DNA of 64,000 nucleotides. It comes from Zygnema circumcarinatum SAG 698-1b (taxonomy: Eukaryota > Plantae > Zygnematophyceae). Shown here piece after piece: positions 1 through 64,000 of the stretch. The notes under the pieces were generated by a model. It had not been told where the DNA came from, made no database searches, and was given only the letters and a program-made list of their open reading frames with translations. The translations under genes were made by a program, and so were the position numbers. Each line of letters begins with the position of its first letter. Position 1 is the stretch's first letter. The stretch is from the NCBI GenBank assembly GCA_037447605.1, contig CM074819.1:1448297-1512296 (forward strand), read 5' to 3'.

Positions 1-547
1 GCTAGGGACAAAACCGGCCGCGAACCGACCCACCGACCACGCGCTGTCGGTTGGACGGCGGTCAAGTCCGGTCTTGCGCTTTCCGCCGATCCCCGTCGTG
101 ACTTCAGGGGTCTTCCAATGGGATTTTGTCACGTATACAAATGGGCCTACGTGGCACGCTTTCATTGGAGGAGTGGTCAAATTTTTTAATTTTTTAGGAG
201 AAGAGGTGAAATTCCTAGCAAGATACCGTACAGTGGCTTACGGACAAATGTGACACAATTCATACGGCTGATCGCTGTGGCAGTTACGTTGAAATATGAA
301 TTTAACGGGTTCGGTGAAACTAGGCATTCCATGCTCGGTCACTTTCTCTCTAACTCTCATAATCCCGACTTTCTTGTCCACTTCCTCCCTGTTCTCGCTC
401 CTCTCCCCTCCTCCCTCTTCCTCTTCCTTACATCCCTCCCTCCAACTTTCCCCCTCTCCCTTCCTCTCTCTCTCTCTTCCTCTCTCTCTCTCTTCCTCTC
501 TCTCTCTCTCTCGCTCTCCCTCTCTCTCCCTCTCTCTCCCTCTCCCT

Positions 548-592
<45 letters not shown>

Positions 593-602
593 NNNNNNNN
601 NN

Positions 603-643
<41 letters not shown>

Positions 644-676
644 GCGCTCTCTCTCTCTTCCCCCCCCCCTCTAACC

Positions 677-3157
677 ACGGGGGCCTCCTGTTGCAGCGCC
701 CGCGGCCGCCATGGCGCGGGGCCGTACGGCGACGCTGGCACTGTGCATTCCAGCAAGAGGCCACTTGCCACTCTCCAGGCGCCGCGTGGCACGTCCAGTG
801 CCACCTGTCGGCCTCTCAACGGCCGCGACTTTTCTTGGCCTCCAGAGACCGCCTCGGCTGCTGCACGCCTTTCATTAAGGAGGGAAAGCGAAGGAGGAGA
901 GGAGGGAGAGGAGCGCGAGAGGGTGAGGGAGAGAGAGGGAGAGGGAGAGGGAGAGGGAGAGGAAGAGAGAGAGGAAGAGGGAGAGGAGGAAGAGTATGGC
1001 ATGCATCGCCTGAGCCATGGTCTCGCCCATGGCTATCCGTTCATCGGAGCGCATAGAGGCGGTGATACTTTGGAGGAGGGCGGCGTTTCACGAGCAGTTA
1101 CGCAGTTGCATAGACAACGTTTGCGTGCAGGTAACTGAGGTGGAGAGAGTCGAATCTCTCCCACTCTCTCTCTCTCGCTCTCTCTCTTTCCCTTTCTCTG
1201 TCTCAATTTATACCAACCCCCCACTCTCTTTGCTCTCCCTCTCCCTCTCTCGGCCCTCACACTTTATCTTTTTCTATTCCTAACTATGTTGCGCTTCCTC
1301 GCTTTCTCATATTCTTCATAAGGAATTTACAATAGCTGGTATGATCTGGAAAATTCAGTTCTGTATTACTGCAACTGAATGTAGTCCCATCAATCTTCAG
1401 TTCTAAAGTTCTCTGCAGTTTTTTTTCTGCCATCATGGAACATTAATCAAAGTGTTAAGGACATCAGTCAGCGTTCTTGTCTTAGTGAACTGGTGAGAGA
1501 GTGAGAGAGGAAATGAGGAAGGGAGAGACGGTGGAAGCGACGGGGGAGGGGTGGGAGAAAGTTGAGACTGTGAAGATGGAGATCGGCAGGGGATGGGAGA
1601 GAGGGAGAGAGGGAGAGAGGAAGGAAGGATGAGAGGAGGCATGTAGGGTTGTTGGAGAGAATAACCCCTATTCTATTACTCGTTCTAGGGTTTCCACGTG
1701 ACCGATATACATTTGGTTTTTTTAAGCATGTTATTTTCTAGGCCTTGCCTATCCTATTCATGCTATTCGTGTTGATATGAACATTCTCATTGGTGGTTTT
1801 TCTTATCCCTCTTAACTATGTCTCGATGACGTTTTTTAACTGAGTGTATTTGCTTTAGGTTTGCTTAAAATCAAAGTGTAGTAGTCTGTACTTCAGTTAC
1901 TTCCACTCTTTAAGTTAATTGGAACTAATTGGAATGCCTTCTCTTTCCTCCTTTGGTTGTCTTTTGAAAACTTGCAGAGGGAATGGAGACATGCAAGTGT
2001 GGGCGAAAGGTAGGAGTACTGCTTCCCCCTAGTGGTTTCCGCAGTCTCGTCTACTCTAACTTATCCTCTTCCCTTTCTTCATCTGCTGCGGGCTCTCAAA
2101 ACCCTAAAAATCATTAAACTCCTTCAACCCTTAAAGCTGCAATCTGAAAAACATGCAAACTCCGCGAACCTAAACTCCCTTATTTTTTTTCGTTTTTTTT
2201 TTTTTTCAGGCCTGCCCTGTATCTGCCACCTCAGCGTCTGCCCGAGCCTCCAACAGCTCCGGAATTCTCCGCCATCAAATGCCCTCTCACTTCCTCCCCT
2301 CCCCACATTCCAAACCTCTCCCGAACCTCCTCCAGCCCCTTCCAGACAACAGCTCCTTTCCCCACTCCCTCTCTTCTCCCTTCCTCTCCCTTCCTTCTCT
2401 CTCCTACTCCCATCCTTCTCAGCAAGGAACCTTCCGAGTAGGACCCGACTCCCACCACCCTCACTCTCCCTCCGGAAGCACTCTCCTCTCCTCCTCCGCT
2501 TCCGGACATGAAACTGACACCAATAGCTGTACCTCTGCTACCAGCAGTCAGAGCTTAACCTATACCGGAATGCCGACCGGATACATTCCGGCTGTCCCTA
2601 TCCATGGCTGCGCTGATGGACAGGTGTCAGGCTCTACCAGTCCTAGCCGGCAGTCTGTACCTTCCTCAGGTGATGCCTCCCCCATGCATAGAGTCACCAT
2701 TGCCCATGGAGCAGGTTCACCTGAGGGAGTGACTGACTGGTGGTCAGCTTATACCTTCTCGGACCTTCTCCTTAACTCTCGAAGGGAGAGGCTGCGTTGG
2801 ATAGGAGGGGGAGAGAGAGGGGGAGGGGGAGAGAGGGGGGGAGGGGGAGAGAGAGGGGGAGGGGGAGAGAGAGGGGGAGGGATGTTTTTGAGAGAGAGAA
2901 GTCGGAGTTCGAGTTCTCAAGTAGCAGCCGATCCCGACCCTGACCCGGACCTCCAGAGATGCGGCACGTGTGGGCGGTTACTGATACGTAGATCGCCGTT
3001 TGCTCCGAAGAGAGGGGGTTTGGAGAGCACGCAGGTGCCCATACCCATAGTGAGTGTGCTCGTATGCGGCCACGTCTTCCATAGTGAGTGTTTGGAGAGT
3101 GCCCTTACCGAAGTGCAGTGCCAGGACCCGCNNNNNNNNNNCTTAGTCAGGCATTGA
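677..3157 (+). CDS. RING-type zinc-finger protein (At4g39140/At1g75400-like plant family), spliced; the 3' end is broken by an N-gap
   Basis: The C-terminus DLQRCGTCGRLLIRRS...IVSVLVCGHVFHSECLESALTEVQCQDP matches the family RING (C-x2-C...VLVCGHVYHAECLE...DP-x-CPxC), cut by the gap at 3132-3141. Phase-consistent exons: 677-1130 (GTAAC donor), 1978-2009, 2210-gap. The N-terminus reads (ACG)GASCCSAR; the first in-frame ATG is at 1001. Confidence 0.8.
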
Positions 3158-3298
3158 ACGCAGCCGAGGTTGCATTATGAATTATTCACATAGGACTGGG
3201 TCGCTTCTTCTGCAAGGGTAATTTTTTACATTCTGATATTCGGCACAATGTCAAAGGAAATAATTTCATTTTTTTGAAGATTTCTTGCTCTCTTCAAT

Positions 3299-5636
3299 TT
3301 AGCCGGGCTTTGACTTTTGATACAGTAGCTTGAAGTACAGGGAAAAGGGAGCATGGGGAAGGGACGGGCCTGAGGCAAGAAGGGGGAGTTGGAGAGGGGA
3401 AGACATGGAAGAGGGAAGTGCGGGAGGGGGGAAGCGAGAGAGGAAGGAAGCGAGAGAGAGAGAGAGAGAGACGAAGGGAGGGAGAGGGAAATTGGGAGAG
3501 GGGTGAAGGGCGGGATAGAAAGAGGGGAGGCTGCGAAAGAGAGGGAAGAAGGGGGCGAGAAGAGACGGAGAGAGAAGGGACGAGGAAGGGAAGAAGTTGG
3601 GAAGAGCGAGGGAATTAGGGAGAGAGGGAAGGAGAGAAAGAGAAGAGAGGGAGAGAGGGAGGAAGAGGGTAGGGAGTAGGGAGAAAAGCAAGGGTAGAGA
3701 TGGAGAGAGGGAAGAGAGACGAGAGGAAGAAAAGGAAAGGAGGCAGGGTCAGAGAGAAGAAGGGAATGGGAAGGATGCAAACAGCGAAGGGAGGGAGAGG
3801 GAGAGGGAGAGGGAGAGGGAGAGGGAGAGGGAGAGGNNNNNNNNNNGGGGGAGGGGGAGGAAGAAAGGAGGGAGAGAGGGAAGTGAGAAGAGAGATTGAC
3901 GAAGGGAAGAGAGAATGACAGTTATGAGAATAGAGTGAACATAAGAGAAAATAGGTGGAAGGAATCGCTTCCAGCATAAGTTTGATTTAGGCGTTGTGCC
4001 TAAAGCAATGTTCTTAAAAAGACAGCCACGAGCAGGAGAGCTAGAACAGAATATGTACGACTAATATCACCTCGAAACTCACAAATTACCGGAAATTTCT
4101 TTCAGGATGAAGGGTCCTGAAACTTATCACTACCTAATCTTACTCATACTACACATTGCCCTATCGTACAATATTTAACAGTAACAAACTGTTCTAAGAA
4201 ATGAATGCGAAATCCCTATGTACAGGAAGAGAAATGTACAGACAGGACATGTAGAGTAACTGGATTCGACTGAAGCATTGTGTTGTCTGGTAATGAAGGA
4301 GCTGCGCAGGAGAGACGTTTTTCATGTTTACACGATGACGGCAGATCTGATGTGATACTCCTGCGCAAACTGTACCTTCAGTCCAAAGCCCTGATTGTCA
4401 TCCACTGTCGTGAAGGAAACCTGCCATTACGAGGCCCTCATTGCCAGTCAACGTAACACTCACTGAATTTCTATTGCAAGTACAGCGTTGCATTTTGCTA
4501 CCTCGAAATCTGTTTTTAGGAAAGTGTAAGTGAGAATGAAGCACAACAAGATTTTGTGCAAACATCGCCGACCACTGCCAAAAAGGGCAGCTATCCAAGA
4601 ACTAGCAATAACACTCCCTGATGAAGAATCTTTTCTCCTCTAAAGGCATTAAGCCCTTCCCCCCTCCTCTGAAACCCCACCTTCCCCCCCCCCCCCCTTC
4701 CTTCTCCCATCCCTTCCCTTTCCCTTGCTCTTCCCTCACTCTCTTCCTATTTCCCTCTCGCTCCTCGCCACTCGCCACTTGCCACTCCCCCTCCCCACTC
4801 CCTCCCACCCTCCTCCCCTCCCTCCCACCGCCTCTCCCTCCCACCATCCCTCCCTCCCTCCCTCGCTCGCTCCCTCCCTCCTCCGTCGCTTTCCCCTTCC
4901 CCTCTCTCCTCCCCCCCTCCCTCCCTACCTTAAATACACCCTTCACTCGCTGCAGAGCTTCGTTGAATTTCTGCTCATGAAGCCTGTACATATCTGTATT
5001 CAGCCATGGAGTAGGCAGCACAATCGTTTCACTATTTACCGCCACCGCCTGAATGATCTCACCAACGCTTGAACTGCTGTTTTCATACTCCTCAGCGGAG
5101 CCCTTCAGCTCAACAATGAGGCCCGAGCTTGTCCCATTCACTCTCCCATCCTCTACATCAGTCTGAGCTTCCACTTCCAGATACACCACATCCATGGCTC
5201 CCTCTCCTTTCTCCTCTGCTCCCTCACTTCCTTCCTCTTCTTCCTCTGCTTCGACCCCGACCTCCCCTCCCTCTTCCCTCGCACCTCCCATTCCCACACC
5301 GCCAGTAACTCTCACTCTACATTCACCTTCTCTCCCTCCCTCTCTCTTATCCTGCAATTCGAATGAATCAGGGAGCAATTCATCGTCCAAGGCAGCCCCT
5401 TTTCCTTCCCTCCTCTCCACCTCACTCCCAACACCACATATCCTACCTCCAAAGACTCCCTGTTCGCCTGCACTCACCCAGCCATGCTCTCCTGGAGTCA
5501 ATACAATCACTTCCATATCACTTAACTCCCTGAAAGCCTCCCGTCCCTCCTCAATTCCCACTATCTGCTCCCTCCAACTCACATTCCTCAATACAAACCT
5601 CTCCTCAAACCCTCTCCCTCCTACTTCAGCAGCCAT
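3299..5636 (-). CDS. Hypothetical protein, Glu/Gly-rich N-terminal exon plus small downstream exons; exon chain incomplete
   Basis: An open exon 5636-4929 ends ...IVLPTPWLNTDMYRLHEQKFNEALQRVKGVFK at an AAG|GTAGG donor. The next in-phase exon is VSFTTVDDNQGFGLK (about 4420-4376). A possible last exon is GPSLPHAPFSLYFKLLYQKSKPG* (about 3370-3299). No family recognised. Confidence 0.5.
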
Positions 5637-7068
5637 GCCTGCTAGGAGCCCTCCCCTTCAACCACCAAGCACCCTGTAATCTCTGCCTGAAGCTACCCGC
5701 GAGGCAGCCCTCCCTCCCCCCCGGCAGCCATGGCCGACCACTTGCCAGCAGGTCCCTCGTCTTTAGGGCCAGACGGCCGCCCTGACACGCCACACGTGCA
5801 AAATCTTCATGCTCGTAGCCAAATATTTCGCACCTGTGAAAGATTTACAAGTGTGTCTTACACGTGTGTTATCTTACACGTGTACGATCTAATCGACGGC
5901 TGGAATTCTGCCACGTGGTAAAAGTAAATAGCTCGAAATTGTACGGTTTTCGTGTGAACTGTTTGAGCTGAAGGCTAGGAGCCCAAGGGTTGGCTAAGCC
6001 AATGGTTGGCTGGGTCAATGATTGCCTGAGCCAATGGTTGGCCCAATGGTCTGACCTGGGCGTCTTCAACGCAGGCTCTACCGTGTACGACTCTCTGCGG
6101 GACGATTCGAGTTAGAGGCAAAATCGTGACAGAGTGAGTCCTAATCGGAATTTTTTTTTTTTTTTTTTTCTCAAGGAAGCATGACTTCCCTTGTTAAAGG
6201 ACTCGGCCAATGTGGGTTCCAGCTTGCAGTCATGGCTGAAGTACCGTCTAGGGATCAAAGCCTGACTGAGTCACGATTTTGCCACCACTCGGTAGAATGC
6301 AGGACAGGTAACATACGGCACATCATCATCGTCGCGAGGCGGTGCATCAAATACATACCACGGCGATGTAAAGACTTCAGTCCCCTTCACGAGGAGGGCC
6401 AGTACATAAGAGTCATAAACAACCCTAAAAAACAACTCCCCAGCAGTAAACGAGGACGGACGGAGTGGCCTTTCATTCAGCTACAGAAAACGGAACGTCG
6501 TGTATTGCGTCTGTTAAGAATAATGAACTGACAAACAAAGAATGGACGCCTTGACAACCCTAATTTCTCTGTAGAGCTCAAGGGACTATTACCTGGAGGA
6601 CACGTGAAGCGGAAATAACGCAACGGGCTTTTATTCCAGATTGCGGACTCGAGGCAGACGGCACTCGTAGAAAACCCGTTGTGAACAGTCAAACAAGGCT
6701 AAACCCCAGGCCATCCTCCCTTTCCCTCTCCCTCTCCCTCTCCCTCTCCCTCTCTCCCTCTCCCTCTCCCTTTCCCTCTCCCTCTCCCTCTTCCTCCCTT
6801 ACTCGGCGGTTGCGAACTCTTTTCTCCGGAGTCGCTTGCCAGGCGGTTGTTGAAGCTCAGGTTTATCATGTGACCTGTCACATCGCCCCGTTAGAGTTTC
6901 AGTTTCCAGGAAGAAGCTGATCGGCCATCAGAAACTGAGCTGAATGCATCGCCTATGCACCGTTCAACCATTCGAAACATGAAGGGCATGGGAGCTGACA
7001 TGACATGACATGGCATGCAGTTACTGAGCACCGATCGACTATTTACCGTCTGAGTGAAGGTTCAGTTC

Positions 7069-10000
7069 TCACCTTGATCCATTCTTATCTCTCCCTCCCC
7101 CTGGCAGCAGCCTTAACGCCGCCTCGGAAGCCTGCAAGAAAGTGGAGGTGGAAATGGAAGTTACGAAGGGGACATCGCTCAAAGGAAACGACCAATTGTT
7201 CATCCATTGACCCCTCCATTCCTTGACTACATATGCAGTCATTAGATCACAGTCACGAATGCATTCAAACTGACTACCTTCGGCCAACACATTCAGTCTG
7301 GGTTTTTAGGGTTTTTAGGGTTTAATGTAATGTAATGTCTAGAGCCCCCAATTAGTGTGGGCTCAGAATTCGCGAAGGCCATACAAATATAGGAAAACCC
7401 CAAAAAAAGTATTCGAAGCCCACACAAAATCATGCAACCTCAATTTATGTTTCCTCCTTTTTAGGAAAAATAAAAAGAAGCAATGAAATTGAAAGACCCA
7501 AAATACACATAACTAAATTATTCTTACATATTGCATTGAAACAAAAAGAAGATAGTGTGACCCACACTAGGTTAAGCTATTCAGCACTAAAATAGTCATC
7601 AGTAACCCAATTTAAGTGGCTTATAAAGAGTGTGACCCACAATAGTATGTATGGACGTAACAAAATTGAAAGGTTAAAAAATAGTCTGACCCACAGCGAG
7701 AAAGAGAAAAGGAGAGAGAAAGAGAGAGAAAGAGAGAGAAAGGGAGAGGGAGAGTGAGAGAAGAGCAGTTACTTTTTGTACCTGCTATATCTTACACAAA
7801 TGTCCCCTAAACTGACTGCAAACTTCTTCACTTCATTTCACATAAATGTAGTGATAAAACAGAGGGAAAATGACATTTGAGTGAAGTAAGGTTCGCACTA
7901 CCTCCTGCCTGGTTCCCTTCTTTGTTGTTCCACTCCTAGTCACTATCAATTTTCCATCTATCTCCACCTGCAAGGCAGAAAACTGTGACAGAACGTTACA
8001 CATGCTGACCACATCCCAATGAAAGGCCCAACAACTCTCTCCCCTCTCGCCCGCCTCCCTCCCACCCTTCCCCCTTCAACCTGTCTCTCAAAAATACTGA
8101 GACACGGATCAATAGAAATGCGTTTAACTTCCAGGAGGAAAGGGCAGACGGAAGTACATGGCAAGAAAATGTCGGTCTGTGAAGGGGACCTTCTGGAGGT
8201 GGCTCCGAATAATGAAGTTCCCAGCCCTCGGCCTCACACTGTCGAACATTTTTTTACAAACCGTATACGGGTAAGATTCTTACGATGTTACTTCAGAAAC
8301 CAATGATCAAAGGAAATTCCATTACCCAGACAACCTAATAACCAACTCTTGAAGGCCCTCCATACTCGTGAACAGCTAAAGTATTGCTTGCTCCAGACCT
8401 CAAGAATTTCGGGTTTGAAAGGACCATGGGCTATTTAATGCTTCATGAATTTGCTTTCATCTTCAACTTCACAAGCCACTCAAATGTGGACTCAACTGTG
8501 AGAACACGCGGAACAAAAAGGGCAGAGTAGGTACACAGCTCACCAAGCTCCTCAATAGGACGACCGGGTTTTCTTGAAAGGAAGTCCCACTAGAAGTTCG
8601 AAGTCCATTTCTTTGAGCCTCTACACTCATTCCCACAGCTTCTGCATGCAAATCTCTCTCTGCTGATTCCCCACTTTCAAATTCCATAGAAGGTCGTCTC
8701 CGAGGGTCTCGCGAATCTCTCCCTCTCCCTCCCACCAGAACAATCTCTGCATTGCTTTGGCTAGGTCCAACTCCCACAGGAGAAGAACCCTCACCCTTAC
8801 GCTCTCCTACAGACCCATCCCCTCTACTAAGACCAATTTGAGGGCCTGAAAGTTCCTCTCTCTGTGGGATGCCGCTGAACCCTAATCCAGCACTCGGTCT
8901 GTGATCCTGCTGAGGAAGAAAAGGGGAGATTCTTGGACTTATGTGTTCTGAAGCTTCCACACGCTTCCATGTAGTTCCAGAATCATCATTTCCATTGTTT
9001 CCCACCCATGACCCTCCATTTCTCTCACTTCGTTGAGTAGCCGCAGCTTCTCTTTCAGCCCTCCACACATCCCACGCTGCCTGAAACTTTCTGCTGTCCT
9101 CAGACATTCGTATGACACTACCACTCACACTTTCACTCCCACTCCCACTCCCACTCCCACTCCCACTCCCACTCCCACTCCCACTCCCACTCCCACTCCC
9201 ACTCCCACTCCCACTCCCTCCCCTCCCTCCCACTCCCCTCCCTCCCACTCCCACTCCCACTCCACTCCCCACTCCCACTCCCACTCCCACTCCCACTCCC
9301 ACTCCCACTCCCACTCCCACTCCCACTCCCACTCCCACTCCCACTCCCACTCCCACTCCCACTCCCTCCTTCCATGCCCCTCACTAATTGGTCACCTGAA
9401 CCGCGACTTATGTTAACTAACTGCTCTGAATTTCCCCTATTTGGGTTTCCGTCAAAAGGCCAAAATCCCGCGGGCTGCCCTACATCTACCTGAGGAGCTC
9501 GAGGGGGCTGAAACTCAGCTTCTGCATTTGGAGCTAAAAGTGCATCAGGTGCTTTTGCAGGAACTGGGGCTATTCCTGCAGCAATGCGAGGGTCTCTTGG
9601 ATTCCTCCGAGAAACTAGGTTTCCCGCAGAGTTGGAAGGAGCTGCCTTTCCATCTGTTTCTGATCTCTCCTGAAGAGAAGCTCCTACAGGTTGAGGCTGT
9701 GCTGAATGGTTCGCAAAACCTGGCCCATTCATTAAGCATATGCGTTATCATGTCAATATGTTAATTGACATGTTAATGTTGAAGTAAACGTATGAAGACT
9801 AATAACAGTGCAGGTCAATTAGCCTACTCTTACTCTTGCATTTTGGTTAAGGAGAAATACCAACGCAAGTCTAACATGGGAAGGAAAAGTTCACCATTGA
9901 GAAGATCCAAAACCGCCTCTGCAGCATGAAGTCGAGCGTCTTTCTTGCTTCGTCCAACACCTTCTCCAACCTTTGTTCCACCCAAGAGAACCTGCATTAT

Positions 10001-13000
10001 TGACTACTTTCTCAATAATTATCGCCGTCACGGGCTCCGTCTTAAATCTTAAGTTGCTAATACGAAAGAGAGATCTTCAAAGGCTCGATCCTAAACCTGA
10101 AGTAAATAATTCGCCAGAGCTAGGTCTTTCCCAAACATGCTTCACACGCATGAAAGGAGAAAGAAAGAAAAATCGTCCCAACTCCAGTAAGGTCATCGTG
10201 CCAAGCGTCGAGCGAATTACTAAACCAAAAAAAGAAAATGAGGTTTGTCTAATGGGAAGGCAGGCCTAAATAATGCACCCCCCTTGCTCATCCCCGGAAG
10301 AATTGACATAAAGGACGTTTATTTCATCATCGGAGATGTGATGGAAATGCTATAATATGACAGAGAGTTTGAAACTCACCTCCACAGCAAACTCTGGATT
10401 GTCTGTCCCTCTTCTGACCGGAGGAGAATACTCCAACTGTAATTTAAAAACAAAAAATTGAAAGTGAGATCTACTACCAACCTCAGATAGTCAGTGAAAG
10501 ATGATGCTCTCCAGTCATCCACATCTTTATGTACATGTACTTGCAGAACCAATTCACATCAGCAGCCAGCCACCTTCTGAACTGATCTCAACTCCTTCCA
10601 AGTCCTATATCTTCGTGAGACCTCCCTCTATGACGAGCAATCACAATACCAATGTGACTACTTCACTATCTTTGATACTCTACTCCTTCCCCGTTCCTCC
10701 CTCCATAGCTCATTCTCTCTTCGCACCCTTTCACTCTCTCGTTTTCTCTCACCCTTTCTTACGCTTGTGATTTCTCCCATTTCAGGGATACTCAATCTAA
10801 AACATTCACCAATACAGTTGAGAAGTCGCTTCAAGGAGGAAAAAGCAGCATCTTTCAGTGCCATGAATTGGACAAGAAACAGAAGTTGAAAACCTTCAAG
10901 GGGTCTCTGTTCGTCACCAGTCAAGACTTACAGCTTCGTGACTCTTCTGGCTAGCCTCATTCAAGAGACTGATCGGGTTTGCTGGAACAGGTTTGTGTGG
11001 GTGAGTTTGCAGCTCTTGAAGCACCTGTCCTATCTTCAAAACTCGCTGTGATAGATCTGGGGATGGAGAGGGAGACTTGGCTAAAATTAAAGCCAGGGAC
11101 TGAGCCAATAGGTCCTGAGAACTGGGCACATTCGCTGCAAAAAATGACATAAAACCACTTGCAAGCTGTTCTCAGTTTCAACGTAAAACAATGAGAAATA
11201 TAAGACGTGAAAATGTCAAGTTAGAGCATCAATATGGGAGCATCAATATCACTTTGAAATGAAGAGCAGACCTGGACGTGCTGCCTGCTGCAGCTCTTGC
11301 TCAGTGCTCTCAGGTGACCGTATTGGAGCTTGAGCCCCACCAGCCGATGTTATCGGTAAAGATTGGACCTGAGTCAATAGAGTGGATAATGGTTGGGGTG
11401 ATCTGCTTCTTGCATAAAGTGTATCAGCAGATTGTCCTCCACCCCATCCTGCATGTGGTTTGCGAGGATCCGACGGTCCTAAGCGAGGCCTTCCAGGGAT
11501 TGAAGGCTCAATTACAGGAGGTGAAAGCTGCATTCCACTCTCGGTAGTAATTGGTCGACCAAGTGTCATAGATGGAGACTGTGGGAAGCTAAAAGTTTCC
11601 GTGTAACCAGAACCTAATGTATGGCTAAGAGGCACTCCTACATGGGTAGGAGGTAGGATAGGCCCAGAAGGGGAAGGAGATGGTTGGCGAGCTCTCTCCT
11701 GCTGTAAGATAAGCATCTTCCTGTGCTCTTCATCGAGATCAACTTCCGGCAAATCATCGTCGTCGTCGTCATCTATTGCTTCTTTCTGGTTCAATTCGCC
11801 TTCCTCTATGTCGACATCTTTCCCATTCGTTCGGGGCCTTTTTGGGAGGAGTGCAAACCCGGAGTCTATAGATGGTGGAGGCAATTTCGATGGAACTTGA
11901 GGGAGCCCAAAAGATAAAGGGATGGGTTCAGCCGGTGGGAGAGGGGAAGAAATCTGCTTTGACACTGGTAATGGGAGTGGCAGACTTGGTAAGGGAGGAA
12001 GCATGCCTTGCGGAGAGCTAGGTCTTAAGATTTTCAGGCTTTGTGAAGTTGGTAAACTACTGCTGGAAAGTGAAGAACTGGGAGGCTGCTGCTGTGATAG
12101 TGGAGGGGCTGGGGAGCTTGAAAGTGGCGGATTGGATAGGAGAGGTGACTGTACTGAGCGTTGAATCTGCTTCAAGCTGGAAAGCTGGTCTGGTCCATTA
12201 CCAATTGGACTTAAGTTTGGCACTTGGTCCCCTTGTTTGCCTACTGAGAATGGCGTGTTCTGCTGCTGTATATTACGGCTGTTTTTTTCTCTAAGTCCTG
12301 CACTAGGTTGGTCCCAAGCGAGACTGTGTGTCTGCTGCTGGTAAGGAAATTTAGTCTGGAATTCCAATTCCTGCTCTGTCTTGGGTAGACTTTTCTGCTG
12401 CGTCTGACGGGCAGTTCGCAGAGATATGTCCTGTTGAGAAGGAGGCTGCTGAGAAGGAGTGAGAGGAACAGGTGGATGCTGTGAGGGAGGTGGAGGCAGA
12501 CCACCCGGTAAAGGATTAAACTGCAAATTTACCTGACTATTCTGCATCATCTGCTTCTGAGGCAGCTGTGCCTGGGAAAGGAATGGCGATAGTTCTATCT
12601 TGGGGGGGCCGGAATCAGGGGCTAAAGTTGAAGAAGGTGATACCCCTTCAGGTGAAGCTTGAGCAGGTGGGCCTAAACCTCCAGGACGCTGCTCAGCCAG
12701 TAGACGGCGGAAGAGAGGCAAATGCTTGGCTACTAACTCCTGCTGATCCAAAGGGATCTGAAGCTGATTAAGCATAGCCTGCAAATCAGGAGGCAGCTTT
12801 CCTAATACCTCAACATTGTTGCTTTCTTCATTACCCACTTGATCCCGGTCAGCTTTCCCCTTCACTTCATTTGCAGGAGTGGACGAAGATACAAAAGATC
12901 CTTTTGGGTGATCCTCATGTGCATCGGACGTAGTTCCAGTATGAGGAAGAGGATGAGGAATTTCTCCTATGAACTGAGTCGATATTGGCCCTCCAACAGT

Positions 13001-16000
13001 CTGCAGATTCGGTCGTGTCCGATCAGCAGTATCGCGGTTTTCTGAGGGAATTGGCGCAAGCAAACCGCCAGGAACCTGTGATTGCAAAAATTGTAACCAT
13101 AAAGAAAATTAAATTCAAAAATTCGAGTGCCAAAACATTCCCCTCTTCCCCCCCCCCCCCCACACACAAATAAAAAAGGATATTCCGTTACATTGACCGA
13201 AAGGTGAGATGATAGGAGGGACGGGAGAAAGGAGAGGTTGTGCAGAGAAGAGAGAGGTTTTCGCAGCCCCTTTGTAACTTGAAGCTCTGTGGTCAAACTA
13301 TCTCACCTCAGGTGTCATTTGAATAAACATTCCGACGTCAGGTGAAAGGGGCAGGTCTTCAATGCTGCTGTCAAAGTGGACATCTGCGAGCTGCTTAGAT
13401 AGAACGTCATCCACTTCCCTGCACAAAATGTGCCGATTCAATATTAAACACAAAATCAATAGTCAATGTACAGCAGAACAACTGACTAGGACAAGATTAC
13501 ATTTTAATGTTCTGAAAATGAAGGAAACCATTGACAATCGCAATCCTAGATTTCGATGCGGATGTGCCTAGCAGCATTATGTTTCATTCGCAGTAAGGAT
13601 ATACAGAACAAAACACTTGATGGCTTACACTACCAAAAGTGCAAAATGAAAAAAAAGTGAAAGGACAACGGGAGAAACTGCTTACTTGTAGAATCCTCCT
13701 CGCACATTGCAAGCTACGGTCCGCACATTGCATAGAACGGGAAATTGCATGGTAGTCTGTAAGCAGCACGGTACAAGATATGCTATTCAGCATCGAAGCA
13801 CTCACTTCTTTATCATAACCAGAAAACAACATAAGCCGGCAATGTCAACTTTTCTTTTCAAATGCTCATGACCACTCTACTTCACTTAAGCAGACCTTTA
13901 GTTCGACTCTGAGCTTCATGAAACGCAAAATTTCGGACGATTTTGCAAACTTTTACTACCGATTTCCATTTAATACGTACTTCTCGATAAGGATTGTAGT
14001 AAGGAGCGAAGGCCGGTAAGGCATGGACTCGATTCTGGTCACTGTCTTCCCAGACTTTCAATCTATCATCTACTACCATAGCCATCTTCGGATGGCACTG
14101 ATTTTTATGGAAAACACCTTCCAGAGACTTCTTTGCGTCTGCAAATAAACCAGAAAAGGAGTTCGAACATTAACATCGAACAACCTAAGGCGGACAAAAC
14201 GACAAAAGGTCGATAAAGCATACTCAGCAAATACACATAGAGCAAAGTTACCTAATTCATACAGAGAAGCCAACGGACTCAACAACAATAGAGCATGGTT
14301 TTCTTTGGCTTTTTTTCTTTCTGTTGTGAATCATCACCGAGCAGTAACATTACAATCAAGTTGAGAAAGGCTTATGTTGCTCTAGCCTTGAGATAGCAGC
14401 TCCACACCCGTCAAACATAGAAGCCGCAGTTCATCATACCCCCATCGTTTTTCATATACATATACATATAGATCGATATTCGATCGAGATACAGCTACAG
14501 TATTAACCGTACCTGATTTGACACAAACTATGCGCTCTTGAAGCTCTTTGGCAGGGATTAGTTTGTTTCCCGGATCTAAAAGCCGCCACATCTCCAACGC
14601 ATACTGCTTCTCTGACATTGTGCAGACGAAAGCCTCAAATCGCTTTCGTCCCTTGGCAAGGACATACTTCCTCAATTCATCCCAAGCGGGTCTTAGTCTA
14701 ACCAAGACACTCGTATCTCTTACCTGCACGTGGCAGGCATCACAGGCACAACAACAAATTGTTCAGTTCCATCACGAGCAGGCATGCTGAGTCTATATTA
14801 AAAAGTAGAGGTATTGGAAGTCATAGAAGTGAGGCGAGAAGGCAAGTGGAGAAAGAGAATATACGTTGTAAACCACAGTTAAGGGAAAAGGACATGCAAC
14901 CTAGCAACTATGGGTACAACGGCAAAGAACCTCTCCTAAGGGAAAGGAAGCAAGGATACCAACAAATACTAAGAAGCTGAATCGTTTTGCGCATCCACAT
15001 CCTTTAGGCGATTGCAAAATACTTTTACAATGAGCAACAACAGTTTAATGTAGTCACTAATACATTAACAAAGACTAGAGAACTGGGTCTTTCATAGACT
15101 TGGGTCTTAGCACTTACAGCTGGGTCAATTCTTGTCAAAACCATGTTGCGAACAGGAAGTCTGATGACTGGTCGTATAATAGGCATTACACCCTCAGCAC
15201 TAGGATGCACAACTTCCATCAGAGCAACTTCTCTGACATTGTTTTCCACAACCTCATCACTTTCGTAAAATTGCCGCAGTAGAGCTCTGTCTTCCTGATA
15301 CCGACTATGCTCTGCTGCCATCATTTCCCGTTTGGCTGCGTCTACCTCCAACTTTATCCGTCGATCTAGAGCGTCCAATTTGTCATCAAATGATCGCAGC
15401 GTATTTGCAACAATCAATGTTTCGTCAAGATCAAAAACAATTGCGAGACAGCGTGGATTAAGAAGGGACAAGCAGGCAGGATACAATCCAGCCCTTGCAA
15501 TATATCCCCAGAAGCAAGGTCGGTTTTCTTCTCCCCTTGACAACATAGCCACCAAATGGAGCTCTCTTCCTCCCTCCAGATTCACGATAGCTGTCTGCAA
15601 GAAGTCCAAGGATAGATCACAAGGGTAAATGCTACATCAGTCCTTGAGCTGCTTACTGATGTAGACGCTGGCATTCAAAGCTTATCAGCTTCAGAACGAG
15701 GATTTACACGACACTTATACAAGAACCTCATCCACCTGGCATACAAGGGCCTCATACTGCTTTCTAGCACCATCGAAAGCATGTGGAAAGTCAGCTAAGG
15801 AAAAATGGTATTCCCAGATATCAGTCATCCAGTCTCAATCGCCGCAACCTTGTAGAGCCAGATTGGTTAGGCCTTGCAACCAATCTTAACCAAAGGACCA
15901 TTAACGAGGACTTCTTCGCAATTCAAATCAATGCTGACCCTGAACTCCTGCGAATCCAGATAAAGCACTTGCAAGGGGTAGCTTCAACAGTAAAAGAGGC

Positions 16001-17120
16001 TTTGATATGAACAAGTGTGGGATTCACACACGCCTTTGCTCATTGTGCTCTTGTTGAGCGTCGAGGTTTGTAGCAGAGCAGCAGCCTGACATTTTCTTTA
16101 TGCTTATTTCGACAAGGTAGATGCGAAAGGACTAAGAATTGACTATGGTTTCCTTGTGCTGCGGAGAAAACTAGTTCTCTTCCACAGCACTGCACTGTGT
16201 AGTTGGTGGCATGACATTTCATCAATCGAAATGCATTCGTGTAAAATATGTATCTTTGCATAGATATATTTGCCAAGGATGCAGATGAGGCTGAATAGGT
16301 TCGATCCTTAGGAGGTAAAAATGTAATTCCGCCTGTTTATTCCATATTCTTCATCAAAAAGTACGCTACGCTCTTCCTCGCCAATGGAGTGAGACGGATA
16401 GCTGGCAGATTGCCTTCTCCTCCAAGAGCCATGCATTCTATGGCCTTTCGAACAATATGCAGTTCTGGAAAGAACAGCAAGTACTCCATGGGCAGAAGAA
16501 GAGGATTGGTTGAAGCGCTAGCGATAGTTTGAGTTTGGTAGGCGGCCGCAACTTCTCTCTCTTATTCTCACCGTCTCTCCCTGAGCTTCTCCCTCCCCCT
16601 CTCGCCGGAAGGCCTTTGAGAGAGAAGGTAGGAGGGAGAGGGGAAGAGAAGATGGGAGAAAGAGGCAGGCGAGAAGTGCAGGAGAGGGAGAGGAAGGGAG
16701 GGAGGGAAGCGAGGGGAGGGGAGAGTGCCGGCTAAAATTGGCAGTTCTGTGGACCTTCATGTTGAGAAATTTGATCGATTTGATAGTCTTTTTCAAAAAA
16801 TCTTGTCTCCTCGGTAAGTGACTGAGGCCTTGCAGCATATATACCTTGGCATCCGCTACGCAGGCGCTGTGCATGACCCTGAGTTCCTGCGTGTCTGCAT
16901 CACTCTCAGACAGCGGAAGCATCTTGAAGCAAACTCCCTGCTCGGCGATTATGTGCAGAACCACATGAGGAGAAAGTCTGTCGCTTGGGACTGAGAACTG
17001 AGCTACATGTATTCCATGAGAGAGGGTATCTCTAAGCTGGCCGTCCTCTCTCACTGCAGTAAGGACGACCTTCCCAACCAGTCTCTCACTGTCAAAAAGA
17101 GATGTTTGAAGAGACGACAT
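7069..17120 (-). CDS. CPL1: RNA polymerase II CTD phosphatase-like 1/2 (FCP1-like HAD phosphatase plus two dsRNA-binding motifs)
   Basis: Exons rebuilt: MSSLQTSLF...CFKMLP...CVADAK (17120-16845); [17 protein letters not shown]...[17 protein letters not shown] (DxDxT catalytic motif, 15594-15118); [18 protein letters not shown]...[11 protein letters not shown] (14723-14513); [18 protein letters not shown]; [20 protein letters not shown]; a long Pro/Gln/Ser exon (about 13074-11267). dsRBM1 is [12 protein letters not shown]...[32 protein letters not shown]. dsRBM2 is [15 protein letters not shown]...FSCHVEIDGK...[16 protein letters not shown]. Confidence 0.93.
9136..9366. repeat. (ACTCCC)n hexamer microsatellite in a CPL1 intron
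   Basis: Near-perfect ACTCCC array with a short interruption. It generates the spurious (TP)n, (GV)n, (HS)n and (EW)n ORFs. Confidence 0.95.
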
Positions 17121-17669
17121 AGCTGCGCTTTTGCTTGAAATGCTATCTGAAGATGACACTTGTAGCAGAGAACCCTAATTCTGATCCGCTCAGCAAAATG
17201 CGAGAGATTTCTTAACATCGACATGAAAAGAGCGTCATCTGGCTCTTTTCAGCTCGTCCGTTTTAGGCTTTGGTTGTACAGCCAGCTTCAGTCAAATTCA
17301 GAGTCCTTCCATCCTCTTTCCTACTACTTGCAGCATCCTTGAACCCTGCGAGAAGCAGCAATTCCACGGACACGGATTTCTTATCCGATAGTTCAAGCAA
17401 TCCTTCTTGCAAACCCTAATGTCTTCACTTGCAGGTCACTAATACTCTCTCTCTCGCACTCCCTCCCCCGCAGTGTTCCGCTCTGAATATATCCCTGCAC
17501 TGTCAAGCGCGTTCTCCCACTTTCAAATTAGGGCTGCGCCTTATAGCGTGCGCAATCCAGCCACGCATCTGATTGGCTTGCGACTTGTCTGCGACAGAAT
17601 CGCACAGAAGTCGCAAGGCCGCTTAGGCGTCGCAGAGTCGCACATTTTCGTTTTCAGCGTTTCATGAAT

Positions 17670-17950
17670 GACCCATGCGCCTATGGTTCCCATGCACCCA
17701 TGTTTCCCATGCACCCAAGGCTTCCATGCACCCATGTTTCCCATGCACTCATGGCTCCCATGCACCCATGTTTCTCATGCACCCATGCACCCATGGCTCC
17801 CATGCATCCGTGCACCCATGCACACATGCACCCATGGCTCCCACGCACCCATGTTTCCCATGCCCTCATGCACCCATGCGCCCATGGCTCCCATGCACCC
17901 ATGGTTCTCATGGACCCATGCATCCATGGTTCCCCATGTTCTCATGCATC
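17670..17950. repeat. 17-bp minisatellite CATGCACCCATG(TTT/GCT)CC between the divergent CPL1 and RPS5 genes
   Basis: CATGCA recurs at 17691, 17708, 17725, 17742, 17759 and 17776 (exact 17-bp period), then degenerates. Two unit variants alternate. Confidence 0.9.
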
Positions 17951-18246
17951 TATGGGCATTCATGATCGATCTCACCATGGCGACGCCATCAAATGTGCAA
18001 GGGCGTCCTTCGAGTCCTTTGCGCCCAGTTCCTCGTGGTTCCCCATCCTGACTTTCTCCCTGTACATTTGATGGCATGCATCATGGCCATCCCTAAGTTC
18101 TTAAATTTTTTAGCGGCGATTTACTTCCATAGGCGCGGAAAGGCGCCCGCCTGAAAGGCAACGGCAGCCGTTGGATCGCAGCGCACCTGCTCAATCGACG
18201 GCTCGGCGCTTCACATGTGCGGGAGGCTCTGGATATAGCGGGAGCC

Positions 18247-18255
18247 AAACCCTAA
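18247..18255 (+). promoter_or_regulatory. Telo-box (AAACCCTAA) in the RPS5 5' region
   Basis: Exact AAACCCTAA about 70 nt upstream of the RPS5 ATG, followed by a pyrimidine tract. Telo-boxes are typical of plant ribosomal-protein genes. Confidence 0.7.
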
Positions 18256-18320
18256 CGCCGCCCTCTTCCCCTTCGCCTTGCGCAGCGCTCTCGGGACCCC
18301 CCTCGCCTGCGGAGGCCGCC

Positions 18321-20443
18321 ATGGCTGCCGTCCCCGTCGCCCCGGAAGTGAAGCTCTTCGGTCGCTGGTCATTCTCGGCCAGTGAATTGCATGTAGGGAG
18401 TAATTTCCTCGCTTCTGAAAAGATTTTGAATGGGAGGGTCGGAGGGTTCACGTCGCCCGTTTAGCTGTTAGGGTTAGGGTTGGAGTTGAGTTTTTGCAGA
18501 TTTTTTGTTTTGGGGGGTCTTGGATTAACGGTGCTTTCGGTGTCTGAGTTGTTTGTAGACGCCCCCCCCTGCATTTAGGGTTGTTGGGGTTCTGAGTGTT
18601 GCTTTACTTTCGTCGCTTGGTATCGGCCTGTCTTTCTGTGAATAGCCGCTTGATGCTGACATCAGTCTCTGTTCGTTTGGTCAGATTCAAGATGCATCAC
18701 TGCTTGACTACATCGCTGTGAGTGAGGACAAGCACGCCACGTTTGTCCCCCACACGGCCGGTCGATATGCAGTGAAGAGGTTCAGAAAGGCGCAGTGCCC
18801 AATTGTGGAGAGGTGAGCATTCATTCTCAGTTTTACTTTCATGGCGTTATGCCAGCAGAGCTAACAGGGCTTGGTATTCAGGCTGAATTAGGTCTTTTGG
18901 AACTATCTCATGAATGAGTCACAGACTTGGTTCGGCCAGTCAATAGAGGAAAGGATAGTCGCTGAGCTATACATATATTCGATGGCAGTCTCAAATGCGT
19001 ATAGTTTGAATGGAATCTTCGTGTGCAAATTAGTTTAAAATACCGTCATGTGAGACATTCCATCCTGTATACCACGACCCTTGATGACTTTTGAGTTATC
19101 CAAAGCTATCGTTGAGTGAGCTGTCGTTGCATAGTTAGCATGGGTGTGGATCCTAGGGAGGCATAAGCATTTTGCAAGAGTTAGGACGGGAGTCCCTCGA
19201 GGTAAAAGCTGTCGACCTTTTGGCCAAAGAGGTTTTAATGAGATAGTGAGTAGTGTAAACTTAGTTAAGAGGAAAATATCCTCTGAAAGGGAGGGAGGGA
19301 GGGAGGGAGGGCTTTCGTCCTGATTGTACCTCCCCCGTTTGTGCCTACCCAGCATGTAAGATGGTCTGTACAGTTTCTGTTGTCTGATATCCGATTCGCT
19401 GCCTATAGGCTTACGAACTCTCTCATGATGCACGGGCGCAACAATGGAAAGAAGATCATGGCGGTGCGCATTGTGAAACACGCCATGGAAATCATCCACC
19501 TGCTTACCGACCAGAACCCCATCCAGGTCATCGTGGACGCCATTGTGCAGAGGTAAAACTTTTCCTTGTTCGATGCTTTGACACCTTTGCTGTTTGAGTG
19601 AGCTTGTTTTCAAAATTTTGAACAGGAAGTATATATTCATCAAATACTACATCAATTCAATTCACTATGTTCGACAACCCTATTAATCATATCGAACCAC
19701 TTTTATAAAAAGAGAGGTTAGTGTGCAAAGGGCATGTTCTCAAGGTGAATGAAAATTCTGTAGTATTTTGACGGGGTTAAAGAAGAACACTAAGAGTAAT
19801 CTGCATACTGTCAAACTGAAGACATAAGAGCCTGAACTGTGAGAACTTGCTGCAGATGCTGCGGATACTGACCTTAAGAGTCTCCTGAGTATAGCTGTAT
19901 GGAGTCTGGCACGAAGTTATATATTTCCTTGGATCTCATGCCCTTCCATCTCTCCTGCGTATTGGCAGTGGACCTCGTGAAGACGCCACCCGTATTGGTT
20001 CAGCTGGTGTCATCCGCAGACAGGCTGTGGATATCTCCCCCTTGCGGCGTGTGAACCAGGCCTTGATGCTTTTGACCACTGGAGCCCGAGAAAGCTCCTT
20101 TAGGAACATCAAGACTATTGCGGAGTGTCTCGCTGATGAGCTTATCAACGCAGCCAAGGGATCGTCAAACAGGTGAGGAAGGGAAATGGAGAGAGAGGTC
20201 TGATATATGGCGCTTTCGTCCAATGTGAGGCTGCAGAGAGTGTCCCTGCTGCTTGTTAGTATGGCAGAGTTTGAAACTCTATATAGGGCGTCAAGATGAA
20301 AGTTCTGGTCAACTGTATGAGTTGTTTGACTGTTCTGAAACAATCTGTATTCATTTCGTTTTTGTGACTTTGTGCCTTTGTGCTGCAGTTATGCCATCAA
20401 GAAGAAGGACGAAATCGAGCGTGTGGCTAAGGCCAATCGTTAA
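18321..20443 (+). CDS. RPS5: 40S ribosomal protein S5 (uS7), 5 exons
   Basis: [18 protein letters not shown] / [12 protein letters not shown]...[21 protein letters not shown] / [37 protein letters not shown] / [31 protein letters not shown]...[14 protein letters not shown] / [17 protein letters not shown]. All introns are GT-AG. Confidence 0.98.
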
Positions 20444-20745
20444 ATACGTGGGCCTGAATGGAGGGACAACTGGCTCTGCTTCTTTGTGTATTCACCTCGT
20501 GCTTCTGATAAAGAGATAGAGGGAATTTTCTCGCCCGGCTGCTTGTGATATGCGATGAGCATGATGATGCACCTGTGCTTGAAGTGAGCCTGAGGCCTTC
20601 ACAATGTACTGCACCGCCGAGGCTTAGGGACAAAAAGGAAATAACTACTGAGAAAGATCGCAAAAACTAACCATTCAAAATTGAAATCTCACGCCCAAAT
20701 GGCATCGATCGAGCATCCATTTTGGCTCTGAGAAAATTGTCTTTT

Positions 20746-20897
20746 GGGGACACTGTTCACGGTGGAACTTGCTCCGAACCTGTTCAGCACTTGAAATCCC
20801 AAAAGTTCAAGGCAACCCAAAGTTCTTTATTCTCAAGTCTCTGCTCTAATTTTAACTCAGCAAAATTAAGCAATTAAAAGTAGCCACAGGTGTCCCC
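20746..20897. mobile_element. Possible small MITE (PIF/Harbinger-like ends)
   Basis: GGGGACAC-TGT at 20746 and ACAGGTGTCCCC ending at 20897 are inverted. The flanks TTT and TTA give only an imperfect 3-bp TSD. Confidence 0.3.
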
Positions 20898-22413
20898 TTA
20901 ACTGCCGTTTACATGTGCAACTGTGAGCCAAAAATGCCAAATCTCTGAAGAATAGAAGTCATGAACATGGACAACCATGGCAGCCTCGAGAGGGGGTGCA
21001 ATCCGTGACGTCATGGGGAGCGGTCCATGGCTTCTGATTGGTTTGCTGACGTCAGTTGTGGTTGTACGGCTGCTCCCCGACATGAATCGAGCTGTAACAC
21101 AAAAACATAACAGAACATGAATCATAAAAATCAGAAACCCTAAGGTCCAAAACCTTAAAAAGCAGAAACCCCCTAAAAACCCGAAACAAAGAGCTGTGAA
21201 ACCTTCAAAAATCAGGAACCTTGAAACCTTACACCCGACTATCCGAAATCCTAAAATGCATAAACCATCGAAAAACCCTAAATGTATTTTGTCCAGTTTT
21301 TTATTTTTTGGTTTCAGTTCGACATTCAAGGTGCCTCGAAATTCCTTGGATTGGGGCGGCAGGCTACAGGTAGCAGGGAGCGGGCAGAGGTCAAAAAGCA
21401 TTCAGCAAACTGGACACGTTTTTTTGTATTTTTTTTTTTTAAATGAGAAACGAAATGTAAACAGTAGAAAGGAAAAGGCAAATGGCATGTGAGAAAAAGC
21501 ACTCGGCAGAAGATAAAGCATATATGAGGAAAGGTAACCTTTAAAATGGAAAGAAAGCATTGAACAAAATGCAGCAGGAAAGGTCCAGAAGCAGAACAAA
21601 CATAACGTAAACTGACAGCAACAACCCTAAAAACCTTACATTCAAGCATCTTTGTTTGTTTGTGAAATTGTATGAATGTGCACATTAAGAAGCCAAGCTA
21701 TAGCTTGCAAAGCCTCTTTCTAAAACATGAAACATGTTTCCTGATGGAAATGTTGGTGCTTTCTAGTTGCTTTCTACTTTTCATTTTCGTTTGTAGATCG
21801 CAACTTTTTTCATGCATCCACTGCCATCGATCACACCTTCATTCCACATTTTTTACGTTTTTTTTCAGTCTGTATGCTTGTGTATTATTCTCCTGGCGGA
21901 AACCTTTGTGCGACTTTGTGTTGTCTCTCACACACGCTGTCTGCGCCTCGAGAGGGTTTTCAGGGTTTTTAGGGTTTTAGGGGAAACAGGGTTTTTAGGG
22001 TACGAGGCACATCGGAGCCCCTTAACGCCACGGAGGAGCGTCGGCGAGCCAATCAGGAGCCGTCCGGCAGCTGACGTGGCTAGTCCCGGGTTGCAAGGCG
22101 GGCATGGACCATATATCGCGATATCGCCAGCACATCGGCTGTGGTGCAGAAAGTTGCCGTTGTCGCCGCTGGCCGTCACTTCTGGCCTGCCGTCCATCGG
22201 CCGCCGCCGGCGCCGGCGGTCAGCAACTTCTGTGTTTATCATGGCCGATGCGTCGGCGATGTCGCGATATACCGGTACCTTGTGGAAACGACAAAGCGAC
22301 CAGGACGACCTCTACTGCCCGGAAACTTTGATCAGTGGTCGGTGGCTACGGCGGTCCACCGACATCGACTGAGCAGTAACATAAACATGAACATGAACAT
22401 AAGCATGCCAGTG

Positions 22414-24665
22414 ATGCATGCATGCATGGCTCGCGCCGCTCGACTCTGTACGAAACCGCCCGAACGTCGACCGCCGTCCGCGGCGACCTCCCTCGGTCGG
22501 CGTCGGTTAGTTCTCGCACTTGCGGAAGCGCCAAATCTGACCAACCGGTCGCCAGCTCGCGTGTTGTACAGCCGAGACCGTATGAGTCCAGGTGGCGGCA
22601 GCTCATTCGTGCTCATCCGCCAGCTCACGACAACGCCCGTAAGGCCCGTCACGGCAAAACAGCCACGCGCGGTGGCGCTGACGTGGAGCTGTCCACCAAT
22701 GGCGTGCCGGCACCGACATCGGCGGCGCTTACAAGAGGCGGCGCGGAGGGCAGGAGGAGGCAGCGAGCGAGCAAGCGGCCATGGCGGCAATGAGGGCGAT
22801 GAGCGCGAGGGCGGCGATGGGACTGGCTCTGACTCTGACCGTGGCCGTGGTCATGGCGGGCCTGCGCGGAATTGCGGCGACGGCGATGATCTCTGAAGGT
22901 GTCTGCGGCGCGGCCGCTCTGCAGCGCTGCGACTTCCGCCTTGGCAGCAGCGAGGAGGCCAGGTCAGCTGCCACCTCAGCCGTAGCGCCACTCAGAGTCC
23001 GCCACGTGGCATTTCAAATCAGGATTGCTTGAGAAGCAAGCGATAGTTTATAACAATGGACGGGTGTCCGTGCAGTTGGGGGGGAGGCTCTGACTCGGCG
23101 GCGGAGTGGAGCGTGGAGGACGCCGTGAGCGGCGGCGAAGCCTTTGTCGACAAGGACGCCGTAACTGCATTGCTCTGCAAGAAATCGGCGCTCACTGAAG
23201 TTTTCGGAGAGGTAAGGCGATGCTTCGAGCTCTGATCCCCACCGGCGGAAAATGCGATCGCAGTTTTGAGGGGGGGGAGCTCAAGCGGTGCCGACACTCA
23301 ATTGCGGGGATCAGAATGATAGGTTCATTTTCGCATTACGAGTTTGGAAGTTAAATGACAGTGAGAGTGCAGGCACTGTGCATAAATGAATTCGCCCAAA
23401 TGGCTACTCGAGCTTTTCCTTATTTCTGCTTTGTGCTATCTTCCTTGGAACAGTTGTTGACAGAATGGCTCTCCGAGAGCTGCTTGCTCGTCCCCCTTTC
23501 ATCGATCCAAGTTGCAACATCTGAAGGGACGAACAGCCTTCAATGGGGCGACACCAATCAGGAGGAGTACCCAGACGACCGTCGATGCATTGTTTTCGAT
23601 AAGGACACCTTTATAGAGGACGAATTTTGCAAACTTGAGTCACCACCACCTCCTCCCCTTGCATCCCCCCCTCCTCCTCCCCGTAGATCCCCATCCCCTC
23701 CTCCCCATAAATCCCCACCCCCTCCTCCCCATAGATCCCCATCCCCTCCTCCCCATAGATCCCNNNNNNNNNNCATCCCTCCTCCCCATAGCTCCCCATC
23801 CCCTCCTCCGCATAGATCCCCACCTCCTCCTCCGAAAAGATCCCCGTCACCTTCGCCTTGCCAAGACGTCTGTCCCTCCAATCCACAAGAGCTTTGCGAC
23901 TTTTTCTTCGCCGGCCATGAAAAGGACGTCCCCACATTCCATTTGGTTCACAATGTGAGCAGCGACGAGTCGAGGCCTCTCAGTCCCGGCCTCCGTACAG
24001 CGAAAGTCGGCGGAGAAGTCGCAGTGAAGGTGGAAGTCGACGAGTCGGGGAGAGGCGCGTTCAAGGGCTGCCCTCGTACGGACGAGTCTCCAGGGAACCA
24101 GTTTTATCTCAATGGGGAGGACGCCACTCTGAGGGCGCGCACTTATCAGAGCGATCGCGGCGTCGATTTCTTCCTCCATCGGTGCATTGTTCTCCGCGTT
24201 GAGGCGTTCTCCGTGGTGTACAACGGCAACGGGGCGTACAATGTGCCTCCTGATACAGAAGACATGTTTCCATCGTCACGCCGCTGTGTTGTCTTCAAAA
24301 CTGAGTACTAGAGCTGGCGGGGAGCCACTGTGGACTGCGCGATGAGAGTCTGAAGTGAAGCGACGGGATTGGCAGAATGATTTTCATAGACAGTTGGAAT
24401 TTTTTTTGCGGGGGGGGGTTGCGTGCAGTTTGGAAGCAAGTTTGGAAAGCGTGCTCTAGCAAGAGGGGTCGTAGATCACATTCTGAGATAGCAATGTTCG
24501 CCGCATGGAAACTCGCGATATGTAGTGTGCGATCACTGCAAGACGTTGTAATTCTTTCTCTATTGCACGAAATGCTCGTTACGAGTTACTTTCAGTTGAT
24601 GACGTGGCATTGATCATCGGATTCCTGGATGTGTATGCTTGCGTTCAAGTCTCGAGTCAGGGGAG
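22414..24665. repeat. Inverted segmental duplication, arm 1 (partner 42897-45437)
   Basis: The promoter (from the CATGCATGCATGG run), whole gene and about 350 nt of 3' flank (to ...CTCGAGTCAGGGGAG) align to the reverse complement of 42897-45437. Confidence 0.95.
22781..24311 (+). CDS. Secreted chimeric hydroxyproline-rich glycoprotein-like protein, copy 1: signal peptide, domain A, (SPSPPPHR)n rod, domain B
   Basis: Three phase-consistent exons: 22781 to about 22962 (hydrophobic MGLALTLTVAVVMAGLRGIAATA, AG|GTCAG donor), 23076-23212 (SWGGGSDSAAEW...VFGE|GTAAG) and about 23452-24311. The frame and splice sites are conserved in the inverted copy at 43254-45067. An N-gap lies inside the repeat. 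Confidence 0.85.
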
Positions 24666-25933
24666 TTGGGTGTTCAGAACAAGCCCCTGTTTCCCGCCAA
24701 CATCATCATCATCATCATCAACAACAATCATCATTGTTGTCATCATCATGAGGCTTCATTGCCGCCTTTGACGCATATGCTTCAGCTCCGCCAGTTACTA
24801 CTTTTGCCAACAGTTCATCCTCCCTCGACGGGGCTGCCCTTGCAACCTGCTCTAATGGGATAAGCTCAGAGGAGGGCGCGCCAGGTGGAGGGAGGCTCCG
24901 GAGCCAATGCCGCCACCTTCACCTTCATCCCATCGCCTAATGTCCTCGTGGTTTCTCTACTTCTCTAATTTCAGTTCACCACATCAAGTCTCAACAACTC
25001 ATTGTACTACAACTTTCATTGTTTCGATTCAAATCCAATGTTGCGTTCAAGGGCCGCGGAAAGCTCCCTTCCACGGCCAGACGGCCGTACAGCTTGGATT
25101 CCGGAGGTGGATCCAAGGTTCCACCAGCGTTTAACCATACGGACGAGGTTAACCATCGGCGAGGCCAACAAATCTGCCGGCTTGGCGGTGGTTCAACGTC
25201 GGTAGACCCAATGGGCTTCAGACACGTGTTGTACGAGATCAATTGTTTACGCCACGTGGCGCTTGGAAATCCGGTGTAGCTGCGAATCCGAGTGATGGAA
25301 TTGGCGAAGAGAGTGAGAGAGAGAGACGAGAGTGAGGGGGGAGAGAGGGAGAGGGAGAGGGAGAGGGAGAGGGAGAGGGAGAGGAGAGGAGGAGAGGAGA
25401 GGACGAGGGAGAGAGGGAGAGAGGGAGAGGGAGAAGAGGGAAAGTGAAAGGAGAGGGAGAAGCGGGAGAGAGTGGAAGAGGGCGAGAGTGAGGGAGAAGG
25501 AGTGAGGGAAAGAAGGAGAGGGAGAGGGCGTGGAGACAGGGAGGGAGAGGGAGGTCCGATCCGTAGCCCTAAAGCAGCGGCTGCAACCCTTAAAGGAGTC
25601 ATTCTGGATCCGCATGCGAGTCCCGCGCGGGCACGGGCGGTGGTGGGGGCAGCCGCCTCGCCTGCAGAACGAATTAGGGTTTCGGGTGAGCAGGAAATGA
25701 TGCAGGCAATGGTTCTCAGCTGATGGATCATGATCAGGATTAGGGTTAGGGTTGCGGAGATGATACGTAGATAGTCGGAACGTGATGTGATGCATGTAGG
25801 GGTGATGTGCGGCACAGGGTATGCTCCTTGAAGAGCAGAGGGCAATTCGATTCTAATGGTCGGGTTTTCATTCAAAATTTTGATCGTGATTTGCAAGGAT
25901 GTATGGGTAGTGTAAGGCCACCACCCACCATGC

Positions 25934-28900
25934 ATGGCGGATGCATGTAAGTTTATAGATCATGCGGTAGGGAGAGGATTTTGCACATAAAATCTTCACC
26001 TAATGGATGCTGTACGGATTTACGGTGCATTTGCTTCCATGTTAGGGTCTGGTCCTCCGTTAGTTCCAACCTCCGTTACGCCGTGCAGCGAACTACTGTC
26101 ACTGTGCTATTTGCGAGTTTTCATGGCTGGAGAAATTGATTAAAAGGCGGGCGTCTTGGAATGAAGGAACGCGAAATTTTGAAGGCTTAAAGAAACCATC
26201 TTAGACCTAGAGAATTCTTTTAGAAGACTGGAACTGTGCTCACCATAACGAAAAAAATAAGCTTTCTGATTAGCCTGTAGGGAGTCTCCCTTTGTCTTTT
26301 AGAACATTTGAATCCCTTCAATGTCGTCAACTCAAATCTTAATAAACCAAGAACCTCACAATACCTCAAGTTTGTGGGACCGGAAAATCCTTAAACCCTT
26401 AAAGCCCTTCAAAGCCTTAAACCCTTAAAGCCCTGCAAACGTTCCAAATGGTAAGGAGATTCAGAATCCTCATCAGCCCTACAAGCCTAATTGGCACTAA
26501 TTGGCCGCAAACTTCAAGCCCTCCAAAATCTTGATCTATACTTTCTTTGCTTTTTCGTTTAGCAGGAAGTGCAGTTTCTGAATCTCCCCCTCACAAGGCA
26601 CGGATCCAGTTTAACGGACTTGGGGGGAAACTGTATCGAGCATGGGAACCTTCCGTTGCGTTGGTGTTTTCCGTCACAATACTTGCAACTATAACTGCTG
26701 TTTCCATGTGGATACTGCTGCAAGGAAGGGCGGCGGATAACAGCAACTCCTTGTTGATCGCGAAAAAGAAGCCAAGCTCGTTGGGTGAGGGTCCCCAAAA
26801 CTTAAGAAGAAGAAAAGAGAAGCTCAGTGGACCATTAGTAGTAATCTCTAAGTTACTTACATATTGAAACAACCGAATCCCAAACTTTGCAGATTTGAGG
26901 AGAGAAAACTGTTGGGAGAAGCGAATGTGTCGAAGACTTGTACAGAAATCTCTAAAAAGATAAATAGTGGCAAGAGTCCAGCCTTGGAGGAAGTGGTGCA
27001 GGGAAATGAAGAAGTTCAGAAGGAGAATGTGGATGTAAAATATGGAGAGGCAGAGGGATGGGAGGGACAGTGAGGAAGAGGGAAAGGGAGAGGGACTAGA
27101 GAGAGGCAGGGATAGGGGGGAAGGAGGCGAGAGAGAGAGAGACGGAGAGGGGGGGAGGGGAGAGGGAGAGGGCAAGGGGAGGCGAGCGAGGGAGAGGGAG
27201 GGCCAGAGGGGAATAGCAGGGAAGGCAGAGAAAGTGGCGACGAGGGAGATGAAGCGGGTAGGAGGGAAAGGGAGGGAACGAGAGAGAGGGGAAGGAGTAA
27301 GGGTAGCAGAAGGAGGAAGGGGAGGAGGGAGAGACTACAGAAATTGAACAGGCTATGAATGAAGAAGGGAAGCTTTTATTAGAGAAAGGAAATAAAGAAT
27401 GGAATGGACCTTTTGTACGAAAAAACCTCTTAAAATATTCACCTTAATTTTGTAATGAGACCAAATTTATTCTCTGAAAACATTTCAAGTACGTACCAGT
27501 TTACAATATTTTACGCAGAATGTAAATTTTTTCTGAGATGACGATTTTTTTCATTGAATTGGGGCGTAGTTCCCATCAGATGAATTAAGGAGCTGCGATT
27601 TCTATTCGGGAAAATGGGTTCAAGATTTTCGCCGACCTCCGTACGATGGGCAAAAATGCAAAATTTTGGCTCCCCATTGGGCCTGCAGGAGAAGCAATCG
27701 ACCATTTTTTGACTATGAAAATTGGAGCTGGAAACCCAATGGATGTGAAATTCCACTACTTGATCGGGAGGACTTTTTTCAAAGGTTATGAAAATGTTTT
27801 TCACAGCTTATTTTAGACTTATTTTTGGATTTATTAGGGTTTGTTAGGGTTGTTAGCATCGTCTTTCTTTTTGCAAAGGATGTAAAACCTGAACAATGGA
27901 TGGATACATTTCGTTTCTATGCTCATTCGTAACGGTTTTCAGTTCGATCCTGTCTTGTCCTTTCTGCAGAATGAGGAACAGGAGTTTGGCTTTTATTGGA
28001 GACTCTTTAGGACAGCAACAGTTCCAGTCAATGATGTGTCTCCTTGTGGGAGATTCCGTTGAGGATTACGGAATGGTCGATGTTTCTCCGGAATACGGGC
28101 TTGTGAAAGCTCCGGAAGACGCGAGGCCCCCGGGCTACGCTTTCCGTTTTACGGAGTCCAACACAACGGTGCTGTTTTCGTGGTCCTCGTGTCTATGTGA
28201 ACTGGAACGGAAAACGGAAACGGTGGTGGCGATGCATGTGGACCAGCCGGATGTGTTTTTGAAGAGTCGGTGGGGGAAGTTTGATGTGATAGTGCTCAAC
28301 ACAGGGCATCACTGGACCAGGTGAGAGAGTGGGAGGGAGAGGAGGAAGAGAGGGCGGGGGAGGGAGAGAGGGAGGGAGGGAGGGAGGGAGAGGAACAGGT
28401 GAGGTAGTGGGGGAGGGGGAGGGAGAGGGACAAGGGCGGGAAGGGGAGAAAGAGGAACAGGTGAGGGAGGGGGAGAGAGAGGAGGAAGGGGAGGGAGGGA
28501 GGGAAGGGTAGGGGGTGGGAGGAGTGGGAAAAGGGTATGGAGCAGGGAGATAGCGAGGGATGGGAAGGGGTTGGAGGAGGGCGGGTGGGAGGGAAGGGAG
28601 GTGGAGGGAGGGAAACGGGTGGCGGAGGGTGGAGAGTGTGAAATGGGGAAGGAAAGGGAGAAAATGTGAAGAGGATGATGTGGAGAGGGGAGGCAGGAGA
28701 AGAGAAGAAGAAGGTGAAGAAGGTGCCGGGAGGGAGGCAGGCAGGCAGGGAGAAAGGGAGGGAGGGAGGGAGGGAGGAAGGTTTTTGCGGTTAAGTTTTT
28801 AACGTTTCAAGGGTAATAAGTCACTGTGTTTAAGCACATTCATCCTGCCCGTGATTCCTCCCTCCTTTCAAAAAGCGCACTCCTGCCTGAACCACCTCAC

Positions 28901-29247
28901 TGTATATCTCAAATGACCAAAAAACATTCCCCAATCTTAGTCATATCTGTGTGTATATGGCAGAGAAAAGATGAAAAAGAATGGATGGGAGTTCTATGAA
29001 AAAGGGGGCCCTTTTACTCGGCCCAATAAGAGAGCGTTGACCTTGTCCGAAGCAATTGATCGGAGTCTGAGTACTCTCACGGAGTGGATGGATGGGAGGC
29101 TGCGGGAGAGAGAGGAGAGGGAGAGGCCCTTGGTGTTCCTTAGGACTCTCTCAACGCGGCATTTTATGGAGGGAGAGTGGAACTCGGGAGGTCGTTGTGA
29201 TCACCTTCGGGTGAGTGGGAGTGGAGAAAACTCTCTCTCTCTTTCTT

Positions 29248-29311
<64 letters not shown>

Positions 29312-29687
29312 TCTCTGGGGCTCTTGTTCTCGCAGTCTTGCCACTCTGTCTCTTTGACTTCATTTCGGAGGGGAGATTCTGCGTTCCTTTGTGCAGAAAA
29401 TGCTGTCTCCGGAACAAGTCGCCTCCAGACAAGTGAGAGATGTGTCAGCGGAAACCGCCGCTAGCAACACACTCATTCACCTCATGAACATTACGTATCT
29501 GTCTCAGTTCCGTGCAGAAGCTCATCCCTCCACATGGAACTACCGCCTCCTTCCGGGAATTCAAGACTGCTTGCATTGGTGCCTCCCAGGCGTGCCTGAT
29601 ATTTGGAACGAGATGATCTATGCTCACATTTTGATGAGATACGAACGGGAAGGGAGGGACTCCGGCTCGCATGGGAATGGAAGGTAG
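25934..29687 (+). CDS. TBL: Trichome birefringence-like (TBL/PMR5, PC-esterase) polysaccharide O-acetyltransferase, closest in motifs to the TBL14/15/16 group
   Basis: Exons: MADA micro-exon (25934-25946, GTAAGT donor; the start is inferred); TM exon ALVFSVTILATITAVSMWILL; CDFYSGKWVQD...YDGQKC...WAC...WSWKPNGC; MRNRSLAFIGDSLGQQQFQSMMCLL (GDS motif)...VLNTGHHWTR; LVFLRTLSTRHFMEGEWNSGGRC; QDCLHWCLPGVPDIWNEM (DxxH motif). Confidence 0.93.
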
Positions 29688-30798
29688 AGGGGAAAAATAG
29701 ATCGGTGGTAGTGTGTGTATGGACCAACATAGAACATGGTGCTGTAGCTTGAATTTGTTGTAGCATGGGTTTCATTGTACAATGTTTGTGCGAGGTATCC
29801 TACAGGATATGGTTGAGAAGGTGGGTTTCGTTTTTGAAAGAAGTCTATCGTTGACTATAATTTCAGGATCAAAGGTGGGCTGTGGTTCTCACGAATAAGG
29901 AAGCAATAAAGAAGGAGACCGAGATGGCTCCATGGCATTCTTTCATTTCATTCCATTCCATTCCGTTCGGTTCCGTTCCAAAGGTCGGCGTGTTTCCCTT
30001 TTGCTCAATTTTGCTTTTGTTGTGTCGAGGGTGGGAGAAAATCTATAGAGAAAAGCGGTACTAGCTGTATGGCTGTGCGTGATGATGTATATGAGTGACC
30101 GGCGGACGCATGCAGAGAGGAGAGTACATCCAGCAAAGCACTCACAACCCAGAAACATTCACACAAAGACTTCATATGGGACTAACAGTATATCCCAATC
30201 GATATATCTCGATATGTTATTTAATGATATATGGCGATGCTTGGTCAGAGACTGCGCTACGATATATTCCCAAGATCGGTTCGCGGCGCGTCCACCTCTT
30301 GAGCGGACTGCAAGTCCTCCTCGTGGTTCCCCATGCTGCTTTTGTCCATGTACATTTGCTGGCGATCAATGCCACATCCCCTCCGCCTCCTCCTCACATT
30401 CAACTTTATTGCAGCGAACGAAGGGACTTCAACACACCGAAGCACAGCAGCAATTGTCAACCTCTTCTTTGGAATGAGGTGAAAAAATGAGCAGGAAGTG
30501 GCAAGGTTGGCCTGTTCACCCCCTCCACCTGAAACGAGTCCAAGCCACCCCAAAAATCGCCAAAATTCTCCATCGACTCTACTCAAAAAGAGTCTCCAAG
30601 AGGCTCGATAAAGGCGCTTAGGAGCTGCCTAAAGGCTGTCATATGCTCACCTGACGGCTACAAGACTCTCCTAGAATCTGCAGAAGCTGTGCTGTAGAAG
30701 TTTCCCAGAGGAGAGGAGAGAAGAGAGAGAGAGAGAGGGAGAGAGAGAGAGAGTTCTCGGAAGCTGCCCTGAAGCTGCATAGACCGACCTCCCGTCCG

Positions 30799-32541
30799 TC
30801 ACTTTGCATAGGATAACAAAAATATTCCCGAAAGCAGTGCGATTCCCGATACCCAATACAATCGCCGATACGACCCTTGAATTTCTCCGAACAGAAAAAT
30901 TCCCCAAACTCCGGCGACGAATAACCCGCATTGCATTGTTGGGTACGCCACACTATACCCCACTTTCTGCAGAGCGAGGATGGAGCAGATGTTGGAGAGA
31001 CTCCAAATGAAGCCCGCAAGGAGACCGAAGAGCAGAGTCTCCCTCAAATGAAGGTCCGGCATTTCGCGACGAAGTAAATTGGGTAAAAGGTTTACAATTG
31101 GGCCAAATAGGAGCACTCCGATTCCGAAGGAAGGTATGAACCCTAAACCCTGCGCCTCTTTGGGGGCAAAAGTTTCAGGGGCGAGCACAAGGCCGCCGAA
31201 AAGGCCGGTCAAAACGGCAGCGAGAATGCCTTTCTGGAAAGTGGGTTTGGAGGTTTTGGTTTCTGGCAACAAACCAGGAAAAAAAAATAGAAAAATTAGA
31301 ATTAGAATTAAAATTAGAATTAGATTGAAGCAAGTCAGAAGCTGCGGAAAGACATTCAGAGGAGTCGAACGGTGGGGAAAATGTAGGAGCTTGGACAGTA
31401 TAGTTTAAACATTAATACAGAGAAGCTTAAGATAAGCAATCATGGTATAATCCGAACAATTAATCAGAAGAAGAATAACAAAAAGCCAACAGAAACTAAT
31501 TTGGCATGACAATTTTCCAGGTTTTGTCAAAAATTTCAAAGAAGACCCATCGCCCCAATCCCTACGAACTGCAGTTCGATTTTTTTTTTTTTTTTCATTT
31601 CGTTTTTTAGGGCTTTCATTTGATGATTCAAAACTTCACTTGTCATCCCGATGCAAAAGTGGTTCAAAACCGCCGGTTATGACAACCGACATTTCATTTT
31701 GACACTCTTTCTGGAGATTAGATACAGTACCACAGTAATACATTACTTATAGAAATTAGCTGCCTGCATACTGTAACCTTGTAATTTACCAGTCGATTTT
31801 ATACGAAAGAAAGGCTGGTTTTGCATTCATTTCAGAAAATAAATCTGTAGGCGAAGCATTGATAAAGAGGAGGAAGATGGATGACTTTGAGAAATCATGA
31901 TAGTGGGAAGAGAGAGGAGGAGAGGGAGGGGGAGTGGTGGAGAGGAGAGAGTGACAGAGAGAGAAAGCGAGAGAGAGCGGGAGAGGGAGAGCGAGAGGCC
32001 CCTACTCCGACCTACCCGAAGCACCTATGCCATCCTCCACCGGCTCATACGCCCCTCCCACTTCCTCTCCCTCTCTCTCCTTCTCCCACACCTCCGCCTC
32101 TCTCTCCGCCGCCCTCTCCGCATACGCCATAGCGCATATGCTCGCTAGGAGCACCCCCAGTGCCCCTATTGAGACCCAGACCTCCCTCACGCGCTCTTGA
32201 AAGAAGTGCCCGAAAAGGAAGGATACGAGCACAGCCGTCCCGCTCCAAACGCCCGCAGCCGTCGATACGCCGAGCATCTGGACGGCTCTCATCGCCATCA
32301 GGGAGGAGAGGGCCAATAGGAGGCCGCCAGCGAGGCCCTGCCACGTCAGCAGGGGGGCGGGGGTGGGCAGGAGGAGGAGGATAGCGAGGGAGGAGACGGC
32401 GACGCCGAAGTTGAGGTAGAGGTTGAAGATGGGCGGGGCGATGCCTGTGGAAGTGACACGTGGCAGCTTGGAAGGGACGGCGAAGGTTCCATTGGCGACG
32501 GCGGAGAGGAGGGCAAAGAGCATGCCCGTGATGTTGAGCAT
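30799..32541 (-). CDS. TMEM144: TMEM144-like drug/metabolite-transporter superfamily membrane protein (sugar-transport type), 2 exons
   Basis: Exon 1 MLNITGMLFALLSAVANGTFAVPSK...GVSTAAGVWSGTAVLVSFLFG joins in phase 1 (TCG G|GTAGG...CCAG|AA) to exon 2 GILAAVLTGLFGGLVLAP...GLLAGFIWSLSNICSILALQKVGYSVAYPTMQCGLFVAGVWGIFLFGEI. About 10 hydrophobic segments in two halves. Confidence 0.8.
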
Positions 32542-32954
32542 TGTGAGAGGGAGGGAGAGCGAGGGAGGGAGGGAGGAGGGAGAAAGGATCCAGGGAGTGA
32601 GAGAGGGAGGGAGGGAGGGGAGCCAGGAAGTGGGAGAGGGAGGGAGAGGAGAGGGAGGGAGAAGGTGGGAGAGGGGGAGAGGGAGGGAGAGTGAGGCAGG
32701 CAGGGAGTGGGAGAGGGAGGGAGAAGGTGGGAGACGGGGAGAGGGAGGAAGAGAGGGAGGCAGCCAGGGAGTGGGAGAGGGAGGGAGAGGGCGGGAGGGA
32801 GGGAGGGAGGGAGGGACGGAGGGAGCGGGAGGGAGGGAGGGAGGGAGGGAGGGAGGGAGCGGGAGGGCGAGCGGGTGGCGGCGGCTGCCACATGGAACTC
32901 CCACCGACGGGTCAGTGATGAGCCACGACGGACGGGCGCAAAAAGCTCAACCAA

Positions 32955-33215
32955 TCTTCATGTGCCACGTATTATTTTTGGATGACGTGGTGCGCTGGGA
33001 TTGGAAGAGAGCTCTATTTAATGACTTTGGCTGCATGGAATAATAGGCTTGCGCCCTACGTGCGACACGTGTCCTTGTGACCGCCACGTGGCAGAGTGAA
33101 GGCAATTCATAGCCTTATAGCGCTTGTGGTGCTTTTGTCACGTGGCCACCTCTCATTGGCTACGTGCTGGGGGAGAGCCTATCGGCACAGCCCTAACAAA
33201 AACGATGACGTCATG
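32955..33215 (-). promoter_or_regulatory. Cluster of ACGT-core (G-box/ABRE/as-1-like) motifs upstream of the TMEM144-like gene
   Basis: CCACGTA, TGACGTGG, CTACGTG, GACACGTGTC, GCCACGTGGC (33083), TCACGTGGC, CTACGTG and TGACGTCA all fall within about 260 nt. Confidence 0.5.
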
Positions 33216-33352
33216 CATAGGTCCTCTCCGCAAGCGGTCGCAAACCGCTTCGGAAAAATTGACGAAATTTTTCCTCGGCGAATGAAGGGGAGGAATTGGC
33301 CCTCGCTCGATAAAAGTAAAATCTTCGAAAAGTTTGGCGGAACGGGAACCAA

Positions 33353-33512
33353 AACTAGCCACATGGAACATGAGGCTGTCTTCATGAATGCGGGCATGGA
33401 AGGAAGAAACGTAGTGTTGAACATATGACGAACTAGCTACATGGAACATGGGGCTGTCTTCATGAATGGGGGCATGGAAGGAAGAAACTTAGTGTTGATC
33501 AAACATATGACG
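33353..33512. repeat. Tandem duplication of a 78-bp unit
   Basis: AACTAGCCACATGGAACATGAGGCTGTC...AACATATGACG (33353-33430) is repeated at 33431-33512 with a few substitutions and a 4-nt insertion. Confidence 0.9.
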
Positions 33513-35718
33513 GCGATTTGAAATGTGTACAGACGACAAGCAGTAAGATGGGGAACCACGAGGAGCCAACCACTCGCGAAAGTTTCAAGGACGAAGGGGA
33601 CGAGCTCGGCTTGAAAGGTCTCAAACTCACCAACAAAGCCGCTGGTTTGGAGACCCTTTCCTTTTCCCAATTCTCGCGCTTCATTCTCTTCATAACCTGA
33701 ATTTACCTCTCCCACTCTCTCCTCTGTTCAGGGTCACCTCGCTCCCTCAACCACTCCCCCTCTCCCTCTCTCCTCTTTCCCTCTCCTTCTGTCTCGCTCT
33801 CCCTCTCGCTCGCTCCTTTTTCCCTCTCCCTCTCTCTCGCTCTCCCTCTTTCTCTCTTTCCCTTTCCCTCTCCCTCTCTCTCTCCCTCCCCCTCTCCCTC
33901 TCCCACTAGACCCGGCCTCTATTTTCACACCATTCGCCCTCCGTCACGTCACGGAGCTCAGGCCTTTGACAACGGGTTCTCTGGCGATTGTCACGTCACG
34001 TCACGTCACGCCACGCCACCTTTCGCCATGTTCGTCACCGAGTCACGCGCCGTTCTACGAAAGGCCGCGTGACATGACGGATCGTGTCACGCCACGCGGT
34101 CCGAATGAGAGACCAACAAGTCACGTGGCAGCATCTCTCTTTTCTTTGTGGCACAAATTCCGCATTTTTTTTTCGCATTTTTTTTTTCAATTCTAAATTC
34201 CGCATTTGCCTCGTACAAAACGCCTGAAAAAACTCCAAAGTCTGCGGTATCTCCGCCACGTGACATTTGCAATGTACTTTCCTGAGAAACGTGGCACTCT
34301 CGAATTCAGTTTTTCTCGTTTTGTGAGTTTTCAGGAAGGACTTTGAGAAATGCATCGGCACTTCCAGAATCGGAAGACAAAAAAACAAGAACCAATTCAC
34401 ACATCAAGTTCTGGGAACACTAATCGTTTGCACAAGCAAGATTAAGTTTCCATACTAGTTTTTAAAGGCTTTAGGCGCTGAAGGAATTTCGAGGATTTCT
34501 GGGCAATTTCTGAGTTCAGATCTTCTAAGGCCAACCAGGAAGACCCTAATTCCATCGAGCATCATTTCCCCCAACACCGCACAGACGGCAACAGAAGCAG
34601 CTACCAAAGTGTGAACCCGTTCAACAGCACACTGCACTACACCATCGCCACAAATGGAACTGTGTTCTTTTCCCACTGCTATTTCCATGCACAAATTGGT
34701 CAAATCCAATTCTGCCTACTCCTAAGGCTGGCTCGGGCTGGCCTGCCCTCCAAGCCTCCCGAAGCTTATTGTTCCGCGGGACCCCTCCCTCCCATTACCT
34801 AAACAATCCTCCTGCCTGCCTGCCTGCCTGTGCCTGCCTCCCTTGCTAGACATGCTTATTCGGCTGTCTGCCTCAATTGAAAAGCAATTATTAAATGTCA
34901 TTTCCCTCCCCTCCCTCCCTCCCTCCCTCCCTCCCTCCCCTCCTTCCCACCTCCCCCTCCCTCCCTATCAACACAATGCCAAGCCTTGCGGCTCACATTG
35001 GCCTCCCTTTCTCCCTCTCGCTCTCCATGCCCTCTCTGTCTCTCACCTCTCTCCCTCTCTCTCTCTTTCGCACAAGCGACCTAGTCTCCTCCCCCTGACA
35101 ACTAACACCTCACATCTCCCACCCCCTCTCAACGGGGAGGAAAGGCAAAACAAACCACAGACTCCTAGCGCTACCTCCTCTTGATCCTACAAGGGAAAGC
35201 TCGACCCTACGCACCTCTCTAGAACCTTAACCTTTTACTTTTCCGACCCTCGAAAAAATCTCCAGCCATTGCACGCACAATGCTAAGCTACCTTCCCTGT
35301 GAACCTGCTCCACTCTCAACCAATGTGCTCCCTTTGAGAGGGCTCTACCACAGCATCGGGTGAAGAATAGAGCAAAAAATTACACTTCTGGTCTCCAATT
35401 AAACAGCTGAACCGCTTTGTCTCCCCCACGCCCCGATTCTTCTGACGATCAATCTTAAAAACCGGACCTTCTTCCTTCACACACTGGTGTTTCTTGTGGG
35501 CCCCACCACAAAGAGCCGACCATGCTCTTCAATGGAAAAAAAAAAAAAAAAAATCTTCGCCAACCCTTCCCTTCTCCTCCCTCTTCGTCCTTTCTGCTTA
35601 CTTCTCCTTCTTCGTCTTCTCCACCTCTGCCTCCTCTCCTCATCCCTCCCCTCCTTCACTATCATCTCCTCTTCTCAATCACTGTTTTGGTTTTTCGATG
35701 TGTCCTCTTTTCTGTGAA

Positions 35719-38700
35719 TCAAAAGGAGGGGGAATCTGAAGCCGAACCGGAGCTCGATGACTGCCCCTGATGGAAACGCACCATGGCCTCTTGCAGCAGC
35801 TGTAGGTCTCGTGCAAGCTTCACGTTTTGGCGCATAAGCCCCTCCTTCTCTTCTCGGAGTTTGAGCAGTTGTTGCCGCAGAACCTGCATGCCATGATCAC
35901 AGTTAAAAATGAGACAGAGCACAACCAAAGTACAAAGATTTGCAGCAAGACTTCCTATTCGCAAACATGGAAATCATGCTAGAGAGTGAGAGAAGCAGAG
36001 GTAGAGAGAGAGAGAGGGGGCGGGGGTGAGGAAGACGGGAAGGGAGAGCGAGAGAGAGAGAGAGGGAAAGCAAGAGAGACGGTCACTTTCCAGCGAGGAG
36101 CTTTATACACACCCGCTCATCTGTCAAACTGCGGATTCCTCTCGAACGTTTCTGCTGCTCTTTTTCGATTTCCTCACATTGCACTTCCACTAACGCCAAA
36201 GTGGATCTCGTTCCATCCAGATCCCGAGTCAATCGCTTATAGTCCTCTGGAAAAAACATATCAAGGGCAATCTCAATATAACATATGCAGGAAACATAAC
36301 TTAAGAAGCCTCACCAAACCAAACAAGAGTACCCTCAGATTCACTCTAAGTAAAGCCGGTCGTGGATAATGCATGATAACTGAAGATGTAACACTACACA
36401 TTCCAAGCGTAACTCATAAGTAAAGCTAAATTTAGCGAGCACAGTAAATAAAGACGCAAAGACGAATAACATTGGACTTTAGACTACGCAGCGATTAACA
36501 GGTGACCTCAAAATAGAGGAGGTAGGACAGCTAAAGCTTCAGAAACCATGCAGAAAGAAGGAGGACGACATAATCTCCGTTGCACACTAAAAGTCACAAG
36601 TCATTCCATTTCGCAAAAGAGAACAGATCAGTTGACTTTTTTAACAACGTGCATACTCCAAAATTCACTTCATACATACACTTCGGTTTAACTAATGAAG
36701 TGCACAAAAACAGAGGGCAAACGGTTTGGTTGCTCTTTCCGAGATTGATGCAATCAAAATTGGGAGAGACTAATCAAGCCGACCGAGAAAGTGTCAGTTT
36801 GACGACTCCACCGTCAAAAACTCACAACACTCTTGTCACAGTCACATACACTGGAAAACTATCAAGGTCATTATCTTAAGGACATCTTGGACCAACACAA
36901 ACGCATAGACTTTGTCTACTCACATTCTCTACATTACAACCAACTTCCAAACCAAAACGAAGGCACGAAATGGGGAAACAGCAACAGTGGCAACGAAAAC
37001 AATAACAACAAAAGAAGGGCAGAATATCCTTACGTTGCATGGATGCCATAGTTTGAATGCTCGTTACTTGACGGAGATCAACATTCACACTATGCTGCCG
37101 ACGGAGAGATTCCCCTCCTTGCGACCACCCTTGTGGTGGTAACTTCTGGTTTGAACCGAGAGGCTCCTCTCTCCTCTGCTTGCCAACTGTGCTCCTGCCC
37201 AATCTCTCTCTATGCATCTTCCCTTGTCCATGTACTCCATTACCTCGCCCATCAGAAGCAGCATAGTATTGCCCCTTCTCCGAACCCTTTGGCGAGTCCG
37301 AACTCCCACTTGCACTTGCTGCTGCTCCTCCAAGCTGCAACTTCATGGAGGCAACTTCTAACGCGAGAGTATTATATCGCAGCGCCAAGTCTTCAATGCT
37401 TTCCTGAGTCTGTGCAGCTACTGCTGCCAGACTGATACTCTGTGCAGCTTTTCTGTTTACACTGGAAGGCATCAGCACAGACCTCGGAGAGTCGCTTCCG
37501 GAAGCAGGTCGATGAGAGTCGGTAGAAGAAAGGGGAGAGTCGCTAGAGTACCCATGCACAACGAGAGCAGTGCTTGTAACAGAAGTTGCTGTGTCCGCCA
37601 CTGCTGTCTCGGTTGCAGGTCTTTTGCCCGAGTAAAGACCATCTTTGTACTCTCCTGAGGTTCGTCCAAATATCTCCTCCATACTGATCTTAGACCAGCT
37701 GCTCCTTCCAGGATTTGGCAGCGTGCTTGGACTCACTCTCTTCACAGCCGCTACTCCACCTACCGACACGCCTTGAAGCAGTGGTCGCAGCAGAAGCTCT
37801 GCCAGCTTCATACCCTGCAAAGTTTCCGGGCCTTCAGGACAGGAGACCTGTCCAATATCCACCAACCAAACAAGCCTGTCGATATCTGCAGCCACAAGCC
37901 TTCTCACACTTTCTGGAATTCCTGCAGGCGTCAGAATCACCCTTGCAGTTTCATCCGGCTCCAGCCCATCCTCCAAATCCTGATCACCTGTGCTGCAAAT
38001 GAGGTCCTGTCTGACTAAAGTCAGAACTCTTGCAACTATCTCGCTTGCTCGCTGAAGATGAGAAATTTCCCTTGGACAGACGCTCGATATAGACCTTGCA
38101 AGGACCCGCTTCAGCTGAGCAACCGCCTCCGTTACTCCTTGAGATGCAAGAGTTCCGAGCGGACTGCTCAGAGGCACAAAGTCAAGTACATGTTCAAGAG
38201 CCGCATCTTGAAATCCTCTATCAAGCTCCCAGTCGCAGACTCCCTGCGTTACAAGGCGAGAACAGAGAAAAATCTCCAGAAACAGCTGCTGGAACAGGGA
38301 GTAGAATTGCAACATCCTTCCAGGAGCTTTCAGGGCAATCAATCCATGGCTTCTCCTTGCCCCTCCTTCTCCTCCACTTACTCCTGCTGCCAATTTTTCA
38401 GGCATTTGGCATCCCAGTCGATCCAGAACCTCATGCGGAACACCGATCAACCATTCTTCAGGAGATTCCAGCCTCCGAATGAGCTGTGAGAGGGGCAGGT
38501 GGCGCAGACTGCCGAAGAGCTGTCTGTATGCAGACATGGCTTCCGAGAGCTGCCGCTTCGGAGCCGACTCCTGCTCCCCTCTTCCACTTCCAGGGGCCTT
38601 CTGGCTGTGCAGCATAGCGGTCCTGAAGGGCATTCTCTCTCTCCCCAGCCCTTCACTTCTGCCATGAGACTGCTGCCGCTGAACACCTGCAAGCCCTCGC

Positions 38701-38975
38701 CCTAGAGACGGCTCACTGTGGCGCCGATGTTTGCGCAGAACAGGCAAGCTGTCAGGGAATATATCCGCTTCCATGGCTGCACCTTCACGATCTTCATACT
38801 CCTCCGCAGGAGGGAGCCCTTCCAAGCTCTGATGCCGCGACTCCGCTCTCTCTCCCACCTTTCCTCCCCCTGTTCCCCTGCTCACAACATTTGCATCTCC
38901 TGTAACTGCTGCCCTCCCATCCTTCCGCTGATGCTCCATCACTGACACCCGCGACATCACATTGGAGACATCCAT
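35719..38975 (-). CDS. Hypothetical protein of about 690 aa with a helical core and C-terminal coiled coils
   Basis: A non-repetitive open exon of about 1.9 kb runs from ATG 38975 (MDVSNV...) to a CAA|GTAAC donor near 37068. A phase-0 terminal exon encodes VLRQQLLKLREEKEGLMRQNVKLARDLQLLQEAM...PSF* (about 35884-35719). A perfect G-box lies upstream at 39245. Confidence 0.75.
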
Positions 38976-40258
38976 GGCCCGTTCCCCTCTCCTCCTCCTC
39001 CGTCTCCTAGACAACTCCCGCTATCTCCCACTATCCTTCTACCCGCGTTTCTCACTCTCTCTACGATACCTCTCAGCTAACCCTCTCCCTCTCCCTCTCC
39101 CTCTCCCTCTCCCTCTCCCTCTCTCTCCCTCTCTCAGCCCGGCGCCTGCACGGCGCGCGGGCGCGCAGAAAGCGCAGTTGACTGGACGGCAGCCATGACT
39201 GCCTGCGAGCTCGTCCTGCAGGACCCTCCCTCCCTGCACGCCTAGCCACGTGGCGCGCGTCCAGAGGCCGCAGCTGACAATCTTCGACTCCGGCAAATCA
39301 GCAAGCTCCTTTACACGTGCGATCGCGAAGGAGCGCATGGCTGGGGGCACGTGGCGGTACGCGAGAGGGCGAGACGCGCCAGGCGGGCAGCAGGCGAGGC
39401 GAGGCGCCCTGTCAGGAGCGGCGCCAATGACAGGAATTGAGCGAAGGCGAATATTGAGGGATCGAACTAAATGGGATATAACAGGGTTAAATTGGCGCAA
39501 GCCTCAAAGTTCAATTTAGGTTTTGGCGTGGCGGCTGTCAGAGGCGACCGGCCGGATTTTGGGGCGTCTTGACGGCGGGGTCGGTCGGTGACTGTCGGCG
39601 GGCTTGCCACTTTTCAGGGGCAGACGACCAATCACAGCCTGCCATGTCAGCAAATATACTAACGTGGCGAGCTTTTATTGGACCAGTTCTTGGAGTGGCA
39701 GATTTCCAGTTTGCCAGCCAGTGGCGCCGGCGAATGGTCCCCCGGCGGGCGGGCGGGCGGGCGGCGGACGGTTGGGTCAAGTCCCCAGGATCAAGAACTC
39801 GGGATCCACCATTTGAGGGTGAATTTCGATGGCATATGCCAATCAGGATGTGGCACGCCTGCAAAGTTTACCACGTGTAATGTTCTCATTCGATGCACGT
39901 CAGGTATGCCATCTGGGAATTTCCAGCCCTGGAACTCGTGCATGATGTAATGATGGATTAACTTTTTCGAAAGGTTGATCCAGGCCGTCGCAACTTGCAA
40001 AAACCATAAACATGACAGGCCGACCTCAACTAGATTTAGCTGTTTTTCAGAGGACCGAAAAACCGGAAACCGAGTGCTTGGTTTGCAACCGGCGAAGAGC
40101 CAGAAAGCGACGTTAGGAAAATTTACCCACAACAAAAAAAAAAAAAATATGCCGCCGGTGGTTGAACTACGAAAGTCTATTTTTTCACCGATGTGCTTTT
40201 TCAACGATTTAAAATAAAAACCCGACGGAATGTTTTTGTGACCGCGGCGGGCAGGCTA

Positions 40259-40817
40259 CCGTAAAACCGAGCAGGTTGAGAAATTGTTAAACGAATTTAC
40301 TTCATTTCTCAGTTCTCAATGTTATTGAATAGCGTTGGACTTTGAACACTCGAGGTTGAAACTTTTTCGATTTAAGAAAGCGAAAAGTTTAAGAAAAAGG
40401 TTCAAAGTCTCAATGTGTTCGGTCGCAAGTGTGGATTCCAATTTTTGCCACGTCGAGCGATCCGGTCAACCCGAGCTCCAGTTTTGCAGTAACAACTCTT
40501 CAGGCGGGCCAATCAACAATTTCTATATGGACCTCCGGGTCTAAGCGCTTTACAATCCACTACAATCTCATTGTTGATCGGTGGACCCAAGGAAAACTCC
40601 AATTGAACACGAACGATTATGACTTGTTCAATGTTCAATTGGTTCTCAACAAAAATCGTATTGAGAAAAAAAAGAATTCATTTCTCATTTCTCAAAACGA
40701 ATCGCCATAACAAAAAAAGGGCTTTTGTATGAGAAACTGGTTTTAATTTTTTTTTCTTTTTTTAGAAGCCAAAATCTTCAAGATAAAAAAGATTTCTCAA
40801 CCTGTTCGGTTTTACGG
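40259..40817. mobile_element. Non-autonomous Tc1/mariner-superfamily MITE (CCGT termini, Tc2/pogo-like)
   Basis: TIRs CCGTAAAACCGAGCAGGTTGAGAAAT and ATTTCTCAACCTGTTCGGTTTTACGG (26 bp, 1 mismatch), flanked by TA at 40257-58 and 40818-19. AT-rich non-coding interior. Confidence 0.85.
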
Positions 40818-42896
40818 TAGCGGCCTTGCGCGGTCAACTGCACCCGCCCGGCCTCAAATGGTCCCCGTTCCCGGGCAAGTACGTCAGAAATTTCCTCTCC
40901 TGACCGGACGGCGCTCAATCGTACGACAACCGAGGGGACGTACATTGTACTGTACCGAATTCCCGACCTGGTGGTGCCGGCTTTTGTCCCGACTGGCGAC
41001 TGACCTTGCCGATTACGGTTCCGTACGGTACTTCCACCCGACTTCTTATGCCGACTGACGACGACGGGGACAGTTCCGTCCGTCGTTTTCCGTCGACGCG
41101 GACCGTACGGTTTTGACCGTACAACTTTACTTTGTCTTTTGAACACGTGTTGCTACGTCAATCGGCGCCAATGCGCGAGATCTGCGGAATTTTGTCGGGT
41201 AGCGGTCCTGCTGAATCTGACGACCAATCAGAGTCGCACGGAAAGAATTGACCATTGACCGGCCGCCGGAGACAGCCCGTAGACCGGGTGGGTAGTTCTG
41301 CTTTCCGTACTTTTTGTGCCGGGCGGAATACGGATTCCGGAATTCTGTGGAATACTTCTCGTACAGAAGCGGCGTACGGTCGAAGAAGGATAATGGCGGG
41401 GTCGCCGGAGTGAGAATCGAGATCAAACGGACGGTCAGGATCGTGATGCCACGTGGAAGGTGGATCAGAGTCCTGCGCAGCGGAAGCGAATGGAGGGCTT
41501 AGTGGATCCTTGGGTCCACTGGGAGTGCGGGATCTCCGGCCTCGATGTATTTCCATAAAAAGATTGATCAGAGTTTCTTTGTTTTCTGCTGTTGTCGAGT
41601 TCGCAGTTCCGTTAGCCTCTTGCTTTGACTGCATGGAATCATAGATGACTCACTGTCGGTGCATGCTCTCACTCTCCAAGGCATGAATTTCACTGCATTT
41701 CTCTACAACCTCACACATTCATACAAAGGATACTCGAACCATCATCATCATCATCATCATCATGATTCCATCAAGCACTGCATCTTTCATCCATAATCAA
41801 ACATTGCAAGTCATGATCAACATAAGTTCTACACACAACTCCACTTCTCAATAGGTGCTATGGTCAAGGGGTCCTATAGCCAAGGGGCTATACTCAGGGG
41901 GCTTTGAAGAAACCCCCTTCAGGCTGAGCTGCTCCCTCCACTATCGATCACTCTAATCTATCACCATCTCCTTCACTATCTCCTCTAATTCGATGAGCGC
42001 AGTCGCAGCGCCTCCACTCCACTCCACACGCAAAATACTCGCCTGCTCTACACCTCAACTTCCAAGCAGCTGAGAATGCAGGGTTTGCAGCGACTTCCTA
42101 AGACAAAAACAATTCCGTTTCTACTATACAACGTTGCATCAGTACCTTCACAAAACTGTTCACTACAGCCCAAGAATAGCCGCCATCGCCTGCATGTCAG
42201 AGGCCGCAAACGCCGTGACGCTTGTCGCCTTGCACCGTTCCCTGCAACGGCGCGCCTTGCAGAACACTCGATCGCCATTTCACCGCCTGACTGCCAGCCC
42301 ATACCTTCACACTGTCCCCCCTCCGCCACACCCTCGCGCGGACTGTCCACACATAGCGGCAACGGCAACGGTTCTGTCAGTGCTCTGTCGCCCTGCTACA
42401 GTGCGTCGGAGTGCGGGAGCCCTCCTCTCCTCCTCCCGCGATCCTCGCTGCTCTTTATCGACAGCGCATTTCCGTCGCCCTTCAGCGGCGCCCCACTCCC
42501 CGCCCGGACGCTCCCTCGGCGTGAAGCCGCGGGCGGTTGTTGCTGGCGGTGTCGGTGGCCTTCCACCGCTAGCTCCCTCCCTCCCTCCCTCCCTCCCTCC
42601 CTCCCTCCCTCCGCGCGATGTGCGATTAACCGCGATGACACATCCTTTGCATCCTTGAAGTTAAATGATTTTGGTTGTTCAATCATTGTGATTAAACTTG
42701 CCCATTAGTCAACTTGGACTCTGCTGTTGCTGAAGTGGCAGTATTGGCTCAGAGGAAAGGCTTTTTGTTTAGGTCTTTAGCTTTATGCTTGTCCATTGGG
42801 CGCACATCAAAGAAATAACCCGTGTGCCCATTTAATAGTAAGCGGAAAATGCAGGAAAGGAGGACTTCAAGTTGGGGGCTTGTTATCATCTGCCAC

Positions 42897-45437
42897 CTCC
42901 CCTGACTCGAGACTTGAACGCAAGCATACACATACAGGAATCCGATGATCAATCCCACGTTATCAACTGAAAGTTACTCGTGATGAGCATTTCGTGCAAA
43001 AGGGAACGAATTACAACGTCTTGCAATGATCGCACACTACATATCGCGAGTTTCCATGCGGCGAACATTGCTATCTCAGAATGCGATCTACGATCCCTCT
43101 TGCTAGAGCACGCTTTCCAAACTTGCTTCCAAACTGCACACAACCCCCTCTGCCCCCAAAAAAGTTCCAAATCTCTAAGAAAATCATTCTGCCAATCCCG
43201 TCGCTTCCCTTCAGACTCTCATCGCGCAGTCCACACACGGCTCCCCGCCAGCTCTAGTACTCAGTTTTGAACACAACGCAGCGGCGAGACCATGGAAACA
43301 CGCCGTCCGTGTCGGGAGGCACATTGTACGGCCCGTTGCCGTTGTAGGCCACAGAGAACGCCTCCACGCGGAGAACAATGCAGCGACGGAGGAAGAAATC
43401 GACGCCGCGATCGCTCTGATAAGTGCGCGCCCTCAGAGTGGCGTCCTCCCCATTGAGATAAAACTGGTTCCCTGGAGACTCGTCCGTACGAGGGCAGCCC
43501 TTGAACGCGCCTCTCCCCGACTCGTCGACTTCCACCTTCACTGCGACTTCTCCGCCGACTTTCGCTGTACGGAGGCCGGGACTGAGAGGCTTCGACTCGC
43601 CGCTGCTCGCATTGTGAACCAAATGGAATGTGGGGACGTCCTTTTCATGGCCGGCGAAGAAAAAGTCGCAAAGCTCTTGTGGATTGGAGGGACAGACGTC
43701 TTGGCAAGGCGAAGGTGATGGGGATCTTTTCGGAGGAGGAGGTGGGGATCTATGCGGAGGAGGGGATGGGGATCTATGGGGAGGAGGGGATGGGGAGCTA
43801 TGGGGAGGAGGGGATGGGGATCTATGGGGAGGAGGGGATGGGGATCTATGGGGAGGAGGGGATGGGGATCTATGGGGAGGAGGGGATGGGGATCTATGGG
43901 GAGGAGGGGATGGGGATCTATGGGGAGGAGGGGATGGGGATCTATGGGGAGGAGGGGATGGGGATCTATGGGGAGGAGGGGATGGGGATCTATGGGGAGG
44001 AGGGGATGGGGATCTATGGGGAGGAGGGGATGGGGATCTATGGGGAGGAGGGGATCTATGGGGAGGAGGGGATGGGGATCTATGGGGAGGAGGGGATGGG
44101 GATCTATGGGGAGGAGGGGATGGGGATCTATGGGGAGGAGGGGGTGGGGATCTACGGGGAGGAGGAGGGGGGGATGCAAGGGGAGGAGGTGATGGTGACT
44201 CAATTTTGCAAAATTCGTCCTCTATAAAGGTTTCCTTATCGAAAACAATGCATCGACGGTCGTCTGGGTACTCCTCCTGATTGGTGTCGCCCCAGTGAAG
44301 GCTGTTCGTCCCTTCAGATGTTGCAACTTGGATCGATGAAAGGGGGACGAGCAAGCAGCTCTCGGAGAGCCATTCTGTTAACAGCTGTTCCACGGAAGAT
44401 ACACAAAGCAGAAATAAGGAAAAGCTCGAGTAGCCATTTGGGCGAATTCATTAAGGCACAGCGCTTGCACTCTCACTGTCTTTTTAACTTCCAAAATTGT
44501 ACTTCGAAAAAAGAACCTATCAAAATCATTCTGACCCCCGCAATGGAGTGTCGGCACCGCTTCAGCCCCCCCCCCCCTCAAAACGCTGCGATCGCATTTC
44601 CGCCGGTGGGGATCAGAGCTCGAAGCATCGCCTTACCTCTCCGAAAACTTCAGTGAGCGCCGATTTCTTGCAGAGCAATGCAGTGACGGCGTCCTTGTCG
44701 ACAAAGGCTTCGCCGCCGCTCACGGCGTCCTCCACGCTCCACTCCGCCGCCGAGTCAGAGCCTCCCCCCCAACTGCACGGACACCCGTCCATTGTTACAC
44801 CCCATCGCTTGCTTCTCAATATCTAATACATATAACTGCCACGTGGCGTAATATGAGTGGCTCGGCGGCTGAGGTGGCAGCTGACCTGGCCTCTTCGCTG
44901 TTGCCGAGGCGGAAGTCGCAGCGCTGCAGAGCGGCCGCGCCGCAGACACCTTCAGAGATCATCGCCGTCGCCGAAATTCCACTTAGGCCCGCCATGGCCG
45001 CGGCCACGGTCAGAGTCAGAGCCAGTCCCATCGCCGCCCTCGCGCTCATCGCCCTCATTGCCGCCATGGCCGCTTGCTCGCTCGCTGCCTCCTTCTGCCT
45101 TCCGCGCCGCCTCTTGTAAGCGCCGCCGATGTCGGTGCCGGCACGCCATTGGTGGACAGCACCACGTCAGCGCCGCCGAGCTAGGCTGTTTTGTCGCGAC
45201 GCGCCTAACCGGGAGTTGTCCTGAGCTGGCGGACGCCCACGAATCACGAGTCGTCACGTGGCTCCTTACGGTCATGGTTCGTACGGCATGCGAGCTGGCG
45301 ACCGGTCGGTCAGAGTTGGCGCCGCCGCACTTGCGAGAGCCAACCGACGCCGACCGGGGGGTCGCCGCGGACGGCGGTCGAACTTCGGTCGCTTCCGTAC
45401 AGTTCTTGAGCGGCGCGAACCATGCCTGCATGCATGG
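42897..45437. repeat. Inverted segmental duplication, arm 2 (partner 22414-24665)
   Basis: The reverse complement aligns to arm 1 across promoter, gene and 3' flank. Confidence 0.95.
43254..45067 (-). CDS. Secreted chimeric hydroxyproline-rich glycoprotein-like protein, copy 2 (complete repeat rod)
   Basis: Same three-exon structure as copy 1. About 18 units of a 24-bp repeat (about 43730-44200) encode SPSPPPHR. Intact frame ending RRCVVFKTEY*. Confidence 0.88.
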
Positions 45438-46014
45438 GTCATGGCTGGACCGACGCATTGAAATATTTGAAATTTCAAATTCATTTTTATTTTATTTCAC
45501 ATGTGTATCACCCAGCGAGAGTGGCAAAACTTCAACGGGAGCTGAAATTTGAATTTGGTTTTGTTTTTGGAATTTGGGAACATTAACGTGTTCAAACTCC
45601 ACATAAGCTACAGTATATAAAATTCCGAATTTTAAATGCTATATGATCAACTAATGCAATTATTTCATATTAAAATTCGAGAAAAAAGTTACACCCATCT
45701 TAGGGCATTCCAAAACTAGAATCCAAATGTATTTGCTCGAAATTTTAACTCGAAACTTTAACCCTTGATCTCTTGAAAATTTAAGCCCCAATTCCACCAG
45801 GTTCCACTCAACCACATCCACAAACCCCATCAACATCTGGATCCACTTCCTCCTTTCCATTCCACCTTCCACTCCTTCCCAAACAAAAAACATCGTCAGA
45901 GCCACTTTCCCACTCAGATCCACTTCTTAACCCTTAATCCAACATCTGGGTCCTCGAGATCCACCACTCTACGTCCACCCTTGAACCAGATCAAGAGTGG
46001 ATCCGCGTTACCCC

Positions 46015-47384
46015 TCAGGTCCCAAACCTCACGCTGCGGCTGAGCCCGGCCTTGATCCCGGTCGCCTGCCCTCCGTACGGCGCCGTCTCGCGCTGCGCGG
46101 ATTGGACCTGTCCCTTCCGCCGTACCACCGCCTTCGCGTGCTTCAACTGCACCCCCCCACCTCATATAAAGTTACAGTTACAGTTACAGTTACATGGATC
46201 CTCAAAAAATATATACTTTCTATGCTGTGTTTGGCTACCGCCCTCCCCCTCTTCCCCCCCTCCACCCACTTCCCCCGCTCCCCCCTCTCTCCCCTCTCTC
46301 CCCTCTCTCTCCTCTCCCTCCTCTCCCCCTTTGCCCCCTCTCCCCCCTCTCCCCCTTCCCCCTCCCCGTCCCCAACTCCCCCCACTACCTCCTCTACCCC
46401 CTCTCCCCCCTCGCCCCCTTCTCTCCCCCACTCTCCCCCCTCTCCCCACTCTCCCCACTCTGCCCACTCTCTCCCCTCTCCCCCNNNNNNNNNNCCCCTC
46501 TCTCCCCTCTCTCCCCCCTCTCCCCCCTCTCCTCCCTCTCCCCCCCCCTCCCCCCTCCCCCCAGAATTACAACGTACCTTGTACTTCTTGCGAGGATTCT
46601 TAATAGCTTTGTTCCGATGAGGTGTGAGACCACGATTTTTCGACATCTGCTCCCAAAACATAACAAAAATAGCCCACATAGTATTTTTAAAATCTCTAAA
46701 ACCATACAATAAAAACCTCCCGGAAGATCGTCCTGCCACTCTCTCCTCCGTCTACCATACATTCAATGAATACCCGAAAGGTCCCACTTGAAAAAAATAA
46801 TCATTATTTAACCAAAAAAATGGGAGAAAATCTCTTACCTCATAAGAAATCGATCTCTTCCCATCCGCCATCTCTTCCTCCGCCACTCCAACCTCCTCCC
46901 TCGAATATTTCGCCGACTTTTTGGCCAACTTTGCTGCCCGATTTTCTTCTGCTTCCCTGTAAAATTCGTCTTCTTCTGCCTCCGGTCCCCCCACTGCATC
47001 ATCACCTCCGACATCACCACCATCGCCTACATCATCATCATCGTCGAACACAACATCACCTCTTGTCGTTTTGCGGCTCTTTTTGTCCATTTCCTTCGTC
47101 TCAAAAGCTCTCCTCCTCTCTCCAATGGGTTCTCGAAGAGGCAAATCTGCGTCACCGGTCGGAAGCTGAAGAGAAGAAAAAGGAGAGAGAGGGGGTGGGG
47201 AGGAGTACAGAGATGAAAAAAAAAAACTGAAAATAGGTTCAAAAATTTACAAAGGAAAATCTCCGTTTTCACCAAAAATATGAGTATGTACTTCAGTTAG
47301 TGACTTTGGGTTTGTAGGGTTAGAGATAATGTGAGCACTGGAGGAGGAGGGGGAGAGGAAGAGGGGCGGGAGAGAGAGAGAGAG

Positions 47385-47427
<43 letters not shown>

Positions 47428-48807
47428 GGGGGGGAGAGAGAGAAGGGGTATGGTCCGGCAAAAAAAATGTACGGGGGAGAAGAAAAAAAAGAAGGAAGTA
47501 GGAAAGTGGGAGGGGGGGAGAGATTAGAAGGAAATAGAGGGGGAGAGAGAGGGAGAGAGGAGATAGCGAGAGAGGCCGCTGTGACGCATGTTAAATGAGG
47601 GAGAGAGAGCGAGTGACGGACGGAAGAGAAGGAGAAAGCATAGAGGTAGAGAGACAAGGAAAGCAAGGAAAGGGAGGGAGAGGAAGAAAGGTGGAAGGAA
47701 GAGAGAGGGAGAAGAAAAACCCCGTCTACCTCCCCTCTCTCCCTCTCCGCCCTTCCCTCAATTGTCCTCCCTCATATTACACTTCTCAAAAACGGCAAAA
47801 AATGTAAAAACATGCTCTCTTGAAAGAGAGAGGGGGGGAGAGGGAGTGAGAGAGGGAGAAGGAAATTTCAGACAGCTTGCCTTTATTTTTTTCTCCGGTC
47901 TGCCCGCCTCCGCTATCGCTTGCGATAATTTTCTCCTCTTCAGAAGACCCTCAGGGGGCCCTCCAATTTCTTTTTGGCCCAAATTTGAAATTTCTTCCGT
48001 TTTTACAATATCTGCTACATCGTCTTCGAAATCTTCGAGCAGTCCCGATAAACTGCCAACATAGAACGCTCCGCATTCCCAAAATTAGCCATTTATGTCA
48101 TTTATTTACTTATTTCCTGCTTTCTAAAAAGGTAACAACTAATAACAAAGTGAAATCCCATCCAATCAATAACACCAACTCCTAAATTTTCTAATTTTAC
48201 AATTTTGTAATTTTCTTTTCAAAATTCTTACGCGCTTCGATTTTTTCGCATTGCCCGAAGTCGAACTTTTTCTCCCTTTGAGAGGGGAACTCGGGCAAAC
48301 AAATTTTCCTCCTCCTCTGCCCTCTTGAGGAGTCTCTCTCTCTCTCTCTGCATCTCCCGACTCTCTCCCGCTCTCTCTCCCTCTCCCACCTCCTCCGGCC
48401 TCCCCTCCACCTCCGCCGCCAACTCTCTCACAAAGGCACTGTTCCTCATCGCTCTCTTCCTCTCCATTCTTTCCAAATTTCGACTTTCTCGCGATTTTTT
48501 TTCTTCCTCCATTGCAGCCGGGGCCAGTTTGGGAGGGCGATAAAGACCCCCACCACTCTGAAAAAAAAAAAAAAAACAAATAGATGATTAATTAGATAAA
48601 TAAAGAGAAGGAAAAGATAGGGGAGGTTATGATGTTAGAGGGTGGATTTAGTATATCGCAAGGTTTTTTTTTTTATAAAGAATGGGCAAAAGAGAAAAGG
48701 ATGGAGGGAGATTTTCATGTAAGGGAAAAGGACTGCAAAGGTTTCACTACCGGCAAGTTCGGCCAAACCAGGTCAACTTCGGAGATATATCTCTCTCATT
48801 TGTGTGG

Positions 48808-48889
<82 letters not shown>

Positions 48890-51187
48890 CGCTCTCTCGC
48901 CCTCTCTTCCTGCCTCTCGCTCTCTCTCACACGCACACCTCCCTCTCCCCCTCTCTCTTTGTCCCTCTCTCTCTCCACACACACTCCCCCCTCTCTCTCT
49001 GTGTCCCTCTCACCCACACGCACAGCCCCTACCTCTATTCCTCTCTGTCCTCCAACACGCACACTTCTCTCTCGCACACACCCCTCTCCCCTCTCTCTCA
49101 GTTCCCCGCTCACATCTCTCCCTCTCTCTCCCCCTATCTCTCACATGCATCTCTATCTATCTATCTCTCATCTCTCTCATCTCTCTCATCTCGTTGTCTG
49201 CCTGTCTCTCTCTCTCCCTATGCCTACCCTCTCTCTCTCTCTCGAAAAAAAGGGATGTTTTCACCTCCATATCCTGCTCAAGTTTTGAGACAAGCATGTC
49301 CGGATTAGGGCGAAATTTGAGCGTCTCCTCCTCGGGCCTGCCCGCTCCCTCCCCTCCCTCCGCCTCTCTCTCCGCCTTCGCCGCTTTCAGAAGCTTCTCG
49401 ATCTGATACTGCAGCTTCTTGTCAATGGGCCGAATCTGAACTCCTCCAAAACAAAAAGAAAACAAGGTAAGCCTATGTGTGATCATTTGCAATTCCGCCA
49501 TAAATAATTTTCCCCTCAGAAAACCCAAAAACAAAGAAGGAAAGAAACACAAAAAGAAGTGAGATTAAGAGCCTCTGGCACCTATCCTCTTCCCACTAAC
49601 ACCTCCCCCTCCCCTCCCTCCCTCCTCCTCCCTCCCTCCCTCCTCCTCCCTCCCTCCCTCCCTCCCTCCCTCCCTCCCTCCCTCCCCCTCCCCCCCTCCC
49701 CTCCCTCCCTCCCCCTCCCCCTCCCCTCCCTCCCTCCCCCTCCCCCTCCCCCTCCCCCTCCCCCTCCCCTCCCCTCCCCCTCCCCCTCCCCCTCCCCCTC
49801 CCCCTCCCCCTCCCCCTCCCTCCTCCCCCTCCCTCCCTCCCCCTCTCCCACCTTCTCGATGCAGAGTCGCAGTTCGAGCAGGCGTTTGACTACGGGGTGG
49901 TCCCTCACCGCGCGGCCCTCCGCCCTGAGGAGGAGGTAGAAGGCGAGCGCGGCGCAGTACGCCCACAGCGCGCCCGCCTTCGCCTGCAAGTAACTCACGC
50001 CGCCCGCACTGGCAGAGGTGGTTTTGACCACCTGGGGAGGGAGGGAGGGAGGGAGGAGAGGGGGAGGGAGGAGGGAGGGAGGGGGAGGGAGTGGGGGAGG
50101 GAGGGAGGGAGGGAGGGAGGGGAGGGGGGGAGGGAGGGGGAGGGGGGAGGGAGGGAGGAGGGAGGGAGGGAGGGAGGGAGGAGGGAGGGAGGGAGGGAGG
50201 GAGGGAGGGAGGGAGGGAGGAGGGAGGGAGGAGGGAGGGAGGAGGGAGGGAGGGAGAGAGGGAGGGAGGGAGGGAGGGAGGGAGGGAGGGAGGGAGGGAG
50301 GGAGGGAGGGAGGAGGAGGGAGGGAGGGAGGGAGGGAGGAGGAGGGAGGAGGGAGGAAGGGAGGGGAGGAGGAGGGAGGAGGGAGGGAGGAGGGAGAGGG
50401 AGAGAGGGAGAGAGGGGGAGAGGAAGGAGGGAGAGAGGGAGAGAGAGGGAGAGGGAGAGAGAGGGGAGAGAGAGGGAGAGAGGGAGGGAGGGGAAGGAGG
50501 GAGAGAGAGGGGAGAGAGAGGGGGAGGGGAAGGAGGGAGAGAGAGGGGAGAGAGAGAGGGGGAGGGAAGGAGGGAGAGAGGGAGAGAGGGGGAGGGGAAG
50601 GAGGGAGAGAGGGGAGAGAGGGAGGGAGGGGAAGGAGGGAGGGAGGGAGAGCGAGGAGAGAGGGAGGGAGGGGAAGGAGGGGAAGGAGGGGAGGGAGGGA
50701 GGGAGGGTAGAAAAGGGGGGGAGAGAGGAGAGGGAGGGAGGGAGGGGAGGGGGGAGGGGAGGGAAGGTGGGGAGAGACAGAGGTTGTAGGGTTCTTTAGT
50801 GCACGCAATGCCATCCAACGGTTGTACGCTGCCACGTGGCCTGTACCTCCTAGACTTATACCTCAAATCAGTAGCAGCACTGCGGAGCATGCTGAATATG
50901 AGACTTGAAAAACATTTGCTTCTAAATTTGAGTCTGGTTTTTTACTTTTCAGTATGTTTTCACAGGCCGGGTCAGTCGTTGGACAAGTGGTTAATACTTG
51001 AGTAACACTTGATAAAGTTAACGCTAATAAAGTCAAAGATCGTAAACGCAGAGGTTTCATAGCCTTGTAAAGTTACAGCACCATGGTTTACACAGTTGAA
51101 AAAAATACAGATTGCACATGCATGCAGCATGTATGGTATACATAGTATGTTTTTTTTTTCTTTTTGCATTCCTCTGCCTCTCTGTCC

Positions 51188-51228
<41 letters not shown>

Positions 51229-54200
51229 CCTATATTTAATATGCATAGCATGCTATGCATCAACTTTTGCATTTTGTATTAAGTTTAATATGGTTGAACA
51301 TACCTGGGCCAAAAGGGGCTCCATTTTGGTCTTAATTTCATGCAGACTGTTCCTCAAATCGTCCAACAATCCCACCAGTTCCGGGGCTTCACTGTCACCA
51401 CCTCGTAAATTAAGAGAATCAAGGAAATCACCATAGTGAGAAACTGAATTGGTCAAAAAGACACTTGGAAAGAGAGACAGGGAGAGAGAAAGGAGAAAGA
51501 GTGAGAGAGAGGGAGAGAGAGAGCTAACTCGCTAACGAAAAACAAGAAGGCGAAAAATACAATCACATTAAGCCCCAGCATAATTCCAAGTCCGGTGGGA
51601 ATAAAAGAAAACTTTTTACCTCATCACAACAGCCATTTGTTCTTCTGCTGAAAGCGCTCCCAAATCCTTCTTCACTTCCTCCACAGTCATCTCCTCTCCC
51701 TCTCCCTCTTTCTCCTCTCCCTCCCTCCCTCTTCCTCTATGCTTCGCCTCCCTTTCTCCTACTTTCCCTTTCTTCACTTTCACAGTTTCCTTCTTTCCCT
51801 CCTGTTTCTCTAGCTCCTCCTGCATAAAGTCACACAGATAAAGTGAACTGGATGGGAATCAAGAAAACCGAAGGACAGCATTCAAGAATTATACTTTAAC
51901 GGTTTACTTTATCGAGGTCTTAAAGTTCCCAACGTTCAGGGTTTTAGAGTCCTTGGAGTAACCCCCGGGCTTAAACATTTTAAAAAACAAAAACTCACCA
52001 GCATGGTCGTATCACCATCTTCCTCTTCCTCCCCCTCTCCCTCCTCCTCCTCCTCCTCCTCCTCCTCGTCTCCCTCCTCTCCCTCTCCCTCCTCCTGCTC
52101 GTAGTCCTCCGCCTTCAAAGTTGTGGCTATCTTTTTCTGCAATCGCAGAACCTCCTTCTCCTCCTCCAAAGGAGCCTCTTCATCATCCGATTGAAGCTGC
52201 AACGATATAAAATAAATACATTAAAACAGAAACAAAAATTAATGGAAAGAAAAAGTATGTACATTTTAAAAGCTCTTGACTGTCTGAGATTCAAACATCG
52301 ACTTCAGCTAAAAGGAGCCTTTTAGGGTTTTTTGGGTTTATAGGGTTTTTAGGGTTTTTAGGGTTGAACCGTGGATCCCAGAAAGTACCATTGACCTCAG
52401 GACAGTGAATTCGACATTTTTTTTGGTACCCATATCAGGATTCTGACTTCAGCGATTTCACATTATTGGGCCCGTAAGGTATCTTGAGTTGTGGTAAAAA
52501 TCTTGCAAGCCTTTGCAAGAGAGAGAGAAGGAGAGCGCGAGAGTTGGGGGCAGAGAGGGGAAGAGAGAGAAGGAAACCCTAAAATCACCTCGAAGTCGGT
52601 GTTGTCGGCGTTATAGTAAGTCTTCTTCTTCTTCCCCCACACATTCTTATGCTCCTCCTCTCCCTCTTCTCCCTCCTCTCGCTCTCCATCCTCCTCCTCC
52701 TCCTCCGCCCCTCCGGATTTTCTCCGCAAATACTTGGCCTGCTTTGCCACTAAAGGGTGCTCCCCAATTTTCACCCACCCAACATTAACAAAAAAAGCTA
52801 ATTAGTTTCCCAAAACACAACCCTTTTGTTCCACTACCCCCCGCCTCTCCCTCTCCCCTTTCTTTTTCTTTTGTTTATCCTTTGTTGAATCTTAATCTGT
52901 ATCATGCTCAACCCCCCAAAAGCCCAGAACTTCTGAACCCTAGATTGGATGGTTTTTATAAAATATACCATACAATAACGTAGTGGAAAGGGAGAGAGAA
53001 AAGGCTACTTACACTTGGCAGCGAGTCCAGTTAACTCTTCCTCCTCCTCCTCCTCCTCTCCGCTGCTCTCTTCACCTCCCTGTGCTCCAAAAAAAGAGGG
53101 GAAGGGGCAAAGAATGAGGAAAATAACCATAAACTCAGGAAGCATCACTCTCCACCTAAAGCAAGGGTAGAGAGAGAAGGAGAGAGACAGAGGGGGGGGA
53201 GGAGAAAGGGAGAGAGGGAGGGGAGGTCGAAAGCTGGAGTGGAGACGGGAAAGCGAGTGGGTTGGAAAAAGAAAACGGGCGAGGGCGGAAGAGAGGGACA
53301 AAGAATGGAGAAGGAGAAGAGAGAGAAGAGAGCAAGAGAGCAAGAGAGAGGAGGAGACTGACAGAGAAGGGAGGAAGAGATTTAATTTTCTCTCACATTC
53401 AAAGCGAAGACTTCTTGATCTTCGGGGTCCGAATTGGCGGAATCGTCTGCAAAGGGCGAAGCACGCAACAGGGTAAAGATTAAAAAATTAAATTAAATTA
53501 AAATGGAAATCGACACAAAAGTCTAGGGTCAAAAGACAGTTCAAGTGTCGTGGATCCAAATTGAATCTAAGTTTGAAACATTGTATAAGGATTTATTAGA
53601 AACGTATGGAAATTCTAAGACAAAAATAGAATAATTAATTGGAAGGAAAGAATAGTTTGGGAGAGAATAGGCGTCTTCAAAATATTCTTTCATGTGCTTT
53701 GCTTGAAAAGGAAGAGTCGTAGGTTTGATATAACATCACGTCCCTCTCCCCCCCGCTCCTCACCCCTCCGTCCCCCTCCCTCTCACTTCCGCCCCCTACC
53801 TCTCCCTCTCCTTCTCCCTCTCTCCCATTTCCTCTCTCTCCCTCTCTCTCCCCCTCCCTCCCCCACTCCCCTTCCCCCTTCTGTCTTCTCTTCCTCACCC
53901 TCTCCTTTTCCCCCGTCCCTCTCTCTCCCTCCTCTCTCCCTCCTCCCTCTCCCTCTCTCGCCGTCTCCCTCGCCCTCCCTCTCTCCTCCCTCTCCCTCAC
54001 CTTGCCCCTACCTCCTTCTCCCACTCCTTCTCACTTCCTGTTACCCCTTCCCTCTCCATCCTACTAGTTCGCAACAATTTTAGGGTCACTAAAACAGTTT
54101 CGCAACCAGCCTCCACCCAATGTGAAGCGCTTGAAATAAAACTGTGGAGAGATACTCTCAGCTTCGAATATCAGGCTTCAAAAAGTCACTAAAAAACGAA

Positions 54201-54656
54201 CATGTAAACCTAAAATTGAAGTTTAAGTTAAAAAATGGAATTTGAATAGTGAAAAGATCGAACTAATTGAGGTTGATTGCAGTCAAAACATCGTCCTTTT
54301 ATTTTTTAGTGATTCTTTTAAGCGCACCTCCATCCGCGTCAGAATCCAAAGCGATTCGGTCTCGCGTCTTGTGAACTGCTTCCACCCAAATGCGTAAATG
54401 TTCAAATTTAAAGAAATAAAGAAAAGGGAACTCGAAATTATTCAAACCTTTACGGCCCCACGATCCCTAAAGTGCCAGAAAACCCAGAAATCATAATGCT
54501 GGAATAGAAAATCGAGCAATTGGTTTGCTTGGCAGAGAGCGGAGCTGACGCACATGCATCCACTTCGTCCTCAAAGTCCTCCGCCCTAAAAGTCCCGCCT
54601 CTCGCGCTGCTTGAGCCCCTCCCAGCGGGCGCCGCAGACCTTCCCCTCCTCCCCAT
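46015..54656 (-). CDS. UTP3: Sas10/Utp3 (THAL-like) SSU-processome protein with a neuroguidin/Lcp5-type middle; about 14 exons
   Basis: N-terminus: DEVDAFHKTRDRI, VAKQAKYLRRK, WGKKKKTYYNADN, EEEKEVLRLQK, EVKKDLGALSAEEQM. Sas10/C1D domain: APELVGLLDDL...SYLQAK...FYLLLRAEGRAVRDHPVVKRLLELR. Sas10 C-terminus: GDADLPLREPIGERRR, EDEFYRE, DGKRSISYE, KNRGLTPHRNKAIKNPRKKYK, RRKGQV...YGGQATGIKAGLSRSVRF*. Confidence 0.92.
49600..50775. repeat. Long CT-rich (49600-49850) and GA-rich (50035-50775) low-complexity tracts in Sas10 introns
   Basis: Nearly pure pyrimidine and pure purine tracts, the source of the spurious P/S/L and G/R/E ORFs. Similar tracts lie at about 430-660, 3400-3900, 28330-28780, 32550-32870, 46240-46560 and 57150-57500. 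Confidence 0.95.
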
Positions 54657-55197
54657 CTGCTCTCGCTCTCTCTCTCTCCTTTCCTCACTCTCTCACTCTT
54701 CCTCACTCTTCTCCTTCCCTCTCTTTCTCCCGCTCTCCCTCTCTCCCTCCCCCTCTCTCTCTCCCTCTCTCTCTCTTTCTCTCCCTCTCTCACCCTCTCT
54801 CTCTCTTTCTCCCTCCCCACTCTCTCTCCCTCTCCCTCCCTCACTCTCCCTCTCTCTCGCTCCCTCCCCACTCTCCCCCTCGCTCTCCGCCCCTCGCTGC
54901 TCCGAGAACGTACAGCTGTCGGTGCCTGCTTTTGAGTTCAAGGGTTGAGAGGCGCTCAGGTTCTCTGTTCTCAAAGTTCCAAAAATGTCACGTCGCAGTT
55001 ACAGTTACAGTTTTGTTCAGTTGTTCCTTGAGTTTGTTAAGCGTTCCTCAACGGTAGTTTTTCACGCTCAACAAAACTCAAGCGTTACGACTGTTCTATG
55101 TTGTGCCTCGAGCCAATCAGAGAACGTATTTACACGTGTAATGAGGTTGAACTCGATTCCACACAATCTCGTCCACGTCGAAAAAAGTTCAACATTT

Positions 55198-55409
55198 GCC
55201 ACGTGGCTCAGTTTAATTGCAGATTCAACCATTAGGATCAACTGGCAACTCGCCGACTAGCGAGGTCGTCCTTTGTGCCAATAACAGCCGTCCGATCTCG
55301 AAATCCTTGGCAATCGGACGGCTGCGAACGAGCGATGTTGCCCATAGAGCAGGCGGAGCCCCGCTCTTTGGCCCTCTTTCTGCTGCGACGAACTTCCTCA
55401 GGCGCAGGT
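55198..55409 (+). promoter_or_regulatory. RPS12 promoter and first non-coding exon (G-box, TOP-like pyrimidine tract)
   Basis: GCCACGTGGC at 55198. CTCTTTGGCCCTCTTTCTG near 55365 is followed by a CAG|GTGAG donor near 55409. Confidence 0.45.
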
Positions 55410-56141
55410 GAGGAGGGAGCCGCCATGGATGCTGAACCCGGGGGGAGGGGGGGGGGGGGGGGGNNNNNNNNNNGGCTGCAGAGGGAGAGAGAGAGAGAGA
55501 GTAGAGAGAGAGGAGAGGGATGGGAGAAAGGGGGGAGAGAGGAGCGAGAGAGAGAGAGGGATTGTCAGAAGAGAGAAGGGGGAGAGAGAGAGGCGAGAGG
55601 AGAGAGTTAGACAGAGAGATTGAAGGAAGAGAGAGGGGAGGGAGCGGGAGTGGCTGGCAAAGCTGACAAATGGGGGAATGAGGGGGAGAGTGGCGGAGGT
55701 GAGAGAAGAGGGAGAGGACGGGGAGAGGGAGAGGAGAGTGGCAGAGGGAGGGTGAGGTACATGAGCTCATGGTTTGGAGGGAAGTTTGTGGGTGGGCGAG
55801 AGGGAGGTGCAGGTGAGGACTCGAGGACGTCCTTGACAAGGTGAGTGACAGGGTTTAAGGTTCAGAATTTGGGAGGGAGACTGCTTTTCGTATTATCTTA
55901 ACAAAGGAGGGCCTGAAACGCTTCACTCTGTGGAGAGCTAAGCTAAAGTAGCAGGAATTTGCTGAAATTGTTCTCAAAATTCGAAGTTGATTTACGACCT
56001 TTTTTATTTGGAGTCACTAGTCTGACTGCGATCCTAGTGCATAGAGCTGTTTTTTCTTTACTTTTGTGATTTGCTTATTTTATATGCGTGGGGGGTGGGT
56101 GATCTGATTGGCAGAGAGGCAGTCGAACGCTGCTGAGGACC

Positions 56142-58596
56142 ATGTCGGACGGGTACGGACCGCCCCCGCTCTGACCCTACCGCTCATTGCCTGTTGCATT
56201 ATGGTATCAGTTTATCATCGAGAGACAGAGAGAGATGCAGAGAGAGGGAGGTGAGGGAGGGAGACAGAGGTGGGAGGGCGAAGGGAGAGGGAGTGAGAGA
56301 GGAGGAGGAGAGGAGGGAGTACGAGAGTGGGAGAAGGAGGGGATAGGCAGAGATAGAGAGGGGGAGGAAGGGAAATGGGGGAGGGAGACGGAGGTGGGAG
56401 AGACGGGAAAGCGAGAGAGCGGGGGGGGGGGGAAGAGGTCAGAGAGTGAGCTTTCTCTCCAAATTGGTTCGAGGGAGTTATGTTTCATGTCGGGATTTTT
56501 ACCGAAAACTAAAACTTTCAAAATTGGAGCAATGATTCTGCTCTTGTCTAGTTCCCACAATTTATCACAAGCTCGTCCTCTACACCCCTTTTTCAAAGCA
56601 CTTTCCCTTATTATGTACCTCTTGGGGAGTATCCCTGTTTCAGTTAATTACATGTACTTGATAATCTTCGTCACTCACAGTTTGTTGAATAACCTGTCGT
56701 TTCACATTCAGAAAGACCGAACACTATCGCCTCAACATCATCTGCCATCTGCACACCCTCTGATACCTCCAATTAACCCCATCGTCCCAATCAGTCAATC
56801 AATCCCATCCACTCAATCAAACCACCTAACCTTACCTCAAATCCCTCTACAGAGACGAACCTGTTGCCGATGTCCCCGCCGCCGAGCCTGCGGCCGGGGA
56901 GCCGATGGACACCATGACCGCGCTGCAGGTGGTGCTGAAGAAGGCGTTGGCCCACGACGGGTTGGCCCGCGGCCTGCACGAGGCGGCGAAGGCGATCGAG
57001 AAGCACCGCGCGCAGCTCTGCGTGGTGGCGCAGGACTGCAACCAGCCCGACTACACGCGCCTCGTGGAGGCGCTCTGCGACGAACACAATGTCAACCTCA
57101 TCCACGTGCCCGCGGCGAAGAAGCTCGGGGAATGGGCAGGGGTGAGTTGGGGGGGGCGGGGGGAGGGGAGGGTTGAGGATGGGGGAATAGAGGTCGGGAG
57201 AGGGGGCGGGGGNNNNNNNNNNTGGAAGAGGAAGGGAGGGGAGTGGGCAGGGGTGATTTGGTGGAGGGGGAGGAGGATGAGGGGGTTGGGTATGTGAGGG
57301 GGGAAAGAGGAAGGGAGGGGAGGGGGTGGGGTGGGGTAAATAAAGAAATGGAGGTAAGGGGGAACGAGAGTAAGGCAGGAGGGAGGGAAGGGAGAGGGTG
57401 GGGGGAGAGGTGGAGTGGAGAGGGGGGGAGGGTGGGGAAGGGTGGAGAGGGGAGATGCGGGAACGAGAGGAAGGGAGAAGGGGGGAGGGTGGAGAGGGGA
57501 GGTGGAAGGTGAGAGGAGAGGTAAGGTGGAGAAGTTGTGGGTTGGGAACCGGGGAATGAGAGTTGAGGGTGAGGCAGAGAAGAGGGCGAAGGGAATAGGG
57601 AACATGGGAAAAAGGAAACATGGGTGGTGGGGAGAAGAGGTGTGTGACGGTGGGAGGGGCAGGGAGGAGGCTACCGAGCGGGGGTTTGGTTGTGGCGGGG
57701 AGAGAGTTGTTTGAAGAGGGTTGGTTAGGGATGCGTGGGTAGAGCATATTTCGTGGGGTTAGGAAAGGTTTAAGAGATAGCACGGGGAACAGTGCGGGCA
57801 TTCGGGAGGATTGAGGAGGGAGAGACCCTGAGGAGTGGGACAGGCAAGGATGGGAGGACTGTATGCTGAGTTAAGGCTGAGGTCTCATGTTTTTTTCAGA
57901 AAGGAGTTGCATAGCGGTTCTTGTTGGAAAACTGGACAGTGCATCTTGTCCAGAAAGCTGTTTGCTTGTATCTGAATCAGTGGTTTTTGGCCCTGTATTG
58001 GTTTTTCATGATTTAGAAAGTTTAGGATTTGCTGACATTGATATGAGTAAGACAAAGCTTTGTTGAACGTTTAGTATGGGTTTTCTCTGCCTTGATTACA
58101 GCTCTGCAAAATTGACTCGGAGGGAACTGCTCGGAAGGTTGTCGGCTGCTCCTGCGTGGTGGTGAAGGTGAATTCACAAATTCCTTTACTTTAAGTACAA
58201 TTTCATTATGAAGTTTTTAAGTGAGAGGATGGCGTATTCCTTATGAGAGGATGGCGTATTCCTTATGCCCATTGAGCCATCGGTTGGGACTGGATGTGGG
58301 GAGGGATAGGTGGGAGGTTCGTCTTTCTCTTTCCATTTTCTCAATTCCTCCCCTCTCTCCCTCTGCCCTTTGATAGTGGGAGGGAGAGAAAGAGGAGCAG
58401 CGTGAGAGAGAGTGAGGAGAGGACAGGAGGGAGCGAGGGGCTAAGTGAGGAAGGATAAGCTAGTGTGACGATTATTATTTTGACTCATTGGATCTTTTTT
58501 TTTCCCTTCCGCTTTTGCTGTTCTGTCCTCGTGCAGGATTACGGTGAAGAGACGGAGGCCCTGAACGTGCTTAATCAGTACTTGAAGTCAAAGTAG
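56142..58596 (+). CDS. RPS12: 40S ribosomal protein S12 (eS12), 4 coding exons
   Basis: MSDG / DEPV...[35 protein letters not shown]...[14 protein letters not shown]...LGEWAG / [22 protein letters not shown] / [23 protein letters not shown] introns, phases consistent. Confidence 0.97.
58222..58265. repeat. Perfect 22-bp tandem duplication in an RPS12 intron
   Basis: TGAGAGGATGGCGTATTCCTTA occurs twice in tandem. Confidence 0.9.
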
Positions 58597-58919
58597 AGCC
58601 AATTTTGTGCAAATATCCCTGTTCGCACTTGAGTCAAAGTCGGCTTTTAAATTGGTTTCTGTAACGATGAACAGCCTTTGAAGTTAAAGCACACGAAGCA
58701 CGCCTCCGTTCATTCTATTCCTTTTGCTTTCCTTTTTTGTTGATGGGTTCATCCCCTTCTTTTTGGGAAGCTTATGAAACTCGATGCATACATATTAAAT
58801 CCAAGGAAAAAAAACTCCAAGCGGGGCCATCCGAAAACATTAAATGTGAATTATGCGAAAAGGTAAATAAAGATTTATTCACAGGAGGCACGTGATAAGT
58901 TCCTACCCAGCTTACCCCC

Positions 58920-60089
58920 TCAAAGCTGGTGGTAAAGCTCCAACAAAGATGGCACAAGCCTCCCAGAGAACTGGTGGCTCAGTTCTGTCATAGACTCTTC
59001 ACTGAACTGCTTCCACATGTCCTGCCGTTCAGCCAACGGCAACTGCTCTTCCATGGTTCCGTTTTTTAGGTTTACCCACACCATCTTTTTGCCTGTATGG
59101 TACACCCAAATGTTCACAAGTCTCTCCATAATGAAGCACCAGCACAAGCTTGCATCGTGCGAGCCCTTCTTTTTAAAAGACAAAGGGCACCTATCTACGT
59201 CGTCGTGAAGATTAAAACTCGCCTCCAGAACAACAAAAAACATGCGTGCAAAGGACATGAATTTTTCGAAAGTGTCTCTGTGCATGGCCCAGTAGGAACA
59301 GAGGGAGTAGCCCCGCGCATTGGGAGGGAGAGGAGGAAGCTCAAATGGGTCGTCCTCTCTCACAACAATCTCCTCTTGATTCAGAACTTCGCTCGTCAAA
59401 AACAGTCGATTGAAGGCCACAGAGAACACCTGCTTGCAAGTGTGGTGGATGCTCTGACAAGACTCATACATATCCGTTGTATTCCATGTCGCCCAATAGT
59501 AAAAAACGTCCTTGTCGACCATCTTGGAAGCCTCCACCCGTTGTAAATGAGAAACAAAAGTTTTCAGAGCCTTTGAAGATAGAGCCAACTTCTTCCTCCA
59601 CGCCTTCCAGCTTTGGAATCCCACCCATGGAACTGCCTTTTGAAGCTCAGACAAATGCTGAGAAACTGCAAACATGGCTCCGTATTCGCATAGCTGCTTT
59701 TGATAGACGGAGTCAAGCAAGAGAGGGAGGAGAGCAGGCGCACTCAGATCCTTTGAATTGGGTCGAGTAAGACCAGGATTGACGCACATCCCGTGATAAG
59801 GAGGGCTGTTATGAAGAATCTTCCACGCAGCCTTGTTATAATAGAGCTCATACAGAGTAAAAACTTCCGTCGTTGAAGGCAGAGCTTGAAGCTTTGAACT
59901 CTCCCAAAGGTTGATTTCCGAAATGCTGAGTTGTTCGGTCAAGCCCAGTGCCAACACCACTGTGACAACAACCCCTAAAACGATATAGGCAATGCGACTT
60001 CTAAAGGATATGTGAAATAATGAAGGAGCGATGGTGTAAAGTAGGGCTCCGAAGCCGCCCGAGCGACCGGGACTCTCCCCCCCCCCCAT
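58920..60089 (-). CDS. Type II membrane protein, homologue of the C-terminal half of BUP/At5g04480-At4g01210 glycosyltransferase-family proteins; uninterrupted CDS
   Basis: TM segment IAYIVLGVVVTVVLALGL. Motifs LYELYY..AAW.ILH..PPYHG, PWVGFQSW, LPPLP, SYWAM...F..F..FARMF and CWCFIMERLVNIWVYHTGKKMVWVN..NGTMEEQLPL..R track the recalled BUP C-terminus (PWIGFQSW, LPPMP, FVMFSRMF, CYCRVLELLVNVWAYHSGRKMVYINP..G.LEEQHPL). An acceptor just before the ATG implies a 5'-UTR intron. Confidence 0.85.
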   Translation of the reverse strand: MGGGESPGRSGGFGALLYTIAPSLFHISFRSRIAYIVLGVVVTVVLALGLTEQLSISEINLWESSKLQALPSTTEVFTLYELYYNKAAWKILHNSPPYHGMCVNPGLTRPNSKDLSAPALLPLLLDSVYQKQLCEYGAMFAVSQHLSELQKAVPWVGFQSWKAWRKKLALSSKALKTFVSHLQRVEASKMVDKDVFYYWATWNTTDMYESCQSIHHTCKQVFSVAFNRLFLTSEVLNQEEIVVREDDPFELPPLPPNARGYSLCSYWAMHRDTFEKFMSFARMFFVVLEASFNLHDDVDRCPLSFKKKGSHDASLCWCFIMERLVNIWVYHTGKKMVWVNLKNGTMEEQLPLAERQDMWKQFSEESMTELSHQFSGRLVPSLLELYHQL

Positions 60090-61557
60090 TTTCTCTTCCC
60101 TGCATACAGTTTCAAAGGTTTATAGAGCCTCAAAATGGTTAAAAAAACTGCTTTTGCTGTCTCTGTACTTAAAAAGGGTTTCCATCCCTCCCTCCTCTCT
60201 CTCTCTGCAGAAAGGAAATGCATGCATGGGTTCGAGTCTGGCTCTCAAGCAAAACACTGAGAGGAATGTATAACCCTAAAAAAACCAATGATACCCAAGA
60301 AGCCTACAAATCATGACATCCTGCAACGCAGAAAGTCTGTTTATTTTAACTAAACAAAGAGTCTCTAAGACGATCTTACAAAACCCAACGACCCCAAATG
60401 CATAGAAACCCATCCATCCAGTTATTGCTCCCAGACAGAACGAGCCCTACAACCCCACCTCACCCTCCCTCCCCTCAACCCAACCCCCCCCCCCTCCCCT
60501 TCAAAGCTTCCTCTCCAGTTCTAAGAGAAGCGGAGAAGCTCCTTCCTTCCCCCCGCCATGGCTTCCAGGGTTTTGGGTTTTAGGGAGAGGGGCTCACCGC
60601 ACTGCCGGCGAGGAGGCAAATTCTAAGCCGCCATAGCCAGCTCTTGCTTGAAAAACCTGGTTTCCTGGTTTGAGCGTCTGCCGGTTTCTGGTTTTTGGAC
60701 GGCAAGGACCTTCGAACCTTCTCCCTCTGGCGGTGGCGTCCTGCCACGTGGACCAGTAACGATTCGCCACGTGATAAAATTTGAAAACGGACCATTCATA
60801 GCCTGCCATATATGCCAACGGGGCAGATTTTTTGGTTGAGCATGGAACCTGGAGCCGCCCTGGCCAGATCCCAACAGGCGGATGGCCCTGCGGCCAATCA
60901 GGAGCCACCGACTACCGCCGGGAGGCTGCCTGCCGTCGGTTACCTCGCAAGTGCGACAAGAAAATCTTTTGTCGTTTATGTGGACATGGAAATATTGCCA
61001 TATCGCCAGTGTATTGGCACTGACCGACATGACTTGCCGGTTGCTCGAGCGGAGAGTGGAGCCGTACGGTAGGGTTCTGCCGGCAAATTCTGTCGGTCGG
61101 AGACGATACGTCGGCGATATACCGATATTTCGGCTTCCAATCGCAAACAACAAACTATTGCTCTGTTTCACAGGCCGTACAGACTGTTTCAGCTGGTCGC
61201 CCGAGGCGTGTCGGTGGCCTCTGATTGGCTGAAAACGATCTTGCTGACGTATGCAATGTGGGAATAACGCTTTTCCTCCGTGCCGCAAATGAAGGTCCAT
61301 AAAGTAAAACACCTTTGCTTAAGACATGATCATTACTTTGTGAGCGGCCGACGGCGATACCGGTATGCGGTATCGTCCGTTTGTTTAACTTTATAGGGCC
61401 CCTTACGTGGTGGCCGCCCATTGGCTCCTTTGTCCGTACTACGCTGGAGACGTCAGTGTGACATATGTCACGTCACGTTGCGCCATAGCACGTCATGTCA
61501 CCTCATGTCGTGTCACGTCACGTCAAAGCCCTCTGAAGGTGTTGGGGTTGTTACAAG

Positions 61558-61933
61558 TAGGGATGGCCCGCGTTATAAATTCCGAATATATTATATAATT
61601 TACAACGGGTTTAAAATTAGTAATATATTACAAACTAAAACACTTTATTACATATATTATAACCACTCGTTTTCAACAATTATCGACCGTACGACCGTAT
61701 TCGTACGGTCATACGGTCGTACCATACCAAAATTAGGTCGTTTTGGCGTTGGCGTTGCGAAATGCGTCCGTCTGGTTCACCGGTGCACCTGCCGTATAAT
61801 CTCGTACAGTCGTACGACCGTACGACCGTATATGTTGTAAAGGCGTTGTAAATTAATATATATCAGCCGTTATCTATTCGTCACAGTTTTATAATATAAT
61901 ATATAATATATAATCGTGACTAATCCATCCCTA
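61558..61933. mobile_element. Non-autonomous hAT element (Ac/Ds-like MITE), 376 bp
   Basis: TIRs TAGGGATGG and CCATCCCTA (Ac-type TAGGGATG). Perfect 8-bp TSD GTTACAAG at 61550-61557 and 61934-61941. Internal CGTACG/ACCGTA repeats. Confidence 0.93.
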
Positions 61934-62026
61934 GTTACAAGAAGTTGTTCTCGAGCACGTGCGCACATGCACGCACATGCAGGCGGGCGGCGCTGCTCGC
62001 CACAAAGCGAAGCCTGGCTGATGGTG

Positions 62027-62077
<51 letters not shown>

Positions 62078-62800
62078 CGCCCGCCCGCAAGGAGCGCGCC
62101 TACGCGTCCCAATACTATACAGCCGGCGATCCATGGCCGCTGGGATTGTGGGCTGCCTCGCCGCCCGGTTGGATGCCCGCCTCCCTCCCTCCCTCCCTCC
62201 GCCCGCAAGTAAACGCGCCCACCGCCCCTCCGAGAAAGCTTTGGCTTCTCTACGGAAGCCCTCGTCCGATTATGCTCACATGGGGGGGAGGGAAGGGAGT
62301 GAGAGGGGGAAAAAGGGAGAGAGAGAGTGAGAGAGGGAGGGGGAGAGGGAGAGGGAGTCTATCGACGATGCCTTCCTATGTCCTTCCAACGCCGCCAATC
62401 ATTCCATTCTCCTTCGACGCGCGCAGTTGTTCCGTGGGGCGGCCCCACATTGGCGATCTTCGGGGGTGCTCTTAGAGGGGTGTTGTTGTTAGGCCTCGAA
62501 GCAAGGTTCCCTCATACCCATTCTTTTGTCCATGGCTCATTTTTGACCGGCTCACATTGGTTCTACAAATTTTCTTTGTCCATGTGCTTTTGATGGCATC
62601 GCCATAGTGGGATCAGTGGCAATTCATTCGTCTTCTTTATGAGGAAACACCAAGGTCTCAGTGAAAACAGGGCAGCAAGAAAAGGGCAGGAGAAGGAAGG
62701 CAGAAGTAAGAAAGGAGGTAAAGGAGAGGAAAATAGGAGGTGGGGGAGAGAGGGAGAGGGAGTGGGCGAGGGATTCAACCATCCTCTTCTTTTCAAAGCA

Positions 62801-63590
62801 TCACCGTCTCCTGCCTCCAACCTTTCTCTCTATTCTCGTCTTGGCTGCAAGGATGGCCTCCTCCTCAAGCTCCTCCGTTTCATAGCCCTCACTCTCCTTA
62901 CCGCTCTCTCTCCCCTCCCGTCCCTCACTCTCTCCTTTCAAACCCCCCTCTCCCTCTCCCTCCACACTACCACCGTCCTCCTCTCCTTCCAACAACTCCG
63001 TTTCAGCATCACTCTCTACACCCCCCTCCCTCCCATCTCCCTCTACCCCACTCCCCTTCAAATTTCCTTCATCCTTTTGTGAGAATCTTTCAAGCAGCCC
63101 CTCGTATATAGAACTCAGCCTGCTTAATTCTTTGAGAATCTCTTCAGATCCCCATTTTTTCCCCGCTCCATTTTTCTTCCCTTCCACTTCCGCCAATCTC
63201 TTCACGGCTTCCGGCACAACTGGCCACTCCTCAAAGACAGTCGAAATTTTCTATTCCGAACCACATGAACGGAAACGGGCAGCATATTATTAACAAGAAT
63301 AAAAAACAAAAACGGATGAAAATAAAGGGAAACCCACAGATAGTTTAGGTCAAATGCTGTGCTACAGTATGCGATGGGCTAAAGGTGATTGTTTTTTTTC
63401 CAAAAGACCCAAAAAAGCAAATGGGAAGTGGAGGTAAGGGTGCCCACCCTTTTCTTCCGAAGCAGTTCGACGGCGATCTGAAAGCACGCGAGAACACCGC
63501 GTGCAGCTACGCTCTTCATTTCGCTCTCTTTTGGCTGAGAAGGAGCGAACAGCAAACGGGTCAGAACGTACAGCTCGTAGAGCTCTCTCT
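62801..63590 (-). CDS. 3' exons of a hypothetical protein continuing beyond the window
   Basis: Exon ELYELYVLTRLLFAPSQ...ACFQIAVELLRKKR ends at a GTGGG donor. It joins in phase to KISTVFEEWPVVPEAVKRLAE...EEILKELSRLSSIYEGLLERF plus an acidic tail and stop. Confidence 0.55.
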
Positions 63591-63606
63591 CACACACACC
63601 CAGATT

Positions 63607-64000
63607 GGGGGAGGGGGAGGGGGAGGGGAGGGGGAGGGGGAGGGGAGGGGGAGGGGGAGGGGGAGGGGGAGGGGAGGGAGGGGGAGGGGGAGGGGGAGGG
63701 AGGGGGAGGGGGAGGGGGAGGGGGAGGGGAGGGGGAGGGGGAGGGGGAGGGGGAGGGGGAGGGGGAGGGAGGGGGAGGGGGAGGGGGAGGGGAGGGGGAG
63801 GGGGAGGGGGGAGGGGGAGGGGGAGGGGGAGGGGGAGGGGGAGGGAGGGGGAGGGGGAGGGAGGGGAGAGGGAGGGGGAGGGAGGGGGAGGGAGGGAGGG
63901 AGGGGGAGGGGAGGGGGAGGGGGAGGGGGAGGGGGAGGGAGGGAGGGAGGGAGGGAGGGGGAGGGAGGGAGGGAGGGAGGGAGGGGGAGGGAGGGAGGGG
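63607..64000. repeat. (GGGGA)n-type polypurine tract
   Basis: About 390 nt containing only G and A, made of G4-G5 runs. Confidence 0.95.

Follow-up and report, generated by a model that had tools for sequence, protein, structure and literature searches.

Which protein is encoded by the gene that occurs twice, in opposite orientations, in a 64 000 nt stretch of Zygnema circumcarinatum SAG 698-1b (the window, analysed here at its full length), and what might a product with a Cys-containing domain at each end of a proline-rich rod do at the surface of a streptophyte alga? For the nearest algal relatives of land plants, knowledge of wall proteins is scant. According to a 2023 review, the location and function of extensins in charophyte walls are known in little detail, and the wall proteome is among the open questions (PMC10762512). 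On balance, our study favours the reading that the window carries duplicated genes whose product is a chimeric extensin-like HRGP, probably secreted, that would act as a two-headed cross-linker of the wall. The parts of this reading differ in strength; the anatomy of the gene and of its family, as described below, is the part in which we have high confidence.

Results

Two gene copies in an inverted duplication

Two gene copies of three exons each were identified, at 22781–24311 on the forward strand and 43254–45067 on the reverse strand (Table 1). Both are carried by inverted repeat arms of ~2 kb that are 93–98 % complementary (inverted repeat pairs I1–I5); the spacer between the copies is 19 kb of unique, gene-bearing sequence, and past roughly 400 nt of flank the identity drops to ~40 %. 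The two genes are recent duplicates. Comparison of copy 1 with copy 2 gave dN/dS values of 0.39 for the N part and 0.26 for the C part, and the introns, which are 81–89 % alike, are more diverged than the exons, so that both copies look constrained. No further genes of the family and no GDSL-esterase genes were found in the 64 kb window by tblastn and a six-frame profile scan. A 23 aa profile match at 10809–10895 on the reverse strand (E 0.014) was rejected as a chance Cys pattern upon reading of the sequence.

Table 1. Coordinates of the two gene copies and their repeat arms within the window
Feature	Position	Strand	Basis
Left arm of inverted segmental duplication, contains gene copy 1	22636..24687	+	Inverted repeat pairs I1–I5
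Copy 1 exon 1: ATG, signal-like peptide, domain A start (C..CDF motif)	22781..22962	+	Motif mapping onto copy 2 model
Copy 1 exon 2: divergent domain A middle	23076..23211	+	Copy 2 model mapping; GT..AG borders visible
Copy 1 exon 3: domain A end, rod from 23640, domain B 23859–24308, stop codon	23454..24311	+	
Assembly gap within copy 1 rod repeat array	23764..23773	.	10 N
Right arm of inverted duplication, contains gene copy 2	42875..45212	-	Inverted repeat pairs
Copy 2 exon 1: ATG at 45067, signal-like peptide (about aa 1–35), domain A start	44886..45067	-	Contigs of X1–X4, no differences
Copy 2 intron 1, 113 nt, GT..AG	44773..44885	-	Exact 113 nt skip in contigs of X2, X3, X4
Copy 2 exon 2: domain A middle	44637..44772	-	Gene model and contigs
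Copy 2 intron 2, 252 nt, GT..AG	44385..44636	-	Exact 252 nt skip in contigs of X1–X4
Copy 2 exon 3, opening portion: conserved last third of domain A (C.L.P..S.Q ... GD.N..YPDDRRCIVF)	44199..44384	-	Family profile positions 102–146, 38.2 bits
Copy 2 rod: ~20 SPSPPPHR-type units, Pro/Ser/His/Arg-rich, no Tyr	43707..44198	-	Tandem array 43713–44195
Copy 2 domain B: full copy of the unnamed, predicted beta-sandwich domain	43257..43706	-	45 relatives, AF2 model
Copy 2 stop codon	43254–43256	-	

The three exons of copy 2 encode 482 aa, comprising a signal-like start, domain A, a rod of 160 aa and domain B, and the first part of its exon 3 drew tblastn matches from P0021, P0023 and P0003. Transcript contigs from three public runs matched copy 2 exactly, at a word depth of 40–187 and with both introns removed, which indicates that copy 2 is transcribed and spliced. 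These were Logan contigs, in which minor variants are dropped, and at the 95 % threshold used copy 1 exon 1 may fall below detection. All assembled parts of copy 1 are open, and the six-frame profile scan matched both domains in its exon 3 (E 4.4e-10 and 2.3e-43). The assembly gap in its rod has 5.0 units of 24 nt to its left and 2.9 to its right, compared to 20.4 units in copy 2, and the first unit to the right is one C short of the repeat unit. The frame of copy 1 happens to run through the 10 N, but the length of the gap is only an estimate, and copy 1 may be in or out of phase across it. The first-pass annotation had described two intact genes in inverted orientation, with expression as a point to be checked; the orientation, the open frame of copy 2 and its expression are borne out, whereas copy 1 is open in its assembled parts only.

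Signal peptide and rod

The N-terminus, judged by eye and hydropathy only, resembles a signal peptide; the ATG is preceded, 33 codons upstream, by a stop in the same frame. The protein is probably secreted. The rod is composed of 83 P, 38 S, 19 R and 17 H among its 160 aa, with 20 SPPP and 14 exact SPSPPPHR units, and lacks Tyr altogether, in keeping with the first description of a His/Arg-rich rod without Tyr cross-linking motifs. At the DNA level, the rod of copy 2 (43713–44195) is a tandem array of period 24 with 20.4 copies and 93 % matches. Liu et al. (2016) define extensins by at least two SPPP in the HRGP region (PMC4769139), a number that the 20 SPPP of this rod exceed. As the rod is without Tyr, this is not a classical extensin, and it fits the class ‘other chimeric EXT’ (PMC4769139). 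Going by these sequence features, we consider it likely that the product is a secreted HRGP.

The end domains belong to a family of streptophyte algae

Sequence comparison indicates that domains A and B are ancient repeats of a single domain, as the first-pass annotation had proposed. When the two were aligned directly (Smith–Waterman), the observed score was reached by only 9/2000 and 4/2000 shuffles, and five Cys were collinear. Against a profile made from the relatives of domain B, domain A also scored 42.2 bits (E 5.8e-15, one target), most strongly over its last third, and the C..CDF at its start is collinear with the family. The two heads differ, however. There is an extra Cys in each, C165 in domain A and C333 in domain B, and the NLNPGD.N loop that is conserved in other members has degenerated in domain B, so the two heads may differ in what they do. 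They do not appear as sister copies in the family comparison and tree, in which placement is weak: domain A lies on a long, weakly supported branch beside the GDSL-linked domains, and a sister status of A and B has no firm placement. The paralogues in the tree have long branches, reflecting fast divergence.

An exhaustive phmmer search with domain B returned 45 matches among 1.84 billion proteins, 9 of which were below 1e-10, with the best match at 4e-24 spanning residues 2–156. One entry, P0036 (700 aa, with bacterial Big_3_5 repeats), was a false positive. The named sources were Mesotaenium endlicherianum, Chlorokybus atmophyticus, Closterium spp. and Netrium digitus, with no others named, and by sequence the family is known so far only from these genera of streptophyte algae and the present genome. 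The domain contains Cys and is about 140–150 aa in length; in the family alignment (A1, 30-plus members) P13, C20, R149 and C150 are invariant and C12 is nearly so, and the motifs are CP..P...CDFYF, QFY and NLNPGD.N..FPE.RRCVVFKT. Both domain A and domain B match members and possess the Cys of CDF, RRC and CP, the counterparts of the family Cys in domain A being C42, C50 and C151.

Elsewhere the domain is found alone behind a signal peptide, in tandem, or at the N- or C-terminus of secreted enzymes on Pro-rich linkers. These enzymes are GDSL lipases (P0023, a Trinity transcript assembly, and P0041) and TAXi_N/TAXi_C aspartic proteases (P0028 and P0038, each a gene model from another genus). 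The layout of domain, Pro-rich linker and domain is shared by P0002/P0047 and P0010, and conjugating algae, Closterium and Netrium among them, have many small stand-alone members of 150–220 aa, probably secreted. Two fusions to thioredoxin (P0003 and P0034) depart from this pairing with wall enzymes and may stem from gene models that were wrongly joined.

Pfam hmmscan (E up to 10) of exon 3, domain B and the end of domain A gave no family, and the domain likewise matched none in a Pfam scan of 31 family members. No relative of the domain was found among solved structures, by sequence or by fold, and our literature search found no paper on the domain, the AlphaFold DB accessions given below or the gene identifiers of family members. 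A word-indexed protein search with domain B and exon 3 length gave no match, as the relatives share few 5-residue words or lie outside the length window, and a profile search led by exon 3 was swamped by proline-rich words and gave only three matches, all already known. The lack of a Pfam family and of a solved-structure relative supports the original view of an undescribed, probably extracellular, protein family. Horizontal acquisition, which had also been raised, is not supported; spliceosomal introns in the gene and the spread of the family from Chlorokybus to Zygnematophyceae are in line with vertical descent and loss.

Predicted fold

A single-sequence AF2 model of the domain was unusable (pLDDT 36), and the model of domain B built from the alignment was used instead (pLDDT 84.4, pTM 0.83). 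This is a confident model, which is all-beta and predicts a beta-sandwich. Its only fold matches of appreciable size were in the AlphaFold DB, and the five best, A0A835YRB6, A0A2V3IQ34, R7Q9E1, A0A7S1XGZ4 and D7FPM5, are all uncharacterised (Foldseek E 4e-5 to 9e-3, probability 0.99–1.0, TM by query 0.48–0.58); they are like domain B over nearly the whole length, yet with only 14–17 % identity they were missed by sequence search. Going by accession ranges, two of them are presumably from red algae and one from a brown alga. A resemblance to red-algal proteins, suggested in the first-pass annotation, was not seen in sequence searches, whose named members are only streptophyte algae, but would have a counterpart in fold if these matches do come from such algae.

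ESM Atlas sequence searches with domain B and P0005 gave no credible match (scores 0.49 and 0.71), and an Atlas shape search gave TM values at or below 0.45. The best structural match in the PDB was a SusE-like protein with a Z of 4.8, which is below the tool's own noise level. Cadherin heads the weak PDB, Swiss-Prot and Atlas matches, and the cadherin/Ig-like beta-sandwich has the same general Greek-key shape. However, TM was 0.3–0.45, Foldseek E ≥0.014 and Z ≤4.7, and no Pfam Cadherin match was found in the domain or the 31 members; the likeness is one of common strand arrangement and gives no evidence of kinship. Among the Swiss-Prot AlphaFold matches the best was a cadherin (TM 0.35) and no reviewed pherophorin was among them, in a library that may hold only some pherophorins.

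Discussion

The varied attachments of the domain suggest a portable extracellular module that may, in the manner of carbohydrate-binding modules, bind or anchor to some component of the wall or matrix. In that case the protein, with its two heads, would serve the wall or mucilage as a bivalent cross-linker or spacer. If hydroxylated and arabinosylated like other Ser-Pro3 tracts, the rod would form an extended polyproline-II rod of up to ~50 nm, and its basic His/Arg residues may also interact ionically with pectin and other acidic polymers. Drawn by analogy, this binding-module cross-linker is our leading, though tentative, candidate. A broader proposal is more doubtful, namely that the domain would be a new family of wall-polymer-binding modules confined to streptophyte algae and distantly related in structure to proteins of red and brown algae, that targets esterases, proteases and extensin-like rods to one matrix polymer and was lost toward land plants, the rod protein being the convergent streptophyte counterpart of volvocalean pherophorins.

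The heads could instead bind each other, through protein contacts or disulfide exchange, so that the dumbbells polymerise head-to-tail as a self-assembling matrix block and do not bind polysaccharide. Such a head-to-tail network has been proposed for pherophorins in Volvox. The dumbbell layout shared with pherophorins (Hallmann 2006, as cited in PMC10762512) and the extra Cys in both heads are consistent with this, and heads that differ, and do not appear to be sister copies, would suit A-to-B contact. The occurrence of the domain alone or singly on enzymes agrees better with anchoring to a shared component of the matrix, however, and we regard self-assembly as unlikely. The domain might also be a ligand or pheromone-like unit that the rod presents at the cell surface. 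In pherophorins the C-terminal domain is linked to the Volvox sex inducer, and Closterium has glycoprotein pheromones; the parallel architecture and the many small stand-alone members in Closterium and Netrium agree with a signalling or recognition role. Yet, by match names, no family match bears that of a pheromone, PR-IP and PR-IP Inducer included, the family also occurs in Chlorokybus, and esterase and protease fusions are not expected of a pheromone, which leaves this role improbable.

Equally improbable in our estimate is defence, with a lectin-like or inhibitor-like domain binding the surfaces or enzymes of microbes or parasites and the rod anchoring it in the wall. By Pfam names, the TAXi-type aspartic-protease fold of one fusion partner includes plant inhibitors of microbial xylanases, copy number has expanded (two copies in this window) and the paralogues have diverged fast on their long branches. 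The dN/dS between copy 1 and copy 2 is nevertheless <1, with no sign of an arms race, and no similarity to a known lectin or inhibitor emerged from Pfam and fold searches. The duplication itself could be an artefact of assembly, the second copy being a misplaced allele or haplotig, or copy 1 a pseudogene broken in the rod. The gap in the rod of copy 1 and the shortened unit to its right may point this way, and every contig compared matched copy 2 exactly and none copy 1, although the absence of copy 1 is uninformative given the dropping of minor variants and the 95 % threshold described above. Against an artefact, the copies differ by 2–7 % and their introns by 11–19 %, with exons the better conserved, and they stand in opposite orientation across 19 kb of unique gene-bearing sequence, with flanks unrelated within about 400 nt; we consider it very improbable.

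Our study contributes a gene that is defined and expressed, a structural model of good confidence and an alignment of 30-plus members for an unnamed extracellular domain, which streptophyte algae join to proline rods as well as to GDSL esterases and aspartic proteases. Were it to bind a wall polymer, as the cross-linker reading holds, this domain would be a new targeting module and a handle on matrix organisation before land plants.

Carbohydrate-binding modules are the nearest functional analogy, as these are likewise small beta-sandwiches that a proline-rich linker ties to one or the other end of secreted hydrolases, and that also occur alone or in tandem. Neither the sequence nor, convincingly, the fold of the domain matched a named module, and fold matches to sugar-binding or Ig-like modules were below noise, so the analogy is one of architecture. 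With chimeric extensins (‘other chimeric EXT’, PMC4769139) the protein shares a signal-like N-terminus, many Ser-Pro3 and an extra non-HRGP domain, but here there are no Tyr or YXY cross-linking motifs, the rod is His/Arg-rich, and the non-HRGP domain, which has no name, occurs in two copies. Of the land-plant classes LRX, PERK and formin, none fits the two-headed protein.

Pherophorins, the matrix HRGPs of Volvox and Chlamydomonas (Volvocales), have the same layout of two related globular ends and a Ser/Pro rod, are likewise probably secreted, and form a multigene family with a probable role in the extracellular matrix, as here. The pherophorin Pfam domain (which we take to be PF12499) was unmatched in the end of domain A, in domain B and in the 31 family members, in accordance with the initial impression that pherophorin motifs were absent. 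Pherophorins are chlorophyte proteins, whereas the relatives of this domain are from streptophyte algae, in which the end domain is also an enzyme appendage. Judged by sequence, the resemblance is probably convergent and one of layout only; if so, the dumbbell design would have been reached separately by chlorophytes, in the pherophorins, and by streptophytes.

Gene pair, transcription and integrity of the copies

Our analysis found the gene pair to be real and copy 2 to be expressed, and the first-pass annotation to be accurate in its description save for a gap in copy 1. The two genes lie in opposite orientation, as that annotation had read them, on inverted-repeat arms that are 93–98 % complementary over five blocks and separated by 19 kb containing other genes. 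Past ~400 nt on either side of the arms, identity drops to ~40 %, and the size of the duplication can thus be put at ~2 kb. The gene model was derived on copy 2, the complete copy, and gives a coding length of 1449 nt and a protein of 482 aa. Both copies carry an in-frame stop 33 codons 5' of the ATG.

Features of the gene pair and its surroundings (window positions)
Feature	Position	Strand	Basis or remark
Copy 1 gene	22781–24311	+	
Copy 1 gap	23764–23773		ten N
Copy 2 start ATG	45067	-	gene model
Copy 2 exon 1	45067–44886	-	gene model
Copy 2 intron, 113 nt	44885–44773	-	omitted from X2–X4 contigs
Copy 2 exon 2	44772–44637	-	gene model
Copy 2 intron, 252 nt	44636–44385	-	omitted from X2–X4 contigs
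Copy 2 exon 3	44384–43254	-	gene model
Inverted-repeat arms	~22636–24687; ~42875–45212		
Gene with PC-Esterase (Pmr5/Cas1p, trichome-birefringence-like) pieces	27896–29357	+	E 7.5e-24 and 1e-08
Region with exon of TMEM144/sugar-transporter-like membrane protein	30802–32904	-	E 5.7e-12
Open frame upstream of the TMEM144-like exon	32005–32904		zero Pfam matches
712-aa open frame	36876–39014	-	zero Pfam families at E 1e-3
Ser/Pro-rich open frame (SPPSPPSPS-type)	45997–46620	+	broken by another N-gap
GT/GA/CT microsatellites	8469–9732; e.g. also 25000–25900, 26600–27200, 32000–33000		

A single search returned eight public sequencing runs, all from one organism, and the Logan contigs of four (X1 to X4) were placed on 44190–45250. 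X2, X3 and X4 each provided one contig, with zero differences from copy 2 and word depths of 187, 40 and 93, respectively, and these contigs omit exactly two stretches that read CT..AC on the plus strand, i.e. GT..AG in the direction of the gene. The joint that skips the 252-nt stretch was also seen in X1. As exactly both stretches are skipped, both predicted introns are confirmed; copy 2 is transcribed and both introns are spliced. Over the same interval, no contig from the four runs was assignable to copy 1, a result that is uninformative, as minor variants are lost from Logan contigs and copy 1 is only ~93 % like copy 2 in the region of exon 1. The spliced contigs of X2 (2955 nt) and X4 (3423 nt) reach >2 kb past 45250, to ~47400, 5' of the copy 2 ATG, which points either to an exceptionally long 5' leader or to fusion with an adjacent or overlapping transcript.

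The gap in copy 1 lies within the 24-nt tandem array of its rod, where 5.0 repeat units remain on the left and 2.9 on the right, compared to 20.4 in the array of copy 2, and most likely conceals collapsed repeat units. Read with its ten N, copy 1 continues in frame into domain B, the C-terminal head; this means little, since the gap length is an estimate only and the first unit to the right, CATCCCTCC, is one C shorter than the repeat unit and copy 2, CATCCCCTCC. The short unit borders the break in the assembly, a place prone to sequence errors. All assembled parts of copy 1 are open, and dN/dS against copy 2 was 0.39 over the first 176 codons (7 synonymous and 9 non-synonymous changes) and 0.26 over the last 160 (11 and 10, respectively). 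Identity between the copies was 81 % and 89 % in the introns against 96–98 % in the coding repeat blocks. Taken together, these comparisons suggest, on small counts, that copy 1 is functional; that it is an artefact or a pseudogene, to which the gap and the C-short unit might point, is very improbable. The claim of two intact genes stands for the whole of copy 2 and the assembled parts of copy 1, and is less sure at the gap and its adjoining unit, where the frame may or may not continue.

Neighbouring sequence

Between the copies lies a gene with PC-Esterase pieces. This is a plant family of wall-polysaccharide O-acetyltransferases, which places a wall-related gene beside the putative wall-protein pair. 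The open frame upstream of the TMEM144-like exon has a long Ser/Pro/Leu low-complexity start. The Ser/Pro-rich frame beside copy 2 could represent another gene for a proline-rich wall protein, or low-complexity sequence only. Microsatellites are abundant and give rise, on either strand, to extended but spurious frames of the (GV)n, (GS)n, (SL)n and (PL)n types, and ORF lists for the window should be read with caution for frames made in this way.

Protein layout and relationship of the two heads

The copy 2 protein bears out the dumbbell layout of the first-pass annotation. Residues 1 to ~35 look, by eye, like a signal peptide, with an Arg-bearing start, an Ala/Leu/Val core and Ala-x-Ala before residue 36. 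Domain A, the N-terminal head (residues ~37–168), spans both introns and is followed by the rod (residues 169–328; P83, S38, R19, H17, L1, A1, K1), which is rich in His and Arg and holds 14 exact SPSPPPHR motifs, 20 SPPP and zero Tyr. Domain B (residues 333–482) forms the C-terminus, with no hydrophobic tail after it and hence no sign of a GPI anchor in this protein.

Direct alignment of domains A and B was weakly significant, as shuffles reached its score in 9 of 2000 trials with BLOSUM62 and 4 of 2000 with BLOSUM45, and placed five Cys collinearly. The transitive evidence for their kinship is stronger. Domain A as query matched relatives of domain B (e.g. P0021, E 1.9e-10 in a 50-sequence set), and a profile from 31 B-type domains gave domain A a score of 42.2 bits (E 5.8e-15, one target), the aligned parts being its C..L..CDF beginning and its final third, C.L.P..S.Q ... 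GD.N..YPDDRRCIVF. Domain A is closer to some other family members than to domain B, and in the tree it occupies a long branch apart from B, with weak support; this argues for old paralogous copies rather than a recent internal duplication, in keeping with the ancient repeats proposed earlier.

An undescribed streptophyte-algal domain family

Domains A and B gave zero Pfam matches at E up to 10, and a word-indexed protein search gave zero relatives. In an exhaustive phmmer search of 1.84 billion cluster representatives, domain B picked up 45 proteins at E ≤1e-3, nine of them below 1e-10 (best 4e-24, 36 % identity). One candidate, P0036, was rejected as a bacterial Ig-repeat false positive. All source-named matches belong to streptophyte algae (Mesotaenium endlicherianum, Chlorokybus atmophyticus, several Closterium strains and Netrium digitus), and those without a source name stem from contigs of transcript or environmental origin. 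Further Closterium proteins, all labelled 'hypothetical' or 'unnamed', came from a profile search. No land-plant member was among the results of the exhaustive single-sequence search, a type of search with limited reach.

An alignment of 31 such domains (A1) carries the motifs CP..P...CDF[YF]F.G.....PTF, QFY, C[VI].L and NLNPGD.N..FPE.RRCVVFKT, with P13, C20, R149 and C150 as invariant columns. A Pfam scan of all 31 members found no common family, a profile search of PDB sequences found none below E 0.5, and a literature search by the members' gene identifiers found no papers. We regard the domain as a probably extracellular family of streptophyte algae that is so far undescribed; an undescribed family is also what the first-pass annotation had proposed. 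Its suggestion of horizontal acquisition was not borne out: spliceosomal introns interrupt the gene, members range from early-branching Chlorokybus to late-branching Zygnematophyceae, and we see no sign of such transfer.

The domain occurs alone behind a signal-like start (e.g. P0005, P0006 and P0011), as two domains in tandem (P0001), and on both sides of a proline-rich linker (P0002/P0047 and P0010) in shorter forms of the window's dumbbell. Across a Pro-rich linker, it lies N-terminal of a GDSL lipase/esterase (P0023, from a transcript assembly, and P0041) and C-terminal of a TAXi-type aspartic protease (P0028 from Mesotaenium and P0038 from Closterium). It also adjoins a thioredoxin domain in gene models from different algal classes (P0003 from Mesotaenium and P0034 from Chlorokybus), an arrangement that could reflect either a genuine redox-linked fusion or the merging of adjacent genes.

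The AlphaFold2 model of domain B built with A1 is predicted with confidence (mean pLDDT 84.4, pTM 0.83) and is all-beta, with about nine strands. Across five libraries or searches, sizeable fold matches came from AlphaFold DB clusters only. Foldseek against the PDB gave none below E 1e-3 (best cadherin EC1, E 0.014, TM 0.35); VIA-align wide over 48,161 PDB chains gave none at Z ≥5, the best, a SusE-like polysaccharide-binding protein at Z 4.8 followed by cadherins, being within the tool's stated background. Swiss-Prot AlphaFold models gave weak cadherin matches only, and the ESM Atlas shape search TM ≤0.45. The five cluster entries (A0A835YRB6, A0A2V3IQ34, R7Q9E1, A0A7S1XGZ4 and D7FPM5; E 4e-5 to 9e-3, probability 0.99–1.0) are all uncharacterized and match at nearly full coverage, with TM by query of 0.48–0.58 and 14–17 % identity. 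We take R7Q9E1 to be from Chondrus crispus, A0A2V3IQ34 from Gracilariopsis chorda and D7FPM5 from Ectocarpus, judging by accession ranges. If so, the red-algal resemblance proposed in the earlier reading would gain some fold-level backing as a lead. The named relatives found by sequence are all streptophyte algae.

Possible role and comparison with known systems

Hydroxylation and arabinosylation of such Ser-Pro3 tracts, and their extended polyproline-II form, are established for the green lineage. At ~0.31 nm per residue, the 160-residue rod would span up to ~50 nm. The end domain has the character of a portable extracellular module, a small beta-sandwich with conserved Cys. Its occurrence on secreted hydrolases, N- or C-terminally and across a proline-rich linker, as well as alone or paired, is typical of binding or anchoring modules such as the carbohydrate-binding modules. 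By this analogy, we favour for the two-headed protein a role as a cross-linker or spacer in wall or mucilage that would act through both its ends, and its basic His/Arg rod may touch acidic polymers. The anatomy is what the analysis shows; a binding role for the end domain we advance tentatively, from architecture. The same dumbbell could assemble head to tail with itself, as has been proposed for pherophorins, which we consider unlikely; a role in signalling or recognition is more doubtful still, and so, equally, is one in defence.

The end domain belongs to none of the named binding-module families, and it is not a cadherin, the fold matches there being weak. The dumbbell layout is common to this protein and the volvocalean pherophorins, but Pfam scans of the window heads and the 31 members found no match to the pherophorin domain model, in agreement with the absence of pherophorin motifs noted earlier, and the relatives are streptophyte. 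The predicted protein is pherophorin-like in design and not a pherophorin. Extensins are recognized by at least two SPPP, and one class is termed 'other chimeric EXT' (Liu et al. 2016, PMC4769139). The SPPP content of the rod, together with the extra unnamed domain and no Tyr-X-Tyr, places the copy 2 protein in this class, and by sequence it is an extensin in the broad, chimeric sense only. What is new here is a predicted dumbbell HRGP built on an unnamed head domain, which gives wall biologists a defined module.
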